This document shows, in pieces, positions 1 to 64,000 of a stretch of DNA of 64,000 nucleotides. Origin of the DNA: Pyrinomonadaceae bacterium (GTDB taxonomy: Bacteria; Acidobacteriota; Blastocatellia; Pyrinomonadales; Pyrinomonadaceae); assembly GCA_041750855.1 (NCBI GenBank), contig JBGSYT010000172.1, positions 6,802 to 70,801 of the forward strand. Direction: 5' to 3'. The notes under the pieces are model-generated. The model ran no database searches and was not told the origin of the DNA. It saw only the letters and a list, made by a program, of their open reading frames with translations. The translations under genes were made by a program, and so were the position numbers. Position 1 is the stretch's first letter. The number at the start of each line of letters is the position of its first letter.

Positions 1-609
1 TTCATGATCCTTGTTTGCGGGCTCTTGGTGAACGGTTTTCAATATAGGGGCGAGGTTCGTGTCGAACGAAAGCATCTAAGTGATCTTCCGGCACGTCTTG
101 GTGGATGGGAACAGCGGAACGAGGACATAAGGTTCGACGAGGACACCGAAGAGGTTCTGAGGGCAACTGACTATGTTATGCGTGATTACTATGGGCCGGG
201 AAAAAGGCTAAATGTTTACGTGGGCTATTACGAATCACAAAGATCAGGAGCAACATATCACAGTCCGTTAAGCTGTCTTCCGGGTTCGGGTTGGGAATTG
301 ACGGAGCCGGAGCTGATCGAGATACAGACGCCGAAAGGACGGGTGTTGACGGTGAACAGGTACGTTGTCCGCCGCGGAAGCCACGCCGAATACCTGATCT
401 ATTGGTACCAGGGCAGGGGAAGGACTTTCTCAAATGAGTTTGCTGACCGGCTTTTTATAAGTATCGATAGTCTGATCCGGAGCAGAACCGACGGGGGTTT
501 GGTCAGAGTTCTGACACCACTTGGCAAGGACCCGGAGTATTCGTTGGCCGCAGCAAGAGATCTGACCGGGCATTTGGCCGATACTATTGGGGGATTCTTG
601 CCCGACTGA
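1..609 (+). CDS. epsI: EpsI-family protein (exosortase/PEP-CTERM locus accessory). The frame is open to the window edge, so the 5' end may be off-window.
   Basis: There is no stop between position 1 and the ORF at 4..609. The block YHSPLSCLPGSGW and the following YWYQGRGR region resemble the EpsI family that accompanies exosortase A. The gene lies immediately upstream of the PEP-CTERM-type EPS core genes. Confidence 0.75.
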   Translation, partial: FMILVCGLLVNGFQYRGEVRVERKHLSDLPARLGGWEQRNEDIRFDEDTEEVLRATDYVMRDYYGPGKRLNVYVGYYESQRSGATYHSPLSCLPGSGWELTEPELIEIQTPKGRVLTVNRYVVRRGSHAEYLIYWYQGRGRTFSNEFADRLFISIDSLIRSRTDGGLVRVLTPLGKDPEYSLAAARDLTGHLADTIGGFLPD

Positions 610-662
610 ACCGAAATAGAACGATTTTCCTAGAATTTTGTATGCTTTCGTACTAACTTATA

Positions 663-2372
663 GTGTCAAAAGGTAAGTTTGACGACGCTGGGGCCGTGAG
701 GCCAGTTCAAAACATGAGTGTGGAGTTTCGAAAACGCAGCTTTGCAGAATATCTGCGAATAGTCAGAAACCGCAAATGGCATATCCTGCTTCCGGCAGTT
801 GCTATATTTGCATCGGTTTTCTGGGTGGTTCGCGGCTTGCCGAACACGTATGTGTCAACTACTTTGCTTACCTTGACACCCCCTGCGATCTCAGAAAAGG
901 TGGCCCCCTCGCTGACAGACGATGACCTGTCCCAGAGGTTGCAAGCGATCAACCAGTCGGTCCTGAGCCGCTCTTCGCTAGAGCCGATGCTCGAGAAATT
1001 TGACCTTTATGCGGCAGACCGGGCCGCCGGAGTACCCATCGAGAGGGTTGTCGACCGATTGCGAGGAAATATAGATGTCATTCCCCAAAAGGCCGACAAT
1101 GAGAAAGTGGTCGGGTTCCGGATCTACTTCAGCAACAACGTTCCAAAAACGGCACAGGATGTTACGGCAGAACTTGCAAGAAAGTATGTTACCGCTCAAT
1201 CAGTAGAGTCGACCCTGAGTGCCGAGAACACGCGTGAATTCATAAACAATCAGCTTGCACAGGCAAAGAGCAGCATGGACTCGCTCGAAAAGCAGCGGCT
1301 TGACATCATGATGCAAAACGTCGAGACCCTTCCGGAATCGGCACAAGGTCTGATCGCCCAGCTTGAAGGGCTTAGGTCCCGCGAGGCGACGATCTCGAAG
1401 GATAAGGAAACTCTCATAAACGAAAAGGGCCGAATTCAGGAGAGCATCCGCTCACTGAACAGCCAGATGAGGCTGATAGAGAATTTTGGGGAAGGTGAAA
1501 CGAAAGCCGCAGTCGAGCAGGCGGCGCGTATTGAGGATACTCCGGCCTACGCCCAGCTTGCCCAAAAGAGAGCTGAATTAAACGCGCGGCTCGAAAACTT
1601 AAAGAAGCGTTACACAGAGAAGAATCCTGAGATCGTCCAAACAAGGACGGATATCAGCAAGTTGAACGAAGAACTTGAGAGGCTTGCCCGAAATAGCGAA
1701 CTCCGGGTTTCTCAAGCAAGCCAGGCTGGATCACGTCGTGCAGAACTGCAGAAGAAGAATCTCGAGATCGATCGAGAGAAGGCAGAAGGACAGATAGCAC
1801 AGATCGATCTGCAGTTGAACGCCAAGGATGACGAACTAAGGCAGAACGCCGGTCAGATCCTTATGTTGGAATCGAAGATCAACACCATACCGAATGTCAG
1901 GGTCGCTCTGGAAGGTGTAACCAATCAGCTTGAACTTGCCAAGTCGGCCTATGACGAGATCCTGAGGAAATACAACAACGCCCAGCAGCAGGTCGAGCGC
2001 GAAAGTAACGCGCAGGGTGAGACAATACGAGTGGTCGATCCCGCAAATCTACCGCAAACGCCGGAGAATGCATCAAAAAGACCCTTTTTAATGGGGGTCG
2101 GAGCGGCTGTCGGCCTATTGTTCGGGCTGCTTCTGGCCGCCGTGCTCGAGATTCCCAGGCTTCTAACGGTGCAAAGCGTCGAAGACGCAAAACACTATAC
2201 GGGGCTTCCGGTGCTTGCGTCCGTGCCTGAACTCCTGTCGGAAAAGGAACAGGAACGGGCGAAGCAGGTACATCGATTGAAGGTTGCGGCAGGTTTTGCG
2301 GCGGCCATTCTCAGTATTCCCGTACTTATAATCGCTCTTCAAGTGAGCAAGGTAATTGAAAGAATTAATTAG
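663..2372 (+). CDS. Polysaccharide chain-length determinant (Wzz/GumC-type co-polymerase, PEP-CTERM locus type)
   Basis: It has an N-terminal TM (WHILLPAVAIFASVFWVV), a long coiled-coil-like middle and a C-terminal TM (GVGAAVGLLFGLLLAAVL). The start at 663 is GTG, and an alternative ATG lies at 714. Confidence 0.8.
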   Translation: MSKGKFDDAGAVRPVQNMSVEFRKRSFAEYLRIVRNRKWHILLPAVAIFASVFWVVRGLPNTYVSTTLLTLTPPAISEKVAPSLTDDDLSQRLQAINQSVLSRSSLEPMLEKFDLYAADRAAGVPIERVVDRLRGNIDVIPQKADNEKVVGFRIYFSNNVPKTAQDVTAELARKYVTAQSVESTLSAENTREFINNQLAQAKSSMDSLEKQRLDIMMQNVETLPESAQGLIAQLEGLRSREATISKDKETLINEKGRIQESIRSLNSQMRLIENFGEGETKAAVEQAARIEDTPAYAQLAQKRAELNARLENLKKRYTEKNPEIVQTRTDISKLNEELERLARNSELRVSQASQAGSRRAELQKKNLEIDREKAEGQIAQIDLQLNAKDDELRQNAGQILMLESKINTIPNVRVALEGVTNQLELAKSAYDEILRKYNNAQQQVERESNAQGETIRVVDPANLPQTPENASKRPFLMGVGAAVGLLFGLLLAAVLEIPRLLTVQSVEDAKHYTGLPVLASVPELLSEKEQERAKQVHRLKVAAGFAAAILSIPVLIIALQVSKVIERIN

Positions 2373-2408
2373 TTTAGGAGCAGATCTAGACGGATCGAGA
2401 TATTTTGC

Positions 2409-3335
2409 ATGTATAAAGAATTTTTCAACCTTAAGGAATATCCGTTCAGCCTTACGCCGGACCCAAAGTTTATCGTTTTCACGCAAAGTTACAACGAACT
2501 CCTCGCGAGCCTTTATTACGGCATCGAGATGGCTAAGGGGTTGATCGTTCTAACCGGCGAGGTCGGCACCGGCAAGTCAACCGCACTGCGGTGGATAATC
2601 AGGCGGCTTGACTCAAGCGTCCTGGCGGCCTACATCGTCAATCCGCACCTTTCTATTGAGGAATTCTATCACCATCTCACCGAGATGCTGGGTCTTAAAG
2701 AATGGTCTAACAAGACGGAATTGCTTAATGAGATGTCCAGGCTCCTTGAAGAGCGTCATCGCCGTGGCCTGAGAACCGTGCTGATCGTCGATGAAGCGCA
2801 CGAACTTTCAGATGAGGTATTGGAAGAAATTAGACTTTTGCTTAATTTCGAATCCGATAATGCCAAGCACATTCAAATAATCCTTACGGGGCAGCCCGAA
2901 TTAAGGGAGACGTTGAGGCGGCCAAATCTGCGGCAGCTGAAACAACGAATTGCGCTTCGCTGTGTCATGCCCGCTCTCAAGAGTGTTAATGAGGTGAAAA
3001 GATATGTTACTGAACGATTGTTCATCGCCGGTGCGAACCAGCCGAACATTTTTTCACCCTATGCCATCGACTATATATTTCAGTGCTCCGAAGGCATTCC
3101 GCGGCTGATTAATAACCTCTGCGATAATTCAATGATCGCAGCCTATGCCGCCGGCGACCAAATAATCGGTCGAAGTACAGTCGAATCTGTAGCAGAAAGC
3201 CTTGATCTGCTGCCTGAAAGGGACACCATACTCCCAAGCGATCGGCCGATCGAGGTGGTCAACTCGGCGAGGGTCCTTACGCCGATCGGTCACGAGGAAC
3301 TAATGTCAGATCGGGCACGAGTGAAGTTAAAGTAG
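2409..3335 (+). CDS. ExeA/GspA-like AAA ATPase (PEP-CTERM system-associated ATPase type)
   Basis: Walker A is GEVGTGKST and Walker B is VLIVDEAH. The gene sits between the co-polymerase and the kinase, as in exosortase EPS loci. Confidence 0.8.
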   Translation: MYKEFFNLKEYPFSLTPDPKFIVFTQSYNELLASLYYGIEMAKGLIVLTGEVGTGKSTALRWIIRRLDSSVLAAYIVNPHLSIEEFYHHLTEMLGLKEWSNKTELLNEMSRLLEERHRRGLRTVLIVDEAHELSDEVLEEIRLLLNFESDNAKHIQIILTGQPELRETLRRPNLRQLKQRIALRCVMPALKSVNEVKRYVTERLFIAGANQPNIFSPYAIDYIFQCSEGIPRLINNLCDNSMIAAYAAGDQIIGRSTVESVAESLDLLPERDTILPSDRPIEVVNSARVLTPIGHEELMSDRARVKLK

Positions 3336-3404
3336 TTGGTGTTCGGGTAGAACGACGTGGTTTAAGATCGGGATGATAAGACGCTTGGTCGATATTCGCA
3401 GGAA

Positions 3405-4394
3405 ATGAAATTCTTAAGAACAATTCAGAAACGCCGTGAGGAGCTGCCGCAGGAGCGGGATGAGGTGAAAGTTGCTGAGGCGGAAAGGTCGGATCTCACG
3501 GAAAGCGACAATCATCCATCTGGATTACTTTCCCTGAGCGACCTTCGGATAGGTGCTCCGCGGCTCGAAGCGGCTGCTTCCCTCATGCCTAACGGACGAA
3601 AAGAGATCAACGGGGCCTCTATCGTTTCTCCTGGTGCGGCTCCCTCTCAATCAGTCGACGCCTTGCTCGCAAATGTGCCGAACCTGACGGTCAATATCGA
3701 ACGGGTCAATCCCCGGCTCGTTACCATAACGCAGCAGCGATCGCCCTATTCCGAGGAATATCGCAATCTAAGAACCCAGATCCTTCATAAAAGCAAGAAG
3801 AGGAAACTTCAGGCGATGGTGGTGGCGAGTGTCGGCCCTTCGGAAGGAAAATCGGTGACTGCTCTCAACCTTTCGTGGCTTTTTGCGCAGGCGGACGGCG
3901 TTCGGGCGTTGGTGATCGACAGCGACCTTCGTCGTCCGGCGATCTCTTCCTATCTCGGTATTGAGACAAAGTCCGGGCTTTCCGAGGTGCTAACGGGCGG
4001 AGCTACGTTGGTTGAGTCGATAATCCGCCTCCAGCCATCGGGGTTGTATTTGCTGCCGGGCGGCTCGGCTCGGAGCGACGTTGCCGAACTGTTGTCGGGG
4101 CCGCGTTTTGCAGAGATCTTAAGGGAAGCCAGGAGTTATTTTGATTACATAATCATCGATGCTCCGCCGCTGGGAATTTTTACTGACGCATCGCTCCTTA
4201 TCAATCTTTCTGATGGAGCGATGCTTGTTATCCGAGCGAATCATACGCGTTATAAGGATGTTGACCGCGTTCTCGACTCTCTCCCCCGAGAAAGGATGCT
4301 CGGAACGATATTAAACCAGTCGGAAACGCCGTTGCTGGACGAAAGCTATTACCGCTACGGCCTTTACGACAGGAATGACCCGATCAGGGCTTAG
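3405..4394 (+). CDS. Cytoplasmic BY-type tyrosine autokinase (CapB/EpsG-like)
   Basis: Walker A is VGPSEGKS, the A'-like motif is LVIDSDLRRP, Walker B is YIIIDAPP, and the C-terminal tyrosine cluster is ESYYRYGLYD. Confidence 0.8.
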   Translation: MKFLRTIQKRREELPQERDEVKVAEAERSDLTESDNHPSGLLSLSDLRIGAPRLEAAASLMPNGRKEINGASIVSPGAAPSQSVDALLANVPNLTVNIERVNPRLVTITQQRSPYSEEYRNLRTQILHKSKKRKLQAMVVASVGPSEGKSVTALNLSWLFAQADGVRALVIDSDLRRPAISSYLGIETKSGLSEVLTGGATLVESIIRLQPSGLYLLPGGSARSDVAELLSGPRFAEILREARSYFDYIIIDAPPLGIFTDASLLINLSDGAMLVIRANHTRYKDVDRVLDSLPRERMLGTILNQSETPLLDESYYRYGLYDRNDPIRA

Positions 4395-4408
4395 GTTGGC
4401 AGGAATTG

Positions 4409-5815
4409 ATGAGTACGAAGATCAGCCCACGAACGATCGGCCTGTTTGCCGCCGATATCGCGATAATATTCCTCGCGATAGTCCTCGCTCTTTATCTTCG
4501 ACTCGGCTGGACCGGAGCCGAATTCCAGATCCTGCAGAATAACGCTTTGAACAAAGCCGCACTTGCGGCCGCGATCTGCCTTGTCACCATCTATCTGTAT
4601 GATCTTTACGACTACAGCGTGATGCACCATCGTCGTGAAATGCTGCTTCGACTTATTCAGGCGACCGGCATCTCTTGGACGATACTTGCGATCACCTATT
4701 ATCTCGTACCGCCATTGATGATCGGACGAGGCACGTTGATCTATTCAGTGGTCCTGACGCTTGTGCTCCTGCTTGGTTGGCGGCTCATGATCCATTACCT
4801 CACTGGTCATCCGGATCTTGGCGAACGCGTGCTTTTTCTAGGTGCAGGGAAGGCTGCGGCGGAAACGGCAAATGTCGTTGCGAAACGACGCGATGCCGGC
4901 TACAGGATCGCCGGGTTTGTCGCTGTACCGGGGATGGAGAATGGCGATTCTCCGCGCAGCCAACTGGAACTTGGCGAAGCGAGGATATTGGGAACTGCAG
5001 ACGAACTGGAGCAGATCGTTCTCGACAAAAAGATCGATCGTATCGTAGTGGCCCTCGCACAGCGGCGGGGCAACTTTCCAACGGAGTCGCTGCTGCGAAT
5101 GAGTTTGGAAAACAGTGTCGATATCGAGGAATGTGCATCTTTCTACGAGCGAGTGAGCGGCCAGGTACATCTTGAAATGCTGCGTCCGTCCTGGCTGATC
5201 TTCTCGGGTAAAGATCGAGATACAAGGTTCATTCTCGCGTTCCGTCATGTGGTCAACCGATTGCTTGCGTTGTCAGGCTTAGTGCTTTCCCTTCCGGTCA
5301 TGCTGGTAACGGCCCTGATAGTAAAGCTCGAATCAAAGGGACCTATCTTTTACCGTCAAAAACGAGTCGGCAAGAACGGAACGGTGTTCGAATTGTTGAA
5401 ATTTCGATCGATGCGCGACGATGCTGAAGCCGACGGGAAGCCGGTTTGGGCCACATCGAACGATGACAGGGTTACGAGGTTCGGACGGTTTATCCGAAAG
5501 GTGCGCATCGACGAGATACCTCAGTTTTGGAATATATTGAAAGGTGAGATGAGCTTTATCGGGCCTCGTCCCGAACGGCCACATTTTGTGTCGGAACTCG
5601 CCGAGAAGATACCTTTTTATGAACACAGGCATCTGGTAGCGCCGGGCCTAACTGGATGGGCACAGATCAAGTATCCGTATGGAGCGTCAGTGGAGGACGC
5701 ACGGCAAAAGCTGCAGTACGACCTCTACTATATTAAGAATCAATCTCTTGCGCTCGATGCGATCATAATATTCGAGACCGTGAAAACGGTCCTGTTCGGG
5801 AAGGGAGGCCGATAA
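4409..5815 (+). CDS. Polyprenyl-phosphate glycosyl-1-phosphate transferase (priming sugar transferase, EpsB/WbaP-like)
   Basis: It has N-terminal TM helices and a C-terminal bacterial sugar transferase domain (LLKFRSM, DEIPQFWNILKGEMSFIGPRPERP, PGLTGWAQI). The ATG at 4409 is preceded by AGGA, and the ORF track starts at a TTG at 4406. Confidence 0.9.
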   Translation: MSTKISPRTIGLFAADIAIIFLAIVLALYLRLGWTGAEFQILQNNALNKAALAAAICLVTIYLYDLYDYSVMHHRREMLLRLIQATGISWTILAITYYLVPPLMIGRGTLIYSVVLTLVLLLGWRLMIHYLTGHPDLGERVLFLGAGKAAAETANVVAKRRDAGYRIAGFVAVPGMENGDSPRSQLELGEARILGTADELEQIVLDKKIDRIVVALAQRRGNFPTESLLRMSLENSVDIEECASFYERVSGQVHLEMLRPSWLIFSGKDRDTRFILAFRHVVNRLLALSGLVLSLPVMLVTALIVKLESKGPIFYRQKRVGKNGTVFELLKFRSMRDDAEADGKPVWATSNDDRVTRFGRFIRKVRIDEIPQFWNILKGEMSFIGPRPERPHFVSELAEKIPFYEHRHLVAPGLTGWAQIKYPYGASVEDARQKLQYDLYYIKNQSLALDAIIIFETVKTVLFGKGGR

Positions 5816-5821
5816 GGCATT

Positions 5822-6553
5822 ATGTTTTACGAGGGAAGAATGAAACTGAACTATCTTCTTGCGCGATTTTTGCTGGTCGTGTGCGGCGTCTTGATATTCA
5901 CTTCTGCGGGCGTCGGCCAGCAGCCCGCCGAGGCGTCCATGTCAGAAGAGGAAGCTGCGTTGCTGCCGTACTACAATAACTATCTTCGCGAGTATCATCT
6001 TGGTCCCGAGGACGTTATCTCGGTCCAGGTCTTTGGAGAGCCGAATTATTCAAAGACCGGCATAGTCGTTCCGCCCACTGCCAAGATCTCTTATCCGCTT
6101 ATTGCCGGCGGAATATTTGTTGGCGGCAAGACAACCGAGCAGGTCGCGGCGGAAATAACGAAGCATCTTGATGAGTACATTATCGAGCCGCAGGTGACAG
6201 TCACACTCGAAAAGGTCGGGTCGGCGCGGTTTGGCGTACTAGGGCGGGTTGGAACTCCGGGCGTTAAGCTCATGAACCGTCGCTACAGTGTCTATGAGGC
6301 GATTGCCGAGGCGGGCGGTATCGATAAAGAAGGCGATTCGAAGCGGGTGCTGCTACTCCGGATGAATAAAGATGGTGGTTTCACGCAAACGCAGATTGAC
6401 TTTAGCAAATTGACGTCAGGGAAAACCGAGCTCCCCTACCTTCTTCCAGGCGATCAAATCATTGTTCCCGGAAAAAGATGGAGCCTGGCAAAGGTGCTCG
6501 ACGCGGTCGGAAAGGCAAGTGCACTCCGCATCCTGTTTGGCTCACCCCTTTAA
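5822..6553 (+). CDS. Wza-like polysaccharide export protein (Poly_export + SLBB)
   Basis: It has a signal-peptide-like N-terminus. The motifs YHLGPEDVISVQVFGEP and LLPGDQIIVP are typical of outer-membrane polysaccharide exporters. An alternative start at 5840 (MKLNYLL) is preceded by GAGGGA. Confidence 0.8.
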   Translation: MFYEGRMKLNYLLARFLLVVCGVLIFTSAGVGQQPAEASMSEEEAALLPYYNNYLREYHLGPEDVISVQVFGEPNYSKTGIVVPPTAKISYPLIAGGIFVGGKTTEQVAAEITKHLDEYIIEPQVTVTLEKVGSARFGVLGRVGTPGVKLMNRRYSVYEAIAEAGGIDKEGDSKRVLLLRMNKDGGFTQTQIDFSKLTSGKTELPYLLPGDQIIVPGKRWSLAKVLDAVGKASALRILFGSPL

Positions 6554-6574
6554 CCGGCCTGTGGGCGGCGATTA

Positions 6575-7543
6575 ATGGGATTTCACCCAGTAAATTTTAT
6601 ACTGCTTGTTCTGTTCGCGGTGACGATTTCGGTGCCGGCGCAGTGGAAAAGGGTCGAGGTGGATAGCCTTTCATGGTTTCACGCTGTTCAATTCGTCGAT
6701 GAGCGTACGGGTTGGGCAGGGGGGAGCGGCGGCACACTTCTGCGATCGACCGATGCCGGACAAACCTGGAGGAAGGTTAAGCTTCCGACCGCCGACCTAG
6801 TGCGCGATATCTCTTTCTCCGATTCTGCGAATGGCTGGCTGCTCCTTGAACGAGACCGATTCGCACGTAAGGGGCGCGAGAATCCTTCGTATCTGATGCG
6901 GACGGCTGACGGCGGTGAAAGTTGGACACGTCATGAATTCCAGCCTGGAACCGAGGCTCGGACGCGGATAATTTCGAGGCAGGACGGCTCTATCTTTTCA
7001 ATAGGCGAGGGGGGCGTGATCGCCGGGCTGTCGGAAAAAGGCTTTGTGGAGCGGATCAATCTTCCTACCCGATACCTGTTTCTTAGTGGTTCTATTTTAG
7101 GCGGATCGCGCTTGGTAATTGTCGGTGGGGGAGGATCAGTTCTTGCTTCCGATGATTTGGGAAAGCTTTGGCATACGGTTGTATCAGGCGGCGGAGAGTC
7201 TGGCCGGAAGCTAAATTCGCTCTTTTTTGCGGATGATAGAAACGGCTGGGCCTGCGGCGACGATGGAGATGTGATCAGATCGGACAACGGCGGGCGTACC
7301 TGGCGTAGGATGGTGTCGGGAGTTAGAACCGATCTTTTAGACATTCGATTTGTAAACATAAGATCGGGATTTGCCATCGGAGAAAATGGCGTCGTGCTTC
7401 GTTCCGGTGATGCTGGGGAAACCTGGGCGGCCGACCGCCCCGTTACGAAGCACCGCCTGCAGAGGATCGCGTTTGCGGGGAAGCGAGCGATCGTGGTCGG
7501 ATTTGGCGGAACCATCCTGACGACCGATCTGGAAACGAAATAA
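6575..7543 (+). CDS. Secreted BNR/Ycf48-like beta-propeller protein
   Basis: It has a signal peptide and repeated Asp-box-like motifs (STDAGQTW, TADGGESW, SDDLGKLW, SDNGGRTW, SGDAGETW). Confidence 0.7.
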   Translation: MGFHPVNFILLVLFAVTISVPAQWKRVEVDSLSWFHAVQFVDERTGWAGGSGGTLLRSTDAGQTWRKVKLPTADLVRDISFSDSANGWLLLERDRFARKGRENPSYLMRTADGGESWTRHEFQPGTEARTRIISRQDGSIFSIGEGGVIAGLSEKGFVERINLPTRYLFLSGSILGGSRLVIVGGGGSVLASDDLGKLWHTVVSGGGESGRKLNSLFFADDRNGWACGDDGDVIRSDNGGRTWRRMVSGVRTDLLDIRFVNIRSGFAIGENGVVLRSGDAGETWAADRPVTKHRLQRIAFAGKRAIVVGFGGTILTTDLETK

Positions 7544-7583
7544 GCGGTTGCGTGATTTTGAGGGTCACCCAAGACAATAGACG

Positions 7584-9509
7584 ATGTGCGGAATAGTTGG
7601 AATTGCTGGCGATCTATCGCGCGAGGAATGTCTTGACTTAGTCGGGAAGATGAATCGCGCTATCGAACATCGCGGCCCCGACGACGACGGTGCATGGGCC
7701 GAAGACGGTTTTGGTTTTGGAATGCGTCGCCTCAGTATCATTGACCTTGCCGGCGGCAAGCAGCCTATCTGGGACAAGGCGACCGGCAGCGGTATCGTCT
7801 TTAACGGTGAGGTTTACAATTATCGTGCATTGCGTGCCTCGCTCAGTTCGAATGGTTCGGATAGTTGGACGACAGAGAGTGATACCGAAGTTGTTCTGCG
7901 AACCCTGGTTAAGAAGGGTGAAAAAGGAATTCACGATCTGAACGGCATGTTTGCCATCGCAACTTGGGACCCCCGAACAAAAAAGCTTTTGCTTGTCCGT
8001 GACCGGATAGGTGTTAAGCCGCTTTATTATTTCTGGGACGGCAGGACATTCGTTTTCGCGTCCGAGATCAAGGCGATCCTTGCGTCAGGGATCGTAGACC
8101 GAACGATCGATACGCAATCACTTTGGGATTATCTGACTTACCGCTATGTCCCGGGCCCCAATTCCATCTGGAAGAATATTTATAAATTGCCGCCGGGACA
8201 TCTGCTTCGATTTAGTCCGGGACAAGCTCCCGAAGTAGAAAAGTACTGGGAATCCGACGTGGTAAGTGAAGATAGTTCGGGGCGTACGGAAAAAGAGATC
8301 GACGACGAATTCGCGGCCCTTTTTCTTGATGCTGTCGAACTTCGACTTGTGGCCTCGGACGTGCCCGTGGGTGTTTTCCTTAGTGGCGGGTTAGATTCGA
8401 GCGCCATTGCGGCCGCCGCCGTTGAAATGGGGCACAAAGCGTTTCATACCTTTTCCGTCGGATTCGAGGAGGGTGGGTATTATTCCGAGTTAGGGTTTGC
8501 GAAACAGGTTGCCGAACACGTTGGTGCGAAATATCACGAGATCGTACTTAACCAGAGAAAGTTCCTCGATATGCTTCCGGAGATGGTCTATGCGACCGAC
8601 GAGCCGATGGCGGACCTTTCGACGATCTCCTTGCTTGCTGTATCGAAGCTTGCTCGTGAGCACGTAAAGGTTGTGCTGTCCGGTGAGGGAAGTGACGAAC
8701 TGCTTGCAGGGTACGAGTTTGGCGAGTCCGAAAGGCATTGGAACAGGATCCGGCTTCTTCAACGCGTTCCCTCAAAGGCGCTCCGATTTGGTGCGGCAGT
8801 CAGCCGATTCGGGCCGCGTCGCTTTCGCCCGGGGATCGAGAGGGTCGCTACCATACCTCTAGATGGTTGGAACCGCGAGCACTTACCTCATATCTCAGTG
8901 TTGTTCGGTCAGCAAGAAAAAGAGCGACTCTGGCCGGGCCCGGTCGCTGAACCAAGCGAAAGGATTCTCGCGGCCCAATATGCTGCGGCCCGTTCGCTAG
9001 ATCCGCTTCAGCAATCTCTTGCGGTCTATCAAAAAGATTGGCTCGTCGAAGATCTGCTTATGAAGGCCGACAAGGCCTCGATGGCGACATCTCTTGAAGC
9101 ACGGACACCGTTTCTTGACTATCGCTTGGTCGAGTGGGCAAACCGGCAGCCTAATTCCTTCAAGGTCAGGAGGATAGGGATTAACCGATACGAAACGAAG
9201 AGTGTACTTCGCCGTTTTTGCCGAAGCCGGTTGCCGAAAGTGATAATCGAGCGACCGAAGAGAGGCTTTCCAGATCCGGCTAACATGTGGCTTCGTAATG
9301 GTTTGGAAGGATGGGCGAACGAAACGGTCCTGGGAAGCGAAAGCAGGATCGCAAAGATATTCGATCGGATCACTATTGCTGAGGAAATATCGGCGGCAAT
9401 GAACGGAAGTCACGTTGCTGGAGAAAAAGTTTGGTCGCTGATCGTTTTAGATTTTTGGATGAGGGAGTGGAATGTAGATCCGGTCCAGCAAGGACTTATG
9501 TTCCGATAA
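7584..9509 (+). CDS. asnB: Asparagine synthase (glutamine-hydrolysing) family amidotransferase, paralog 1
   Basis: The N-terminal MCGI gives the Ntn Cys2 nucleophile. The PP-loop is FLSGGLDSS. The length and layout match AsnB. Confidence 0.9.
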   Translation: MCGIVGIAGDLSREECLDLVGKMNRAIEHRGPDDDGAWAEDGFGFGMRRLSIIDLAGGKQPIWDKATGSGIVFNGEVYNYRALRASLSSNGSDSWTTESDTEVVLRTLVKKGEKGIHDLNGMFAIATWDPRTKKLLLVRDRIGVKPLYYFWDGRTFVFASEIKAILASGIVDRTIDTQSLWDYLTYRYVPGPNSIWKNIYKLPPGHLLRFSPGQAPEVEKYWESDVVSEDSSGRTEKEIDDEFAALFLDAVELRLVASDVPVGVFLSGGLDSSAIAAAAVEMGHKAFHTFSVGFEEGGYYSELGFAKQVAEHVGAKYHEIVLNQRKFLDMLPEMVYATDEPMADLSTISLLAVSKLAREHVKVVLSGEGSDELLAGYEFGESERHWNRIRLLQRVPSKALRFGAAVSRFGPRRFRPGIERVATIPLDGWNREHLPHISVLFGQQEKERLWPGPVAEPSERILAAQYAAARSLDPLQQSLAVYQKDWLVEDLLMKADKASMATSLEARTPFLDYRLVEWANRQPNSFKVRRIGINRYETKSVLRRFCRSRLPKVIIERPKRGFPDPANMWLRNGLEGWANETVLGSESRIAKIFDRITIAEEISAAMNGSHVAGEKVWSLIVLDFWMREWNVDPVQQGLMFR

Positions 9510-10455
9510 ACAAACTCTTCGCTTTCGTCGCGATCATTCGCAACGCGCCACCGAGATAGTATTCTGCCGAGGCAAGGTCGATTTGTTCAGAGCCAAATCC
9601 AATTTTAAATTCGGAGAGGCCCGATCCCTTTTCTTCGACGCCGCCGATATTGAATACTCTTAGGGATTCATCCTTCAGGCGACAGGCAACTTCATGAAAA
9701 AGAAAATGCGAAGCTCCCACCGCTCGTCCATTGTCGCTGGTGCCGGAACTCTGAGCATAAGCTCCCGTTCGGCTTTTGGCGATGAAAAGTGTACCCATGA
9801 TCTCGTCACCCTTTACAACTCGATACAGATCACCGACGCCATAGGCGAGGAACTTCTCGATCTCGACCTTGTTTATCTCTGAATCAATAGCCGCACCTTT
9901 CTTTTTAAGCCGGCCGAGCGTCAGATTTGCAAGTGCAACATGTGTGCCTGCGTCTTCGGGGTCATTGCTCTTTTGCAGCTCAAGCCCTGCTTCGCGCGCC
10001 CGCGTTACCATTCTTCGATGGCGTCGGTTCAGGAGTGCCCACAGGTCTGGCTTAGTCAGGTCGATCCGAAACTCACGTCTCTCTTGCCTTGTTAGGGCAC
10101 TCGGCGAAGATGGGAGTTCCGCCGTGGTGGATGCGAAAGTATTCACATCAAACCAGGTTATCGCTTGTTTGCGACAACGTTCGAAAAGATTGGTCCAAAA
10201 CAGATCCCTGTCCGCAAGGGGAGGAAGGGATATAATCTCCAGCCGGGTGTTTAGGCGGCCGCGGGTCAAAAAAGCGATGCAGCCGGTAGCGATTGTGTCC
10301 CCATCTTCGAGTGTGACGGTAACCGGTTCCGCCCCCAGGTCTCTGCGCACACTGCAAAACGCCGGCGTTACAAATGGACTTTCCGGGTAGAGTTCTGCGA
10401 TCTTTTCAATCTGGGCGTCGGAGGGGTCGTCCGTAGCCCTAAAGGTCAATGTCAT
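9496..10455 (-). CDS. FemAB-like / GNAT-fold acyltransferase (PEP-CTERM-associated FemAB-related type)
   Basis: It is a 319-aa two-lobed protein with a layout like FemAB-family proteins of exosortase loci. Its ATGA start/stop overlap with the upstream gene is at 10452-10455. Its 3' end overlaps the convergent asnB paralog by 14 nt. Confidence 0.6.
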   Translation of the reverse strand: MTLTFRATDDPSDAQIEKIAELYPESPFVTPAFCSVRRDLGAEPVTVTLEDGDTIATGCIAFLTRGRLNTRLEIISLPPLADRDLFWTNLFERCRKQAITWFDVNTFASTTAELPSSPSALTRQERREFRIDLTKPDLWALLNRRHRRMVTRAREAGLELQKSNDPEDAGTHVALANLTLGRLKKKGAAIDSEINKVEIEKFLAYGVGDLYRVVKGDEIMGTLFIAKSRTGAYAQSSGTSDNGRAVGASHFLFHEVACRLKDESLRVFNIGGVEEKGSGLSEFKIGFGSEQIDLASAEYYLGGALRMIATKAKSLFIGT

Positions 10456-11645
10456 TCTGATCGCTCCCCCCTACGGGCCTCGTCTTCAAGCACGAGCGCA
10501 TCCACCATGAACTTGGTGGCCCAGTTTGGGTATTCGTAGGTACAATAGCCGCCAGAGACAGGGAAAGAGCCCTTGACCGCACCTCGAATTTCCTCGGGCC
10601 CATCCACACGGACCGTTCGCCTAACATAACCGTTGGCGGCAAACGCCGCATCACGAAATCGTACGTCGCCCTCAAAGCTATAAAGCATCAGCCAGCAAGC
10701 CGCAATTTGAACATTTCCTGTTAGGCATGTCCATTTGACAGTACCGTTCCAATTCTTATCCAGACGGCCGGGGAGAGCTCCATCTGGACGCTGTACTTCA
10801 GTAAGGGCCGCTGCGGTCTTGAGTGCGGCTGTTAAAAACGCTTTGTCCTCAGTGTAGCGGTAGGCTTCGACCACGCCCCGCAACACATATCCTATAGTAT
10901 GGGTGAGCGGATGTCCGGGCTCGGAAAGGCAGCAGTCGCGGAACCACCCGTTATCATTTTGCTGTCGAAGCGCCCATCGGACATTTGCGATCGCCGAATC
11001 GGCGTACGCCGTTCCCGGCTCTTGTCTGGCCGCTTCGAACAATCCCCATGAAACATGGGTCTCGTACGTCTTGTCCGTCGGCGTTGTAAACGGTGACCGG
11101 TGACTTCGCCAACATCCGTCTGAGTCCTGTGTCTTTACGAGCCAGTCGGCCGCGCGCTGCATCGGTTCGCGGTAATCGTCACCGAAAACTTCCGTCCCTG
11201 CTGCGAGTCCCATTAAGATCTGCCCGGTATTGAAAGTGACTGGAACGACCGGACTCGCTCCGATAACGCTTCCCTGGAAACCGCCTTCCGGAAACTGGAT
11301 CGATGCGAGCCAATCCAACATCCGACGTGCACGTGACGCGGCTTCGGCATCATCGTTTATGCTAGAATGGGTGAGGAGGGTCGGAATGATATAACCAGTC
11401 GTTTCCGGGTAGGAAGCATTCCATCCTTTAAGCAAGCTGTAGTCGCGAGCGACGCCGCCATCCTTTGAGCTTGAATTGTCCTGTGCCCGTCCAAGCCAAT
11501 CGATCGCAGCCCTTATCACGCGCTGGTTGCCCGGATCGTGTTCCGGCAGTCCTTTTTTGTCCGATTCCCGTTCAGCAAGCGCGGCTTCGGTGAAATTCTC
11601 ATGGCCAAGCGCGTTCTTGATCGAGCTGATAAATGTTCGGATCAT
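10452..11645 (-). CDS. (alpha/alpha)6-barrel protein with prenyltransferase/squalene-cyclase-like repeats
   Basis: It has repeated Q-x-x-DG-x-W-like motifs (QFPEGGFQG, TQDSDGCWRS, QQNDNGWFRD, VQRPDGALPG). Confidence 0.5.
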   Translation of the reverse strand: MIRTFISSIKNALGHENFTEAALAERESDKKGLPEHDPGNQRVIRAAIDWLGRAQDNSSSKDGGVARDYSLLKGWNASYPETTGYIIPTLLTHSSINDDAEAASRARRMLDWLASIQFPEGGFQGSVIGASPVVPVTFNTGQILMGLAAGTEVFGDDYREPMQRAADWLVKTQDSDGCWRSHRSPFTTPTDKTYETHVSWGLFEAARQEPGTAYADSAIANVRWALRQQNDNGWFRDCCLSEPGHPLTHTIGYVLRGVVEAYRYTEDKAFLTAALKTAAALTEVQRPDGALPGRLDKNWNGTVKWTCLTGNVQIAACWLMLYSFEGDVRFRDAAFAANGYVRRTVRVDGPEEIRGAVKGSFPVSGGYCTYEYPNWATKFMVDALVLEDEARRGERSE

Positions 11646-12017
11646 CGGGATAAAGGTAGTAGAAAGGAACGACGGAAAGTTAAGATGAAATATCTGATAA
11701 ACTTCTTGTAATGTCGTTTAAGTTTAATACCCACCGGGCCGGAAAGTCAAAAAATATACCGCAAAATCTTTGGTTTTTAAGGGAGATATCACCTCGATCC
11801 GATAGCCTTAAATCAAGGGAAAATCAAACGGCTTTCCGAAAACAGGAATTTCACTATTTAGCGAACTTTTTCCAAATCCCACTCAGCTTCGGCCCCTGAC
11901 AGGTCCAATACAGTTTTCATTTATCCGCCGAAAAGGCCGCGCAGGTGAATATGACCCAACAAGTTATCGGCCCTGATGCCACAAGATGCGGCGACTCAAC
12001 AGATTACAGAGCTGTGA

Positions 12018-13286
12018 CTAATACAGTACTTTAAGTTCAGTTATCAATTTGTCAAAGTCGGCCGCGACTCGCTCGACCGCGAACCGTTCTCGAACAGCCT
12101 GCGTGCCCCAGTCGCCGCGGGACCCAGCGTTTCGACGGCTCACAAGCAGCTTAATGAAGTCTGAGAGGCTTTCTACAACCACCTCGGCGTCTGCGGGATT
12201 GCCTACAAAACCGCCCAGTTCGTGAATTAAGTTTGCCGCGGTGCCTTTTGGGGAAAGGCCAAATACAGGCCTGCCGGAGCCAATGTAGTCGATCAATTTG
12301 GACGGCAGAAAAACACTGACGTCAGCCGGTGCGTCTATCACCAACAATCCGTCGGACTCCGACATCAACGTGAGACTCTCCGCATAGTCCACGCTCGGTA
12401 GAGCGGCGATCAAATTTTCAGGAAGCCCGCTTGCCAGAGTTTTTACTTCTTCGATGTTGCCCTCGCCGATCAATTCGAACTTGATGCCGTGAAGCCGTTC
12501 CGGTGCTCGATGATGGATCAATGACAATGCCTCAATGAGTGGACGCGGTGTTCGGGAGCCATAGAAGTTACCTAAATATCTAATACAAATAGGTTTCCCG
12601 TCGTTTGGCGATCCGGTGTCATACCTCTTCTTGTCAAAACACTGAGGCAAGATCCGCGCTTTCTGACGAATTTCGGCCGGGTACTTTCTGCAGAAAAGAT
12701 CAACCGTTTCCCAGGAAGTAAACACCAACAGGTCGGCAGATTCGGCTACCCGGCGTTCGAGTTCGCGGTTCAACGCGAGCGTGTGTTCGTCGAATGGAGT
12801 GAAGGGATTGTCAGACCAAGGGTCGCTGAAATGGGCAAGCCACGGCAGGCCTGATCGTTGTTTCAATTCCAGCCCGATCAAATGATCTGAGAACGGCTGT
12901 GCAAAGGTTACGATCGCATTTACGTTCGATTCGATGTTGTCAAAACGGTTACGGATCGTTCGGACCACATCTTTTCGCCATCTTCCATACTTATCCGGGA
13001 CGAGATTCCTTCGATTCCAATAGCCTCGAATATATCTGTAAGAGAGGCTATCTATAAGCCTGTCCCAGGCAGGCTTTCTTACAGGAGTAGGAACCAGACA
13101 AGCCAAACCGAGAGACGGATCGGCCTCGATCGTACGGTCGAATCTCGTACCGGGCTCGTCCGCGCAGAATACAAACGATTCGCCACCCCAGTGTTTCAAT
13201 AGTCGTGCGACCTGTACCGAACGGGGGTACGCCAGGGGGGGAAATGCGAGCGAGACTACTAATATCCTTTTACCCGATTGACTCAT
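12018..13286 (-). CDS. GT-B fold glycosyltransferase (GT4/GT1-like)
   Basis: The N-terminal RILVVSLAFPP and the C-terminal FLPSKLIDYIGSGRPVFG motif are typical of GT-B glycosyltransferases. Confidence 0.7.
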   Translation of the reverse strand: MSQSGKRILVVSLAFPPLAYPRSVQVARLLKHWGGESFVFCADEPGTRFDRTIEADPSLGLACLVPTPVRKPAWDRLIDSLSYRYIRGYWNRRNLVPDKYGRWRKDVVRTIRNRFDNIESNVNAIVTFAQPFSDHLIGLELKQRSGLPWLAHFSDPWSDNPFTPFDEHTLALNRELERRVAESADLLVFTSWETVDLFCRKYPAEIRQKARILPQCFDKKRYDTGSPNDGKPICIRYLGNFYGSRTPRPLIEALSLIHHRAPERLHGIKFELIGEGNIEEVKTLASGLPENLIAALPSVDYAESLTLMSESDGLLVIDAPADVSVFLPSKLIDYIGSGRPVFGLSPKGTAANLIHELGGFVGNPADAEVVVESLSDFIKLLVSRRNAGSRGDWGTQAVRERFAVERVAADFDKLITELKVLY

Positions 13287-13548
13287 ACCACCGAGGACGA
13301 AAGCTCATTCGACAAGAAAAGTAACAGTACAACTGAAATTTCACTTAATTATGGAATAAAGGCAAACCCTAAGGGTTAGTCGGCGGCGAGTATAACGGAA
13401 TAGTTGTAAGATAGTACTGGCCTGCTTTTAGCGAGGTGGCCATTCCGCTTGTAAACCCCGGGCCGAGATGGCCTGCTTAATCGAGTACTGAAATGCTCAT
13501 GCAAAAACGGGATTAAGTGTTAATTGATTCTATCAGTTAAGTTGACCG

Positions 13549-14346
13549 GTGTATCTAGGAATGTTGTTGAAACTGCCTTGCAGACTGGGCCTGATACTAG
13601 TTGATCAAATGAGAGACCTTCCCAACGAGTTTTACGTGTTTTTGCGACGCAAACTTGTTCCGGAACTAAGATATTCGCAATTGATCTTTGAGGAAGAACT
13701 GGCGAATTACGTTGAGGCCGAAATGAACTGGCTCGACGTTGGGTGTGGGCATCAGCTGCTGCCGGCATGGCGGCTCGACGAGGAAAGGGCACTTGTTGGG
13801 CAGGCGAAAATGATCGTAGGTATTGACCCGGATCTTGCCTCTCTTAAGCGGCATGTAAGTATAAGTAGGAGAATCGTTGGCTCAGCTTCGGCCTTGCCTT
13901 TCGACGACGGATGCTTTGATCTGGTTACCGCGAATATGGTGGTCGAACATCTAGATAATCCAGTGCGACAGTTCTCTGAGATAATTCGCGTGCTAAGACC
14001 CGGCGGGCGATTTGTTTTTCATACGGTCAACCGGTCGGGCTATTTCGCCCGGATGCGGAAACTTGTGCCGGACCGGCTTGCGAAAACCATGGCCGCCCTG
14101 CTTGACGGTCGAAGCGCCGAGGACGTTTACGGCGTGCATTATCTGGCGAACGACGAACCTGAGTTGACCAGGCTCTCGAAGCAGATCGGCTCCGAGATCG
14201 AGGCAATAGAATTTATCAGCTCTGATGCAGTTTTTGCCGTCGTTCCACCGCTTGCGGCTGTGGAGTTGGTTTGGATCAAATTGCTGATGAGGCCGTGGCT
14301 CAAGAGATTGCGGACTAATTTGATCGTCGTAATGCGGAAACGTTAG
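13549..14346 (+). CDS. Class I SAM-dependent methyltransferase
   Basis: Motif I is WLDVGCGHQ, and further motifs are LVTANMVVEHLDNP and LRPGGRFVFHT. The start is uncertain: GTG at 13549, ATG at 13561. Confidence 0.8.
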   Translation: MYLGMLLKLPCRLGLILVDQMRDLPNEFYVFLRRKLVPELRYSQLIFEEELANYVEAEMNWLDVGCGHQLLPAWRLDEERALVGQAKMIVGIDPDLASLKRHVSISRRIVGSASALPFDDGCFDLVTANMVVEHLDNPVRQFSEIIRVLRPGGRFVFHTVNRSGYFARMRKLVPDRLAKTMAALLDGRSAEDVYGVHYLANDEPELTRLSKQIGSEIEAIEFISSDAVFAVVPPLAAVELVWIKLLMRPWLKRLRTNLIVVMRKR

Positions 14347-14358
14347 GTTTATTGATCG

Positions 14359-15903
14359 GTGATGGGAAAAAGCAATAAAGGATTTGATTCATTGCGACCG
14401 GGTAGCAGCAAAGGCTCCTCGGGTACACACGCGAGTGTTCAATCCATGCGATCAAAAAAGGCGACGCCGACTTTTTCTAACACCGAAAAGATCGAAGCAG
14501 AAGGTCTGATGGAAGTTGGCTCGGAGGAGGTTATACAATCAGCAACGCTTCCGGCCGAGTCAGAAGTGGATGAGCCCCAGACCGAATCGGTAACGCCTGC
14601 GTTAACCGAACAAGATGAAAAGACTACAGCCTGGCTGCCGAAGCATGGACATACACTCACGTTCGCCGGCATCTTTCTTTTCACGGCAGTACTGTATTTC
14701 CGTCCATACGAATTGATCCCGGGGCTTGCTGGCTTTACGTCGATGGCGCTGATCATCGCGGTCGCTACGCTCCTGGTATATATACCGTCGCAGCTGAGTT
14801 CGATGGGGAATATAACGAGCCTACCCGTCGAGATCAAGTGCGTGCTATTCCTTACAGGGTCGGCATTCGTTACTATGCCGATAGCGAAAGACCTGTCGCT
14901 CGCGTGGACCGAGTTTTCGGAGGTATTCGTCAAAACGGTCGTGATCTTTGTCATTATGGTCAATACCCTAGCCAGCGCGACGCGGATCAAGGCGCTGATG
15001 TGGCTGGGAATCGGTGTCGGATTGATGTTGAGCTATCAGGCGATCGGACTCTATCAAAAAGGCGAGTTCCAGACGGACGGATATCGCGTCAGCATCGATT
15101 TTGGCGGAATGTTCGGGAATCCGAACGATATGTCGATCCATTTGGTGATCTTCATCCCACTGGCATTCGTACTGGGCCTCGCGACCAAAAACTGGATCAT
15201 GAAGGCAATTTACTTTGTGGCTTCAGGTTTGATGATAGCTGCTGTCATCGTCACTCAGTCACGCGGCGGGTTCCTTGGCTTACTGGCTCTTACAGCGATA
15301 TTGGCTTGGAAGCTCGGGCACAGTCGCAGGTTCAAGACCATGCTGGCGACCGGGGTTTTGCTGATTGGCGTGTTGGCATTTGCTCCGGGAAACTATGGCA
15401 CGAGAGTGGCGTCGATCTTTATTCCGTCCCTGGATCCTGTTGGGTCGTCCGGAGCGCGAATCGAGGCCTTGCAACGCTCAATGATCGTAACCCTTCGCAA
15501 TCCGCTGGGAATCGGCATCGGCAATTCGCCGATCGTGGGCATTCAGGAGCTAGGAACACATAATGCCTATACTCAGGTTTCGTCCGAATTAGGCTGGCTG
15601 GCGATCGCGGCGTACTTCTTGCTGTTGCTTTATCCGATCCGTAGGCTTGGTCAGGTCGAACGCGACTTATATCAACGCAATGATCATAGTTGGATCTATC
15701 TGCTTTCTATCGGAGTTCAGGCAAGCATTGCGGCGTATATGGTGGCTAGCTTTTTCGCATCCGTGGCCTACCAATGGTACGTGTATTATCCTATCGCCTT
15801 CGCAATAGGCCTCCGCCATATCTACCAGATAGAAGAAGAAGCTCAGGAGCGAAAGGCAACCGATCAAACCCTAACGCAGGAACCGGAGGTGAGATACGCT
15901 TAG
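14359..15903 (+). CDS. O-antigen ligase/polymerase family membrane protein (Wzy-like) with an N-terminal low-complexity extension
   Basis: It has about 10 or more predicted TM helices and a Wzy_C-like loop (QSRGGFLGLLAL ... GTHNAYTQV). The first ~95 aa are hydrophilic and Ser/Glu/Thr-rich. Confidence 0.75.
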   Translation: MMGKSNKGFDSLRPGSSKGSSGTHASVQSMRSKKATPTFSNTEKIEAEGLMEVGSEEVIQSATLPAESEVDEPQTESVTPALTEQDEKTTAWLPKHGHTLTFAGIFLFTAVLYFRPYELIPGLAGFTSMALIIAVATLLVYIPSQLSSMGNITSLPVEIKCVLFLTGSAFVTMPIAKDLSLAWTEFSEVFVKTVVIFVIMVNTLASATRIKALMWLGIGVGLMLSYQAIGLYQKGEFQTDGYRVSIDFGGMFGNPNDMSIHLVIFIPLAFVLGLATKNWIMKAIYFVASGLMIAAVIVTQSRGGFLGLLALTAILAWKLGHSRRFKTMLATGVLLIGVLAFAPGNYGTRVASIFIPSLDPVGSSGARIEALQRSMIVTLRNPLGIGIGNSPIVGIQELGTHNAYTQVSSELGWLAIAAYFLLLLYPIRRLGQVERDLYQRNDHSWIYLLSIGVQASIAAYMVASFFASVAYQWYVYYPIAFAIGLRHIYQIEEEAQERKATDQTLTQEPEVRYA

Positions 15904-15904
15904 T

Positions 15905-17077
15905 ATGGACCTGAGCCTTTTCGCCACCCTCACCTTCGCCCTGAGTTTAATCGCGATTGGCTATGTCTATGCCGGCTATCCGCTGCTTGTGTTTCTGGTA
16001 AGCAGGGTTTGGCCCAAATCGGTCACAAAAGGAGTTATTGAGCCGAATGTGACGATCGTAATTACTGCTTACAACGAGGAACGCGACATCAGGCAAAAGA
16101 TAGAGAACACGCTCGCTCTAGATTATCCCTGCGAAAAGCTGGAGATCATTGTAGCGTCCGACTGTTCCAGCGACGCCACCGACCAGATAGTCGAGGAGTT
16201 TGCCGATCGCGGCGTTCGCCTTGTTCGTCAGCCTCATCGCGGCGGAAAAACATCGGCGCAAAACCTGGCAGTCGAGCACGCGAGGAGCGAGATCATTCAT
16301 TTTTCCGATGCGACGTCTATCTATGAGCCAAGTGTTATCCGTGAAATAGTCGCCAACTTTGCCGACCCAACGGTTGGCTGCGTCGCGGGAAAGTTAAACT
16401 ATGTTGACCCGGCGCGCACCGGCATCGGTTCGGGGGCCCGTTCGTACTGGAGCTACGAAACGCTTCTTAAAGAGAGCGAAAGCAGCGCATGCTCGCTGAT
16501 CGGGGTTTCAGGATGCATTTATGCGGTTCGACGAGAGAATTATGTTCCGATGTATCCCGAAGCATGTTCAGATTTTCTCATCGCAACGGAGATCTATCGA
16601 CAGGGCCTGAGAACAGTGTATGAGCCAATGGCCGTGTGTACGGAAGTAACGAACAAGAGAACCGATAAAGAGTTGAGAATGCGCATCAGGGTCATCTCTC
16701 AAACATTCACCGACTTATGGAGGAATCGCGAAATGCTCAACCCTTTTCGAAGCGGGTTTTTTGCCGTACAGCTTATATCGCACAAAGTACTGCGCTACAG
16801 CGTCCCGCTGTTCATGGCCGGAGCCCTTGTCTCGTCGACGTATCTGGCGGCCGAATCGGGATTTTTTCTTGCAATTTTGATCGTTCAGGCAGGTTTCTAC
16901 GCGGCGGCATTCGGGGGGTGGCTAATCGGCCGGAGCGGCCGAAGGCCGGGACCTCTCTCCATACCTCTATATTTCGTGTTGGCAAATGTGGCTGCAGTTG
17001 CGGGCTTTATCCAGTTTCTTCGGGGTGAAAGGTATTCGGCATGGGAGCCGATCAGGGAATCGGGACAGCGTGTTTAA
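15905..17077 (+). CDS. Family 2 glycosyltransferase with flanking TM helices
   Basis: The motifs VTIVITAYNEE, ASDCSSDATD and FSDATS belong to the GT-A fold. It has an N-terminal TM and several C-terminal TMs. Confidence 0.85.
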   Translation: MDLSLFATLTFALSLIAIGYVYAGYPLLVFLVSRVWPKSVTKGVIEPNVTIVITAYNEERDIRQKIENTLALDYPCEKLEIIVASDCSSDATDQIVEEFADRGVRLVRQPHRGGKTSAQNLAVEHARSEIIHFSDATSIYEPSVIREIVANFADPTVGCVAGKLNYVDPARTGIGSGARSYWSYETLLKESESSACSLIGVSGCIYAVRRENYVPMYPEACSDFLIATEIYRQGLRTVYEPMAVCTEVTNKRTDKELRMRIRVISQTFTDLWRNREMLNPFRSGFFAVQLISHKVLRYSVPLFMAGALVSSTYLAAESGFFLAILIVQAGFYAAAFGGWLIGRSGRRPGPLSIPLYFVLANVAAVAGFIQFLRGERYSAWEPIRESGQRV

Positions 17078-17083
17078 CAACAG

Positions 17084-18676
17084 ATGACGGAAATAGGGCG
17101 AAAAAAATCGTCGTTAACCAGCCAGAGTGCATGGATCCTCGTAGCAAAGTTTATCGGCTTTGTTGTGAATACGATCTTGCCCTTGCTTGTTGTCCGTTAT
17201 CTTTCCATCGACAACGTCGGTGTCTATCGCCAGTCGTTCCTAGTTGCTGCCGACGCTGTGCTCGTGCTTCCGCTCGGCCTGTCGATGTCAGCATATTATT
17301 TCCTGAATCGGGATCCTGAAAAGCAGCCGGCCGCCGTGCTGAACATCGTCGCATTTAACTTCGTAATGGGAGCGGCAGCCTTTTCGTTGCTTTTTTTCTT
17401 CCCGGAAGTATTGGGATCGACTTTTCGAAGTCCCGAACTTGAGCGGCTTGCTCCGGTGATCGGGCTTGCTATCTGGCTCTGGCTGTTTGCGGCGTTTCTG
17501 GAAACAGCGGCGTTAGCTCTACAGGAAGCCCGCCTTGCGGCCGGATTCATCGTTCTTTTCAACGTTCTCAAAGCATCGTTCATGGTATTCGCGGTGATAG
17601 TTTACGGAAGCGTCGATTCGCTTCTGTATGCTGCGATCATCATGTTCGCTGTTCAGTCCGCAGTGTTGGTGGCTTTCCTCCAATACCGATTCCCGCGATT
17701 CTGGACAGCGATAGATCTGCCTTTCTTTCGGAAGCAGTTGGCCTATGCGCTTCCTTTCGGTTTTTCGGTCCTCCTTTATGTTGGGCAATCTGACGCACAC
17801 AACTATTTCGTCAGCCACAGCTTTAGCGCCGCAGAATTTGCTATTTACTCGGTCGGCTGCTTCCAGCTACCGTTGATAGCGATGCTTTATGAATCCGTCG
17901 GGGCGGTGATGATCCCACGGATGAGCCAACTACAGGACGAAAATAAGAAGCGCGAGATCCTCCAACTTGCTGTTGCCGCCACACAGAAACTCGCGTTTTT
18001 CTATTTTCCGTTATTCGCATTTCTTATGATCGTGGCAGATGAGCTCATTACGACTCTTTTTACAAACGACTATGCAGCCAGTGCGAACATCTTTCGAATA
18101 AACCTATTTACGCTGCCGCTTTACTGTTTGATGGTCGATCCGATAACGCGAGCGTTTATCTATGCGGGCCGATTCTTGCTCAAGGTCAGGATCGTAATTT
18201 GCGTTGTGCTGTTTACGGTGTTTTGGCTAGGCATCGGTCGTTTTGGTCTGATCGAAATGATCTCGGTCGTCGTGCTGGCAATACTCTTCGAAAAGCTTAT
18301 GGCCGCATGGATCTCAGCGAGGATGCTTGAGGCAAGGCTTACCGATATAGCATTGTTTCGAAGCATCGGCAGGTTGGCGATCGCAGCCGCGATAGCGGCC
18401 GGCGGCCTTCTGGCATTCTATCTTGTCGTGGGCGGAAGGCTACTTGAAACGACGGTCTCAATAAGCAGGCAAGCCCTTGCAGCCGTTGATATCTCAAAGG
18501 GCCATGACTTACTCGGAGGATGTGTTTTCCTCGGTATCTGCTTTGTGTTTTATGGTTCGGCCTACCTGGTTGCAGCAAGCCTTCTCGGGGCGATCGACCC
18601 GGACGATAAGGAACGTTTGTTCCACGCTGTCGGACGCTTTGTGAGGTGGAAAAAAGTGGAGGAGGAAGCGGCCTGA
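17084..18676 (+). CDS. Oligosaccharide flippase (MOP/Wzx family)
   Basis: It is a 530-aa polytopic membrane protein with about 12-14 TM segments, at the typical position in a Wzx/Wzy locus. Confidence 0.7.
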   Translation: MTEIGRKKSSLTSQSAWILVAKFIGFVVNTILPLLVVRYLSIDNVGVYRQSFLVAADAVLVLPLGLSMSAYYFLNRDPEKQPAAVLNIVAFNFVMGAAAFSLLFFFPEVLGSTFRSPELERLAPVIGLAIWLWLFAAFLETAALALQEARLAAGFIVLFNVLKASFMVFAVIVYGSVDSLLYAAIIMFAVQSAVLVAFLQYRFPRFWTAIDLPFFRKQLAYALPFGFSVLLYVGQSDAHNYFVSHSFSAAEFAIYSVGCFQLPLIAMLYESVGAVMIPRMSQLQDENKKREILQLAVAATQKLAFFYFPLFAFLMIVADELITTLFTNDYAASANIFRINLFTLPLYCLMVDPITRAFIYAGRFLLKVRIVICVVLFTVFWLGIGRFGLIEMISVVVLAILFEKLMAAWISARMLEARLTDIALFRSIGRLAIAAAIAAGGLLAFYLVVGGRLLETTVSISRQALAAVDISKGHDLLGGCVFLGICFVFYGSAYLVAASLLGAIDPDDKERLFHAVGRFVRWKKVEEEAA

Positions 18677-18683
18677 TAAATTG

Positions 18684-20570
18684 ATGTGCGGGATAACCGG
18701 ATTTATTGCCACGGATAGTAATGTGCCAGTCGAACCGCGAGCCGCTTTGCTCGGGCGCATGTGCGACTCCATCTATCATCGCGGGCCCGACGAGGAAGGA
18801 ACGCTGGTGCGGGGCCGGGCGGCGCTCGGGATGCGACGCCTCTCGATCATCGACATCAAAACGGGCCAGCAGCCGATCTTTAACTCGGACGGCACGTTGG
18901 CCATTGTCTTCAACGGAGAGATCTACAACTTTCGCGACGTTCGCGCCGAATTGGAAACGCTCGGCCATCAGTTTCGCACGAATTCGGACACCGAGGTGAT
19001 CGTTCACGCATATGACGAATTTGGTGAAGAATGCCTGGACAAGTTGAGAGGGATGTTCGCTTTCGCGATCTGGGATTTCAGTCGGGAGGAGCTTTTTATT
19101 GCCCGCGACCGCGTTGGAAAAAAGCCGCTCTTTTACGCGATCGCGTCGAACGGAGACTTCGTTTTCGGTTCCGAACTAAAGACGATCCTGACACATGGCG
19201 GTATCGAGCTCGAAGTTGACACGGGAGCGCTCGATGCCTTCCTTACATTCGGCTATGTACCGGATGAATTCTGCATGATCGGTGGTGTCAAGAAACTTCT
19301 GCCCGGTCATTTCCTAAAGGTCAAGCATGGCCGCGTAACGACGCAGAAGTATTGGGATTTTGATCTGCGTCCGAGCGAGGTCGATCGATCGGATAACGAC
19401 TGGGCAGAAATGCTTATCGAGCAGCTTCGAGAGGCCGTGAAGATCAGGCTGATCTCGGAAGTGCCGCTCGGGGCATTCCTTTCGGGCGGCATCGACTCGT
19501 CAGCCATCGTCGCGTTGATGGCTGAATTGTCGGAGAAGCCGGTAAAGACGTTTTCGATAGGTTTCCGCGAAGACAGCTACGACGAGCTAAAGTATGCCCG
19601 GATCGCGGCAAAACATTTTGGCACCGAGCATCACGAATTTGTCGTTACGCCCGACCTTTACGATATTCTCGACGAAATTGTCTGGCATTTTGATGAGCCT
19701 TTCGCCGACCAGTCCTCGCTGCCTACGTTCATGCTCTCGAAGCTCGCAAGGGAGCACGTGACCGTGGTGTTGTCAGGCGACGGCGGCGACGAGCTTTTCG
19801 CGGGATATGAACGCTACTCAGTCGATAGGAGGCGAAACGGATTCAGTCGCATACCATCGTTTTTTCGCAAGGGCGTCCTGCGACGTCTAAGTTCGTTCCT
19901 TCCGGATTCTGCGCCGGGGAAAAATTACCTTTACAATGTCTCGCTCGATCCCATTAGTCGCTATATTGACAGCATCTCACCGTTCAACGGGCCGCGAAAG
20001 GCCAAGCTATACACGTCTGGCTTTCGATCGGCAATGAACGGCTCCTGTTCTTACGGCGCCAGGGTTTTTGAAGAACACGCGAATCGCCCCGAGGCGGGGG
20101 AAGGCCTTTCGAAGCTGCTTTACCTTGATTCGAAGACATATCTCCCGGCCGATATCCTTACCAAGGTTGACCGGATGACCATGGCAAATTCTCTGGAAGC
20201 AAGGGTCCCATTTCTTGACCATAAACTGGTTGAGATGGCCTCGCAGATGCGGCAGGACCTTAAGCTTCGCAACGGCCGGTCGAAGTATATCCTAAAGAAG
20301 GCACTTCACGGCAGCATTCCTGATGAGATCCTTTACCGAGAAAAACAAGGCTTTGGCGTCCCGGTCGGGCAGTGGATAAACGACCAGCTTCGAGTACGCA
20401 TAAACGACGATCTTTCTGCACAGCGAACCGTCGAACGCGGTTATTTTGAACGAGCATACGTGCAAACGCTGCTTCGCGAACACGAGAGCAGACGCCGCGA
20501 CCATTCCGACCCACTTTGGTTACTGTGGATGCTGGAACTTTGGATCCGAAAGTATATCGACAAGCAATAA
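18684..20570 (+). CDS. asnB: Asparagine synthase family amidotransferase, paralog 2
   Basis: The ATG at 18684 gives MCGI, the required N-terminal Cys. The PP-loop is FLSGGIDSS. Confidence 0.9.
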   Translation: MCGITGFIATDSNVPVEPRAALLGRMCDSIYHRGPDEEGTLVRGRAALGMRRLSIIDIKTGQQPIFNSDGTLAIVFNGEIYNFRDVRAELETLGHQFRTNSDTEVIVHAYDEFGEECLDKLRGMFAFAIWDFSREELFIARDRVGKKPLFYAIASNGDFVFGSELKTILTHGGIELEVDTGALDAFLTFGYVPDEFCMIGGVKKLLPGHFLKVKHGRVTTQKYWDFDLRPSEVDRSDNDWAEMLIEQLREAVKIRLISEVPLGAFLSGGIDSSAIVALMAELSEKPVKTFSIGFREDSYDELKYARIAAKHFGTEHHEFVVTPDLYDILDEIVWHFDEPFADQSSLPTFMLSKLAREHVTVVLSGDGGDELFAGYERYSVDRRRNGFSRIPSFFRKGVLRRLSSFLPDSAPGKNYLYNVSLDPISRYIDSISPFNGPRKAKLYTSGFRSAMNGSCSYGARVFEEHANRPEAGEGLSKLLYLDSKTYLPADILTKVDRMTMANSLEARVPFLDHKLVEMASQMRQDLKLRNGRSKYILKKALHGSIPDEILYREKQGFGVPVGQWINDQLRVRINDDLSAQRTVERGYFERAYVQTLLREHESRRRDHSDPLWLLWMLELWIRKYIDKQ

Positions 20571-20640
20571 CTGCTTAAAAGAAATAGACCTGCCACGATA
20601 TCAGATGTGTATTTTCGCGTAGAGGCACCCCAACGATTCG

Positions 20641-22689
20641 ATGATCTCAAAACTACGTAAATTGCGAGGAAGAAGCCTGGGCGAACTTGTCGATCGCGGC
20701 CGTCGAAAGGCTTTGGATCTTTCTGAGCGAGCGGGGGTATCGTCCACACTTACACTTCCAACTGATGAAACATTTCTTCGTCAATTCAGAGGCAGCGAGC
20801 TTGCCGCCAAAAAGGATCTCCTCGCATTTTTCCGCAGGCCTCGACACGGGCGCTTTTTCGCCTCGTTTGAGGACAAAGACGCAACGATCGCAGCATTTAT
20901 GCAGAAGTTCTCTCAGCAAGCGGATCTGCTGATCGAACGTGCCGATCGCATCTGCAGTGGATCGTTTGACCTGCTCGGATACAAAGATCTGAACTTCGGC
21001 GCCGCTATGCCCGATTGGCATTTTGAGCCAATTGCCGGCGTGCGGTCTCCGATGGTGCATCGCTCGAGGTTCTCCGAAACCGACTCGAAGCTAACGGGCG
21101 ATAAGAAGATCGTTTGGGAATTAAATCGCCATCAGTATTTTTCCATACTTGGCCGGGCATATTGGCTGACCGGCGACGAGCGTTATGCCGCGACGATCGT
21201 TAGCCATTTGGAAGATTGGATAGATAAGAATCCGCCGCAGATGGGCGTGAATTGGGTCTCAAGTCTCGAGGTAGCGTTTCGGTCAATTTCCTGGATTTGG
21301 GCGTTTAATTTTATTCGAGATTCCCAGTCGTTGACCGACGAAATTCTCTTCCGTTTTCTTAAGGTGCTCTCGTTCAACGCCAGTCATATCGAGCAAAACC
21401 TTTCGACCTATACGAGTCCCAACACGCACCTGACCGGCGAGGCTCTCGGGCTATATATTCTCGGCTCGTTTTTCTCAGAGCATCGACTTGGGCACCCATG
21501 GAAGGCCCGTGGTTACCAGGTAATGCTGGAAGCACTTAAATTTCAGATCCGCCGCGATGGCGGCTATGTCGAGCAATCAACACAGTACCAGCGTTACACG
21601 ACCGACTTCTACCTTTGTCTGATACTTCTTCGACGGCGAGAGGAAGCCGAGGTCGATCCACTCGTCGAGAACTCAGTGCGAAAACTCCTTGAATTTCTCA
21701 TGTACGTAACTCAGCCCAATGGGGAAACACCGCTTATCGGTGACGACGATGGCGGTAGGCTGCATTTTCCGAATGAAGGGGAGTTCGCGGACTTTCGCGC
21801 AACACTGGCGTTGGGGGCGGCGGTCTTCGAAGATCCTCACCTGAAGTTCGTCGCTGGAGAAGCGAATGGCGAGTTGTTGTGGCTTGGTGGACCGGAACTG
21901 ATCGAAAAATACGATTCGATATCGGCCGAGCCACCGTCGGACACTCAAATGCAGTTTGCACGATCGGGGGTTTTCACCGTTCGCACCGGATGGGAGAAGG
22001 ATGCGAGCTATCTCCTTGCAGACTGCGGCGAACATGGCTTTTTGAACGGCGGGCATGCCCACGCCGACGCACTCGGTTTCGTATTGTCAGCGAAAGGAAT
22101 ACCGGTATTTATCGATCCGGGAACTTATAACTATACGGCCGACAGCGGCGCACGTGACCTTTACCGCTCGACGAATTCGCATAATTGTCTCACCGTCAAC
22201 GGCAGTTCATCGTCTGAACCATGCGGCCCCTTTAGTTGGAAGAGCGTTGCAAGCGCACGCGTGGAATGTTGGACAGAGGACGCGAAAGGGGTCGTGCTTG
22301 CGGGAACGCACGACGGTTTTGGCCGCTTTGGGGTCGATTATAAACGCGAATTTCGAATATCACCGGCTTTCAGGATCGAGATCCTGGATTCGTTGGAGAC
22401 AAAAACCGCCAACCTTTTTCAGATCAATCTCATTCTCCACCCTTCAGTTTACGCGGAGATCGAGTCGCCATTCCGTTTCTCTTGTTTTGCAAAAGCGGGA
22501 AGTTTAAAGCTATTGACAGTTGTTACAATGTGGACGGATGGCGAGGAAATTGACGTCTCAGGCTGGGCAGTTGAACCTTTTCAGGTGTCACCTCAATACG
22601 GCGCGCTGATCGAATCGTCTAAGCTCGTAATGTCGGTGCGGAGCGATCGGAACTTCTGGATCAGGAACGAGATCACCATCGCCAACTAG
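20641..22689 (+). CDS. Heparinase II/III-like protein (alginate-lyase-like N-domain + heparinase II/III C-domain)
   Basis: The motifs NWVSSLEVAFRSISW and GGHAHADALGF are typical of this family. I saw no obvious signal peptide. Confidence 0.7.
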   Translation: MISKLRKLRGRSLGELVDRGRRKALDLSERAGVSSTLTLPTDETFLRQFRGSELAAKKDLLAFFRRPRHGRFFASFEDKDATIAAFMQKFSQQADLLIERADRICSGSFDLLGYKDLNFGAAMPDWHFEPIAGVRSPMVHRSRFSETDSKLTGDKKIVWELNRHQYFSILGRAYWLTGDERYAATIVSHLEDWIDKNPPQMGVNWVSSLEVAFRSISWIWAFNFIRDSQSLTDEILFRFLKVLSFNASHIEQNLSTYTSPNTHLTGEALGLYILGSFFSEHRLGHPWKARGYQVMLEALKFQIRRDGGYVEQSTQYQRYTTDFYLCLILLRRREEAEVDPLVENSVRKLLEFLMYVTQPNGETPLIGDDDGGRLHFPNEGEFADFRATLALGAAVFEDPHLKFVAGEANGELLWLGGPELIEKYDSISAEPPSDTQMQFARSGVFTVRTGWEKDASYLLADCGEHGFLNGGHAHADALGFVLSAKGIPVFIDPGTYNYTADSGARDLYRSTNSHNCLTVNGSSSSEPCGPFSWKSVASARVECWTEDAKGVVLAGTHDGFGRFGVDYKREFRISPAFRIEILDSLETKTANLFQINLILHPSVYAEIESPFRFSCFAKAGSLKLLTVVTMWTDGEEIDVSGWAVEPFQVSPQYGALIESSKLVMSVRSDRNFWIRNEITIAN

Positions 22690-22696
22690 AGTATTT

Positions 22697-24595
22697 ATGT
22701 GCGGTATCGCAGGAATAGCATTGTCAGACGCGAGCGGCAAAACGGTGGATCGCGGGATGCTCGTTCGGATGACCGACCGCATCGCGCATCGCGGCCCGGA
22801 CGATGCCGGCGTGTTCGTGGACCGCAATATTGGCCTTGGCCACCGACGGCTGACAATTGTTGATCTCAACACCGGCGGCCAGCCGATGTTCAATTCCGAT
22901 CGGTCGTGCGTGATCGTCTATAACGGAGAGGTTTATAACCACGCGGACCATCGCGACGAGCTTGTTGAAAGAGGATATAAATATACATCGACTTCCGACA
23001 CAGAGACCATTCTGCATTTGTACGAAGAGTTTGGAAGTGATTGTGTCCATAGATTGCGCGGCATGTTCGCATTTGCCGTGTGGGACAAGAACGAACGTGA
23101 ACTGTTTCTGGCGCGCGACCGTTTTGGCGTAAAGCCGCTTTACTACGTTCATACGTCCGACGGCAGCATCTTCTTCGCCTCCGAGATCAAATCGCTGCTC
23201 GAAACCGGCGCAGTGAAGGCGGAATTGAACTACTCCGCACTTCCAGACCAGCTTGCAAATCGCGGGACCAGCGGCGACGAGACTTTGTTCCTCGGCGTCA
23301 AACGTCTGCTTCCCGGGCACTTTCTTAAATGGAAAGACGGAAAAATAACTACGGAGCAGTTCTGGGATCTTCAGTTTGAACCCAAAGAAAACATCGTCCG
23401 GGAAAATGATGTAGTCGATGAATGGCTGGAGATATTCCGGAATTCGGTAAGGCTCCGGCTTATGTCCGATGTGCCGCTTGGCATGTTCCTTTCCGGAGGC
23501 ATTGATTCATCAGCGATCGCCGCCGTGATGTCGGAAATGGTCAGCGAACCGATAAAGACCTTTTCGGTCGGGTTCCAGGAGCGAGAGGCAAATGAGTTTA
23601 GCTATGCTCGGATGGTTGCTGAGCGCTTCGGCACCGATCACCATGAGATCACTATCACGCCGACGGAATTCTTTGCTGAGCTGCCGAAACTTGTCTGGCA
23701 TGAGGACGAGCCACTCGGTTTTGAGGCCTCGGTCCCGCTCTATTTCGTTTCAAAACTCGCGTCAAAACACGTTAAGGTCGTCCTGACCGGGGAAGGGAGC
23801 GACGAGACGCTCGCAGGCTACGGTCGCTACCGCAAGGCCGCTTTACTTCTTGGCTACGGCCAGAGGTATGAGGCGATAATGCCGGCTTTTCTGAGGAATG
23901 CCGTTCGTTCCAGTGTAGATTCGCTGCCGGCCTCGATCAGTCGAAAGCTCAGCCGAACGTTTCTTACACGAAATGCTGATCTTGACGAGATCTTTTTCGA
24001 TAACTTTGCCGTGTTCGGCCGGTCGATGCAGAGAGAGATGTTTACGCCAGAGACGAGATCCCGCCTCACGGACACTGACCCTTTCGTAAATACACGAAGT
24101 TGGTTGGCAGGGAAGGAAATCACATCGGCGATCGACAAGATGCTCTACGTTGATATAAAGACTTACCTGCATGAGCTTTTGATGAAGCAGGACCAGATGT
24201 CGATGGCGGCATCGATCGAAAGCCGCGTGCCGTTTCTCGACCACAAACTCGTCGAGTTTTCAGCCCGTCTCCCGGAATCGTTCAGGCTTCGTGGAAAAAC
24301 CACAAAATGGATACTTCGAGAAGCGATGAAAGGCCTGCTTCCAGATGAGATCCTGACACGCTCCAAGATGGGGTTTCCGGTGCCGCTCGGTCATTGGTTC
24401 CGAGGGGAGTTCAAACACATTGTTGATGACCTGGTTCTTGGCGAACGGGCACTGTCGCGTGGCATTTTCAGTGCAGCTTTCGTCAGGGAACTGGTGGTGC
24501 GGCACAATTCGGGCGAAGACCACGCGTCAAGGATCTGGGCACTAATGAATCTTGAGATCTGGCATAGACGATTTATCGATGGTGAAGGTGAATAA
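22697..24595 (+). CDS. asnB: Asparagine synthase family amidotransferase, paralog 3
   Basis: It starts with MCGI and has the PP-loop FLSGGIDSS. Confidence 0.9.
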   Translation: MCGIAGIALSDASGKTVDRGMLVRMTDRIAHRGPDDAGVFVDRNIGLGHRRLTIVDLNTGGQPMFNSDRSCVIVYNGEVYNHADHRDELVERGYKYTSTSDTETILHLYEEFGSDCVHRLRGMFAFAVWDKNERELFLARDRFGVKPLYYVHTSDGSIFFASEIKSLLETGAVKAELNYSALPDQLANRGTSGDETLFLGVKRLLPGHFLKWKDGKITTEQFWDLQFEPKENIVRENDVVDEWLEIFRNSVRLRLMSDVPLGMFLSGGIDSSAIAAVMSEMVSEPIKTFSVGFQEREANEFSYARMVAERFGTDHHEITITPTEFFAELPKLVWHEDEPLGFEASVPLYFVSKLASKHVKVVLTGEGSDETLAGYGRYRKAALLLGYGQRYEAIMPAFLRNAVRSSVDSLPASISRKLSRTFLTRNADLDEIFFDNFAVFGRSMQREMFTPETRSRLTDTDPFVNTRSWLAGKEITSAIDKMLYVDIKTYLHELLMKQDQMSMAASIESRVPFLDHKLVEFSARLPESFRLRGKTTKWILREAMKGLLPDEILTRSKMGFPVPLGHWFRGEFKHIVDDLVLGERALSRGIFSAAFVRELVVRHNSGEDHASRIWALMNLEIWHRRFIDGEGE

Positions 24596-25628
24596 CATAG
24601 GTTTGCGATATATTGTGATCACCGAACAGCCGGGCTCCGAAGTTATATCGACTTGGAATGACCTACTTGATAATTGTTCTCATGCTACGCATTTCACCAC
24701 CCCGGATTTCTTTGTCGATCCTTCTGTCCGCGTAGGGGAGCGGTTCGCCGTCCTTGCATTAAATGGCCATCGGATCGAGGGCATTGTGACAGGGCTTAGG
24801 AACGGACGACAGATTCGCTGCGGTCTTCCTGACAGGCCCCAAACTGCATTTCGGGACGGCGTAGATTTGCTTGCGCTCTATGCCCCACTTTGTCAAGGTA
24901 TTGACGAGTTCGGAGGAGACGAAGTAGAACTTGTCGATATCTATTCGTGGGTGCAGATCGGCGAAATCGGATCGACGGGTTTCGTGGAAAGCCGATGCGG
25001 GAATGGCGACCGCGTGGTAATGCTTGATTTGACGAAGGGGCCCGAAACACTTTTTCGTGATTTTTCCGAGCGTCGTCGGACCCAACTTCGAAAAGCGCAA
25101 AAGGCGGGAAAGATAGTGGTCAAACGGGTAGAGACGGAAGCCGAACTCGGTGAGCTTTACAAAATCCACACGGTTTGGAACGAAACGAAGGGAATAACGC
25201 CTGATACATATGAGAATTTTCGTAAGGTGCTTGGATCGAAATATCGTATGATCCTGATCGCCTTTTTCGAAGGGAAGATAATCGCGGGCACTTACATGAG
25301 GTACTGTGAGAATGGGATCGTCGAATACGCGGCAAACAACTCGCTTGTGGAATTTTGGAATTTGCAGGCGAACAAGCTGTTGGGCTGGCGAGCGATCGAG
25401 TGGGCTTGTGAGAACGGATTTGGGAAGTTCAGCCTTGGGGCTTCTCACCCGTTTCTCAATCGGTTTGGCAGAGAAATAGTTGCCGCTTTCCGGTATCGGT
25501 CCGATCGAAGCTTCCTTCGGCACCACTCAAACCGTGAAAGGTTCAATGCTATGGCTCGAAACGTATATCCGTCGTTAACAGCCTTTTTAAAAAGTAAACT
25601 GAACGCATCGGGCTGGTCTGGGCTGTGA
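24579..25628 (+). CDS. FemAB-like / GNAT-fold acyltransferase, second copy
   Basis: Its size and C-terminal GNAT-like core (IIAGTYMRY ... VEYAANN) fit the family. The start at 24579 (MVKVNN) overlaps the asnB paralog 3 stop region, and the ORF track start is 24552. Confidence 0.55.
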   Translation: MVKVNNIGLRYIVITEQPGSEVISTWNDLLDNCSHATHFTTPDFFVDPSVRVGERFAVLALNGHRIEGIVTGLRNGRQIRCGLPDRPQTAFRDGVDLLALYAPLCQGIDEFGGDEVELVDIYSWVQIGEIGSTGFVESRCGNGDRVVMLDLTKGPETLFRDFSERRRTQLRKAQKAGKIVVKRVETEAELGELYKIHTVWNETKGITPDTYENFRKVLGSKYRMILIAFFEGKIIAGTYMRYCENGIVEYAANNSLVEFWNLQANKLLGWRAIEWACENGFGKFSLGASHPFLNRFGREIVAAFRYRSDRSFLRHHSNRERFNAMARNVYPSLTAFLKSKLNASGWSGL

Positions 25629-26842
25629 TGTCGCGAGCAATGAAATCAGCCAATAAAAAGGTGGAAGAAAGAAAGGCGAAATCTCGTCTGTCAGGCAGGG
25701 ACATTCTATGTTTCAGCCATGATTGGACGGGCGATCCGCTCTCAAAAACACATTTGATGCGGATCCTCGCCCGCGAAAATCGTATCTTGTGGATCAACGC
25801 GATCGCTAACAGGATGCCGACGTCATCGACTAAAGACCTGTCACGGATCTACCGCAAGCTTCGAGCATTCGCCGAACCCGTGCGCGAGGTCGAGCCAAAT
25901 ATCTTTGTGCTGAACCCTTTGGCCGTGCCTGCATATGGAAACGCGTTCATTCGTTCCTTTAATCAGAGGTTTCTTGAAAGACAAGTAAGAAAAGCGATGA
26001 GAGGGCTCGATTTTCAAAGGCCCGTAAACATGGTATTCAACCCGGCAGCCGGGCTTTTGGCCGATCGTCTGGGTGAGGCCTCGATCGTTTACTATTGTGT
26101 CGATGAATATACGGCTTTCACAGGTGCCTCGAAGGGACTGAAAGAGATCGAGGAAAACCTTTTCCGTCATGCGGACCTCGTGATCGTATCGGCGGAAAGG
26201 CTTCTCGAATCAAAAAGTCAATTCAATAAGAATACTTTTCTTATCCGCCACGGCACAGATTGGGCTCATTTTCGTAAAGCTCTTTCACCGGAAACAGTGA
26301 TTCCCGAGGAGATAGCGAAACTTCCGCGCCCTATCATCGGCTTTCACGGCCTGCTTGCCGACTGGGTGGATTACAAGCTGATAAAGCGGGTGGCGGAACA
26401 TTTCGACTCGGGCTCGGTTGTTCTTGTTGGAAAGATCGCCGTCGACGCTGAGGAAAAAATAAAGGCATTGAACGGCATCCGGAATATCCACTTCCTCGGC
26501 CGGCGTCCGTACGCCGATCTTCCCGCATTTTGCAAAGGGTATGACGTGGCGCTAAACCCTTTTGTGATAAACGAGCTGACGCTTGCAGCAAATCCATTAA
26601 AGGTCAGAGAATACCTGGCAGCGGGGCTTCAGACGGTCTCGACTGACATTCCGGAGGTCCGCGTCCTTCGGCATTGTCTGATCGCCAGAAACGCCGACGA
26701 GTTCATCGATCAGATCGAGAAGGCCCTGAAAACTGGACACAAGCGGGAAGAGGTCTCCAACTCGATCAGCCACGAAAGCTGGGAAGCTAGGGTTGAAGAA
26801 TTCATACGGATCTTCGAGGAAATGCATGACAAAGCGGGCTAG
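25628..26842 (+). CDS. GT-B fold glycosyltransferase (GT1/GT4-like)
   Basis: The C-terminal NPLKVREYLAAGLQTVSTDIPE motif fits the family. The ATG at 25628 overlaps the preceding TGA (TGATG). Confidence 0.7.
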   Translation: MSRAMKSANKKVEERKAKSRLSGRDILCFSHDWTGDPLSKTHLMRILARENRILWINAIANRMPTSSTKDLSRIYRKLRAFAEPVREVEPNIFVLNPLAVPAYGNAFIRSFNQRFLERQVRKAMRGLDFQRPVNMVFNPAAGLLADRLGEASIVYYCVDEYTAFTGASKGLKEIEENLFRHADLVIVSAERLLESKSQFNKNTFLIRHGTDWAHFRKALSPETVIPEEIAKLPRPIIGFHGLLADWVDYKLIKRVAEHFDSGSVVLVGKIAVDAEEKIKALNGIRNIHFLGRRPYADLPAFCKGYDVALNPFVINELTLAANPLKVREYLAAGLQTVSTDIPEVRVLRHCLIARNADEFIDQIEKALKTGHKREEVSNSISHESWEARVEEFIRIFEEMHDKAG

Positions 26843-27464
26843 GGCAATATCTATACTTGGCGTTTCCGCTGCGACTCTTGCTCTCTGGATATTTACGGCA
26901 CCTTTTCTTGCGGACAATTTGATCGCGGAAAGGTCGATCGAGAAAGCGGATGTTATCCTGATATTGAGCGGCGCCGCCGATCATGCACAAAGGGCCGAAG
27001 GTGGGAGCTTCGAGTTTCATGCGCGCAAAGCTCCGATGATCTGGATAACCGACGATGGCCAACGCGGCGGGTGGGACGACGTTGAGAAGGGAAATCCGTT
27101 CTTTGTTGAAAGAATGCACGCAGCTCTTGTGAAGGCAGGGGTTCCGGAATCTGCGATCGAACGCCTTCCCGGCGGTGTCTCCGGTACTAACGGCGAGGCT
27201 GACCTTGCTGTGAAGACAGCCTTGCAGCGGAAATATCAAAGCATCCTGATCGTAACGTCTGATTATCATTCGCGACGGGCCTTATGGACATTTGATCAGG
27301 CCAGCGAGGCGAATGGAGCGAACTTGCAGGTCGGCCTTATTCGGGCGCCCTCCGCCGGGACTTATCCCGACCGTTATACATGGTGGCTGAGCCCGCGGGG
27401 CTGGAGCACGGTCGGCGCGGAATACGTGAAGTTTGGCTATTATTGGTTGTATTACAGATTTTGA
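26826..27464 (+). CDS. DUF218 (YdcF/ElyC/SanA-like) protein
   Basis: It has an N-terminal TM. The motifs ILILSGA and IVTSDYHSRRA are typical of DUF218. Confidence 0.7.
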   Translation: MTKRARAISILGVSAATLALWIFTAPFLADNLIAERSIEKADVILILSGAADHAQRAEGGSFEFHARKAPMIWITDDGQRGGWDDVEKGNPFFVERMHAALVKAGVPESAIERLPGGVSGTNGEADLAVKTALQRKYQSILIVTSDYHSRRALWTFDQASEANGANLQVGLIRAPSAGTYPDRYTWWLSPRGWSTVGAEYVKFGYYWLYYRF

Positions 27465-27478
27465 GGCAGGATAGGTCT

Positions 27479-28357
27479 ATGGCAAGCGTTTCAACATCGC
27501 CAGCATTAACGAATGACGCAGCAGTTCAACACGCAGATGAGATCGACCGTGGTGTCCGCTTCGGATTCGGAAAGAACTGGGCAGAGTTTCTAAGCGTTCT
27601 TGACGACGACCGGATCGAAAGAGCCGAACGGTCGCTCTGCGATATGTTGGACGTGGACGACTTTTCGGGCCGCACGTTTCTTGATATCGGATCGGGCAGT
27701 GGCCTGTTCTCATTAGCTGCAAGGCGACTTGGGGCAAAGGTGCTCTCATTCGATTTTGATACGGATTCAGTCGCGTGCACGACCGAGCTTTGCCGAAGGT
27801 ATTTTCCAGACGACGATTCGTGGCAAATAGAACAGGGTTCAGTGCTTGACGACAGCTACATGGAGTCGCTGGGGCAATTCGACATCGTCTATTCCTGGGG
27901 GGTGCTCCACCATACCGGGCAGATGTGGAAGGCCCTAGAGAACGCAGGTAAAAAGGTTGGGTCCGGCGGTAAGCTTTTTATCGCTATTTACAACGATACC
28001 GGTTCTCAGGCATCTCGTTGGCGATTCATCAAATCGACCTATTGCAAGCTGCCCATCCCCCTTAAGGCGCCATTTGCTGTTCTTGTCTCATTCCCGGACG
28101 AGGGGAAACGTTTCCTGTCGTTCTTGCTCAAAGGAAAACCGCTTGGATTCTTTGAGCATTGGAAAAATTATCGGAACGCGCGAGGTATGAGCCGCTGGCA
28201 CGACATTGTCGATTGGGTCGGCGGCTATCCTTATGAAGTGGCCGGGCCATCGGCGCTATTCGATTTCTTTAAGGCACGGGGCTTTGAACTTTCAGCGATA
28301 AGGTGCGACAACGTCGGTCTCGGATGCAATGAGATGGTTTTTGTTCGAAAGAGTTGA
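27479..28357 (+). CDS. Class I SAM-dependent methyltransferase, second copy
   Basis: Motif I is FLDIGSGSGLFSLAARRLGAKVLSFDFD. The internal ATG at 27479 avoids overlap with the DUF218 gene. Confidence 0.75.
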   Translation: MASVSTSPALTNDAAVQHADEIDRGVRFGFGKNWAEFLSVLDDDRIERAERSLCDMLDVDDFSGRTFLDIGSGSGLFSLAARRLGAKVLSFDFDTDSVACTTELCRRYFPDDDSWQIEQGSVLDDSYMESLGQFDIVYSWGVLHHTGQMWKALENAGKKVGSGGKLFIAIYNDTGSQASRWRFIKSTYCKLPIPLKAPFAVLVSFPDEGKRFLSFLLKGKPLGFFEHWKNYRNARGMSRWHDIVDWVGGYPYEVAGPSALFDFFKARGFELSAIRCDNVGLGCNEMVFVRKS

Positions 28358-28405
28358 AGTACTTTAGGTCTGATTCAAGAGACCGGAGAATAGAGACAGC
28401 GGTTT

Positions 28406-29566
28406 ATGCAAGTGACGATAGTCGCCGGAGCGCGGCCAAATTTTATGAAGGTCTCGCCGATGATCGCGGCTATCGAGTCGGCACGTGCGAGCGGAGTCAA
28501 CATCGGCTATCGTCTGGTCCACACCGGCCAGCACTTCGACAAGAAAATGAGCGGCGACTTCTTCGTCGAGCTAGGAATTCCGGAGCCGGATGTAAACCTT
28601 GGCTGCGGCGGGGGCTCGCAGGCGGAACAAACGGCCGCAGTAATGGTCGCGTTTGAGCAAGAGCTTGAAACGAATCGCCCCGATGTTGTGGTCGTTGTCG
28701 GTGACGTCAATTCAACGATGGCCTGCACGATCGCGGCAAAGAAGCTCTTCGTGCCCGTTGCACACGTCGAGGCTGGAATTCGTTCGGGCGATATGACGAT
28801 GCCCGAAGAGATCAACCGCATCGTAACCGATTCCATCTGCGATCATTTCTTTACAACGACAGCACATGCCGGTGAATTGTTGAAACGCACCGGGGTTGAT
28901 CCGTCAATGATCCATTTTGTCGGGAATACGATGATCGACAGCCTCTATCGAAACCTGGATCGCTTGAAGAAGCCGGAACTTTGGGACAATGAGCTGCTAG
29001 AGGAAGGAAGATATTTTTTGCTGACCCTTCACCGGCCGGCGAATGTTGACGACCCGGGCCGCCTCGAAGAATTTCTCAATGCCATCCTTTCGAATACCGG
29101 CGACCGGAAAGTCATTTTCCCTGTACATCCACGAACACGAAAAACGCTCGCGGCCCTTGGGCTAAGCGACAGCAGGCTTGTCGAGACCGATCCGCTCGGT
29201 TACCTGGAGTTTATTTTTCTGCTTCGATCGGCAAAGGCAGTCATCACCGATTCCGGCGGCATCACGGAAGAGGCGACAGTTCTGAACGTTCCATGCCTTA
29301 CGCTGAGAGATTCGACAGAACGCCCGGAGACCATCGAGATCGGGACGAACGAGCTTGTCGGGACCAACCCGAAGGACCTTGCTCCCTATTTACAGAAGGT
29401 GGCACGGTGCGAGTGGAAGCAGGGTAAGATCCCTGAATTATGGGACGGCCGGACATCGGAACGCATCGTGGATACACTCCTTAAGCTTTACGCGATAGAT
29501 AGCGGTACACCCGTTGGGCAGCCTGCTGTCTCGCCGGAACCTGCTAAGGTCTTCGCTGGCCCGTAG
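28406..29566 (+). CDS. wecB: UDP-N-acetylglucosamine 2-epimerase (non-hydrolysing)
   Basis: The N-terminus MQVTIVAGARPNFMK, the motifs HTGQHFD and HVEAGIRS, and the overall length match WecB/MnaA. Confidence 0.9.
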   Translation: MQVTIVAGARPNFMKVSPMIAAIESARASGVNIGYRLVHTGQHFDKKMSGDFFVELGIPEPDVNLGCGGGSQAEQTAAVMVAFEQELETNRPDVVVVVGDVNSTMACTIAAKKLFVPVAHVEAGIRSGDMTMPEEINRIVTDSICDHFFTTTAHAGELLKRTGVDPSMIHFVGNTMIDSLYRNLDRLKKPELWDNELLEEGRYFLLTLHRPANVDDPGRLEEFLNAILSNTGDRKVIFPVHPRTRKTLAALGLSDSRLVETDPLGYLEFIFLLRSAKAVITDSGGITEEATVLNVPCLTLRDSTERPETIEIGTNELVGTNPKDLAPYLQKVARCEWKQGKIPELWDGRTSERIVDTLLKLYAIDSGTPVGQPAVSPEPAKVFAGP

Positions 29567-29594
29567 AAATTGCCGTCCATGCTTTAATAGAACC

Positions 29595-31175
29595 ATGAAA
29601 AGAAGCGACGTTCGTACCGGTTTATGCCGCTTTTTCGCTTTATCGCTTGCACTGGTTGCGTCGATGGCGTCAACTTCCTGTTCGGGATATGCATCGCAGG
29701 CCGGCTTTGAACTTGAAGACAAGTCGATCATCGTGCGAAAGGGAGGCGATCTACAGGCAGCTCTCGATAAGGCGACTCCGGGCGATACTATTTTTCTCGA
29801 GGCCGGTGCGACATTTAGGGGAGCTTTCAAGCTCCCGAAAAAGCCCGGTGCCGAATTCATAACCATCCGCTCATCGGCCGACGATCGTGAACTTCCGCCG
29901 CCGGGGACAAGACTCGATCCCGCAAAGTACAAAGATAAGCTCGCGACGATAATTTCCGACGTTCCCGGCGAACCCGCGATACTTGGTGTCGACGGAGCTC
30001 ATCATTTCCGATTTATCGCTATCGATTTCGGACCGACGATCGGTGGAATGTACAACATTATTCAGCTAGGTACCGGAAGTGAAAAGAGCGTCGATGATCT
30101 TCCGCATCATATCGAATTCGACCGGGTTTGGATCCACGGCAGCCCAACCGAGGGCCAGCGTCGCGGTATCGCTGCAAACGGGCGGCACATCAATGTCGTC
30201 AACAGTCATATTTCGGAGATCAAGCGAAAGGGCGACGAGAGCCAGGGCATAGCCGTTTGGGCAAGCGACGGGCCGGTCATTATCGTCAATAACTTCATCG
30301 AGGCCGCGGCGGAGAACATACTTTTTGGCGGTGCCGGTTCGTATCTGAAGCTGGTCCCGACCGACTGCATAGTTGATTCGAACCACTTGAGCAAACCTTT
30401 GGAATGGCTGGGCACGGACTGGGTCGTCAAGAACCTGTTCGAGATAAAGAACGGCCGCCGAATAACCGTGACGAATAACTTGATGACGAACAACTGGGCG
30501 ATGGGACAAGACGGAAACGCCCTGCTTTTCACGACCCGTGCTGACAATGGCAACGCGACGATCATCGAAGATATCGAATTTTCCGGCAATATCGTCCGCG
30601 GTTCCAGTGGTGGCCTGAATATTCTTGGCGGCGAAGGGGCCGGCGGCCATCGGCTGACGATCAGGAACAACATCTTCGACGATATCGGGCATGAAAAGTG
30701 GGGAGGCGGCGGCAATCTGATGAAGGTGACGGACTGGAACGGACTGGTCATCGAGAATAATACCGTCATGAACGCGGGCAGCATTGCCGTTGCCTATGGC
30801 CGGCCGGTCCGTGGTTTTGTTTTTCGATCGAACATCATTTTCGAAGGCGAGTACGGATTTTTCGGCGACGATCTTGGGCCGGGCCAAAAAGCGATCGACC
30901 GCTATTTTCCCGGCGGGACCGTGACGGGAAATATCATCATCGGCGGCAGCAAAGAAAGCTACCGTGAGCCGAACATCTTTCTTTCCGCCATCGGACAGGT
31001 GGGATTTGAGAACCCCAGTAAAGGAGATTACCGTCTCAGATCAACCAGCGCCTACATCAAAGCCGCTCCGGGCGGTAAGCCGATCGGCGCGTACTTGAAT
31101 CCCAACCTGGTTGGAACGAAAGCGCCTAAGATCTACGGCTCTGCAATCGATGTTAAAGAGAGTATCATCCCTTGA
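29595..31175 (+). CDS. Secreted/lipoprotein right-handed parallel beta-helix protein (pectate-lyase fold)
   Basis: It has a signal peptide with Cys (LVASMASTSC). It also has repeated PbH1-like turns (VNNFIEAAAEN, VTNNLMTNNW, FSGNIVRGSSGG, IRNNIFDDIG, IENNTVMNAG, FRSNIIFEG, VTGNIIIGGS). Confidence 0.6.
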   Translation: MKRSDVRTGLCRFFALSLALVASMASTSCSGYASQAGFELEDKSIIVRKGGDLQAALDKATPGDTIFLEAGATFRGAFKLPKKPGAEFITIRSSADDRELPPPGTRLDPAKYKDKLATIISDVPGEPAILGVDGAHHFRFIAIDFGPTIGGMYNIIQLGTGSEKSVDDLPHHIEFDRVWIHGSPTEGQRRGIAANGRHINVVNSHISEIKRKGDESQGIAVWASDGPVIIVNNFIEAAAENILFGGAGSYLKLVPTDCIVDSNHLSKPLEWLGTDWVVKNLFEIKNGRRITVTNNLMTNNWAMGQDGNALLFTTRADNGNATIIEDIEFSGNIVRGSSGGLNILGGEGAGGHRLTIRNNIFDDIGHEKWGGGGNLMKVTDWNGLVIENNTVMNAGSIAVAYGRPVRGFVFRSNIIFEGEYGFFGDDLGPGQKAIDRYFPGGTVTGNIIIGGSKESYREPNIFLSAIGQVGFENPSKGDYRLRSTSAYIKAAPGGKPIGAYLNPNLVGTKAPKIYGSAIDVKESIIP

Positions 31176-31798
31176 TCAGCCTACCCGATTGGTCTCTCTC
31201 TTAAATGAGTTGGTAGACATAGATTTCGTCGCAAATTAAGTTTCATCGTTCTTAACCGCAGTTCGATCGGTGAACCAGTCCGGCACGTTTGAGCTGGGAA
31301 ATTCAGCAGGGCTGTTTCACCGACATCTACTCCCTCAGCTATTCCGGCGCCTACATCGCCGCCTCCGGACGACTGCACACCGACGCTGAGGCCCGTTCCA
31401 ACCTACGTTAAGGGCGGCCGAATTCTGCGGCGTTCTGCCAGCGTTCGGGCCGCGTTCCGAGCACCGACGGAATGTGTAAGCATCTGTATACATTACACTT
31501 ACACGTTCACAAGTCCGAAATTCCGCCACTTTTGCAAAAAACTTTAATTCCTACATGTTTGTAAGTTATGGAGAACAAATTGTCAAAGATCGTCACCAAA
31601 AGAAAGGCTTTCGCCTCACGCCCCGATATTATCAGATGTTGCGTAAGTGGTCAAAAATATTATGTATGCAACACGCGATAGTTGTTCTTTTGCGGGGCGC
31701 GGCAAAAAGCGGGACCGGACATGACGTTTTTGTAGTACACTTCCTTTCTCGGATACGAAGTTCTGACGAAAGGCCTGACGAAGCACACTGAGAAACTA

Positions 31799-34700
31799 AT
31801 GTTAGGGCCATCGTATTCACTTTCGATGCTGCGTTTCCTTGAACTTCCGGCGCGACATCGCACTTGGTTCACACGCCCGTTGGTGGTGCTGTTACTTGTG
31901 TGGCCGCTTTCGTTCAACGTCGATTCAGTAGGTCAGATCAACCCCACACGAGAAAGCAAGCCGCCCATTTCGCTGCCAGATGTGAGGGCGAAAGATCCTC
32001 ATTCCGCATCTCAAGCGGGGGCAGGGGAACGACAGACGAGAATTGACGCCCTGGCGGGCCGGATCGCCGCAGCGGAAACCGAGGCCGAAGCAGACGCTTT
32101 GCTCCGAGCGGAATCTGATCTAGTGAGTGTCGAGTTAGCGCAGGCGCTGTTCTTCGAAACGCTTCGATTGAGGAATACGCCGGTCCCGCGGGAAAGGATC
32201 TTGACGGTGAGTCTCCGTCTGCTTCGGTATGTCGAGCGTTCCGAAATAGGGCCGGCGCGCGGCATTGCCCAACGCGGGGCAGGCGTTGCCTACTCCAATT
32301 TGGAAAACTGGGTTTTGGCCGAGCAGCATCTTTCGGTCGCAATATCGTTGTTCACCAGACAGGGGCTCGGCGGTCGGCAGGATGTCATCCGGTCATCCCT
32401 CGACCTGGCATCCGTATACCACCGTAAAGGCGATACCCGCCGAGCACTCGAACAATATCAGAAGGTGCGCATGCTCGCTCGCGATCAAGGCGATCGCGAA
32501 AGCGTAGTACAAGCCGGCAATGGCATGGCGGCTGTTTACCTTCAGATCGGGGATTTTGCGAATGCGTATTCAAATCTTGAGCAAAGTCTTTCTGTCGCGG
32601 AGACCCTGGTGGACAAGGGCCCCGAGTTGTCAACACTTGTACAGCTTGCATCGACCTTCCTTAATCAAGGCCGACTTGGAAAGGCTGTCGAAGCTCAGGA
32701 AAAGGCTTACCGAACAGCGGTGGAGTCCGGCTCCGCCGCACGCCTGAATTACTTGTTCCAGACGGCGGTCTTGCACATCAAACTGGGAGATCTTCCGACG
32801 GCATATTTGCGATTTCGACGGGTGATAGCGGAATCGGAGAAAGGCGGTGACCAGAGCCTTTATTTTTACTCGCTGCTTAATGTCGCCCAGATCAACGAAC
32901 GGTACGGACGCTACAAAAAGGCGGCCGAACTCTACCAACGCGTCATCGAGATCGCGGACGAGGGACTCAAGGATCCTTCATCGATCGCGGGTCGGATCTA
33001 TGTAACCGGCAAAGTCGAGGCCATCGCCAGGCTTGCGGAAATGCGCATAAGTCGCGGTGAAGAAAGGGAAGCGATCGACCTTTACAAGCAGAACCTGGAA
33101 GTTTTGGGTTCGGCCCAGACGGCATCCGAGCCGGACCCGAGATATCAATCGAAGGAGGCCTATGCTGCACTCGATGTATCGGTTCGTACGAGTTTGGCCG
33201 ACCTTTACTCTTCGCGTGGAGATCGATCTGAAGCAGAATCCCATTACTCGTCTGCGCTTGTTATCGCCGAGAAGATCCGCTCGCATTCGGGCTCAATAGA
33301 TACGCTGCTTAGTATGGCCCGGCATGCGGCCATCAATGGAGAGCCTGCGATCGCGGGTGCGTACCTTGTCCGCGCGGAAACGTATGTTCAGCGGCACGGC
33401 CGGCTTGATCAGCTCGTCAAGCTGAGGACGACCGAAGCCGAGGTGCTCGTCAAACTTGGACGGCCCGCGGCGGCCGATCTCAAGTTTCAGGAAGCACTAA
33501 GGATGTCCGAATCGCTTCGGACCGATGTCACAATGCCGGATCAGCGAGCGTCGTATTTTGCGGGCCTCTTCAGACCTTTCGACCAATACATTGATTTCCT
33601 GATGGAACGTCACGCGAAGCAGCCTGATGCCGGTTTCGACAGGCGTGCCTTCGACGTAAGCGAAAGGCGTCGGGCCCGCGCACTGCTCGATTCTCTTCGG
33701 GTTGCCCGTGCGGATATTCGGCAAGGTGTAGACCGTTCCTTGCTGGAGGAAGAGGAACGGATACGCGGTCAGATGAATTCGGCGGCACGCGATCATTTCG
33801 GTGGGGTTGAGCCCCTGCTCTTTAGCGTGGAAACAGACGGCGAACATCTGAGGGCCCCTGCCGGATCTCCGAAAACCGACATATCGTATTTGGCTGCAGA
33901 ACTAACACGGATTGAAACGGCAATCCGGAAACGAAGTCCCCGCTATGCAGAGCTGATGCAGCCGCGACCCCTGCGATCATATTCTATACAGGCACTCCTG
34001 GATGAAGACACGATCCTTTTGAACTACACCCTTGGAGAAAAACAGAGCTACCTGTGGGCGATCGACAGCAGATCCGTCAGCAGTTTCGTTCTCCCGCCTC
34101 GCGAAACGATCGAGAATCTGATCAAGGTGGGGTACGCGGGTATGAGCGACGACTCGATGGCGGAGGAACGGAACACCCAAGCTGTTCCTGAAGCCGAAAC
34201 GTTATCCCGCGTTCTTCTCGGGCCCGTGGCCGGTCTGATGGGGGGCCGCAGAATCGTCGTGGTCGCTGATGGAGCCTTGCAATATCTTCCTTTCTCGAGC
34301 CTACCCGATCCTCGGCAGCCGGACGCGTTTGGCCGTTCGATGCTGTTAGCAAACGAAATTCAGTTCGCACCATCTGCATCGGTCGTTTCTGTCCTTCGGG
34401 AGGATTTTCGGGGTCGAGAAAAGGCATCACGGTCCGTAGCAATTTTTGCCGATCCCGTTTTTTCAGAAAACGATGAAAGGTTAGGCGGCCGCACGGATGA
34501 GCGGGAGCTGAACGAGCGGTCCGCTGAGGAGTCGATCACTCGCGATCTTTTCCTCCCACGAATTGGCAAAGACGAAGATTGGAATGGAAAACCCAATATT
34601 GCGCGTTTGCCGTTCTCGCGCCGCGAAGCGGATGCGATCTTCGATAGCTCGCCCGCTGGAAGTTCGATCAAAGCAGTTGATTTCGAGGCCAGCCGGGAGC

Positions 34701-35176
34701 GGATGGCGAGCATCGATCTGTCCGCGTACCGGATCGTCCATTTCGCGACTCACGGCATCCTGAACAGCGAGCAGCCTGAACTTTCCGGAATAGTACTTTC
34801 ACTGGTGAACGAAAAGGGCGAGCCGGTGAACGGGTTCCTGCGGCTGAATGAGATCTACAACATGAAGCTTAATGCGGATCTCGTGGTACTCAGTGCTTGT
34901 CAGACGGCCCTTGGGAAAGAGGTTAGGGGTGAAGGGCTGATCGGCCTGACGCGCGGGTTCATGTACGCCGGCACCCCGAGAGTTGTCGCGAGCCTATGGA
35001 AGGTGGACGACGTGGCGACGGCGGAGTTGATGAAGATCTTTTATCAGAAAATGCTGAAGGAAAAGATGCGCCCGGCGGCGGCCTTGCGTGAGGCGAAGAT
35101 CACGATGATGAAGCAAAAGAGGTGGGCCGCGCCCTACTACTGGGCCGCCTTCGAGCTCCAGGGCGACTGGCGTTGA
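31799..35176 (+). CDS. TPR-repeat CHAT-domain protein 1 (caspase-like clan CD peptidase fold), probably exported
   Basis: It has a hydrophobic N-terminal segment (RPLVVLLLVWPLSF) and a long TPR array. The C-terminal CHAT core carries His (IVHFATHG) and Cys (LVVLSACQT). Confidence 0.85.
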   Translation: MLGPSYSLSMLRFLELPARHRTWFTRPLVVLLLVWPLSFNVDSVGQINPTRESKPPISLPDVRAKDPHSASQAGAGERQTRIDALAGRIAAAETEAEADALLRAESDLVSVELAQALFFETLRLRNTPVPRERILTVSLRLLRYVERSEIGPARGIAQRGAGVAYSNLENWVLAEQHLSVAISLFTRQGLGGRQDVIRSSLDLASVYHRKGDTRRALEQYQKVRMLARDQGDRESVVQAGNGMAAVYLQIGDFANAYSNLEQSLSVAETLVDKGPELSTLVQLASTFLNQGRLGKAVEAQEKAYRTAVESGSAARLNYLFQTAVLHIKLGDLPTAYLRFRRVIAESEKGGDQSLYFYSLLNVAQINERYGRYKKAAELYQRVIEIADEGLKDPSSIAGRIYVTGKVEAIARLAEMRISRGEEREAIDLYKQNLEVLGSAQTASEPDPRYQSKEAYAALDVSVRTSLADLYSSRGDRSEAESHYSSALVIAEKIRSHSGSIDTLLSMARHAAINGEPAIAGAYLVRAETYVQRHGRLDQLVKLRTTEAEVLVKLGRPAAADLKFQEALRMSESLRTDVTMPDQRASYFAGLFRPFDQYIDFLMERHAKQPDAGFDRRAFDVSERRRARALLDSLRVARADIRQGVDRSLLEEEERIRGQMNSAARDHFGGVEPLLFSVETDGEHLRAPAGSPKTDISYLAAELTRIETAIRKRSPRYAELMQPRPLRSYSIQALLDEDTILLNYTLGEKQSYLWAIDSRSVSSFVLPPRETIENLIKVGYAGMSDDSMAEERNTQAVPEAETLSRVLLGPVAGLMGGRRIVVVADGALQYLPFSSLPDPRQPDAFGRSMLLANEIQFAPSASVVSVLREDFRGREKASRSVAIFADPVFSENDERLGGRTDERELNERSAEESITRDLFLPRIGKDEDWNGKPNIARLPFSRREADAIFDSSPAGSSIKAVDFEASRERMASIDLSAYRIVHFATHGILNSEQPELSGIVLSLVNEKGEPVNGFLRLNEIYNMKLNADLVVLSACQTALGKEVRGEGLIGLTRGFMYAGTPRVVASLWKVDDVATAELMKIFYQKMLKEKMRPAAALREAKITMMKQKRWAAPYYWAAFELQGDWR
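34733..35176. repeat. Left arm of a 444-bp inverted repeat (3' end of CHAT gene 1)
   Basis: A hand alignment to the reverse complement of 40750..41193 gives about 55 mismatches in 444 nt. It includes a perfect 57-nt tract (35045..35101 versus 40825..40881). Confidence 0.85.
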
Positions 35177-35257
35177 GCGGACTTGGCCTTTTCGCTTTCG
35201 CCCCCAACGACAGCCCTCAATTGCGGGATGGTCAATGGGTAGTGCTTCGCGATGAGC

Positions 35258-35737
35258 TCACCGGGCGATTCCCGTGACCTGGTCGACTATCAACTGCCAG
35301 CGGCCGTCGCGCTTTTCCCATACGTGGACACTGCGGAAAGAATTTCCGAAACGCTTGGTGCCGTCGGCGAGTGTTGTAACTGCTCTCCCCGTCGCCGTTA
35401 CAATCGCGACATTCTTGAAAAGCCTGATACTCTGGTTAGAAATGACGAACTTCAGCGTGGAACCCACGGATACTTTTCGTTCCCGACTTGCCCGCTGCGC
35501 TTCGACATCCTGATCCCTTGTATACACTCGCCCGCTTGGGCCGACGTGGTAACTGTCGTCAGCAAGCAAATACCCGATCCTTTCCGCGTCGGAGTCCTCA
35601 TTGATCCTGTTCCACTCGACCTCAAGCTGCTCGATCTCTCGAAGGTCGGACAAATGGGAGGCAGCCTCGTTCCGTTGGCCAAAAGTAGCCATGGTCACCA
35701 GCAAGAGAGAGAAAATTATCAAGAAAGGTTTAAACAT
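35258..35737 (-). CDS. Secreted NTF2-like (SnoaL/DUF4440-type) protein
   Basis: It has a signal peptide (MFKPFLIIFSLLLVTMATFGQ). The C-terminal WEKRDGRWQLI pattern is typical of DUF4440-like NTF2 folds. Confidence 0.6.
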   Translation of the reverse strand: MFKPFLIIFSLLLVTMATFGQRNEAASHLSDLREIEQLEVEWNRINEDSDAERIGYLLADDSYHVGPSGRVYTRDQDVEAQRASRERKVSVGSTLKFVISNQSIRLFKNVAIVTATGRAVTTLADGTKRFGNSFRSVHVWEKRDGRWQLIVDQVTGIAR

Positions 35738-35775
35738 AAAGCCTCCGCTTACAGAAAATGTCAGTAAATAGCAAC

Positions 35776-36150
35776 CTATTTTGCCTTCGAATAAACGTAG
35801 ATCACACCGATCATCAAGGCAAACCCCGCACCGACGCCGAGCACCACCTTGGCTGTGTTCGGCCAGCCTCGTTTTTTCACATTCTCAACGTCGCGGTAAG
35901 AAATTATGCTCGACTGGGTTTGTTTGTCCAGAGTGACATCGAATGAATCATCCAAAATCTGGCTGATGCTGCCTCTAAGTTTCTTCCCGTCTTTGAGGAA
36001 TACTGTAACCTTTGCACCGGCCCCTAGCTTGTTGACCTGGGCCTTGATCCGCTGATCACCCGTGGAAGACTCTGACTGCCCTAATAAAATCTGTGCATTT
36101 GCGAAAAACAAGATCGCTCCGAGAAAAAGAATAGTCGCTTTGCTAAACAT
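35776..36150 (-). CDS. Small exported protein, paralog A: signal peptide + ~55-aa beta-rich domain + C-terminal TM anchor
   Basis: The ATG at 36150 is preceded by GGAGGA. The protein is ~80% identical to paralog B across the core (KVTV.LKDG.K.+GSISQIL.DSFDVTL ... SSIISYRDVENVK+RGW). Confidence 0.65.
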   Translation of the reverse strand: MFSKATILFLGAILFFANAQILLGQSESSTGDQRIKAQVNKLGAGAKVTVFLKDGKKLRGSISQILDDSFDVTLDKQTQSSIISYRDVENVKKRGWPNTAKVVLGVGAGFALMIGVIYVYSKAK

Positions 36151-36247
36151 TGTTCCTCCAACCTGACTCACCAGCCTGCCGCGGCCCGTTCGCGAAAAGC
36201 CGCTATCGTCATCAAGACGAATATGATCACCGCGGTCTCATGGTAAA

Positions 36248-36658
36248 TTAACGTGGACTATTTAGAAAAACGGGCCCCAAATCATCCATCTTAGCGAGAG
36301 CTACCACAATGACCACGACGACCACAACAGCTCCGATACCGACGCCAAGGCCGATCTTGGCGGCGTTCGACCAGCCACGCCTTTTTACGTTCTCAACGTC
36401 GCGGTAAGAGATGATGCTCGACTGGATCTGGTTTTCCAAAGTGACATCGAATGAATCCTCGAGTATTTGACTGATGCTGCCCTTCACCTTGGTCCCGTCT
36501 TTAAGAATTACAGTTACCTTCGCACCAGACCCAAGCTTGTTGACCTGGGTCCTGATCCGCTGGTCGGCCGCCATCGCGTCTGATTGGCCCAGAAGCATAC
36601 TGGTGTTTGCGAACAACAAGACAATCGCAAGAAATAGCCTTAACGTATTGTTGGACAT
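36248..36658 (-). CDS. Small exported protein, paralog B (tandem duplicate of A)
   Basis: The ATG at 36658 is preceded by AGGAGG. It has the same architecture as paralog A. Confidence 0.65.
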   Translation of the reverse strand: MSNNTLRLFLAIVLLFANTSMLLGQSDAMAADQRIRTQVNKLGSGAKVTVILKDGTKVKGSISQILEDSFDVTLENQIQSSIISYRDVENVKRRGWSNAAKIGLGVGIGAVVVVVVIVVALAKMDDLGPVFLNSPR

Positions 36659-36698
36659 TGATCCTCCTGATCACTCTGACTGGCCTAAAGCCCTTGTT

Positions 36699-37874
36699 CT
36701 ATTGCCTATCGATATGTAAATAGTACTCGCGTATCGTCTCCATATTTCCGTCAGCCGAGCGCCCCTCGAGCACAACAATATAGTCCTTACGTGACAACGA
36801 GTTTGCCGGAACAGTAACGGCAAGGGTTTTCGTGCCTGCGGTCGCAGCCGTCCTTAAATTCGATGCGCGCCACACCGTGCCTCCTCCGACCGTGGAAATT
36901 CGAACTGAATAAGTGGAATAAGCCCCGCCGCCGAACACCATACGGATGACAACGTTCTGCGTGGCTGAACCTATCTCGGCGGTATTTCGTCTGTTAGCGG
37001 ACCGCGACGCCGAATCGAGCGTCACAGTTTCGGTACGCACGCCGGCTATTTCGGTCCTTGGATCAGGTTGTTTCTGGAGTTCGGGAGTCGGCACAGGCAC
37101 GCCCTTGGTCGCAACATCGGGGAGCTTCGATTCCGGCGAATCCTTGTGCGACATTTGAGGTGCTCGCGGGGTCGGGGAGGAACCTGGAATCTGAGCGATC
37201 GTGTCCGAGGGAGTTGCTCGATCGGGGTTGACCGGCACCTCGCGTTCCTCAACCGGATTCAATTGTGACGGTTGATCACCGCTCTGGTGGGCGATGCTTT
37301 GGGAATTGCCATCAGTTTCCGGGCCATCCGGCCCCTTGACTAGAATTGGAGTTGTCTCCGACGGCACAGGAGGCTCGACCTGGGAATCCGCAATATTTTC
37401 AGGGATTTCTGGCTTAACGAGCGTCCACAACCCAACAGCCAGGACGGCAACAAGTATCCCGGCGGCTGCGAACCTGAACGGAGTGAAGATCATTCTTAGG
37501 CTCTCAAGGACACCCGCCGGTTTAGGCGGGGCGACGACCGGGTCGGACACGGGTACCCGCGATCGGTCGGCAATGCTCGAGATCGAATCGACAAAATCCC
37601 TTGACTCGGCTAGTCGCTTCCTGCGTGAGTTGGTTGAAAGGAAGTGGGGCTCCATGCGGCGGCGTTTTTCGGGATCCAATTCGTTTCGTGAGTAAAGGTC
37701 GAGAACCTCGTCCTTGACAGCGAGAAAATTGTTAAAGAAAGAATCGTCGTCGAAATACGCGGTTTCGAAACGCTCTTGCTCAGCCTCGGTCAGCTCGCCG
37801 AATAGATAGCGCTCGCACAATTCTTCATCGAACGGTAGATTGGCCGATGTGCCGTTTTCATTTGTTGTGCTCAT
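36699..37874 (-). CDS. Putative single-pass anti-sigma factor with a Pro/Ser/Thr-rich extracytoplasmic linker and a C-terminal beta-rich domain
   Basis: The ATG at 37874 forms an ATGA overlap with the sigma stop. The N-terminal motif CERYLFGELTEAEQERFE resembles anti-sigma N-domains. It has one TM (FAAAGILVAVLAVGLWTLV). The ORF track start at 37922 would overlap sigma by 52 nt. Confidence 0.6.
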   Translation of the reverse strand: MSTTNENGTSANLPFDEELCERYLFGELTEAEQERFETAYFDDDSFFNNFLAVKDEVLDLYSRNELDPEKRRRMEPHFLSTNSRRKRLAESRDFVDSISSIADRSRVPVSDPVVAPPKPAGVLESLRMIFTPFRFAAAGILVAVLAVGLWTLVKPEIPENIADSQVEPPVPSETTPILVKGPDGPETDGNSQSIAHQSGDQPSQLNPVEEREVPVNPDRATPSDTIAQIPGSSPTPRAPQMSHKDSPESKLPDVATKGVPVPTPELQKQPDPRTEIAGVRTETVTLDSASRSANRRNTAEIGSATQNVVIRMVFGGGAYSTYSVRISTVGGGTVWRASNLRTAATAGTKTLAVTVPANSLSRKDYIVVLEGRSADGNMETIREYYLHIDRQ

Positions 37875-38482
37875 ATGATCGCACCTCGTTTTAGCGAGCG
37901 GGAAATGCACTCGTCGGTGCATTTTGCCACTTCCCGGCGCAGGCGGCTCGCCCGCAGACGCAACGCGTTCATCGAAGAATTTAACCGCTCCGCTTGCCTT
38001 CTGCGCTGCTCGATCTTCGCGCCTTTCTCTTCTCGATAATACTCAATGATGAAAATGCGCGTGCTCTCAGCGAGCTGACTTAGACACTCATCCAGGCAAT
38101 CGAGCTTTTGCTCTAGTTCGATGCGGGCTTCGTCGGTGCCGTTATTAGAGTGGCGGTCCGCCACAGTTCTCTCGTCCAGCTCGACCGGTTGTTTCGAGAG
38201 GCCCCGCGACGCCTCGATCCAGACGTACCGGGCAACGCCGTAACAATAATTACCAAAATTATGGATCGTCTCGCCCTCGGTGATCTTGCGCATGACCCGA
38301 TCGAAGGTCTCGTCGGCATGTTCTTCGGGGGTACTGCTGCCGCGCGCTTCGAAGAATTCCAACAGTTTGCGTCGCGTGATCTCGTAATGCCGCCCCGCAC
38401 GTTCGCGGTCGGGGTCGAGATTCGCAAGAAGAAGGTCGAATGCTTCCGGCGTGACTGTCCATGTCGAGGCACGAATACCCAT
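37871..38482 (-). CDS. ECF-type sigma-70 family RNA polymerase sigma factor
   Basis: It is ~200 aa. The region-2-like segment is EEHADETFDRVMRKI ... YCYGVARYVWIE. The region-4-like HTH is LAESTRIFIIEYY ... ERLNSSMNALRLRASRLRREV. An anti-sigma-like gene is coupled downstream. Confidence 0.75.
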   Translation of the reverse strand: MGIRASTWTVTPEAFDLLLANLDPDRERAGRHYEITRRKLLEFFEARGSSTPEEHADETFDRVMRKITEGETIHNFGNYCYGVARYVWIEASRGLSKQPVELDERTVADRHSNNGTDEARIELEQKLDCLDECLSQLAESTRIFIIEYYREEKGAKIEQRRRQAERLNSSMNALRLRASRLRREVAKCTDECISRSLKRGAII

Positions 38483-38490
38483 TGGATCTA

Positions 38491-39279
38491 TTAGCTAGCC
38501 TTTCCGGTATGCGGCGACGTTATGACTATTTGAGGATCCAGCTCCCATTCGTATATCCAGCCGTTCGTTGATGTCTTGGAATCATATATCCAATCGAGGC
38601 GCGTTTGGGCCTTTACGAGCGCGCCGTTGCTTGTGTCGAACCAAAAGGTGACGTTGGCCCGAAGCTCGTGGGGCCCGGGCCGCAGCATTTCAGGCGAAAT
38701 GCCGTTGTAGTTATACACTCGGAGTGTCCTCCCGTTCACGGTTTCCTCCCTTTGGTAAGTAACAACGGCGGCCTGATTTGCGTGGCCGAGCGCAAACGCG
38801 GGATCCATAAGCTTCATGGAATGTCTCATCGCCGCCGCTGCTGCGGAGTTGTACTTTGCCCTCAGCTCTGTGTACTTCTTCACGTCGTTTTCAGCCAATG
38901 CCTTTTTTTCGGCCGCCGACCGTTCGGCTTCGGCCGCTTTGTACTCATCCTTTGTCTGAACCGTCCACGGGCCGTCGCCCGACAATTCGTAGATCGAATT
39001 CCCCGCGATCACAGCTTGAGCTACGGAGCTGCGGCCGTTGCCGCTGACTGTCGTTCGAACGTATCCGCGACTGCTCACTTCCGTCGTGGTTACCATATCC
39101 GGCTGCGGTATTGTGCGGGTTTGCGTAAAACGATATGAGCTCCCTCGCGTCAATTCACTGTTTACCCTAAGTCCGTCTCTTAGCATCCGAGTGAAGTCGG
39201 CGAACCGCACAAAACTTCCTTGCCCGAGCAAAGCCGGGGCAAAAACCGAAAAACTCAACGCGAACATTAGGAGTCTCAT
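38491..39279 (-). CDS. Secreted protein, LolA/RseB-like (tentative), paralog 1
   Basis: The signal peptide is MRLLMFALSFSVFAPALLGQ from the ATG at 39279. Alternative starts lie at 39357 (ATG) and 39423 (GTG). The C-terminal TFWFDTSNGALVKAQ ... YEWELDPQIVI matches its neighbour paralog. Confidence 0.5.
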   Translation of the reverse strand: MRLLMFALSFSVFAPALLGQGSFVRFADFTRMLRDGLRVNSELTRGSSYRFTQTRTIPQPDMVTTTEVSSRGYVRTTVSGNGRSSVAQAVIAGNSIYELSGDGPWTVQTKDEYKAAEAERSAAEKKALAENDVKKYTELRAKYNSAAAAAMRHSMKLMDPAFALGHANQAAVVTYQREETVNGRTLRVYNYNGISPEMLRPGPHELRANVTFWFDTSNGALVKAQTRLDWIYDSKTSTNGWIYEWELDPQIVITSPHTGKAS

Positions 39280-39346
39280 ACCTATTGCAGCGATTCGCGT
39301 CCTGCGTCGGATCGCCCAAAGTCCAACTTTACCTAATAGTCTTTCT

Positions 39347-40087
39347 TCATTTAACATAGGCTGGGGCTTCAATGCGGATCGAAGGGTCAAGCTCCCACTC
39401 CTGTATCGATTGCGTTCCCGCACCCGTTTTCCTGTTGATCTGCACGTCTTCTAATTTCACCAATCGACCGCTATCCGCCAGCCAGTATCGATTCGTTTGT
39501 TCCAGTTCGAACACGGTGCCGGGTTCCTTGCCTGGGTTCGAGGAAAATATAGTCCTTACGTATATCAGCAACACCTCTCCTTTGAACACCGCTGTCCCGA
39601 CCTTGAACTCGAACGTTGCTTCCGGTCTTAAAAACCTGAAAGTGCCGGGAGGTCCGGTCCTGGTGGTTTCAAACGGAGCTGCGGGCGGTATTGCCAACCC
39701 GTAATGTTCGCGGTCCTTACGTTGCCAGGCCCCGCGATTCCATCTGACAAATGTATCGTGGCCGACCGAGATGCTTTCCTGCTCAGATTTCTGATAAGGC
39801 GAATCAACGATCGTCAAATGCCGAGAGGATCCCACCGTGTCAAATTCCCGGATCTCCGAAACTCGTCCGAGTGGCTTTCCCTCGCCGTAATTCGACACTA
39901 TGCTTTTCGTGATCCGCCTTGCCTTTCCCTGCCACTCCGCCGGCGGACGACTGAACCCTTGCATCCCCCGGTCGAACATGTGAACGCTCACCGTTTGTTC
40001 CGCGCCTACACCGCCGGGACGCTCCACCTGAGCCTCTGCGATGCCAAGAGCCCACATCAGTATTGTTAGAATGATCAGTGGTCTCAT
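39347..40087 (-). CDS. Secreted protein, LolA/RseB-like (tentative), paralog 2
   Basis: The signal peptide is MRPLIILTILMWALGIAEAQ. The C-terminus is NRYWLADSGRLVKLE ... QEWELDPSIRI. It has an ATGA overlap with the upstream gene at 40084-40087. Confidence 0.5.
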   Translation of the reverse strand: MRPLIILTILMWALGIAEAQVERPGGVGAEQTVSVHMFDRGMQGFSRPPAEWQGKARRITKSIVSNYGEGKPLGRVSEIREFDTVGSSRHLTIVDSPYQKSEQESISVGHDTFVRWNRGAWQRKDREHYGLAIPPAAPFETTRTGPPGTFRFLRPEATFEFKVGTAVFKGEVLLIYVRTIFSSNPGKEPGTVFELEQTNRYWLADSGRLVKLEDVQINRKTGAGTQSIQEWELDPSIRIEAPAYVK

Positions 40088-40509
40088 CTGCTTTTCCTGA
40101 ACCCGTCTGGGAAAGGATCGATCTTGACCGTCGCAACCGCGATGGCAACTATCGTAATAACCGCAGCCACGCCAATTCCGGTTCCCAAAGCTATCAACGA
40201 TGCGTTCGACCAGCCGGCCTTTTTAATTCTGGCTACAGCATCATAATCGAAGGCCAACGGCTGCTCTCCTGGCTTTCTCACCAGCTCAAACGAATTGTCG
40301 CCGATGCGGCTTACAATTCCCTTGATCTCCGTCCCGTTAAGGAGCTCTATTTTTACTTTCTTCCCAACGCCTTGACCCAAGACGAAAGATCTGGCAATCG
40401 CAGCCCGCCGGGCCGATGCCGTAGTCCCTTGAGCCTGCGCGAGGTGCAAGCTGGTAAACGTGATCGTCAGGAAACAGCCTAAAACGATCGAGATAATGGT
40501 CCGGTGCAT
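40084..40509 (-). CDS. Small exported protein, paralog C (diverged relative of A and B)
   Basis: GGAGG lies 8 nt upstream of the ATG at 40509. It has a signal peptide, the core KVKIELLNGTEIKGIVSRIGDNSFELV ... AFDYDAVARIKKAGW, and a C-terminal Gly/Ala/Ile-rich TM. Confidence 0.6.
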   Translation of the reverse strand: MHRTIISIVLGCFLTITFTSLHLAQAQGTTASARRAAIARSFVLGQGVGKKVKIELLNGTEIKGIVSRIGDNSFELVRKPGEQPLAFDYDAVARIKKAGWSNASLIALGTGIGVAAVITIVAIAVATVKIDPFPDGFRKSR

Positions 40510-40749
40510 CTAAGGTCCTCCGTTCGGCCTGGATATTCGGTCGAAGGCGTTCCGGACAGAGATGGATCCGTCAGCAAAATTAAGATCCCTTGCGAATTCG
40601 ATCAAAGTCAGGCACTTCGTTCTGAGGTACTCCTTGGGGCCGACCTCGCTGTGAGAGTTTCGCAAAAGCCCTTCCGCGTCGCTTTGATCCCTTAAACATA
40701 CCGCCGCCGGATCGCCTTCCCTATTAAGTGAAGAAACAGAGGAATCATG

Positions 40750-41193
40750 TCAACGCCAGTCGCCCTGGAGCTCGAACGCGGCCCAGTAGTAGGGCTCCGC
40801 CCACCGCTTTTGCTGCATCATCGCGATCTTCGCCTCACGCAAGGCCGCCGCCGGGCGCATCTTTTCCTTCAGCATTTTCTGGTAAAAGATCTTCATCAAT
40901 TCGGCGGTTGCGACATCGTCCACCTTCCACAGGCTTGCGACAACTCTGGGGGTTCCGGCGTACATGAACCCACGCGTCAGGCCGATCAACCCTTCACCGC
41001 GCACCTCTTTGCCCAAAGCTGTCTGGCACGCACTCAGCACCACCAGGTCTGCATTGAGCTTCATGTTGTAGATCTCGTTCAGCCGCAAGAACCCGTTCAC
41101 CGGCTCGCCCTTCTCATTCACCAGCGACAACACGATCCCCGAAAGCTCAGGATGCTCACTGTGCAGAATACCGTGGGTTGCGAAGTGGACGAT
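40750..41193. repeat. Right arm of the 444-bp inverted repeat (3' end of CHAT gene 2)
   Basis: See the left arm. This arm encodes the His/Cys-containing C-terminal module of CHAT protein 2. Confidence 0.85.
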
Positions 41194-44100
41194 CCCGTAT
41201 TTCGTGAGGTCTGCATTCAGAAGCTTTTCGCGATCAGCGTTGAAGTCGAGAGCCTTAAGTGAATCCCTCGACAGCGCGGAGGCAAATATCTCTTCAGCTT
41301 CCTTCCGCGTGAATGGAAGACGTGGAATTGATAAAGATTCTCCTGGTTTGCCTATAAAATTGAAAGCCCGTTCCAGCAATATCCTGTTCAGATCGGGTTT
41401 TGCGGGTCCGTTGATTTTCGGTTGCTCTGCCCTGACGGCTGGCAGCCGCTCGTCGGTTTCCGAAAATACCGGGTCTGCAAAGATCGCGATAGTTTTTGTC
41501 GGCGGCTTTCGATCAGATATATCGCGACGTTGAACATCGAGCACGGAAGCCGAAGGTAAATTAACGGTCTCGAACTTGACGGCCAACGGCACGGAATCTG
41601 TATTTTGCTTCCCATTCTTCGAATTGGATTCCGGCGGCAGTGGCAGAGAACCGAACGGGAGATACTGCAAAGCGCCGTCCGAGACAATTACCAATCGCTT
41701 GCCTTTCAATTGCGAAAGAACACTAGGGGGTAATAGTTTTCGGCTCAAGGGCGAGGCGACTTGGGTAAATTCCGCAGCGATTGTTTCGTCCGATGCCCAG
41801 CGCTTTCCGTCATTAAGCAAACCTACAACACGTCGCACATCATTCTCGAGCTCGGCCCGACCGGGGAGCTCATAGTTTTTCAGTGAAGTAGAGGTGACAA
41901 CCCACAAAAAACTACGTTTGCCGCCCAAGGCATACTCGAGCAGAACCGTGTCGGCCTGAAGCAGATCGCGTTGTATTTCGCTTGCAGTCAGGGGCTGCGG
42001 CTGAGTCAATGCAGCATAACGAGGACTTTTCAAACGAATCTGCGCTTGGTTATTGCGATATTCAAAGGTGAGCGAATCGATCTCTTTTTTCAGCGCGGCG
42101 GCCTGTTCGGCGGTATATTTACCACTCCATAGTCGCGTTTGTTGTTCAGCCCTCTCGTTGAGTTGTTTCTGCAGCGTGCGCTCACGCTCTAATAATTCGG
42201 GCACAGCGCCTTGATCAATTTGCGTACGCGATTCGTTCAGGAGTTCTAGCAGCGAACGCGCTCTGCGGCGTTGGCTTATCTGGAAAGCCTGGACGTCATG
42301 GCCTTCTGCAGGCTGTTCGCTGTGCATCTGCATCAAAAGATCGATATAGGCTTCATACGTTCCCTCGTGCGTGGCAAAAAAGGCTGAGCGTGTATCCTGT
42401 CCGGCAATGCTGGCGCGGGTTAATTCGATTGCGACGATCGCCTCTTCAAATGCGATCCGTGATTTTTCGAAATGCTTCAAGCCATGATAAGCAAGGCCGA
42501 CCAAATAAAGTGCACGGGGAAGATCTGTGCGGTTGCCGATTTCTCTTAGCAGTGCTGCGGCCCGTTCGGCAGATTCTAGGGCCTGCACGAACTCGCCTTT
42601 CCCGGCGTAGGGATAAGCAATATTAATTAGCGCGGTCGCGATTTGAGACTTATTTCCGATTTCTTCGCTTAGTCTTAGAGTCTTTCGGCGGTATTCAAGC
42701 GCTTTGTCGTGATCGCCTTGTATTTGATAGAGGTTGCCGATCGCTTCCATTGTGAAAACGATCTGCCTTTTATTGCCGCCCGCTTCGTTCAACATCAAGC
42801 ATTTTTTATAAATGTACATCGCTTCCGCGAATTTCCCTTCCAGATACAAAATGCCGCCGATTTTCTCGAGAGCATTCGCGATCAGAGCTTGGTTTTTTAG
42901 TTCTTCGGATAAAATCAGACTTTCCTTATAAAACTCCGACGCCTTCCCTCTGTTTCCTAGTGCATGATGAAGTAGTCCATACGTCATAAAAATATGCGCC
43001 TTCAGCTCTTTGCTATCCAAGGATTCACTGATGGAGAGGGCCCTTTCAACATATTCCATCGAGTTAGTGAACTCGCCGAGCAGCCGGCTGTTGAGGGCCA
43101 TTAAATTGAGCGTCCAGGCGCTATTAGATTTATGGCCTGCCTCTTCACTTAGAGCCAAAGCCTTTCGGTTGTATTCTAAAGACGTCATGAAATTGCCTTG
43201 AAGAAAATAGACTTGGCCGATAGCATACAAAGCAGTAGCTTGCGCTGGCTTACTACCCGTTTCTTGAAAAATAATTAGGCCTTTCTGATAAGCTTCGATG
43301 GCGTCTGCGTAGTTGCCCGTGTGTAGATGAATCGATCCGATGTTGTATAGACTGCTGGCGACTCTTGACTTGACACCTAATTCATGAAAAAGTACCTGGC
43401 ATTTCTGAAAAGCTTCGATGGCGTCTGCGTACCTGCCCGTTTGTTGATGAATTGATGCGATGCTATGAAGTATGTCGGCGGCCCGCCCTTTGTTACCAAG
43501 CTCTTGAAATAGCGTGAGACTTCGCTCGTAAAATTCGAATGCCTGTGGCAAATGCTTTTGTTGCTGATGGATCTCTCCAAGATATAGGAGGCTATCCGCG
43601 AGTCTTACGTTGTCGCCTAACGATTCTCTAAGTTCTAGACTTTGCCGTAAGTACATTAACGCTTGATTTAATTCCCGCTGGTTGAAGAGTACAACCCCAA
43701 TGTTATAGACCGCGTCCGAGACACCGATTTTGTCGCCAATTCGTTCTGCCAGTTGTAAAGTAAATTGAGAGACGATGAGAGACGATGGGAATTTGTTTTG
43801 ATCGCGCAAACGTCGCCCGTGCCCATTCAGTTCGCGAATCAACTCTACCGTTACGAGGTCTTTGTCTTTGACCAGCATCGCCGCTCGCGCTTCTTCGGAA
43901 TCGGCGAAAACCAACGCCGCCGCAAAGCATTTTACCTTGTCTCGATCTTTCTCCTGCGAGGTCGCCGCTCGTATCGCCTCAATGCGTATCTGATAGCGTC
44001 CCGTCGTCGTCTTTTCTCGCGGACGCACTTCGATTCGATAGCTACCCGACCCGTTGGCGACAAACGAAAGAGCCTCCGATCCTTTTGAGCCGTTCGGACT

Positions 44101-44403
44101 ATCTACTTCCGCTAGACGTTCGCCTCCCGGCGCAAAAAGCACTAGTACAACGCCTACTGTGCGTTGTACGACAACGACGGAAACGAATTGTCCGGCTTTC
44201 GGCTCCAATGTATAGAGGTGAATATCCCCGCCTTTTAACTCCCCTTCAATTGGCTTGTCGGGTTCGAGTAACGACGGTGTCTGTGTTGTCGGATCGATAT
44301 TGGTTTGGGCGAAGCTAAGGACCGCATGTTGGGTAGCAAGCAGAACAATACAAATCAGGCGAACCGTCACAATTGGGGAAATGGTATTTCGGCAAACTTG
44401 CAT
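40750..44403 (-). CDS. PPC-like domain + TPR-repeat + CHAT-domain protein 2 (caspase-like), probably secreted
   Basis: The signal peptide is VRLICIVLLATQHAVLSFAQ. The N-terminal beta-sandwich resembles a pre-peptidase C-terminal domain (GDIHLYTLEPKAGQFVSVVV ... GSYRIEVRP ... GRYQIRIE). It has a long TPR array and a CHAT core with IVHFATHG and LVVLSACQT. Confidence 0.85.
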   Translation of the reverse strand: MQVCRNTISPIVTVRLICIVLLATQHAVLSFAQTNIDPTTQTPSLLEPDKPIEGELKGGDIHLYTLEPKAGQFVSVVVVQRTVGVVLVLFAPGGERLAEVDSPNGSKGSEALSFVANGSGSYRIEVRPREKTTTGRYQIRIEAIRAATSQEKDRDKVKCFAAALVFADSEEARAAMLVKDKDLVTVELIRELNGHGRRLRDQNKFPSSLIVSQFTLQLAERIGDKIGVSDAVYNIGVVLFNQRELNQALMYLRQSLELRESLGDNVRLADSLLYLGEIHQQQKHLPQAFEFYERSLTLFQELGNKGRAADILHSIASIHQQTGRYADAIEAFQKCQVLFHELGVKSRVASSLYNIGSIHLHTGNYADAIEAYQKGLIIFQETGSKPAQATALYAIGQVYFLQGNFMTSLEYNRKALALSEEAGHKSNSAWTLNLMALNSRLLGEFTNSMEYVERALSISESLDSKELKAHIFMTYGLLHHALGNRGKASEFYKESLILSEELKNQALIANALEKIGGILYLEGKFAEAMYIYKKCLMLNEAGGNKRQIVFTMEAIGNLYQIQGDHDKALEYRRKTLRLSEEIGNKSQIATALINIAYPYAGKGEFVQALESAERAAALLREIGNRTDLPRALYLVGLAYHGLKHFEKSRIAFEEAIVAIELTRASIAGQDTRSAFFATHEGTYEAYIDLLMQMHSEQPAEGHDVQAFQISQRRRARSLLELLNESRTQIDQGAVPELLERERTLQKQLNERAEQQTRLWSGKYTAEQAAALKKEIDSLTFEYRNNQAQIRLKSPRYAALTQPQPLTASEIQRDLLQADTVLLEYALGGKRSFLWVVTSTSLKNYELPGRAELENDVRRVVGLLNDGKRWASDETIAAEFTQVASPLSRKLLPPSVLSQLKGKRLVIVSDGALQYLPFGSLPLPPESNSKNGKQNTDSVPLAVKFETVNLPSASVLDVQRRDISDRKPPTKTIAIFADPVFSETDERLPAVRAEQPKINGPAKPDLNRILLERAFNFIGKPGESLSIPRLPFTRKEAEEIFASALSRDSLKALDFNADREKLLNADLTKYGIVHFATHGILHSEHPELSGIVLSLVNEKGEPVNGFLRLNEIYNMKLNADLVVLSACQTALGKEVRGEGLIGLTRGFMYAGTPRVVASLWKVDDVATAELMKIFYQKMLKEKMRPAAALREAKIAMMQQKRWAEPYYWAAFELQGDWR

Positions 44404-44592
44404 TAGGTTCAGGCCAACCGGTTCGGCTGAAAATATACTATTTCGGGCGATTTTTCAGCGCGAGTTTATCAGACTTTCTCCAACAATCAATCTTTTTTTC
44501 GCTGTTAGAAGCTAACCGTAACCGAGACCAGTCGAGAAAGCCGCGCGTCCATTTCTGGCGATATCCTGGAGGCGCATCCTGCTCCAGAGTGT

Positions 44593-45642
44593 TTACGGCC
44601 TCGTCCCATTCTCAAATCCAAGATTCACTGTCTGCCTTACCTCTTTTTTCTTCGACATTCGGTTCGGGGTATCCATCTGCATTTCCGCGGCAGAAAGTTG
44701 GTTTGTGACGGCCACGTCCTTGCCCACGACCTCGAGTTTCACGTCATCGACCCAAACGCGGCCGGTGCCGCTTAGGAGGGTGCCGAACAGTATGTTGACA
44801 GTTTCCGGTGGGACGTCCAGCACAACCTCGTATTGCTTCCAGTCGGTTGTGCCTTTGACCGCTCGCGGCATCATATTGTCGAAACCGAGAAGCCGCTTTT
44901 CGCCGTCGAGGCGCATCCACAGACCGGCAGCTTCAGCAGTGTCGGTCTTGAGCCAGCCTGACAGACGAACGCGTTTTCCTAGATAATCATCGGCGGCGAT
45001 CGCTTGAGCGAGTGAACCAAAGCCTTCGGCCGGTCCGCACGCGAACGCAAGCAACGCGCTTGCGTTTCCACTGCGTTTAACGGCGGTGTCCACCATCATC
45101 GAATATCGTTCTGCATTGCCGATCGGCGTTCGGATCCAGCCGGCCGGCATTCCCGCAACAACCTCCGGGACCGGTTTCGGAAGATCGGAACTGTGCTCGG
45201 CGACCAGTTTCCACCGGCCGTCGCGTTTCGCGAAAATGTTCGTGTAGCGTTCCTCAATCTCGCGGACCATGGATCCGCGGGTCATTTTTGTGACGATCTT
45301 GTAGTTCGCGATCGCGGTGTCGGCACCGGCCGCAATTACTTTTAGATCATCGATCTGGTATGAAAACTTCGCTCTGTCAGCTTCGGGCGTTTTGAAGTAT
45401 GCACGAAACTGCCGATTGGCGAGCTCAAATCTTTCGTATCCATTTCGCTCGCTGTAATAGAAACCATCATCCGCCGGCAGCGCCATTACCGCTGCCTCAT
45501 CGCCCCTGTGCCAGGCATGGTAGTAGTCCCGCACGACCTTCGCGATCTCAGCTTCCACCGTGCCGTTTTGCGCCAGAGTATCTTGAACTCCGCAAGCCGC
45601 AAGTAGTCCCAACATCACAATTAGGAAGATGTTTTGTTTCAT
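44593..45642 (-). CDS. Lipoprotein with an N-terminal NTF2-like (DUF4440-type) domain and a C-terminal jelly-roll-like domain
   Basis: The lipobox is LGLLAAC. The NTF2-like pattern is FAKRDGRWKLVAEH. The C-terminal beta-sandwich-like segment is VRLSGWLKTD ... WKQYEVVLDVP ... VWVDDVKLEV. Confidence 0.6.
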   Translation of the reverse strand: MKQNIFLIVMLGLLAACGVQDTLAQNGTVEAEIAKVVRDYYHAWHRGDEAAVMALPADDGFYYSERNGYERFELANRQFRAYFKTPEADRAKFSYQIDDLKVIAAGADTAIANYKIVTKMTRGSMVREIEERYTNIFAKRDGRWKLVAEHSSDLPKPVPEVVAGMPAGWIRTPIGNAERYSMMVDTAVKRSGNASALLAFACGPAEGFGSLAQAIAADDYLGKRVRLSGWLKTDTAEAAGLWMRLDGEKRLLGFDNMMPRAVKGTTDWKQYEVVLDVPPETVNILFGTLLSGTGRVWVDDVKLEVVGKDVAVTNQLSAAEMQMDTPNRMSKKKEVRQTVNLGFENGTRP

Positions 45643-45685
45643 TTCTTTTCTCCTGCCCTTGATCGGGTCATTGTATTACCGCTTG

Positions 45686-46753
45686 TTATGGTTCGATCAC
45701 GAGGGTCGCGACCACTCCAGCATGATCCGACGGCCGCAATCCGGATGGCGTTATATCGGCAACCGGATCCTCGCCAACTACGTCGGAGCTAATTCCGCGT
45801 ATCGCCCCGCGAGTGAGGATCAGATCGATCCTTTGCGTCGGAGTAGTAAAGATTGACGGCTCCGTCAAAAACAGCGCCCATGTGTAACCAGGATCAGTCG
45901 GATTTGTCTTTTCCCAAACATCAGCATAGCCGGCACCTAGCATTAGGTGGTAGGTCGGCCCACCCGCTTCGGCGTCTGAGTTGAAGTCGCCGGCCAGAAT
46001 GACCGAAGAGCTGGTCGCCGCAGGTGTCTTAATCAGTTCTAAACCTTGAACGAACTGAATGCCCGGGTGAAATGATTCCAGATGAACGTTAATGAACCTG
46101 TAGGTTTTTCCGCGCATCTTGACGTCCACCGATGTCCAGCCTCGCGGGATAGTTACGTTGCCGAAGATCGCGGGCAAGGTCAGAAGGGTAGTGAATGTCT
46201 GAGCCTGGGATCCTTCGAGTTTGAACTGCGAATTTGCCAGATCGGTCCGGGCAAGTATTACGACTCGATCAGTATAGCGGACATCAGCCACTATCGCCGC
46301 TCCGGCAGCGGGCAGTTCGGCATCCAGATTCGTCTGCACCGCCACGGGACCGTAGCTCAGGCCTCGAGACGCTAATTCGTCTAACAGCATTTGAAGAAAA
46401 TCGTAGGCGACCGATGTGGCCGGTGCCTCATCGCCAAATGGCCCTGTCCGCCATAATGCCACCTCTTGTAGACCGACCAGAGTCGGCGATCCGGCTTCGA
46501 TCTGGTCCGCGATCGCGTTGATACGTTCCGCGGGGTTGCTGGCCTGAACATCACCGAATGCCTCCGCCACTTCCGTCACGAGTTCGGGAAATGACTGTGC
46601 GGCGAAGATCTCTGAGAAATCAGTGCCGGGATACATGTTATAGGTCATAACCACCAATTCACGGTCGCGGCTATTCGCATAGGTGGCCGGTAAATTGAGA
46701 CACAACAGAGCAATTGAGATGGTGAAAGCGAAAATGCGTCGCGGGGTAAACAT
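45686..46753 (-). CDS. Secreted endonuclease/exonuclease/phosphatase (EEP) family protein
   Basis: It has a signal peptide, the N-terminal VVMTYNMYPG and the C-terminal RPSDHAGVVATL, both typical of the EEP fold. AGGAGGA lies upstream of the ATG. Confidence 0.75.
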   Translation of the reverse strand: MFTPRRIFAFTISIALLCLNLPATYANSRDRELVVMTYNMYPGTDFSEIFAAQSFPELVTEVAEAFGDVQASNPAERINAIADQIEAGSPTLVGLQEVALWRTGPFGDEAPATSVAYDFLQMLLDELASRGLSYGPVAVQTNLDAELPAAGAAIVADVRYTDRVVILARTDLANSQFKLEGSQAQTFTTLLTLPAIFGNVTIPRGWTSVDVKMRGKTYRFINVHLESFHPGIQFVQGLELIKTPAATSSSVILAGDFNSDAEAGGPTYHLMLGAGYADVWEKTNPTDPGYTWALFLTEPSIFTTPTQRIDLILTRGAIRGISSDVVGEDPVADITPSGLRPSDHAGVVATLVIEP

Positions 46754-46875
46754 AGCTATTAAATCCTCCTGTAATATCGGATCATTACCGATGGTTTTCG
46801 AGATTTGAAAGTAAGAACCTCGTGACTCACGCTAAACCCGACTTGCCCAAACAATCGCATGGCAACTGAAGTTCC

Positions 46876-48012
46876 TCACCCGATGCGGGCGCGCTGGGTC
46901 ACTTCCAACATAGGTTTAAGTTTTTCTTTAGCCGCTTCGGCGAAAGCTTTGGCACCTTCCACGTTGGGGTGCCCGATGGCCGCCAGTTCGCACATTCGGA
47001 CTGCCAGTTTTCCGTAGTGGTCGTGTTTCAGCTCCTCAAATACCTGAGGGCAGATCTCTTTGCGTTCTAGATAGCGTTCGTCTGCAGGCAGATTGTCTTG
47101 GTCCGTTGCCCACAGCATCGATCTCTTTGTACCAAAGCAGGTTTCGTCTGTGATCGGCGATCTGACGAAGGCCACTCTCGGAACCTCGAAACGGGTGTTG
47201 ATCCGTTCGATGGCCTCTCCGATGGCCCGATTCGACTCGTTCAGCCACAGATCAGACCGCTCCGCCATCTTCTTCCTCAGGATCTTGAGAAACTGCCTGC
47301 TGGCGGCGTTCGTGAGCGTGAACTGCAACGGGTGCGGAAACTTGATCGCCTTGAACAGGTACCTCGCGATCTTATTAATGTCGCTTTTTGTTGAGATGAT
47401 CGGAAAATAACCGACGACCGCGAAAGTGGCGTTCGGAAAACTTTCGGTCGCCTCTTCAAGCAGCGTGAACATCGAGTTACCGCAGTATTTGTCGATCCTC
47501 TCGCGCAGAACCTTTTCCTTTACGAACGGGTTTACCGTGTTCGCGACCAAAACATCCGTGATCCCGCCGGAAAGCATGACCAGATCAACGTCACGCGGAT
47601 CGGCGCATTCCGTTCGGGCGACCTGGACCTGCCTTCGAACGCTCGGCTGCGAGATGTTCGCTTCCGGATGGTGGAATTTGTTTACGTCGTCACCTACGGC
47701 GTTCATTTTTTCCAATTCCTCGGGGTGCAGATCTATTCGCGAGCCCGAATGCGCTTTCACCACAAGGTTTACGGGTCGGGAATTCCGAAAGCAGTCGCTC
47801 TCCAGCCACTCTTTCACGAGATAGTAAGTCTTGTTTTCCTTCAGCAACCCTTGTCCGGATATGTGCGAATCGCCAACTACAAGCATTTCGAAAGGCCGGT
47901 CGCCGCTCGCGGTTGGCCCCCAGTGCCCCGGCAAAGCGCTTCGTCCTACGGCCAACACCGTCGCGGCAGCTCCGAATTGACGAAGAAAATAACGCCGAGA
48001 AATCTGGTTCAT
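46876..48012 (-). CDS. Tat-exported SGNH/GDSL-type hydrolase (tentative)
   Basis: The twin-arginine leader is SRRYFLRQFGAAATVLAV. Block I is LVVGDSHISGQG. It has an ATGA overlap with the upstream lipoprotein gene at 48009-48012. Confidence 0.6.
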   Translation of the reverse strand: MNQISRRYFLRQFGAAATVLAVGRSALPGHWGPTASGDRPFEMLVVGDSHISGQGLLKENKTYYLVKEWLESDCFRNSRPVNLVVKAHSGSRIDLHPEELEKMNAVGDDVNKFHHPEANISQPSVRRQVQVARTECADPRDVDLVMLSGGITDVLVANTVNPFVKEKVLRERIDKYCGNSMFTLLEEATESFPNATFAVVGYFPIISTKSDINKIARYLFKAIKFPHPLQFTLTNAASRQFLKILRKKMAERSDLWLNESNRAIGEAIERINTRFEVPRVAFVRSPITDETCFGTKRSMLWATDQDNLPADERYLERKEICPQVFEELKHDHYGKLAVRMCELAAIGHPNVEGAKAFAEAAKEKLKPMLEVTQRARIG

Positions 48013-48578
48013 TTGGCTGGCTCCTTGCGCTGAATGCGGATGGAATTGCTGAACGCGCCAGGTGTACTGACATTTGAGGCGATGAACTTTTGCATGTTTT
48101 TGGACGAGTCGGTAAACAGTATCTCGCCGTCGATCATCGTGTATCGGACCGCAGTCGGGTTATTTTCGAGGAATGGCTTGAGCCATTTCGGTTCGAGATA
48201 GGAAAGTTGGAAAGTTCGTCCTTCGTTCGAGACCTGTACAAATGAATGGACGGGCAAAATGTGTCCTTTAAAGAAATCGTTTCCCGAGAGATGGGACTTC
48301 ACCGGGGCAATGTCCAGGAAAGTCCTTCCTTCGATCTTCAGCAGCCGGGCCTTGAACTCCCCCAGTTTTCCGTCCTCATCGGTGTGAACCAGCTTATAAA
48401 CCTTCTCGTCAGAGAAGGTGAATTCCCACGTCTCAGTTTTTTCATCGTCCGTCCAGACGCCGAGAAGCGCCCTATCAAAGATCAGATCCTGTTCCGTGTA
48501 CAGCGGATTCACCGACGGAACGCACGCGGTCTGGAACACAAGTAATGCCACTAAAACTATCGTATGTGCTTTCATCAT
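48009..48578 (-). CDS. Hypothetical lipoprotein
   Basis: The internal start MMKAHTIVLVALLVFQTAC gives a lipobox. The gene is translationally coupled to the SGNH hydrolase gene. The ORF track start is 48683. Confidence 0.5.
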   Translation of the reverse strand: MMKAHTIVLVALLVFQTACVPSVNPLYTEQDLIFDRALLGVWTDDEKTETWEFTFSDEKVYKLVHTDEDGKLGEFKARLLKIEGRTFLDIAPVKSHLSGNDFFKGHILPVHSFVQVSNEGRTFQLSYLEPKWLKPFLENNPTAVRYTMIDGEILFTDSSKNMQKFIASNVSTPGAFSNSIRIQRKEPAK

Positions 48579-48751
48579 AGTCTTACCTCTCCTAACGTTC
48601 GGCGATCCCTTGATCCCTGGGTTTTGTTTGTTCTCTATGTCAAAGTGCGATTGCATGGAAAACGTGTCATCGATTGCTTTCACCGTGTGCTATGCTACCG
48701 AACGATCAGAACCTAGTCTTGAATTGGGCGTGAATTAACGGTGAATTAACA

Positions 48752-51238
48752 GTGAACCGAGACTTAAGTGACCGGAGAACAGGTGTTTACAGGTTTGACG
48801 AATTCGAGTTGGACCTGGGCAAAGGACTGCTGTTATTCGAAGACCGCCCCGTGCCGCTGCAATGGAAGACGTTCGAAGTTCTTTGTGAACTAATATCTTC
48901 CGGCGGCGACCTAATCCCCCGCGAGGAATTGATAGAGCGCGTTTGGCCCGATTCGTTCGTCGAGGAGAACAATCTCTCGCAGCACATCAGAGCGCTTAGA
49001 AAAGCTCTTGGCGACGGAGAAAATGGAAACAGGTTTATCGAGACTGTTCCAAGGAAGGGCTTCCGCTTTCTCCCGGTGGTCGAGGAAGTGCACTGGCGCC
49101 CGGAGAGCGCCCTGGCCGTTCATGAACCGGCCCACGTGCGACATTCCGCAAGCGATCTTGCATCAACCAGCCGCATACGGCCGCCGGGCTCGGTCAATCG
49201 TCGCCGCTTTGCTTTGGTCCTTCTCGCGGTGGCGTCTGCCGCGGCTTTTTTTGTATGGAACAACTGGGAGGCCTCGAGCGAAGAGCGGTTCAGGTACGCC
49301 AATCAGATCAGGCTCGCTGCTCAGGCGCTCGAATCTTCAGATCTGCCGCTTCTGAACAAATTGTTGGAAGACGCAAGACCGGGATTCTTTGAAGCAGACC
49401 AGCGCGGCTTCGAATGGGCCTATCTTGCACGACGATCCAAGGAACTATCCTCGGCGCCTCAGGCGATCATGATTCAACATAGTGCTGTGGACAGCGTGGC
49501 TTATTCACCCGACGGCAAACTGCTGGCTACGGCAGGCATGGACATGGTCATTCGGCTATGGGACGTCGCAACCGGCCAGCAGATAAAAACCTTCGAGGGG
49601 CATAAAGGCTGGCTGGTTTGGGTCGCCTTTTCACCGGACGGGAAGCGTCTGGTTTCGGGAGCATTCGAAAGATCGGCCAAAGTGTGGGATGTCGAGTCTG
49701 GGCAGGTCATTTCCACTATCAACGGCGAAAGCGTCGGGATCGGATGGTTTGCGTTCCTGCCGGACGGAAAGACGATCGCGGGTGCGGACGGTGACAAGAT
49801 CCGATTCTGGGATACCGAAACCGGAGCTCAGAAACGGATGACGAGCGGACACGCCGAATACATGGATGCCAAGCCCCCGCTGGCATTATCAAATGACGGC
49901 AGGCGTATAGCCGCTCGAACGAACGATCAAGCCGTCGTCGTGTGGGAATTGAACGGTCAACGGGCCTCCTCGTTTCGACCCGATGTTGGCGGGCTTTTTG
50001 ACCTTAAGTTCTCACCGGATTCTTCGATGCTGCTGGCCGGCGGCGATAGCGGAAGGACTGAGCTTTGGAATGCGAACACCGGCGAGCGATTGCAGGAATT
50101 CCTAGGCCATTCTGCGAAGATACGTGACGTCGCGTTCTCGGCCGACGGACGCTTCATCGCAACCGGCAGCGAAGATAATACGGTAAAGCTCTGGGATCCG
50201 GAAAAGGGGATCCTGCTTGCCACGCTTTCCGGACACGCCGACGACGTAACGGCACTAGCCATTTCACCAGACGGATCGAGTGTAGCATCGGGAACAGGCC
50301 AGGACGATATTGTGAGGATCCGGAAGGTGCCGGCGAATTTAAGGTTAGGGATACTTTCGGGCCATTCGAAACCGGTGGGCAAGGTATCATTTTCACCCGA
50401 CAGCAAGGCCCTGGTCTCGGCGAGCGAAGACGGGACGGCGAAACTGTGGAATGTCGAAACTGAGACTGATATCCTTGCCCTGAAAGGACAAACCAGATCG
50501 GTAAATTTTCCGGTTTTCTCTTCATCCGGGAACCTAATTGCGGCGGGGGACGATGATCAAAAAATAAGACTTTGGGAGGCGGGCACTGGTCGTGAAGTGA
50601 TGACGATCGACACACCCAAGCCGGCCACAAATCTCGCCTTCTCTCCGGACGAAAAGCTGCTTGCAACGGGCCATTGGTTCCACGACAGGTCCGTTCGGCT
50701 GTGGGATGTTGGAACCGGCGGGCTTGTATGTTCATTTGAAGCACACAAGGCTGGGCCGGGGCAAATTGAGTTCTCGAGAGACGGTGAAACCCTGCTCACT
50801 TCGGCACTTGACGACAGTTTTGTCCGGCTTTGGGAAACAGTTTCCTGCCGAGAGATCTGGTCATATCAGGGCGAGACGGGCGCTGCTTTATTTGCTCAGT
50901 TTGCTCCGGACGGAAGGCCGCTTGCACTCCAGGTCATAAACGACTTCCGAAGCTTGAAATTGATAGATCTGAGAGCACGTAAAGACATTGCAACCTTCAG
51001 CGGCCACCAGGCAGAATTGAGCGGAGCCAGCCTTTCGCCGGATGGAAACCGTCTGTTCACCAGCGATTCAGAGGGCTTGATAAAAATTTGGGACGCCGTG
51101 ACAGGCCAGGAGTTGCTAACGATCAAAGCAGACATGGGCAAGGTCGAATCGACGGCACTCTCACCCGACGGCCAGGTTCTCGCCGCCGCCGGAAGCAACG
51201 GCACGATACGACTGTGGCGAGCGTCGGTAACCGATTAA
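48752..51238 (+). CDS. Membrane-anchored winged-helix (OmpR/CadC/ToxR-type) transcriptional regulator fused to a long WD40-repeat array
   Basis: The N-terminal Trans_reg_C-like domain is YRFDEFELD ... [11 protein letters not shown] ... [11 protein letters not shown]. It has a single TM ([17 protein letters not shown]). About 14 WD40 units then follow by eye (GH ... SPDG ... LWD pattern). The start is GTG. Confidence 0.85.
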
Positions 51239-51443
51239 TTGTACAGTCTAGGTCCTTAGATCGGGCGCATTGACGGCGTCAACGCTCCTCATGCAAGATG
51301 GCGGGCCCAATCGGGTTGAAAGCGCTGAAACAGCCGGGAAGTACGAAACGGCCGGCAGGGAAGGTACACATTTACGCCCAGATCTCGCGGCGGTGAGATC
51401 GGCATTCAGGACAGCGAATATTAAAGGCGAAGCGTCGACGCCT

Positions 51444-52523
51444 CTAATTGATCATTAGATAAAGTCTCCTCCAGAGTGCAGCTCCATCCGACGCCTGTTT
51501 GAACCCTTGAGGGGACGCGGCCGCAGCGTATTCCGGCCCCGCCGGTGCGGGGCATTGGGCCTGAATGTAGATAGTGTTGAACCGCGACGACGCCCGCAGG
51601 GTGAAGTCAACAGGCTGCGATTCGTTCAGCCGAACGAATGTCGCCGTTACCGGATCGTGCGTCCCGAACGTGAACGCGGGTACAGTGACGTTCGCGTTCG
51701 TCGAACTGACGACCGTGTACCCCTGCAAGCCCGCCCCCGAGTTGATCGTATCGACCGTGACCGAACCCGGCCCTGCCGTGATCGCCTGGTACCAGGCCGC
51801 CGCTCCCGGATACACCTCGGTCACCGTGAGCACGGGTGTGCAGGTGCCGCTCGGTGTTGGCGTCGGAGTTGGCGTCGGAGTTGGCGTCGGAGTTGGCGTA
51901 GGCGTAGGTGTAGGTGTCGCGGCACACGTAGGAGTAGCCACTGATCCAACATCCTGAAGTGTGGTTCCATCAGTCGGGTCAAAAGGAACATTCTTTGTAG
52001 TTTGGCTGGTGAATGAGCCGGTTGCGTTAAGGACACCGCAAGTAGAAACAATCGAAAAAGACGGAAATGTAATCGGACCGGGAACTATCGGACCATTATA
52101 GAAAAAGCTGACATTAGACAAATTTGGGTCATCAATACTGGGACCCGAAATAGAAGATGGGGTAAATCCAACCTGCTGAATTGAAATTGCCCATGGAAAC
52201 GGAGAGCTAACACTCACTAAATTAGGAATGTCATAAATTGTAAAGAATGTCCCGGTCGGATTACATTGAATAAGCGTATTGCCGGGACCGGGACAAGTTG
52301 CGCCGGTAGTGGCTGTTGGATCAAGCCTTTCGCTGGCACTAATAGAATAATTATAGTCATATTGAAACTGTCCGCCACCGATATTAGTCGGACCAGCCGT
52401 AAACGACAGCGTGCCGGCCTGAGCTACCCCCGTAAACAATAAAATACCGCCAAGCGCTGCAAAAAGCATATAAGCTCGAATCGGCAAAGAAAACAAACGA
52501 TTTGTTACCAAATTAGAAGACAT
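51444..52523 (-). CDS. Secreted two-domain hypothetical protein with a (Thr-Pro)11 linker
   Basis: It has a signal peptide (AYMLFAALGGILLFTGVAQA), two beta-rich halves, and a central TPTPTP... linker. Confidence 0.55.
   Translation of the reverse strand: MSSNLVTNRLFSLPIRAYMLFAALGGILLFTGVAQAGTLSFTAGPTNIGGGQFQYDYNYSISASERLDPTATTGATCPGPGNTLIQCNPTGTFFTIYDIPNLVSVSSPFPWAISIQQVGFTPSSISGPSIDDPNLSNVSFFYNGPIVPGPITFPSFSIVSTCGVLNATGSFTSQTTKNVPFDPTDGTTLQDVGSVATPTCAATPTPTPTPTPTPTPTPTPTPTPSGTCTPVLTVTEVYPGAAAWYQAITAGPGSVTVDTINSGAGLQGYTVVSSTNANVTVPAFTFGTHDPVTATFVRLNESQPVDFTLRASSRFNTIYIQAQCPAPAGPEYAAAASPQGFKQASDGAALWRRLYLMIN
51853..51918. repeat. 66-nt tandem repeat encoding (Thr-Pro)11, with three perfect 12-nt units (ggcgtcggagtt)
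   Basis: This is direct reading of the sequence. It lies inside CDS 51444..52523. Confidence 0.9.
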
Positions 52524-52664
52524 TTATATTCTTTCTCCCTAAATCCTCATCCGCAATTAATAGAAATTTGCTATGTTAAGTAAAAGAAAAGCCGCAACTT
52601 AGCAATAAATTTGAAACTCTGGTGTGTAAAAGAGAATACAGGGGGAGTTTTATTTTTGCAATAA

Positions 52665-52916
52665 TTTTATCAAGGGATCGAAAAAGATAACGCAGAAAAG
52701 GGGACGAAAAAACCAAAGCTTCCCGAGATTCGGCTCTATAACCTGCGCCACACTACGGCGACTTTGCTCCTGGCGGACGGGGTTAGCCCGAAGGTTGTAG
52801 CTGAAAGATTAGGGCATTCGAGTATCGTTATCACGCTCGACACCCATTCTCACGTGCTCCCGACGATGCAGCAGGACGCCACGGATCGCATGGCGCGGAT
52901 TATGTCGAACGGGTAA
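52665..52916 (+). pseudogene. C-terminal relic of a tyrosine recombinase (phage-type integrase), N-terminally truncated and with the catalytic Tyr replaced by His
   Basis: The frame ending at TAA 52914-52916 reads ...IRLYNLRHTTATLLLADGVSPKVVAERLGHSSIVITLDTHSHVLPTMQQD... The LRHT and LGHSSI boxes are present. The usual D-T-Y-S-H tyrosine is CAT (His) at 52845-52847. An upstream in-frame stop lies at 52662, so only about 65 integrase-like residues remain. Confidence 0.6.
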
Positions 52917-53016
52917 TTTCTATCGGGTTGGCGCACCATAGGCACACAAAAGAAAAAGCGGGTAATTTGCTCCCGTTCTCCTTTACCTGCATGTTATTAT
53001 AAAAAAAGAACTTAAG

Positions 53017-53063
53017 TGGTACACATGGCATGATTCGCACATGCGACCCCTTGATTCGTAGTC
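53017..53063 (-). other. tRNA-Arg(ACG)-like 3' fragment (anticodon loop to CCA), a probable att-site remnant
   Basis: The minus strand reads GA-CTACGAA-TCAAG-GGGTC-GCATG-TGCGAAT-CATGC-CATGTGT-A-CCA. That gives an anticodon loop CU-ACG-AA, a T-arm of 5 bp plus a 7-nt loop, an acceptor 3' strand and CCA. There is no matching 5' acceptor or D-arm, and the anticodon stem pairs for only 2 bp. Confidence 0.45.
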
Positions 53064-53534
53064 TGCGCGCTTTCTTTCACGGAGATCGCCTGAGTTCGGA
53101 TAAGTCCCATTTTGTTTGTCGATGTGATTCGATAGGTGATCCTTGGCAGTTTACGAGTTCCATTGTTTGGGTCTGTTGTTCCACTATTGTTGCACTAGCA
53201 GCCGAACTTTATATTCCCGCTATTTGCACGACCGAAACGACGAAAGGGTCCAGCTTCCTCAATGCTGCGTTGAGCACCTGTACCCTCCCGCTTCGTGCCC
53301 AGCGATGTCCAAAATTACTGGGAGTTGCTGGCGAGCTTGGATTGCAGTGAAATACAGTCTGAGATTTATGATCACCCGTTTCATCGATGACGATCTCGCT
53401 CTCCATTCAGGGGTAGGCCGCCGGGATTCAATTCACTCTGTAACCACCATTTTTTTTCGGTCCTGTAGCAATTCTCTTAATTCAGGCACGTCTGGCTCAC
53501 GCATCAGCCTTCTTGGCTTGGGCCACCGCTCATG

Positions 53535-54593
53535 TCATGCCTTTCCAACTACGGTTTTCGGGTCTCGATACCAACGAGCGCCCGAAGTAAGTTCTTCTTC
53601 TGACTCTCTCAGATGTTCGAGTGCTCGCGCCGATTGGCTATGGGCACAGGCAACGAGCAGAGCGTTGATTGCAGCCGTTGGGGCGGCGTAAGAATCGATA
53701 AACGAGGTGCGGGCAATAGAGGCCTTAATGTAGGTGTCGCAGTATCGGGCAATTGGCGTGGCGTCGCCATCAGTGAGGCCAATACTTGGAACGTGTCGCC
53801 GACTGGCGGTAAGCACAGCATCGATCGTGTCACGTAAACCGCGCCCAAAGCTTATGGCTATTAGCAAGTCATTAGGCGTCATTACCTTTATTTTGTTTTG
53901 CACGACACCGCTGCTGCCAACGGGGGCTTCGGCGTCAAATCCCAACCGGACAAGAGCGTACGCCAGTGACCCGGCCAACGAAGCAGCGAAATCGATACCT
54001 ATTACGATTATTCGCCGTGCGTGATTGATCTGCTTGGCGATCTCAACGATGCGGTTTGCATCAAGGCTGGACCGCAACACATTTAAGTTTTCGAGATCCT
54101 GATCGACGCTTTGCAGCACGCGGTCGGAAACGCTTCGGCTCGTTTGTACGGCAGCCTTCATCGCAGAGTAAGGTGTTATCTGCGTAACGAAATGCTCGCG
54201 AAGGTCCTGTGCAAAGTCCGCGAATCTTTCGTAACCGAGGGCCTGAACCGTCCGGATGATTGTCGCAGAGTCCACATCATAACGCCGGCCCATTTCCCTT
54301 GATGAAAGAAAGAACGTTTCATTTGATTCATCGAGGATCTGCCGAAGTAGTTGCTGTCGGCCGGGACTCAATTCCGCCATACTGTCCGAGAACCGGGCTC
54401 CCAACGGGGAGGGTATTACTGAACCAAGATCGCCGCGGAGGCCATCCGTCGCGTTCCTGAGTCTCCCAATAGCCCCGAATGCATCGTTGTCGCCGTTCTT
54501 CTGCGGCCCAGGCACTTTTGCTTGCTTTGTTTTTTTGTTTTCCGCTTCGTTTCTCATATTAACTATCGGAAATCCTTTGTTCCCAGTTTGCAC
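53535..54593 (-). CDS. RpiR/MurR-family transcriptional regulator (HTH_6 + SIS domain)
   Basis: The HTH is LSSREMGRRYDVDSATIIRTVQALGYERFADF. The SIS domain is RRIIVIGIDFAASLAGSLAY. The N-terminal ~70 aa may be non-coding, with an alternative start at 54380 (MAELSPGRQ). Confidence 0.8.
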   Translation of the reverse strand: MQTGNKGFPIVNMRNEAENKKTKQAKVPGPQKNGDNDAFGAIGRLRNATDGLRGDLGSVIPSPLGARFSDSMAELSPGRQQLLRQILDESNETFFLSSREMGRRYDVDSATIIRTVQALGYERFADFAQDLREHFVTQITPYSAMKAAVQTSRSVSDRVLQSVDQDLENLNVLRSSLDANRIVEIAKQINHARRIIVIGIDFAASLAGSLAYALVRLGFDAEAPVGSSGVVQNKIKVMTPNDLLIAISFGRGLRDTIDAVLTASRRHVPSIGLTDGDATPIARYCDTYIKASIARTSFIDSYAAPTAAINALLVACAHSQSARALEHLRESEEELTSGARWYRDPKTVVGKA

Positions 54594-55095
54594 ATTCGTG
54601 CACCAAATACCCTTGTAAGCTTGCAGAAATTACAAAATCGAATATAGAACTGGCCATTGATAAAGAATGTATCTTAGAGTAATCGAGTAGGCAACGCAAC
54701 AAGTGATGCACAAGCCGATTCCCCACCATTAAATTTTGATCGTTGAAACCTAATAGGTACCAGACCATCTCGTCGTCGGCCCTACTTTATTTTGCGGCCT
54801 ATTTACCATATTCGCACCGATTTGACAGGGTTCGCTATCCGAGTTTATGTCTTTTGTGCAATACCTGATGCTTCTCGTTGACAACGTGCAACAGTTGGTG
54901 TAGATATATGTTGCAATCTACGATCACGTCTGAAAATGTAAATTGATTCGATGAGACGATTCGACTCTCGAACCCTTCGACGTAGGCATATTCCCCATTG
55001 ACAGGAGATAAATCATGAAATCGTACCCGACCGTTCCGAATCTATCGCTCAAATCGGAGAACTGCGGCCGAAACCACGCGTCGCTATCTGCATCA

Positions 55096-58000
55096 ATGAA
55101 ATCCCTAGCATATTCTCTTTTCGTGTTTTTGATCCTTACGGTTCACGCAATGGGCCAGACCACCACTTCGACGATCGAGGGAACCGTTGTCGATATAAAT
55201 GGTGCGGTAATCCCTGGCGCCGAGGTAAAGGCTGTTTCCAAGGCATTTGGGACCGAAAGAACGATCGTTACGGGTAGCGACGGTAAATTTCGGATTGTTT
55301 CCCTTCAGGCAGGGACTTATATGCTGACCTTTACGAAGACAGGTTTTGCACCGCGAGCTTCGGAGATCGAATTGGCCCTTAACAAAACGGTTACCTTTGA
55401 TGTTCAGTTGGCAGTAGGAACTGTGGGCGGCGACATCGTCACTGTTTCCAGCGACATTCCTTTACTCAGCACAGATTCTCCGGCTACCGGTACAACCGTG
55501 ACACCGAGACAGATTCAAGAACTTCCGGTTAACGGCCGCAACTATCTGGACCTTTTGCAGTTGGTTCCGGGCACTGCAATAAACCGACAGGCTGATCCCG
55601 AAGGTGACGCCGCGAACCCTGTTCTGGGCGAGAGAAGCGGGAATAACAATTTCTTCATTGACGGCCATCCGAATAAAGATACTGTCAACGGGGGTGCAGC
55701 AGCCCCGTTCAATCAGGAAACCATCTCGGAGTTCCAAGTTGTGACAGCCGGGTACAAAGCAGAATTTGGCCAAGCCTCCGGGGCGATCGTGAATGTTATC
55801 ACTAAGAGCGGAGGAAACAGGTTTCACGGCGTGGGTTCGTTCTTCGTGCGAAGTGATGCACTCGATTCATCCAATTCACTTGACCCTGCAAAGACGGAAG
55901 CTCCTTATTTGCGGCGTTACGATTACAGCGTCGCCGGTGGCGGACCTATCATCAAGGACAGGTTCTTCTTTTTTGGATCAGCCGAAAGGATAATGGAAGA
56001 TCGTCAAATCGATTTCAATTACCCACCGCTGGGCAACGACACGTTGAACCAATTAATTCGTGGTATCGAGTCCGAGTACGATACGCCTTCTGAATTCCGC
56101 GAAACGAGGTTCTTCTTAAAATTGAATCAAGAACTTGGTAGGCATTCGTTAAGTCAACAATTCAACTATACGAACGGGAGTATATACAACTATGCTCCAT
56201 TGTCCGCGGGAAACAGCCTGCCGTCTACGCGTACAGATAGAGGCTCAAGGAACCTGATGCTGGGCTTTGCTGACACGATGCTGCTCGGGGACCCAACGGA
56301 TCCATGGATCTTGACTTTACGCGGAGGATATCGGGGCGAACCGTCTGATATTCGGCCGGCACACCCCGAGACCGGAGGCGGAACGGTACTTGTGCCGTAT
56401 CCTGTTCCTGTCACCAGTCCATTTCAAATACCCGGTCCGTTGGGTACTGCCAGTTTTGGTAACAATCAGACCACATCGATGCTAGATCAGAAGTACACAT
56501 CTCTGTCAGCGATAGCGAACAAACGATTTGGTGACCATGACGTTAAATTCGGATGGAGTTACATGCACACCAAGGTCGACGGAATTGATTCAAGAACGCT
56601 GGCCAATCAACTCTACGCGACGATTCCCGATATTCTCGCATTCGCTCCTGCGGAAGCCGGAATAAGGCTTCTTCTCGACACAGGCGGCGTTACACCGGCC
56701 GATGACGAGATCCATTTGCTAAATCATTACAACGGTTTGTTTGTGCAGAACGATTGGAGGATTCGACCCAATCTAACGCTTAGTCTCGGGGTTCGATGGG
56801 AGATGGATTCGGAGTTTGAAGCGAGAAAGAACTTTGCTCCGCGACTGGGCGCTACCTGGGGAGTTACGCCCAAGACCGTGATCCGAGGGCAGTTTGGTAT
56901 ATTTTACGATCAGTTTCGATTAGGGATAGCTCGAAACGTGCCTCAACTCGGGGGAGCGAATCAAGTTGCGAGCCAAGATCTTATTTTTCCACGCGGCTTG
57001 TACGGTTCACCGAATTTTATTTCGAGTGTTGCTCTTCTACTGTTAGGAAGTGGCCCCTGTTTCGCGAATTCCTGGAATAACAACCTCACTGATGCCCAAA
57101 TTACGGCGCAAGGGCTAACTTGCACATTGGCTCCCTCATTACCCATGATCGGAGTTGATCGGCTTAATAATGTGGTCGCTGCAGGCCGTAGTCCGATACC
57201 TGCGAACGCGGTCATCACAGTCAACACTATTCAATCGTTGTCCGGACTAACGCCTGATCAGTATTTAGCCGGGATAAATACTGCGATCGGCCGCCCTGGG
57301 TTCTTCGTATTCGGACCGACCGGGTATCTGACCAACCACATCATTCCGGGATTCGGGGCACCCGATATTCTGGAAAATATGGACCAGACGCCGAATACGA
57401 TGGGATTTACGATCGGCGTCCAACATGAATTTGCCAAGGACCTGGTATTTGAGGCTGACTACCACTACAAGGACATTCGCAATTTGCTTGGCCTTCGAAT
57501 TACGAACCTTGCTTTCCGTTCAAGAGTCACCGGTCGCTCGTTTGACCCTCCGGGCGCGCAACAGATCATCGGTTTCGGACCGTACTATGAAGGAAGGTAT
57601 GACGGTCTCGTGTTGGCAGTGAATAAGCGCTTCAGCAATCGGTATCAGTTTGGCGCAAGTTACGCCTATTCGAGTGCAAAAGACAATAACCGCGGCATCA
57701 ACGCCACACCGTCAGATCACTTTATCGGCATCGTTCCCGTGGTAACACAGGGTGCAAATAGCAACGCTACAGCTCCGTTCACGGCAACAAACGGAAATTA
57801 CGTGGCTCAGGCTGGAACTTTTTGGAACGGTCCCGATGTTGACAAAGGGAATTCGGCTCTGGCCCTCGCTCATGTGTTTCAGTTAAACGGCCTGGTGTCG
57901 CTTCCGTGGCAGTTCCAGATCAGCGGTATATTCCGTGCTCAAAGCGGATTTTATTACAGCAAAGGATGGGGCGGACCCGGATTGATAGATCCCGATGGTG

Positions 58001-58272
58001 ACGGCAACACAAACGGGATCGACGTTCGGAATGCCAAGCGAAACCAGTTTTCTGGACCGGCGTTCGTCAACCTTGATATGCGTTTTTCAAAACGGTTTGA
58101 CGTGACGGAGAACGTGAAGATAGACCTCTTCTTCGAATTCTTCAATATGTTCAACAGACAGAATGCCGCAGCAATTGATCAGAATCCAAACTCAACTACT
58201 TTTGGATTTGGAAACATTTCCCAGGTATTGCCGGGGCGCGAAGGCCAGTTCGGAATGCGGGTCTCATTCTGA
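55096..58272 (+). CDS. TonB-dependent outer-membrane receptor with an N-terminal carboxypeptidase-regulatory-like domain
   Basis: The signal peptide is MKSLAYSLFVFLILTVHAMGQ from the ATG at 55096. The CarbopepD_reg-like segment is IEGTVVDINGAVIPGAEVKAV ... GKFRIVSLQAGTY. It has a plug-like region and a long beta-barrel ending in Phe (GMRVSF). The ORF track start is 55015. Confidence 0.85.
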   Translation: MKSLAYSLFVFLILTVHAMGQTTTSTIEGTVVDINGAVIPGAEVKAVSKAFGTERTIVTGSDGKFRIVSLQAGTYMLTFTKTGFAPRASEIELALNKTVTFDVQLAVGTVGGDIVTVSSDIPLLSTDSPATGTTVTPRQIQELPVNGRNYLDLLQLVPGTAINRQADPEGDAANPVLGERSGNNNFFIDGHPNKDTVNGGAAAPFNQETISEFQVVTAGYKAEFGQASGAIVNVITKSGGNRFHGVGSFFVRSDALDSSNSLDPAKTEAPYLRRYDYSVAGGGPIIKDRFFFFGSAERIMEDRQIDFNYPPLGNDTLNQLIRGIESEYDTPSEFRETRFFLKLNQELGRHSLSQQFNYTNGSIYNYAPLSAGNSLPSTRTDRGSRNLMLGFADTMLLGDPTDPWILTLRGGYRGEPSDIRPAHPETGGGTVLVPYPVPVTSPFQIPGPLGTASFGNNQTTSMLDQKYTSLSAIANKRFGDHDVKFGWSYMHTKVDGIDSRTLANQLYATIPDILAFAPAEAGIRLLLDTGGVTPADDEIHLLNHYNGLFVQNDWRIRPNLTLSLGVRWEMDSEFEARKNFAPRLGATWGVTPKTVIRGQFGIFYDQFRLGIARNVPQLGGANQVASQDLIFPRGLYGSPNFISSVALLLLGSGPCFANSWNNNLTDAQITAQGLTCTLAPSLPMIGVDRLNNVVAAGRSPIPANAVITVNTIQSLSGLTPDQYLAGINTAIGRPGFFVFGPTGYLTNHIIPGFGAPDILENMDQTPNTMGFTIGVQHEFAKDLVFEADYHYKDIRNLLGLRITNLAFRSRVTGRSFDPPGAQQIIGFGPYYEGRYDGLVLAVNKRFSNRYQFGASYAYSSAKDNNRGINATPSDHFIGIVPVVTQGANSNATAPFTATNGNYVAQAGTFWNGPDVDKGNSALALAHVFQLNGLVSLPWQFQISGIFRAQSGFYYSKGWGGPGLIDPDGDGNTNGIDVRNAKRNQFSGPAFVNLDMRFSKRFDVTENVKIDLFFEFFNMFNRQNAAAIDQNPNSTTFGFGNISQVLPGREGQFGMRVSF

Positions 58273-58299
58273 GAGCGTCAGTTGTGATCAGCAACTAAT

Positions 58300-58326
58300 G
58301 AGAGCCTGGGCGATGTCCAGGCTCTC
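58300..58326 (+). terminator. Stem-loop downstream of the receptor gene (10-bp perfect stem, 7-nt loop, no U-tract)
   Basis: The sequence is gagagcctgg-gcgatgt-ccaggctctc, read directly. The lack of a T-run makes intrinsic-terminator function uncertain. Confidence 0.35.
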
Positions 58327-58349
58327 GACTTAAAGCCTCCTCAAACTCT

Positions 58350-61300
58350 ATGATGCTAAGAAATTTGTTGCTTACATTGGTTATCTCCCTCACGATTCCT
58401 GGATTTGCAGTGGCACAAGGCACGCGACTTTTGCGCCATCCGACAGTGAGCCGCGACTTGGTGGCGTTTGCCTATGCCGGCGACCTTTGGGCCGTTTCTA
58501 GAAGTGGAGGTCAGGCAAGGCGGTTAACCTCAACTCAAGGAGTCGAGAGCGATCCGTTCTTTTCTCCTGACGGAACACAGATCGCCTTCACGTCAACGGT
58601 TGCAGGCAACACGGACGTATATGTGATGCCAACCTCGGGCGGCGATCCCAGGCGTCTGACGTATCACCCGGGTGCGGATCGAGTTCGCGGCTGGACACCG
58701 GATGGCCGTCGGGTTCTTTTCGCATCGACCCGGACGAGCGCTCCGCTTGAGGCGTACAATCGACTTTGGACGATTGGACTGGAAAGCGGACTGGCCGAAC
58801 CCCTTCCTTTGCCTCGTTCCTTTACAGGTTCTTATTCGCCGGACGGTCGCCGAATTGCTTACGAGGAGATCTCGACATTCTTCGTGCCAGGTTGGGAAAA
58901 TGCCAGCCAGTGGCGGCATTACCGCGGCGGCAGGACCCATCCTATAATAATAGCGAACCTGGCTGACAGCACGATAGAGAAGCTCCCCTGGACCAACAGT
59001 AACGATTCTTACCCAATGTGGGTAGGCAATACCATCTACTTCCTTTCTGACCGTAATCATACTGCAAACCTTTTCTCGTACAAGATCGATACCCGGCAGC
59101 TCACTCAGGTCAGCCGGCACGACGATTTCGATATTATGAACGCATCTGCGGGTGCGGACGCTGTAGTGTATGAACAGGCCGGATATATACATTTGGTTGA
59201 CACTAAAACCGGCCAGTCCAGGAAACTCAATGTTGAGGTAAGCGGCGACCTGCCGTGGGCGAGACCCCAATTCAAGAAAGTAAGCGGTATGATCCGGAAC
59301 GCCCGGCTTTCACCAGGCGGACTGCGGGCTGCCTTTGAGGCCCGCGGGGAAATTTTTACAATACCCGCGGTCAAGGGTGACTATCGAAATCTAACGCAAA
59401 GCTCCGGCGCTCATGACCGGGACCCGGCATGGTCACCGGACGGATCGCAGCTGGCGTGGCTTTCGGACGCGACTGGTGAATACCAGTTGATGCTGGGAGA
59501 TCCCTCCGGCATTGTTGCTCCGAGAGCCATAAAATTACCCTCCACCGCATTTTTCTCTAATCCTACCTGGTCGCCCGACGGGTCCCGGATCCTCATCCAG
59601 GATAATCACCGCAACCTCTGGCTAATCGAGGCGGCCAGCGGAACATCTGCAAAGGTTGACACCGATGAATATCCCGACCCGGCTCGAGATTTTCAGGCCG
59701 GTTGGTCGCCGGATTCGCAATGGATCACGTATTCAAAAAACCTTCCCAGCAGGCTGCGGGCGATCTTTATTTATTCCTTGGCGGATAAAAAGGCCCATCA
59801 GGTAACGGACGGCCTCGCGGACTCGATTTCGCCGACCTTCGATACCGGAGGTAAATACCTTTATTTCCTTTCGAGTACAGATTTTGGCCCAAGTACCGGG
59901 TGGCTGGAGATGAGTTCGCTCGATCGTCCCGTACGAAGGGCGATTTATCTGGCGATCCTGAATGCGGCCGAGCCCTCGCCGCTATTGCCTGAGTCGGATG
60001 ACGAGCCGCAGCCGACTCCGCGACCTGAAGCTCGCGAAACGCCGCAGCCTCAGGCGAGTCCGGCTGCCACACCAGGATCGAAATCCCTCCGAATAGACTT
60101 TGCCGGCATCGGCCAGCGGATAATTTCCGTGAACGCTCCAGCCGGGAATTATCGCAACCTTTCGGCCGGGCCGGCCGAGACATTCTTCTACATCGAAACG
60201 ATCGCGGGCAGCCCTGCACCACGCCTGCAGCGATACCAGTTCAAAGATCGTGCAGCGGCACCTTTCATGGAGGGAGTGGTCAATTACAGCATCTCAGCTG
60301 ACAAGAAGAAACTCCTCTACCAGGCCGGAGGAGGCCGCTGGGGGATCGTCGGCACGGCGGCTCCAGCCAAGGTTGGAGACGGCCCGCTGAACGTCGCCCA
60401 ACTGCAGATGCAGCTCGATCCGAGGGCTGAATGGGCAAATATCTATCGCGAAACGTGGCGTATCCAACGCGAGTATTTTTACGATCCCCAGATGCACGGG
60501 GCCGATTGGAACGCGATCTATGAAAAATATCGACCCCTTCTTGCCGCTGTGGGCCACCGTGATGACTTGGGTTATGTGATCGCTATGATGGGTGGGGAGT
60601 TGGCGGTGGGGCATTCGTACTTGATCGGCACCGGCGGCGTTCCTGCCGAGGACCCGGTGTCCGTCGGCCTCTTAGGTGCAGACATCGCGGTTGAGAACGG
60701 CCGTTATCGGATCAGCAGGATCTACAGCGGAGAGAACTGGAATCCTGAATTAAGGGCTCCGTTAAGCGCCCCCGGTATCAACGTATCGGAAGGCGATTAT
60801 ATTCTTGAAGTGAATGGCCGGCCGCTCCTGCCCGCAGTAAATATCTATAGCATGTTCGAAGGAACAGCAGGACGGCAGACGGTCATTCGCGTGAACCGTA
60901 CGCCGTCGGCAACAGGATCCCGTCTCGTCACCGTTGTGCCGATCGCCAGCGAGAACGGGCTGAGGACACGAGCCTGGGTCGAAGGGAACCGACGGCTGGT
61001 AGATAAGCTATCCGGCGGACGGCTCGCGTATGTCTGGCTGCCAAACACGGGAGGCCCGGGCTATACATCATTTACACGTTATTTCTATTCCCAGCAAGAG
61101 AAGGAAGGAGCCGTCATAGACGAACGCTACAACCAGGGCGGTATGGTTGCCGATTACATAGTAAACGAACTTGATCGGAAGCCGATGGGCTTCTTCGCCA
61201 TGCGCGAGGGTAAGCCCTTTACTTCTCCGATAGCAGGAATTTTCGGCCCGAAGGTAATGATCATTAACGAGTCCGCGGGCTCCGGCGGGGATGCACTGCC

Positions 61301-61634
61301 GTATTATTTCCGTCTTCGAAAGATCGGGCCGCTCATTGGAACACGAACGTGGGGTGCTCTGGTCGGCACACTCGGTGTCCCGCCGACCATTGATGGCGGA
61401 GGCATCACGGCACCGACCCTGGCGTTCTACAATCTGGACGGGAAGTGGGATGTAGAGAATATCGGTGTAGCACCTGATATCTACGTCGAAAATACTCCCG
61501 CCGACGTTAATAAAGGCCGTGATCCCCAACTCGAACGCGCCGTAGCGGAAGCACTAAAATTGGTCGAACAGAACCCCGCTCGACGTTTGCCGCGTCCCGC
61601 ACCCATCGATCGGGTGACAAAACCGGGAAATTGA
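58350..61634 (+). CDS. Tricorn-protease-like S41 peptidase (beta-propellers + PDZ + S41 domain)
   Basis: It has a signal peptide. The N-terminus LLRHPTVSRDLVAFAYAGDLWAV is typical of tricorn homologs. It has repeated SPDG propeller motifs and the C-terminal INESAGSGGDALPYYF serine-peptidase block. Confidence 0.85.
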   Translation: MMLRNLLLTLVISLTIPGFAVAQGTRLLRHPTVSRDLVAFAYAGDLWAVSRSGGQARRLTSTQGVESDPFFSPDGTQIAFTSTVAGNTDVYVMPTSGGDPRRLTYHPGADRVRGWTPDGRRVLFASTRTSAPLEAYNRLWTIGLESGLAEPLPLPRSFTGSYSPDGRRIAYEEISTFFVPGWENASQWRHYRGGRTHPIIIANLADSTIEKLPWTNSNDSYPMWVGNTIYFLSDRNHTANLFSYKIDTRQLTQVSRHDDFDIMNASAGADAVVYEQAGYIHLVDTKTGQSRKLNVEVSGDLPWARPQFKKVSGMIRNARLSPGGLRAAFEARGEIFTIPAVKGDYRNLTQSSGAHDRDPAWSPDGSQLAWLSDATGEYQLMLGDPSGIVAPRAIKLPSTAFFSNPTWSPDGSRILIQDNHRNLWLIEAASGTSAKVDTDEYPDPARDFQAGWSPDSQWITYSKNLPSRLRAIFIYSLADKKAHQVTDGLADSISPTFDTGGKYLYFLSSTDFGPSTGWLEMSSLDRPVRRAIYLAILNAAEPSPLLPESDDEPQPTPRPEARETPQPQASPAATPGSKSLRIDFAGIGQRIISVNAPAGNYRNLSAGPAETFFYIETIAGSPAPRLQRYQFKDRAAAPFMEGVVNYSISADKKKLLYQAGGGRWGIVGTAAPAKVGDGPLNVAQLQMQLDPRAEWANIYRETWRIQREYFYDPQMHGADWNAIYEKYRPLLAAVGHRDDLGYVIAMMGGELAVGHSYLIGTGGVPAEDPVSVGLLGADIAVENGRYRISRIYSGENWNPELRAPLSAPGINVSEGDYILEVNGRPLLPAVNIYSMFEGTAGRQTVIRVNRTPSATGSRLVTVVPIASENGLRTRAWVEGNRRLVDKLSGGRLAYVWLPNTGGPGYTSFTRYFYSQQEKEGAVIDERYNQGGMVADYIVNELDRKPMGFFAMREGKPFTSPIAGIFGPKVMIINESAGSGGDALPYYFRLRKIGPLIGTRTWGALVGTLGVPPTIDGGGITAPTLAFYNLDGKWDVENIGVAPDIYVENTPADVNKGRDPQLERAVAEALKLVEQNPARRLPRPAPIDRVTKPGN

Positions 61635-61667
61635 GCTTCCATCAAAAGGTCGCGTTGAAGTGAATTA

Positions 61668-63515
61668 ATGAAAAGATCAAACCACGTTCTTTATTTCCTG
61701 GTCGCCCTAATCTCCTTCGTATGGGTAACGCCTGTCGAAGCGCAGCATCAGAGTTCCTCGTTTACCCGGACGGACGTAATGGTCGCCATGCGCGATGGAG
61801 TGCGGCTTCATACCCAAATTTACGCACCGGCCAACGCAAACGAGAAACTTCCGATCCTCGTGCTGAGAACGCCGTACGGGATCGGTGACGCGAGCCCTGC
61901 GCAGCTTGCGGCGGCGGTACCCGAATTGTTCGCGGACGGTTACGTTATGGTCCGTCAGGACATCCGTGGGCGGTTCAAGTCTGAGGGACAGTTTGTAATG
62001 CTTCGGCAGCCGCGCGATCCGGAGGACAAAAAGGCGATCGACGAAAGCACCGACACCTATGACACCATCGAATGGCTGCTGAAGAACACGCAAAGTAACG
62101 GCAGGGTGGGGCTTGCGGGCACAAGCTACGGTGCGTGGCTGTCGGTTATGGGGATGCTGGATCCGCACCCGGCCTTGGGAGCGGTCGTCCAGCAAGCGTC
62201 GCCCGCGGACATGTGGATCGGCGACGACTTTCATCACAACGGGGCTTTCAGGTTGAGCTACGGCTTGGAATACACCTACATGATGGAATCGTCAAAGGAG
62301 ATTTCTGATGTTTATAAGATCGTCGATCGATACGATGCCTACGAGTGGTATCTGAATCTCGGCGCCCTTTCGAATGTCGACGCAAAATATTTCAATAAGA
62401 AACTTCCCACATGGAACGATTTTGTAAATCATCCTGATTACGATGATTTCTGGAAGCGCCAGAGCTTCGAGCCGTGGCTGAACCGCGTGACCGTGCCAAC
62501 ATTAAACGTCGCCGGATGGTGGGACCAGGAAGATTTCTACGGCCCGATCAAGATCTATGAATTGCTGGAGAGGCACGATCGCTCAAATCAGAATTTCCTC
62601 GTGGTCGGCCCCTGGAATCATGGCGGCTGGTCCAGAGGCGAAGGCCGAAAGCTCGGACGAATCGATTTCGGCAGCCCGACGGCGCAGTACTACCGGGACA
62701 AAGTACTTGTACGATTTTTTGGGCAGCACCTTAAAGGAAAAGCGAACGCCGACCTACCCGAGGCTCTGACGTTCCGGACCGGGGCGAACGAGTGGGTGAG
62801 GCACGACGAGTGGCCTCCCAAAAAGGATGTCGCCGTGCGGCAGTTGTATTTCCATGCTGACGGAAAGCTTTCGTTCAAGGCACCGGCGGCTAACCCCGAA
62901 TCGGCTTTTGACAGTTACATATCGGATCCGGCAAAGCCGGTGCCGTACCGCCCGCGCCCGATCACTCTCAGAGTAGGCTGGGGAACCTGGCTGGTCGAAG
63001 ACCAGCGTTTTGTCGATCACCGTCCGGACGTGCTGACCTTCGTGACGGAACCGCTCGATGAGGACGTGACAGTTTCAGGGAAGATCTTCGCAAATCTCTT
63101 TGCATCGACGACCGGTACCGACAGCGATTGGGTGGTGAAATTGATCAACGTCTTTCCCGAAAGATATGAGCCCGATCCCACGATGAGCGGCTACCAGCTT
63201 ATGATCGCGAGTGACGTATTTCGAGGACGCTACCACAAGAGCTTTGAGAAGCCGGAGCCGATAACGGCAAACTCCGTCGTTAAATACCAGATCGGTTATC
63301 CGGCGAACGACCACACATTCAAGAAAGGACACCGGATAATGGTTCAGGTCCAGAGCACTTGGTTCCCGATCATCGACAGAAATCCTCAACGATTTGTACC
63401 AAATATTTTTCATGCGAAAGATTCTGATTTCCAATCGGCGACTCAGCGTATTTACCGTTCGGGCAATTACGCGTCGCATATTGATCTGCCCGTCCGCAAA
63501 GAAGCGACGCGATGA
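61668..63515 (+). CDS. CocE/NonD-family hydrolase (S15 X-Pro dipeptidyl-peptidase-like)
   Basis: It has a signal peptide, an alpha/beta hydrolase nucleophile elbow (GTSYGAW), and a C-terminal jelly-roll typical of the family (HRIMVQVQSTWFP). Confidence 0.85.
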   Translation: MKRSNHVLYFLVALISFVWVTPVEAQHQSSSFTRTDVMVAMRDGVRLHTQIYAPANANEKLPILVLRTPYGIGDASPAQLAAAVPELFADGYVMVRQDIRGRFKSEGQFVMLRQPRDPEDKKAIDESTDTYDTIEWLLKNTQSNGRVGLAGTSYGAWLSVMGMLDPHPALGAVVQQASPADMWIGDDFHHNGAFRLSYGLEYTYMMESSKEISDVYKIVDRYDAYEWYLNLGALSNVDAKYFNKKLPTWNDFVNHPDYDDFWKRQSFEPWLNRVTVPTLNVAGWWDQEDFYGPIKIYELLERHDRSNQNFLVVGPWNHGGWSRGEGRKLGRIDFGSPTAQYYRDKVLVRFFGQHLKGKANADLPEALTFRTGANEWVRHDEWPPKKDVAVRQLYFHADGKLSFKAPAANPESAFDSYISDPAKPVPYRPRPITLRVGWGTWLVEDQRFVDHRPDVLTFVTEPLDEDVTVSGKIFANLFASTTGTDSDWVVKLINVFPERYEPDPTMSGYQLMIASDVFRGRYHKSFEKPEPITANSVVKYQIGYPANDHTFKKGHRIMVQVQSTWFPIIDRNPQRFVPNIFHAKDSDFQSATQRIYRSGNYASHIDLPVRKEATR

Positions 63516-63541
63516 ATGGCCTGCGGGACCGGCGTAATTTT

Positions 63542-64000
63542 ATGGCAAATATAACTAGAACCGACGACCAACGACCAAGAACAAAACAATTTCTCAGGCT
63601 ATTTCGTCTTGCGGCAGTGTCGGCATTGATCGCACTGACAGTATCTCACTCGGGTTTCGCGCAGACGATCAATATCGACCGCGTTATCGCGGAACTAGAG
63701 CCCGAGATCCATCGCACTCTTATAGCCGGTAATATACCCTCGGCCTCGATCGCGCTTGTCTCAGGCGACCAGGTCGTATGGACAGGATCCTACGGCTATT
63801 CAAACTTATGGGCTCGTACGCCTGCAACGCCCAGCACTGTTTATCTCATCGGTTCGACATTCAAGGCGATGTCGACAGTCGCTTTGCTTCAGCAGATGGA
63901 GGAGGGCAAATTCAAGCTCGACGACCGTGTCAATGACTACCTGACGGAATTCAAGATCCAAAAAGAAGACCCAAAGAACCCGGTGACCTTTAGGCATTTA
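63542..64000 (+). CDS. Beta-lactamase-fold serine hydrolase (S12-like), 3' end off-window
   Basis: The ATG at 63542 opens a frame that runs to the window end, and the ORF track does not list it. It has a signal peptide (AAVSALIALTVSHSGFAQ) and the S-x-x-K motif LIGSTFKAM. Confidence 0.7.
   Translation, partial: MANITRTDDQRPRTKQFLRLFRLAAVSALIALTVSHSGFAQTINIDRVIAELEPEIHRTLIAGNIPSASIALVSGDQVVWTGSYGYSNLWARTPATPSTVYLIGSTFKAMSTVALLQQMEEGKFKLDDRVNDYLTEFKIQKEDPKNPVTFRHL

Follow-up and report, generated by a model that had tools for sequence, protein, structure and literature searches.

Control of an ECF sigma factor by stepwise proteolysis is known from E. coli sigma-E, where the anti-sigma factor RseA is cut at site-1 by DegS, an unlinked PDZ serine protease, and at site-2 by RseP, and where RseB, a periplasmic protein with a LolA fold, is encoded in the operon. 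The locus described here, from a soil acidobacterium of the family Pyrinomonadaceae, lies within a window of 64,000 nucleotides, the whole stretch of DNA that was analysed. It resembles the sigma-E system in that a single-pass anti-sigma factor is translationally coupled to an ECF-type sigma factor, that LolA-fold periplasmic proteins (LolA-like 1 and 2) are encoded with them, and that cleavage at site-1 and then at site-2 can be proposed. Unlike DegS, the candidate site-1 protease is an operon-encoded clan CD cysteine protease.

In the DdvA-DdvS system of Myxococcus xanthus (PMC11506125, PMC6061681) the single-pass anti-sigma factor DdvA has a TPR-CHAT module as its periplasmic domain, which blocks RseP and for which a site-1 protease role has been proposed; DdvA-like fusions are reported by the same authors from Myxococcota and one Comamonas only (PMC11506125). 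Shared with this system are an ECF-type sigma factor predicted to be bound by a single-pass anti-sigma, a periplasmic TPR-CHAT module bearing the canonical His/Cys dyad, a transmembrane helix followed by a long flexible linker, and the proposed order of CHAT cleavage at site-1 before RseP. The differences are that the TPR-CHAT proteins here are separate and exported, with their own signal peptides and often in two copies, that the anti-sigma bears a small beta-rich ectodomain and does not have the zinc-binding CHCC/HxxxCxxC residues, and that the sigma, unlike DdvS, misses the Pfam sigma-70 models. By analogy the module looks like a DdvA that has in effect been split, with the TPR-CHAT part apart from the anti-sigma. 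Profile searches of the PDB with the CHAT domain and with the anti-sigma linked them to no chain, neither to DdvA nor to another CHAT structure, so that the parallel is one of domain families and not of close homology.

DdvA-DdvS, the one periplasmic TPR-CHAT/anti-sigma system to have been characterised, controls CBASS and CRISPR-Cas (PMC11506125), and the present module could likewise be an anti-phage regulator, one that would respond to phage attack in the periplasm by inducing a defence island. We regard this as very improbable: there is no defence island here by PADLOC models, which the locus proteins match only as generic TPR, and the genes around the module, in the window and at related loci, encode envelope proteins, hydrolases and housekeeping functions rather than defence.

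In type III-E CRISPR craspase, the TPR-CHAT protein Csx29 cleaves Csx30, an inhibitor of the ECF-type sigma factor CASP-sigma (PMC10028731). The likeness is in a TPR-CHAT protease, inactive until signalled, whose target inhibits an ECF-type sigma, such targeting being our proposal for this locus. Unlike craspase, which is cytoplasmic, guided by RNA through Cas7-11 and encoded at a CRISPR locus, the proteins here have export signals, and no cas genes were found near the module. Gene context has also led to the prediction that ECF54 of Actinobacteria is regulated by carboxypeptidase, subtilase and CHAT proteins encoded nearby (PMC8999054). Both cases present a conserved genomic association of ECF sigma and CHAT interpreted as proteolytic control, although ECF54, from another phylum, is described without an anti-sigma, whereas a canonical-looking one is encoded here, directly downstream of sigma at 51/53 loci. 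An earlier note on this DNA knew of no characterised example of such a cassette, a statement overtaken by DdvA (PMC11506125) and craspase (PMC10028731), with the ECF54 context predicted besides (PMC8999054).

We tentatively suggest, at somewhat below even confidence, that the locus encodes a lineage-specific extracytoplasmic signalling module of the Pyrinomonadaceae (Acidobacteriota) in which CHAT triggers the release of sigma. Three genes form its conserved core, those for the TPR-CHAT cysteine protease (exported, in one or two copies), the divergent ECF-type sigma and the single-pass anti-sigma. The set is a testable candidate for a gene switch that a protease triggers.

Organization of the locus

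The open reading frames and coordinates given in the earlier note for 31799-45642 match those of our ORF check (Table 1). Between 44403 and 35258 the minus-strand order is CHAT2, C, LolA-like 2, LolA-like 1, sigma, anti-sigma, B, A and NTF2a. CHAT2 thereby precedes the sigma operon, with which it shares its orientation, and CHAT1 converges on NTF2a at the operon's 3' end with a separation of 81 nt. Apart from sigma and the anti-sigma N-terminus, all products open with a signal-like hydrophobic stretch, as assessed by eye and by hydropathy.

Table 1. Features of the module and its flanking genes, in window coordinates.
Feature	Coordinates	Strand	Description
CHAT1	31799..35176	+	TPR-CHAT protein, 1125 aa, exported, without PPC domain
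Inverted repeat, left arm	34727..35176		450 nt; 3' end of CHAT1
NTF2a	35258..35737	-	Exported NTF2-like (DUF4440) protein; final gene of sigma operon
Small anchored protein A	35776..36150	-	Signal peptide, beta-rich domain of ~50 aa, C-terminal transmembrane helix
Small anchored protein B	36248..36658	-	Paralogue of A and C
Anti-sigma	36699..37874	-	Single-pass, 391 aa
Sigma	37871..38482	-	Divergent ECF-type sigma factor, 203 aa
LolA-like 1	38491..39279	-	Exported; paralogue of LolA-like 2
LolA-like 2	39347..40087	-	Exported; LolA-superfamily fold
Small anchored protein C	40084..40509	-	Paralogue of A and B
CHAT2-C intergenic region	40510..40749	-	240 nt
CHAT2	40750..44403	-	1217 aa; signal peptide, PPC-like beta-sandwich, TPR array, CHAT
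Inverted repeat, right arm	40750..41199		3' end of CHAT2
NTF2b	44593..45642	-	Putative lipoprotein; N-terminal SnoaL/DUF4440 domain
EEP-family protein	45686..46753	-	Exported; Pfam Exo_endo_phos E=1.7e-12
Putative SGNH/GDSL-like hydrolase	46876..48012	-	Twin-arginine-type N-terminus (SRRYFLRQ)
Putative lipoprotein	48009..48683	-	No assigned family; recurrent neighbour of module

The tight junctions noticed before are mostly as described: ATGA overlaps are present at 40084-40087 (C and LolA-like 2) and 37871-37874 (sigma stop and anti-sigma start), and the gap before sigma is 8 nt. All other gaps had been put at under 100 nt, which is correct for those of 67, 40, 97 and 38 nt and wrong for the 240 nt between CHAT2 and C. 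This region has blocks conserved with the related locus L011 and may hold an internal promoter; a search of it for promoter, terminator or Rfam signals found none. Given the gap, CHAT2 and sigma may have separate transcripts in the window.

The sigma factor and its anti-sigma

Failure to match sigma-70 region 2 and 4 profiles had been named beforehand as counting against the signalling idea, and sigma matches neither Pfam Sigma70_r2 nor r4 even at E<=10. The best sequence-profile match is to NCBIfam TIGR02989 (Sig-70_gvs1, a Rhodopirellula/Verrucomicrobium sigma-70 family), at E=8e-13 over profile positions 29-157 of 158; its score of 48.6 bits is far under the family cut-off of 124.55, which rules out membership and makes sigma a distant relative of this nearest profile. 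The match to TIGR02937 (E=8e-5) is also below cut-off. What stands of the sigma assignment, beside these sub-threshold matches, is the predicted fold: with the AlphaFold model (pLDDT 79) the top matches in a PDB fold search are all ECF sigma factors, and the protein is thus predicted to be ECF-like in fold. Cys129, Cys133, Cys188 and Cys192 are invariant in the family alignment. Among 373 homologues, the three with an organism label (one protein and contigs L003 and L010) are from Pyrinomonadaceae or Acidobacteriota, and the family probably falls outside the current ECF classification.

The anti-sigma has a single transmembrane helix near residues 128-150, as had been proposed. Alignments place a cytoplasmic anti-sigma domain before it, and after it a linker rich in Pro, Ser, Thr and Gln and a beta-rich C-terminal domain of ~110 aa that is conserved across homologues. 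A weak zf-HC2 match (E=0.005) is present in 9/10 homologues. The N-terminal domain would retain sigma in the cytoplasm, and the beta-rich domain would sit outside the membrane on its long low-complexity linker. The linker is variable, and a conserved cleavage motif sought there in homologue alignments was not found; Arg291, where the C-terminal domain starts, is the only invariant residue in that part.

The TPR-CHAT proteins and their link to sigma

Recurrence of the neighbourhood in relatives, which the signalling idea called for, is seen at 51/55 related loci with upstream DNA, where a CHAT gene in the orientation of sigma has its 3' end immediately before sigma (counts out of 23, below, refer to loci with enough DNA). 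Across these 51 loci the sigma is 44-83% identical to the query, and at 14 of them the stop codon of CHAT and the start codon of sigma overlap. In one lineage (L019, L021 and L061) the gene upstream of sigma is purA instead of CHAT. The link of CHAT to the sigma/anti-sigma pair is more than a peculiarity of this one locus. Conservation of the whole cassette is confined to this core of CHAT, sigma and anti-sigma, the LolA-like, NTF2 and small anchored proteins being variable accessories. A search of the DNA preceding the CHAT and sigma blocks revealed no ECF-type promoter motif common to them.

Both proteins have strong matches to Pfam CHAT (E=1.3e-68 for CHAT1 and 6.6e-68 for CHAT2) and strong TPR arrays (TPR_12 and TPR_MalT in CHAT1; TPR_12 in CHAT2, E=5e-79). 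The expected HFATHG and LSACQT motifs are present in both, with the catalytic residues at His985/Cys1034 in CHAT1 and His1077/Cys1126 in CHAT2, and are invariant in 15 homologues. Their hydrophobic N-termini, also remarked on earlier, appear signal-peptide-like, and the CHAT homologues keep such export signals. The signal peptide of CHAT2 ends in SFA-Q, which is conserved; CHAT1 has the hydrophobic run PLVVLLLVWPLSF, and the signal peptides of its orthologues at loci L011 and L016 are clearer. The exact CHAT1 sequence from the ATG at 31799 is absent from the protein collection, so the Met nine codons downstream may be the true start. The PPC-like domain assigned to CHAT2 is a sub-threshold match (E=0.0013-0.036), although it recurs in 8/9 homologous N-termini.

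A role for CHAT as a site-1 protease on the anti-sigma is plausible from these sequences. CHAT could instead be a partner or sensor, either binding the anti-sigma C-terminal domain as a bulky shield or co-anti-sigma, in the manner of the DdvA domain that blocks RseP, or cleaving some other component of the module such as A, B, C or the LolA-like proteins, with a different site-1 protease cutting the anti-sigma. The conserved folded ectodomain could serve for such docking, small anchored protein homologues recur downstream of the anti-sigma (13/23 loci), and in DdvA the loss of the TPR-CHAT domain permits RseP cleavage (PMC11506125). We nevertheless find this reading improbable, since the dyad and the residues around it do not vary among 15 CHAT proteins, which speaks for genuine protease activity, and since small and LolA-like proteins are missing from many loci that retain CHAT, sigma and anti-sigma.

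The last ~190 CHAT residues are more conserved than sigma, whereas identity in the TPR halves falls to 20-30%; paralogues likewise have near-identical catalytic and different TPR halves. This agrees with a constant substrate and variable sensors. The arms of the inverted repeat are 88% complementary, have raised third-codon-position identity relative to orthologues, and on the left contain the catalytic His and Cys codons of CHAT1; across the catalytic codons, co-resident paralogues have evolved in concert. At locus L011 CHAT2 has decayed and the convergent CHAT1 orthologue is retained.

For release of sigma by CHAT we envisage that the TPR array, with or without the PPC-like domain, would detect a periplasmic or envelope cue and gate the CHAT active site, and that active CHAT would then cleave the extracytoplasmic part of the anti-sigma at site-1. 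Sigma would next be set free by a site-2 protease of the RseP type together with cytoplasmic proteases, and, as the most speculative step, it might transcribe its own operon and probably the adjacent genes, which encode exported hydrolases and proteins of lipid-binding fold. Where two CHAT paralogues are present, two inputs could converge on one sigma.

Accessory and flanking genes

The LolA-like call is upheld at the level of fold and has no sequence-family match in Pfam or NCBIfam. The AlphaFold model of LolA-like 2 (pLDDT 68.6, pTM 0.65; one helix and 11 strands) retrieves LolA, LprG, RseB, LppX and LolB from the PDB with Foldseek (E 4e-6 to 1e-3). LolA-like 1, whose ORF extends to 39423 with the signal-peptide Met at 39279, is ~25% identical to it in alignments, with a common C-terminal EWELDP motif. 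Unlike RseB, these are single-domain proteins without sequence similarity to RseB, and as they occur at only ~5 of the loci examined, the RseB-like modulator envisaged earlier is not a general component.

The NTF2-like assignments are sound, with DUF4440 in NTF2a (E=2.5e-16) and SnoaL_3 in the N-terminal half of NTF2b (E=1.8e-13); the C-terminal ~190 aa of NTF2b received no family assignment. Homologues of NTF2a lie downstream of sigma at 4/23 loci, and NTF2b, which has a lipobox-like LLAAC at its N-terminus, has orthologues at loci L007 and L011. Small proteins A and B are 68-72% identical over ~95-112 aligned residues; the transmembrane-like segment of A begins near residue 99, and profile searches with A gave only weak Hfq/Sm/SH3-like matches.

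Exported hydrolases recur near the module in shuffled order: the EEP-family gene downstream of sigma at 10/23 loci, homologues of the SGNH/GDSL-like protein (GDSH motif; weak Pfam Lipase_GDSL match, E=0.052) at 6/23, and a ceramidase at locus L013. Their abundance favours a reading in which CHAT is output: the anti-sigma ectodomain would sense an envelope or nutrient cue, and sigma would induce exported enzymes and binding proteins (TPR-CHAT proteases, the EEP-family phosphoesterase, the SGNH/GDSL-like hydrolase, LolA-like and NTF2-like proteins), the CHAT substrates being external or in the envelope and not the anti-sigma. PPC-like domains typically occur in secreted proteases, and the anti-sigma linker has no visible conserved cleavage motif. 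ECF operons are often autoregulated, which makes their leading gene an output as well. We consider this reading unlikely, if a serious contender, because CHAT is a near-constant neighbour that is often translationally coupled to sigma whereas the hydrolases are optional, and because paralogues that differ in their TPR halves but hardly in their catalytic halves are more readily explained by one fixed substrate than by varied external ones. Adjacency as such is explained equally well by a co-expressed CHAT output in an autoregulated ECF operon as by CHAT-triggered release.

The putative lipoprotein gene at the far end of the table has no Pfam match; its homologues are found at loci L007, L011, L015 and L016, and its stop overlaps the start of the GDSL-like gene by 4 nt.

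Organization of the CHAT-sigma locus

The sigma and anti-sigma genes lie in a minus-strand operon bracketed by two TPR-CHAT genes, with CHAT2 at its upstream end and CHAT1 converging on it from the other side (see Table). ORF listing and translation reproduce the gene map of the earlier note, and both of the ATGA overlaps claimed there are exact, as is the 8-nt gap preceding sigma. The junction between CHAT2 and small protein C, which had been given as less than 100 nt, measures 240 nt, and as such CHAT2 and sigma may be on separate transcripts in the window. Four genes of the same strand lie upstream of CHAT2 (coding for the putative lipoprotein, the GDSL-like hydrolase, the EEP-family protein and NTF2b), following one another towards it with gaps of -4, 122, 43 and 189 nt respectively.

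Table. Coordinates of genes and repeat arms at the CHAT-sigma locus
Feature	Position	Strand	Size and remarks
CHAT1	31799-35176	+	1125 aa; convergent with NTF2a, 81 nt separating the stop codons
Inverted repeat, left arm	34727-35176		3' end of CHAT1
NTF2a	35258-35737	-	DUF4440, E=2.5e-16
Small protein A	35776-36150	-	
Small protein B	36248-36658	-	
Anti-sigma	36699-37874	-	391 aa
Sigma	37871-38482	-	203 aa
LolA-like 1	38491-39279	-	
LolA-like 2	39347-40087	-	246 aa
Small protein C	40084-40509	-	
CHAT2	40750-44403	-	1217 aa
Inverted repeat, right arm	40750-41199		3' end of CHAT2
NTF2b	44593-45642	-	N-terminal half SnoaL/DUF4440, E=1.8e-13; C-terminal half without a family
EEP-family protein	45686-46753	-	
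Weak SGNH/GDSL-like hydrolase	46876-48012	-	Twin-arginine-type N-terminus
Putative lipoprotein	48009-48683	-	

Sigma and the cytoplasmic end of the anti-sigma apart, all products start with a hydrophobic signal-like segment. In the small proteins A, B and C a signal peptide precedes a beta-rich domain of ~50 aa, which gives only Sm/Hfq/SH3-like hints, and a transmembrane helix lies at the C-terminus; a PDB sequence search with them returns nothing beyond weak Sm/Hfq-like matches. The NTF2-like assignments of both NTF2a and NTF2b hold, through the profile matches listed in the Table. Rfam finds no matches and the window contains no tRNAs, and scans for sigma-70 and terminator consensus sequences between 31 and 49 kb find fewer sites than in shuffled sequence. 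PADLOC is negative at the locus, and a defence island was rejected.

The neighborhood recurs in relatives, which the earlier note had put forward as a check. A genome scan provided 10 loci from Pyrinomonadaceae/Acidobacteriota metagenome-assembled genomes, with four further long contigs recovered by exact-protein look-up and 53 contigs by a metagenome scan; the sigma proteins of these loci are 44-83% identical to the query. Of 55 loci with 300 nt or more of DNA upstream of sigma, 51 carry the 3' end of a CHAT gene there on the same strand, and in 14 loci the CHAT stop codon overlaps the start of sigma. One of the four exceptions is a mere contig end, and the other three represent one lineage with purA upstream. 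An anti-sigma homologue is directly downstream of sigma in 51 of 53 loci, the two genes being coupled in the window by one of the ATGA overlaps. Chance adjacency of CHAT with sigma and anti-sigma is excluded by this conservation, which strongly supports a functional link between them, one that we regard as highly probable.

The accessory genes are optional, with small anchored proteins present in 13 of 23 loci, EEP in 10, GDSL-like in 6 and NTF2a in 4, and LolA-like genes in just five or so; the core is thus CHAT, sigma and anti-sigma. In the related contig L011, which is syntenic with the window and has a sigma 79% identical, CHAT2 survives only as 71-77 aa of its C-terminus (9035-9268) and both LolA-like genes are lost, while the convergent CHAT1 orthologue is intact. 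In the purA lineage (contigs L019, L021 and L061) an adenylosuccinate synthetase gene and an intergenic region of ~490 nt take the place of CHAT upstream of sigma, and the anti-sigma has Cys20 replaced by Ala, its linker is short and its C-terminal domain divergent.

The sigma factor, the anti-sigma and the LolA-like proteins

The assignment of the sigma gene held only in part. No match to the Pfam sigma-70 profiles Sigma70_r2, Sigma70_r4 or r4_2 is found even at E<=10, so that the region 2/4 profile test set by the earlier note fails, but NCBIfam matches below cut-off, JGI labels and an ECF-like fold all favor it. TIGR02989 matches near end-to-end with 48.6 bits (cut-off 124.55, E=8e-13) and TIGR02937, the sigma70-ECF superfamily, with 22.3 bits (cut-off 42.9, E=8e-5), both significant although below cut-off, and many homologues carry the JGI label "sigma24 family". 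An AlphaFold model made with 71 homologues (pLDDT 79) has eight helices in two blocks with a disordered linker at residues 98-114, so that the modeled architecture of this ~200 aa protein is that of sigma2-linker-sigma4, with no sigma1.1 or sigma3. A Foldseek search with the model finds only ECF sigma factors among roughly the first 30 PDB matches, with AlgU, SigH, sigma-E, SigL, SigW, RpoE and CnrH at the top; probabilities are 0.9-0.99, and the modest E-values (~0.01) and TM-scores (0.3-0.4) are as expected for two domains joined by a free hinge. Sequence profiles reach less far: a PDB profile search recovers SigH at just E=0.031, and an hhalign comparison between the sigma alignment and E. 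coli RpoE is uninformative, with only the sigma4 helix-turn-helix aligned at a probability of 1.35%. We conclude from these profile and model comparisons that this is a predicted ECF-type sigma factor of divergent sequence, and the weakest sequence call of the locus.

Entry to ECF classification 2.0 is by matches to the Pfam sigma-70 region 2 and region 4 profiles, and proteins missing either the sigma2 or the sigma4 model are excluded (Casas-Pastor et al., PMC7826278). Because the present family, for which 373 homologues were detected, misses these models, it is probably absent from the current classification; this would be a gap in the ECF catalogues, and other such families may likewise be missing from them. 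All of 71 homologues keep Cys129, Cys133, Cys188 and Cys192 (CxxxC ... CxxxC), and Cys80 is almost invariant, a pattern that may reflect a metal or redox site on sigma itself, or one shared across the sigma/anti-sigma complex.

The anti-sigma is a single-pass protein as proposed, with one hydrophobic 19-mer (score 1.7-2.9) starting at ~123-139 in 10 of 10 homologues; basic residues lie N-terminal to it, and we infer a topology in which the C-terminal domain is extracytoplasmic. A conserved N-terminal segment (C-x-RYLLGEL-x6-FE-x-AYF) is followed by the transmembrane helix at ~128-150, a Pro/Ser/Thr/Gln-rich linker of variable length and a conserved beta-rich C-terminal domain of ~110 aa. The zf-HC2 profile matches weakly (E=0.005, 17.3 bits, cut-off 22.2); 9 of 10 homologues show it, the best of them at E=5e-4. 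The HxxxCxxC zinc-binding motif is absent from the alignment, where the motif positions read E-T/A-A-Y-F, and of the Cys and His residues only Cys20 and His77 are invariant. No TPR or CHAT profile matches the 391 aa of the anti-sigma, and the sole match of a PDB profile search with it is a spurious transmembrane one. The homologue encoded in the related locus L010 (10624-12525, 633 aa) carries a CarboxypepD_reg-like insert (E=2.6e-16) and has its conserved C-terminal domain in duplicate.

The LolA-like proteins are paralogues with ~25% identity. Their designation stands at the level of fold, with moderate confidence, but not as a family match in Pfam or NCBIfam; the Pfam models LolA, MucB_RseB and LppX_LprAFG do not match the proteins of the window or 10 distant relatives. 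The close homologues number 6-8, and an exhaustive profile search extends these to 241 representatives, with no Pfam family among the 10 that were sampled. The AlphaFold model of LolA-like 2 (pLDDT 68.6, which is moderate; pTM 0.65) has one helix and 11 strands and matches LolA, LolB, LprG, LppX and RseB with E-values from 4e-6 to 1e-3 and TM-scores up to 0.52. At E<=1e-3, 18 of 19 Foldseek matches are LolA, LprG, LppX, RseB or annotated as LolA-like, and one is a haemophore; the call of the LolA/LolB/LprG/RseB fold, a beta-barrel of antiparallel strands that is left open and plugged by helix, rests on these matches. LolA-like 2 is modeled as a single beta domain; RseB has a second, C-terminal domain that binds the periplasmic part of its anti-sigma.

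The CHAT proteins and their inverted repeat

Both TPR-CHAT assignments are secure. The CHAT profile (PF12770; clan CD caspase-like peptidases) matches CHAT1 and CHAT2 with 232 and 229.7 bits (E=1e-68 and 7e-68) against a gathering score of 24, and TPR_12 matches reach 5e-79. The His/Cys dyad is likewise borne out, with HFATHG and VVLSACQT invariant in an alignment of 15 CHAT proteins; the predicted catalytic residues are His985 and Cys1034 in CHAT1, and His1077 and Cys1126 in CHAT2. PDB searches with the CHAT domain give no matches, whether the query is one sequence or a profile of 15. The PPC-like domain of CHAT2 is below threshold on the isolated N-terminus (E=0.0013) but recurs in 8 of 9 homologous N-termini (best E 6e-5). 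The N-termini of the homologues with a PPC-like domain end in FAQ, LAQ or AAQ with the domain directly after, and signal-like N-termini are also present on the CHAT1-type orthologues of the related loci L011 and L016. The export of both CHAT proteins that had been predicted is thus well supported at the level of sequence.

The 3' ends of the two CHAT genes form a 450-nt inverted repeat, the arms of which are 88% identical and include the catalytic codons of both genes. Between CHAT1 and CHAT2, identity in the TPR halves is just 20-30%. The final ~190 residues are nearly invariant among the 15 CHAT proteins, while their sigma factors are merely ~50-65% identical. Purifying selection can be rejected as the sole cause of the repeat, since co-resident paralogues are closer at synonymous sites than orthologues are: within the final 150 codons, conserved residues share their third position at a rate of 0.69 between CHAT1 and CHAT2 and 0.79 between the paralogues of the related locus L003, but 0.48-0.58 against orthologues. 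This suggests that gene conversion between the CHAT1 and CHAT2 3' ends has to some extent acted alongside purifying selection. If the arms recombined, the 5.5-kb sigma operon would be inverted and come to lie downstream of CHAT1 instead of CHAT2, with both CHAT reading frames kept.

The TPR array of CHAT2 contains a tandem 120-nt direct repeat (43246-43485, 73% identical) corresponding to adjacent TPR_12-type units of ~40 aa. CHAT1, as read from the ATG at 31799, has no exact match in the protein collection, in which CHAT2 and sigma are matched exactly; it was probably called from a different start, such as the Met of MLRFLELP nine codons downstream (31799-31826).

Relationship to DdvA-DdvS and the wider gene context

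The obvious candidate substrate of CHAT is the anti-sigma, the product of a neighboring gene with a long linker that is exposed, and the proposal that CHAT acts on it as a site-1 protease is plausible, if tentative. A constant catalytic module with variable sensor arrays would suit one conserved substrate with several inputs. Alignment of the anti-sigma linkers established no conserved cleavage motif. The main competitor, in which CHAT is a co-expressed output, we consider somewhat less probable than the site-1 proposal. A search of 20 upstream regions (of CHAT genes, sigma blocks and the lipoprotein gene) for a shared ECF-type two-block promoter gives no signal, the best motif occurring in 5 of the 20 versus 3-4 in shuffled controls.

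The earlier note had no characterized example of a CHAT protease acting on an anti-sigma, but the concept is no longer unprecedented, the closest characterized case being DdvA-DdvS of Myxococcus xanthus. The periplasmic domain of the single-pass anti-sigma DdvA, ~900 residues long, is a TPR-CHAT with the His/Cys dyad (PMC11506125; PMC6061681). Removal of this domain permits cleavage by RseP, and CHAT self-cleavage as the site-1 step is the authors' proposal, as yet undemonstrated; DdvA-like fusions were found by them only in Myxococcota and one Comamonas (PMC11506125). Whereas DdvA combines anti-sigma domain and TPR-CHAT in one polypeptide, here they are separate genes and the CHAT proteins have their own signal peptides, so that the locus looks like the same parts separately encoded. 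For the domain families concerned, split and fused forms provide a Rosetta-stone type of argument that the parts are functionally linked; the sequence profiles of the anti-sigma and CHAT link to no PDB chain, DdvA included. A CHAT module without the three-helix motif, with its active site completed across a dimer, is a DdvA-type feature. In our literature search DdvA alone ties a periplasmic TPR-CHAT to an anti-sigma.

Other systems offer partial parallels. In the cytoplasmic craspase, Csx29 cuts Csx30 and relieves sigma-factor inhibition (PMC10028731). In type III-E systems, however, TPR-CHAT accompanies Cas7-11 and a CRISPR array, whereas the present locus has no cas or defence matches, and CRISPR-related genes are absent among 10 sampled flanking ORFs of the window and the called genes of related loci. 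The RseA/DegS/RseP/RseB scheme is a further parallel, and ECF54 has a predicted CHAT gene context (PMC8999054). What is new here is the pairing of a split, exported TPR-CHAT with a divergent, probably unclassified ECF-like sigma in Pyrinomonadaceae. Members of this family are found in soil metagenomes, and to our knowledge little is known of their gene regulation.

Serine proteases and metalloproteases are the known initiators of regulated anti-sigma proteolysis, and if CHAT cleaves the anti-sigma it would be a new class of site-1 protease, of the caspase-like cysteine type. A fuller reading, which we hold as somewhat less likely than not, is that a Sec-exported, free-standing TPR-CHAT would be a dedicated, operon-encoded site-1 protease acting in trans on a single-pass anti-sigma, with paralogues sharing one gene-converted catalytic module that feed different signals to a single ECF-like sigma of a family invisible to current classification. 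If so, regulated intramembrane proteolysis would have its first clan CD protease that acts in trans in the periplasm, and this natural split form would back the autoproteolysis model of DdvA, itself still unproven. DdvA unites the protease and its proposed substrate in a single polypeptide. With the two separate, as here, they can be independently purified, mixed and mutated, which would make the DdvA question easier and cleaner to approach.

The related loci L013, L015 and L016 encode a large FG-GAP/DUF5122 beta-propeller protein downstream of the module, and such a gene is followed by one of the ceramidase family in L013 and L014. Together with the EEP, GDSL-like and LolA-fold neighbors these hint at a lipid/envelope theme for the regulon. 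Within the window, a gene divergent from that of the putative lipoprotein (48752-51238, plus strand) encodes a WD40 protein of 828 aa, with a strong beta-propeller at residues ~240-828 and an N-terminal ~240 aa without a family. Upstream of CHAT1 is a polysaccharide-related gene run (20641-31175, plus strand), with heparinase II/III-like, asparagine synthase, glycosyltransferase, methyltransferase, UDP-GlcNAc 2-epimerase and right-handed beta-helix proteins. A run of envelope and protease genes (55015-63515, plus strand) encodes a 1085-aa protein combining CarboxypepD_reg with an outer-membrane beta-barrel, a tricorn-like protease of family S41 (1094 aa) that has PD40 and PDZ domains, and a 615-aa X-Pro dipeptidyl peptidase of family S15.

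Follow-up and report, generated by a model that had tools for sequence, protein, structure and literature searches.

We detected an inverted repeat formed by the 3' ends of two neighbouring, convergent genes, CHAT1 and CHAT2, in a 64,000-nt stretch of a Pyrinomonadaceae contig (the window), and we suggest that this repeat probably reflects gene conversion between two old paralogues of the TPR-CHAT type, affecting the catalytic C-terminal CHAT half only. The near-identical tails would result from DNA copied between the genes, with the protein then held by selection. This would be a clear yet ordinary gene conversion, with no support for a switch, and the inverted orientation probably just follows from the order of the genes rather than serving as a device.

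CHAT1 (31799..35176, + strand) is an ORF of 1125 aa whose N-terminus has a hydrophobic, signal-like segment, and CHAT2 (40750..44403, - strand) an ORF of 1217 aa with a signal-peptide-like N-terminus. Both combine TPR and CHAT, as shown by Pfam matches to CHAT PF12770 (E=1.3e-68 for CHAT1, 6.6e-68 for CHAT2) and TPR_12 (E=1.5e-26 and 5e-79). The modelled CHAT domain had its best structural matches in the craspase TPR-CHAT protein (7y84_C, E=3e-10), DdvA (8rot_A, E=4e-8) and separase, while no sequence-level match to solved CHAT domains was found. The His-Cys dyad is intact. The repeated part, a module of 147 codons, spans from the strand with the catalytic His to the C-terminal end, Cys included; in the predicted model it starts at strand E177-183 of the 325-aa CHAT domain, and is by this model half of a single fold and no separate domain.

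One inverted repeat was found by the repeat search, with arms of 450 nt at 34727-35176 (+) and 40750-41199 (-), 88% complementary and 5573 nt apart. The arms correspond to the last 147 codons plus stop of CHAT1 and CHAT2, respectively, and position p of one arm maps to 75926-p in the other. The ungapped codon alignment, anchored at the stop and extended backwards, contains 56 mismatches in the last 450 nt, 55 of them within 34733-35176 (third codon position 45, first 10, second 1), and five of the 147 residues differ (N/H, Q/H, T/A, K/Q, A/E). The repeat described by the first-pass annotation, 97% identical in protein and 88% in DNA with a perfect 57-nt tract, was confirmed. The tract (35045..35101, +; partner 40825-40881) is the longest unbroken identity available for homologous recombination; other perfect tracts between the arms measure 27 nt and 24 nt. 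Permutation of the 57-nt run gave p=0.006 over the whole arm and p=0.04 over the last 75 codons, and the run by itself, with the local rate allowed for, is marginal. Nucleotide identity is 43-53% in the three 30-nt windows that precede 34733 and 77-83% beyond this position, so the identity step reported at the His motif is present in the alignment; the homology ends exactly at both TGA stop codons, with 30% identity past them. Nei-Gojobori estimates for the module are dS 0.75, dN 0.024 and dN/dS 0.03, far from 1, with values of ~0.01-0.02 in mid-module windows; upstream of the module dS is saturated and dN is 0.84.

Separate trees of the upstream part and the module, proposed earlier as a way to detect conversion, have conflicting topologies, and this conflict argues for gene conversion. 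In the neighbour-joining tree of the 225 residues upstream of the module, CHAT1 groups with P0121 and P0122 and CHAT2 with P0126, both at 100% bootstrap, and CHAT1 with CHAT2 at 0%; in the module tree, CHAT1 and CHAT2 group at 92% and both orthologue groupings fall to 0%. The disagreement is repeated with a larger taxon set (94% vs 0.3%). These trees place CHAT1 and CHAT2 in different paralogue lineages, each with its own orthologues elsewhere. Bootstrap support for the CHAT1-CHAT2 grouping is 91% for module codons 99-147 and only 53% for codons 1-98. The module of P0126 pairs with L001a/b, though its upstream part is sister to CHAT2. Each of the two modules is 82-90% identical in protein and at most 81% in DNA to that of any other genome, own orthologues included, and of the 2926 related CHAT tail pairs compared, CHAT1/CHAT2 is the strongest outlier (z=6.75). 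The two genes have an identity of 0.97 in the module and 0.38 over the 330 residues upstream, while pairs from different genomes with like upstream identity have a module identity of 0.698 +/- 0.037.

The silent sites agree with DNA exchange. Identical residues use the same codon at a fraction of 0.64 in the module vs 0.30 upstream; for the module, the codon usage of the arms themselves would, on a deliberately conservative estimate, predict 0.46 (P=2.5e-5). Old gene conversion followed by very strong purifying selection, one of two readings offered at first, is supported by the conflicting trees, this codon sharing and the low dN/dS. Within the module, codon 98 is the best breakpoint (permutation p=0.001): codons match at 50 of 93 identical residues (54%) in codons 1-98 and at 34 of 38 (89%) in codons 99-147. 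The latter, with the stop codon, form a candidate younger conversion tract at 35027..35176 (+) in arm 1, with its partner, mapped through the repeat, at 40750..40899 (-) in arm 2. A three-way comparison with L002a assigns 15 codon changes in codons 99-147 to the L002a-or-stem branch, 2 to that of CHAT2 and none to that of CHAT1, i.e., 15 codon states are common to CHAT1 and CHAT2 and unlike L002a, and the two genes differ at 2. The ongoing short-patch conversion previously suggested from the 57-nt run holds in part: a later patch was found, which covers about the last 49 codons and is wider than the run, but it carries six nt differences, all within the last 75 nt, and is not demonstrably ongoing.

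In codons 1-98 the silent changes of the same three-way comparison are star-like (19, 14 and 15), the synonymous sites are close to saturation, and the shared-codon excess over the conservative expectation (0.54 vs 0.44, P=0.04) appears marginal. The protein of this part is hyperconserved throughout the subclade (CHAT1, CHAT2 and P0121 mutually differ at 2-5 of 98 residues by hand count), and conversion is less well supported here. The silent sites of CHAT1 in codons 1-98 are nearer to those of L002a, which is CHAT2-type (0.51), than to those of its own orthologues P0121 (0.38) and P0122 (0.45), indicating a donor of the CHAT2 lineage. In the L002a/L002b pair the same-codon fraction rises from 0.28 upstream to 0.40 over codons 1-98 and 0.85 over codons 99-147, and L034a/b and L001a/b have a similar pattern.

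CHAT2 is the first gene of a CHAT-sigma-anti-sigma operon with the usual gene order, and the sigma cassette lies between the arms, on the - strand. Three genes encoding proteins of 141 aa (40084-40509; small, membrane-anchored), 246 aa (39347-40087) and 310 aa (38491-39423) occupy 38491..40509, between CHAT2 and the sigma gene; Pfam and NCBIfam profile searches found no family match for them. The 246-aa protein has a 37% homologue at the same position in L002, and shares a C-terminal motif with the 310-aa protein (E=5e-4). The divergent ECF-like sigma factor (37871..38482, -; 203 aa) has matches that fall short of the curated NCBIfam cut-offs, to TIGR02989 (E=8e-13) and TIGR02937 (E=8e-5), and no Pfam sigma-domain match; 68 of the 139 related loci have a homologue of it next to a CHAT gene. 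The putative membrane anti-sigma factor (36699..37922, -; 407 aa; weak zf-HC2 match, E=0.006) has, as read from its sequence, a weak zinc-finger-like N-terminus, one hydrophobic segment, a Pro-rich linker and a C-terminal domain, and its homologues come after the sigma gene in many loci. By analogy, this anti-sigma factor may be cleaved by the TPR-CHAT protein. The distal genes (35258..36658, -) encode a DUF4440/SnoaL-like protein (35258-35737), which ends 82 nt from the CHAT1 stop codon, and two small membrane-anchored proteins (36248-36658 and 35776-36171) that are paralogues with 68-73% identity.

The boundary at the catalytic His, described at first as sharp, is a real step and partly ordinary constraint, since the unbroken conserved block begins at IVHFATHG in 75 of 75 other aligned homologues and P0121, a CHAT1 orthologue from another sample, is in codons 1-98 almost as near to CHAT1 and CHAT2 as these are to each other. 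Mean pairwise identity per 10 residues is 0.46-0.98 in the block vs 0.05-0.75 upstream, and the module is ~70% identical even between Acidobacteriota and cyanobacteria. Together with the near-saturated, star-like silent sites of codons 1-98, this would fit old paralogues whose catalytic half stayed 97% identical by constraint only, without any DNA exchange. We consider this quite unlikely, because paralogues older than the species split cannot exceed the likeness of orthologues, yet these two do (97% vs 82-90%). The derived GC3 shift common to both arms, the DNA identity of the module above that to anything else, and the bootstrap support for CHAT1 with CHAT2 in the module and not upstream also stand against it, and it is already contradicted by the codon comparison for codons 99-147, which are among the module's less conserved stretches family-wide (0.46-0.75 per 10 residues), yet nearly identical in codons here. 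That a shared partner or substrate, such as the periplasmic part of the co-encoded anti-sigma factor, keeps the modules alike is very unlikely as well. The His-Cys dyad and everything downstream lie in the module, the sigma/anti-sigma pair is the sole one between the two genes, dN/dS is very low mid-module, and control of ECF sigma factors is known for TPR-CHAT proteins, one being the protease DdvA of the DdvA/DdvS system in Myxococcus xanthus (PMC11506125); but selection on the protein cannot yield common synonymous codons or a GC3 shift, and the same residues are kept in cyanobacterial homologues at loci without a sigma gene. Moreover, codons 1-98 of CHAT1/CHAT2 are at the high end of, but inside, the constraint range, and 97% identity at similar silent divergence is also reached by L004/L005, which come from different genomes. 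A shared partner could add to the purifying selection and is not the cause of the repeat.

GC3 of both arms is 0.77-0.80 vs 0.43-0.65 in all other window ORFs of at least 300 aa, and 0.59 and 0.51 in the remaining parts of CHAT1 and CHAT2; in CHAT2 it jumps from 0.49 to 0.80 at the module 5' edge. The high GC3 also inflates chance codon identity. In codons 1-98, 13 of 15 shared-derived third-position changes are AT to GC, and the GC3 enrichment is older than the divergence between the arms. Such enrichment would be expected if both arms had been overwritten from a GC-richer CHAT gene, a third paralogue or a horizontally acquired copy, which we regard as unlikely: no such donor was found among the modules compared, the best outside modules being at most 81% identical in DNA, the GC3-rich P0121 and L139 share arm codons at saturation level only, the arms' silent sites are nearest to L002a, which is without GC3 richness, and GC-biased repair in repeated arm-arm exchange would give the same pattern. 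An invertible cassette, already rated unlikely in the first-pass annotation, is highly improbable. With the arms as recombination sites the 5.6-kb sigma cassette would flip between co-directionality with CHAT2 and with CHAT1, which the geometry permits; a crossover within the arms would leave both genes intact, and three perfect tracts are present. However, the arms are 12% diverged (~16% in the 5' two thirds), while frequent exchange would homogenise them, and the 34 window ORFs scanned, which cover 12.0-15.9 kb and 18.7-63.5 kb, gave no match to a recombinase, integrase or transposase family. As now oriented, the cassette follows the usual CHAT, sigma, anti-sigma order of dozens of loci, and the two-module loci (10 of 139 related loci) all carry direct pairs (10 of 10), with no comparative sign of flipping.

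For the gene conversion, we propose that sequence of the CHAT2 lineage replaced the 147-codon module of CHAT1, or that a third copy belonging to this lineage served as the source for both modules; CHAT1 is likely the recipient and CHAT2 the donor lineage. Probably at least two events took place. The first would be old and cover the whole module, and it may date to about the time when the L002 organism split off, since the synonymous sites are now near saturation; the second, covering about the last 49 codons, seems to be younger. The tract starts where the family-wide unbroken conserved block starts, and we infer that only this block keeps enough DNA identity in diverged paralogues for heteroduplex formation, with tract ends that would be limited by homology. 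After each event, purifying selection would have held the protein (dN/dS ~0.03) while silent sites drifted.

The Hin and Gin invertases, the fim switch and shufflons rely on short repeats together with a dedicated recombinase gene close by. Inverted repeats lie on either side of a gene cassette here too, but they consist of 450 nt of diverged coding sequence, and the 34 scanned ORFs contain no recombinase family. In mosaic or segmental conversion restricted to conserved domains of multigene families, tracts end where homology falls. Similarly, the tract edge found here is where the unbroken conserved block begins, the tree of the module sorts by genome and that of the remaining gene by paralogue type, and 3'-end tracts occur in several genomes; in contrast, the homology limitation is presumed here, and the module appears as half of one fold.

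In craspase, the TPR-CHAT protein Csx29 with Csx30 and RpoE reportedly controls an ECF sigma factor. The proteins described here resemble Csx29 and DdvA in the CHAT fold match, the intact His-Cys dyad and the linkage to an ECF-like sigma and a membrane anti-sigma factor. Unlike DdvA, which is fused to the anti-sigma factor, the TPR-CHAT protein here is separate, with a signal-like N-terminus, and unlike Csx29 it is without a CRISPR effector partner.

GC-biased gene conversion in bacteria was described genome-wide for between-strain recombination (Lassalle et al. 2015, PMC4450053). The arms are similar in that GC3 is raised locally, only in the recombined tract and mostly by AT to GC changes, but the exchange would be between paralogues within a single genome. 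No GC3 excess accompanies the conversion tracts of other adjacent CHAT pairs, and GC-biased conversion is at best a tentative source of the arm GC3. Bacterial paralogues undergoing concerted evolution by gene conversion, e.g., tufA/tufB, were surveyed in PMC6053082, with the CHAT family apparently absent from the bacterial gene table of that survey. In contrast to such cases, which involve whole genes, the conversion here is confined to the 3' 13% of the gene; it is old and, at 12% DNA divergence, has not been renewed continuously. The upstream parts are highly diverged (~30% identity over the whole upstream part) and the copies are 5.6 kb apart and convergent. As in those cases, the paralogues within one genome are more alike than orthologues, silent sites included, they occupy different genomic contexts, and they are under strong purifying selection.

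We detected one long inverted repeat between 30 and 46 kb of the window (34727-35176 / 40750-41199, 450 nt, 88% complementary, 5573-nt spacing). The repeat is genuine and clearly exceeds chance expectation. It is formed by the 3' ends of two convergently oriented ORFs, CHAT1 (31799..35176, plus strand, 1125 aa) and CHAT2 (40750..44403, minus strand, 1217 aa), both encoding TPR repeats and a C-terminal CHAT domain; by inspection of the sequences, each N-terminus carries a hydrophobic, signal-like stretch. The last 147 codons of the two genes (the module) differ at 55 nt in 34733-35176 and at 5 of 147 residues, the counts given by the first-pass annotation, and the perfect 57-nt tract that it described was located at 35045-35101. 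One extra difference lies at 34730; counted over the full 450 nt, 45 differences are at the third position of a codon. By the Nei-Gojobori method the module has dS 0.75, dN 0.024 and dN/dS 0.03, not near 1; upstream of it dS is saturated and dN is 0.84. The arms cease to be homologous precisely at the TGA stop codons, past which identity is 30%. A recent segmental duplication was rejected, since homology would be expected past the stop codons and none was found.

The repeat is best explained as segmental gene conversion between old paralogues. With the complete CHAT domain from CHAT1 as query, orthologues of both genes were found among metagenomic fragments, and their DNA was retrieved: P0121 and P0122 are of the CHAT1 type and P0126 is of the CHAT2 type. 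In neighbour-joining trees (500 bootstraps) of the 225 residues upstream of the module, CHAT1 groups with P0121 and P0122 (100%) and CHAT2 with P0126 (100%), and CHAT1 with CHAT2 never (0%). The 147-residue module gives the conflicting tree, 0% for both orthologous groups and 92% for CHAT1 with CHAT2; with a larger taxon set the support for this pairing was 94% in the module and 0.3% upstream. Between CHAT1 and CHAT2 the module has 97% protein identity and 88% DNA identity. The CHAT1 module is 90% and 86% identical in protein to its own orthologues P0121 and P0122, the CHAT2 module 82% to P0126 and 90% to L002a (a CHAT2-type gene of the closest genome locus, L002), and the module DNA of either gene is at most 81% identical to that of any outside genome, own orthologues included. 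Paralogues that predate speciation are thus closer to each other than to their orthologues, which would be impossible otherwise than by DNA exchange.

Silent sites agree with the trees. The same codon is used at identical residues with a frequency of 0.64 in the module versus 0.30 upstream, and versus 0.46 expected from the codon usage of the arms themselves, a deliberately conservative expectation (P=2.5e-5). Paralogues closer than orthologues, segment trees that differ and synonymous sites that are homogenised too are three marks of concerted evolution that were found here. The proposal of an old gene conversion followed by very strong purifying selection is therefore upheld by the tree conflict, the shared synonymous codons and the dN/dS of 0.03. 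The course of events would include at least one old conversion across the whole module, a later one across about the last 49 codons, and very strong purifying selection afterwards. A shared partner or substrate, offered at first as the other explanation, is unnecessary.

The arm appears to consist of two layers. A maximum-difference scan placed a breakpoint at module codon 98 (permutation p=0.001), with the same codon at 50 of 93 identical residues before it and 34 of 38 after it. Codons 99-147 (35027-35176; partner 40750-40899) are, judged from these substitution patterns, clearly the younger tract: the same-codon fraction is 0.89 (P=6e-5 versus the conservative expectation), CHAT1 with CHAT2 has a bootstrap of 91%, and a three-way comparison with L002a assigns 0 changes to the CHAT1 branch, 2 to the CHAT2 branch and 15 to the L002a-or-stem branch. 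The perfect 57-nt run sits within this tract (p=0.006 over the whole arm, 0.04 in the last 75 codons). It had been taken as a hint of ongoing short-patch conversion; the younger tract bears out a later exchange, but the run alone is marginal and six nucleotide differences remain, in the last 75 nt of the tract.

For codons 1-98 the same comparison with L002a is star-like (19, 14 and 15 changes) and the bootstrap for CHAT1 with CHAT2 is only 53%. The protein is hyperconserved in the subclade, CHAT1, CHAT2 and P0121 differing mutually at 2-5 of 98 residues (count by eye), and it is possible that constraint alone, without exchange, shaped this part. Its same-codon fraction of 0.54 is similar to that found versus L002a (0.51-0.57), is above that versus the equally GC3-rich P0121 (0.38-0.41), and exceeds the conservative expectation of 0.44 marginally (P=0.04). 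An extra constraint specific to this genome is unneeded, as L004 and L005, from different genomes, are also 97% identical with similar silent divergence. At silent sites the CHAT1 module is nearer to L002a than to CHAT1's own orthologues, from which we infer that the CHAT1 module probably derived from the CHAT2 lineage, about the time of the split from the L002 organism.

The sharp boundary at the catalytic His, claimed from the sequence, stands as a step in DNA identity from 43-53% to 77-83% at 34733, but it is in part a family-wide property. In 80 related loci from genome assemblies, 77 CHAT tails were aligned, each with the module and 330 upstream residues, and an unbroken conserved block beginning at IVHFATHG was found throughout the family, so that part of the boundary belongs to the family and not to this pair. 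Mean pairwise identity per 10 residues was 0.46-0.98 in the module and patchy upstream (0.05-0.75), and even acidobacterial and cyanobacterial modules share about 70% identity. Against this background the pair is exceptional: different-genome pairs with an upstream identity of 0.35-0.40 have a module identity of 0.698 +/- 0.037, versus 0.966 for CHAT1 and CHAT2, the largest residual among 2926 pairs (z=6.75). The best module identity in the genome-assembly scan was 86-90%; a metagenome scan with the last 50 residues, a query swamped by a common peptide pattern, gave a best match of 71%, and an exact-protein look-up with CHAT1 returned no match.

Both proteins match Pfam PF12770 (232 bits for CHAT1 and 230 for CHAT2, versus a curated cut-off of 24; E about 1e-68). 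A sequence search of solved structures returned TPR matches only and no CHAT match, and for this reason we turned to structure prediction and a fold search. For the 325-residue CHAT domain, an AlphaFold model made from an alignment of 46 sequences (pLDDT 82.9, pTM 0.86) shows a single caspase-like alpha/beta fold, and its top structural matches are the craspase TPR-CHAT protein (7y84_C, E=3e-10), the anti-sigma factor DdvA (8rot_A, E=4e-8) and separase. The predicted catalytic residues, H185 after strand 177-183 and C234 after strand 228-231, are invariant across the 46 sequences. The module begins inside the His-bearing strand 177-183 and includes C234 and every later helix, and is thus, as modelled, half of one fold and no independent domain. 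If the model holds, one and the same conserved C-terminal half has to accommodate the diverged N-terminal half of either protein. A 189-aa ORF at 202-771 of the 1.2-kb metagenomic contig L138 holds nearly only the CHAT module, with in-frame stops before it; it is a pseudogene left by truncation or else a module that stands alone.

Traces of conversion were also detected in other genomes. In the tandem CHAT genes of L002 the same-codon fraction is 0.28 upstream of the module, rises to 0.40 in codons 1-98 and reaches 0.85 in codons 99-147, and a similar excess at the 3' end was found in L034 (a cyanobacterium) and in L001. The module of P0126 groups with the two CHAT genes of L001, while its upstream part is sister to CHAT2. 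These 3' tracts and the P0126 discordance suggest that modules tend to follow the genome and sensor parts the paralogue type. The tendency is not universal, as the L087 pair is only 73% identical. Seven other loci carry adjacent CHAT pairs with very similar modules; concerted evolution as a general account of adjacent pairs was rejected for most of them, since their upstream parts also group by genome, which indicates recent tandem duplicates. The independent sequence evidence suggestive of conversion elsewhere is limited to the 3' silent-site excess in L002, L034 and L001 and the P0126 discordance.

The arms are also anomalous in GC content at third codon positions (GC3), which is 0.77 in the CHAT1 arm (34733-35173) and 0.80 in the CHAT2 arm (40753-41193), versus 0.59 and 0.51 in the rest of these genes and 0.43-0.65 in all other window ORFs of at least 300 aa. 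In CHAT2 the GC3 steps from 0.49 to 0.80 exactly at the module edge, and the tails of CHAT1 and CHAT2 have the largest excess among the 77 (family mean +0.045). Polarised with four outgroups, 13 of the 15 changes that the arms share as derived states at third positions of codons 1-98 run from AT to GC, and since the arms diverged the two directions, AT to GC and GC to AT, have been in balance; the enrichment is therefore older than the arm divergence. A 171-aa ORF antisense to the CHAT2 arm (40747-41262, plus strand) fits its high GC3; no such reading frame is open opposite the CHAT1 arm, and another 171-aa ORF (35252-35767, plus strand) is antisense to the DUF4440 gene.

Residue conservation or selection for translational accuracy was rejected as the source of the GC3, because conserved upstream codons have 0.58-0.60 and variable module codons 0.78. 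Two explanations fit. GC-biased repair in recombination is an idea taken from PMC4450053, and its action during a past phase of repeated exchange would account for the excess; as a family-wide property GC-biased conversion is unsupported, since other adjacent pairs with conversion tracts lack a GC3 excess. A GC-richer donor copy would also fit the enrichment, but none was found among the modules compared. The abrupt rise in GC3, limited to the converted tract, is possibly a natural footprint of GC-biased repair between bacterial paralogues.

The inverted geometry had also raised the idea of an invertible cassette, in which a crossover in the arms flips 35177-40749 and leaves both genes intact. 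It found no support. The arms differ by 12% (by about 16% over their 5' two thirds), which speaks against frequent exchange, as this would have made them uniform; among the 34 window ORFs scanned (12.0-15.9 and 18.7-63.5 kb) none matched a recombinase, integrase or transposase family; the present orientation of the cassette is the usual one; and ten other two-module loci are all direct pairs. A rare RecA-mediated inversion is possible. Promoter- or terminator-like sites in or between the arms are no commoner than in shuffled sequence, and Rfam has no match in the window.

The eight genes between the arms lie on the minus strand behind CHAT2. Three proteins of unassigned function, located between CHAT2 and the sigma gene, are accompanied by a divergent ECF-like sigma factor (37871-38482), a putative membrane anti-sigma factor of 407 aa (weak zf-HC2 match, E=0.006, 17 bits versus a cut-off of 22), two paralogous small membrane-anchored proteins (35776-36171 and 36248-36658) and a DUF4440 protein (35258-35737). 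The sigma protein matches TIGR02989 under the curated cut-off (E=8e-13, 48.6 bits versus 124.6) and TIGR02937 with 22.3 bits versus 42.9; it has no Pfam sigma-domain match and fits no curated ECF family. A second sigma/anti-sigma pair, proposed at 46876-48683, was rejected for lack of similarity to the cassette proteins.

A sigma homologue is found beside a CHAT gene in 68 of the 139 related loci; within the genome collection the sigma-bearing loci are all from Acidobacteriota, and no cyanobacterial locus has the sigma gene. The sigma gene is usually immediately downstream of CHAT and co-directional with it, with the anti-sigma homologue next, an order kept in many loci, which makes CHAT2 with the cassette the usual operon and CHAT1 an extra convergent paralogue. 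The L002 locus (3053-17121) carries on one strand CHATa, DUF4440, CHATb, a homologue of the 246-aa cassette protein (39347-40087), sigma, anti-sigma, an Exo_endo_phos homologue and a small membrane protein; compared with this gene order, the convergent CHAT1 of the window is a rearranged state.

The small proteins encoded at 35776-36171, 36248-36658 and 40084-40509 (131, 136 and 141 aa) are paralogous; each begins with a signal-like segment and ends in a hydrophobic anchor, and they have only weak sub-threshold matches, to the Hfq and ISP1_C profiles; the first two are tandem duplicates (68-73% identical). The products of 38491-39423 and 39347-40087, ORFs that overlap by 77 nt when called from the first start codon, share the C-terminal motif EWELDP.I.I..P (BLASTP E=5e-4) and have no family match. 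DUF4440/SnoaL-like proteins are encoded at both ends of the CHAT2 operon region (35258-35737 and 44593-45642), and a 61% homologue of the distal one lies between the two L002 CHAT genes. A polysaccharide biosynthesis cluster is located upstream of CHAT1 (12018-31175), with a Wzy-like O-antigen ligase, two asparagine synthase paralogues (18681-20570 and 22697-24595), heparinase II/III, glycosyltransferase, methyltransferases, UDP-GlcNAc 2-epimerase and a beta-helix protein. On the downstream side, an 828-aa WD40-repeat protein (48752-51238) and the 55015-63515 region, encoding a CarboxypepD_reg and outer-membrane beta-barrel protein, a tricorn-like S41 protease and an S15 X-Pro dipeptidyl peptidase, have no apparent link to the repeat.

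Segmental conversion is a known kind of event, and we found no report of it for the TPR-CHAT family. The result describes a multidomain sensor-protease family in two evolutionary modes, the sensor following the paralogue type and the catalytic part the host genome, and trees made from the CHAT domain only will misassign orthology in it. A far-reaching joint reading, to which we give very little credence, is that in sigma-linked TPR-CHAT families the catalytic half is a shared cassette kept uniform within a genome by recurrent, possibly GC-biased conversion, that the TPR sensor halves diversify freely so that several sensors would feed one proteolytic output on one anti-sigma factor, and that the inverted geometry here would permit rare flipping of the sigma cassette between sensor genes. 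Most worth pursuing are the unusual GC3 of the arms and the CHAT-sigma-anti-sigma operon, which is widespread.

By analogy, it is plausible that the predicted periplasmic TPR-CHAT proteins cleave the anti-sigma factor in a signal-dependent manner. Csx29 of craspase reportedly offers an analogue for a protease-released sigma factor. No experimental study of the TPR-CHAT/sigma/anti-sigma arrangement was found in the literature searched. DdvA is a TPR-CHAT/sigma analogue with the same theme of a protease releasing a sigma factor (PMC11506125). DdvA/DdvS and craspase are the closest characterised analogues of the CHAT-sigma-anti-sigma loci, from which the present loci differ in having TPR-CHAT as a separate gene; this separate protein, with its divergent ECF-like sigma/anti-sigma pair, is plausibly a relative of the DdvA and craspase theme.
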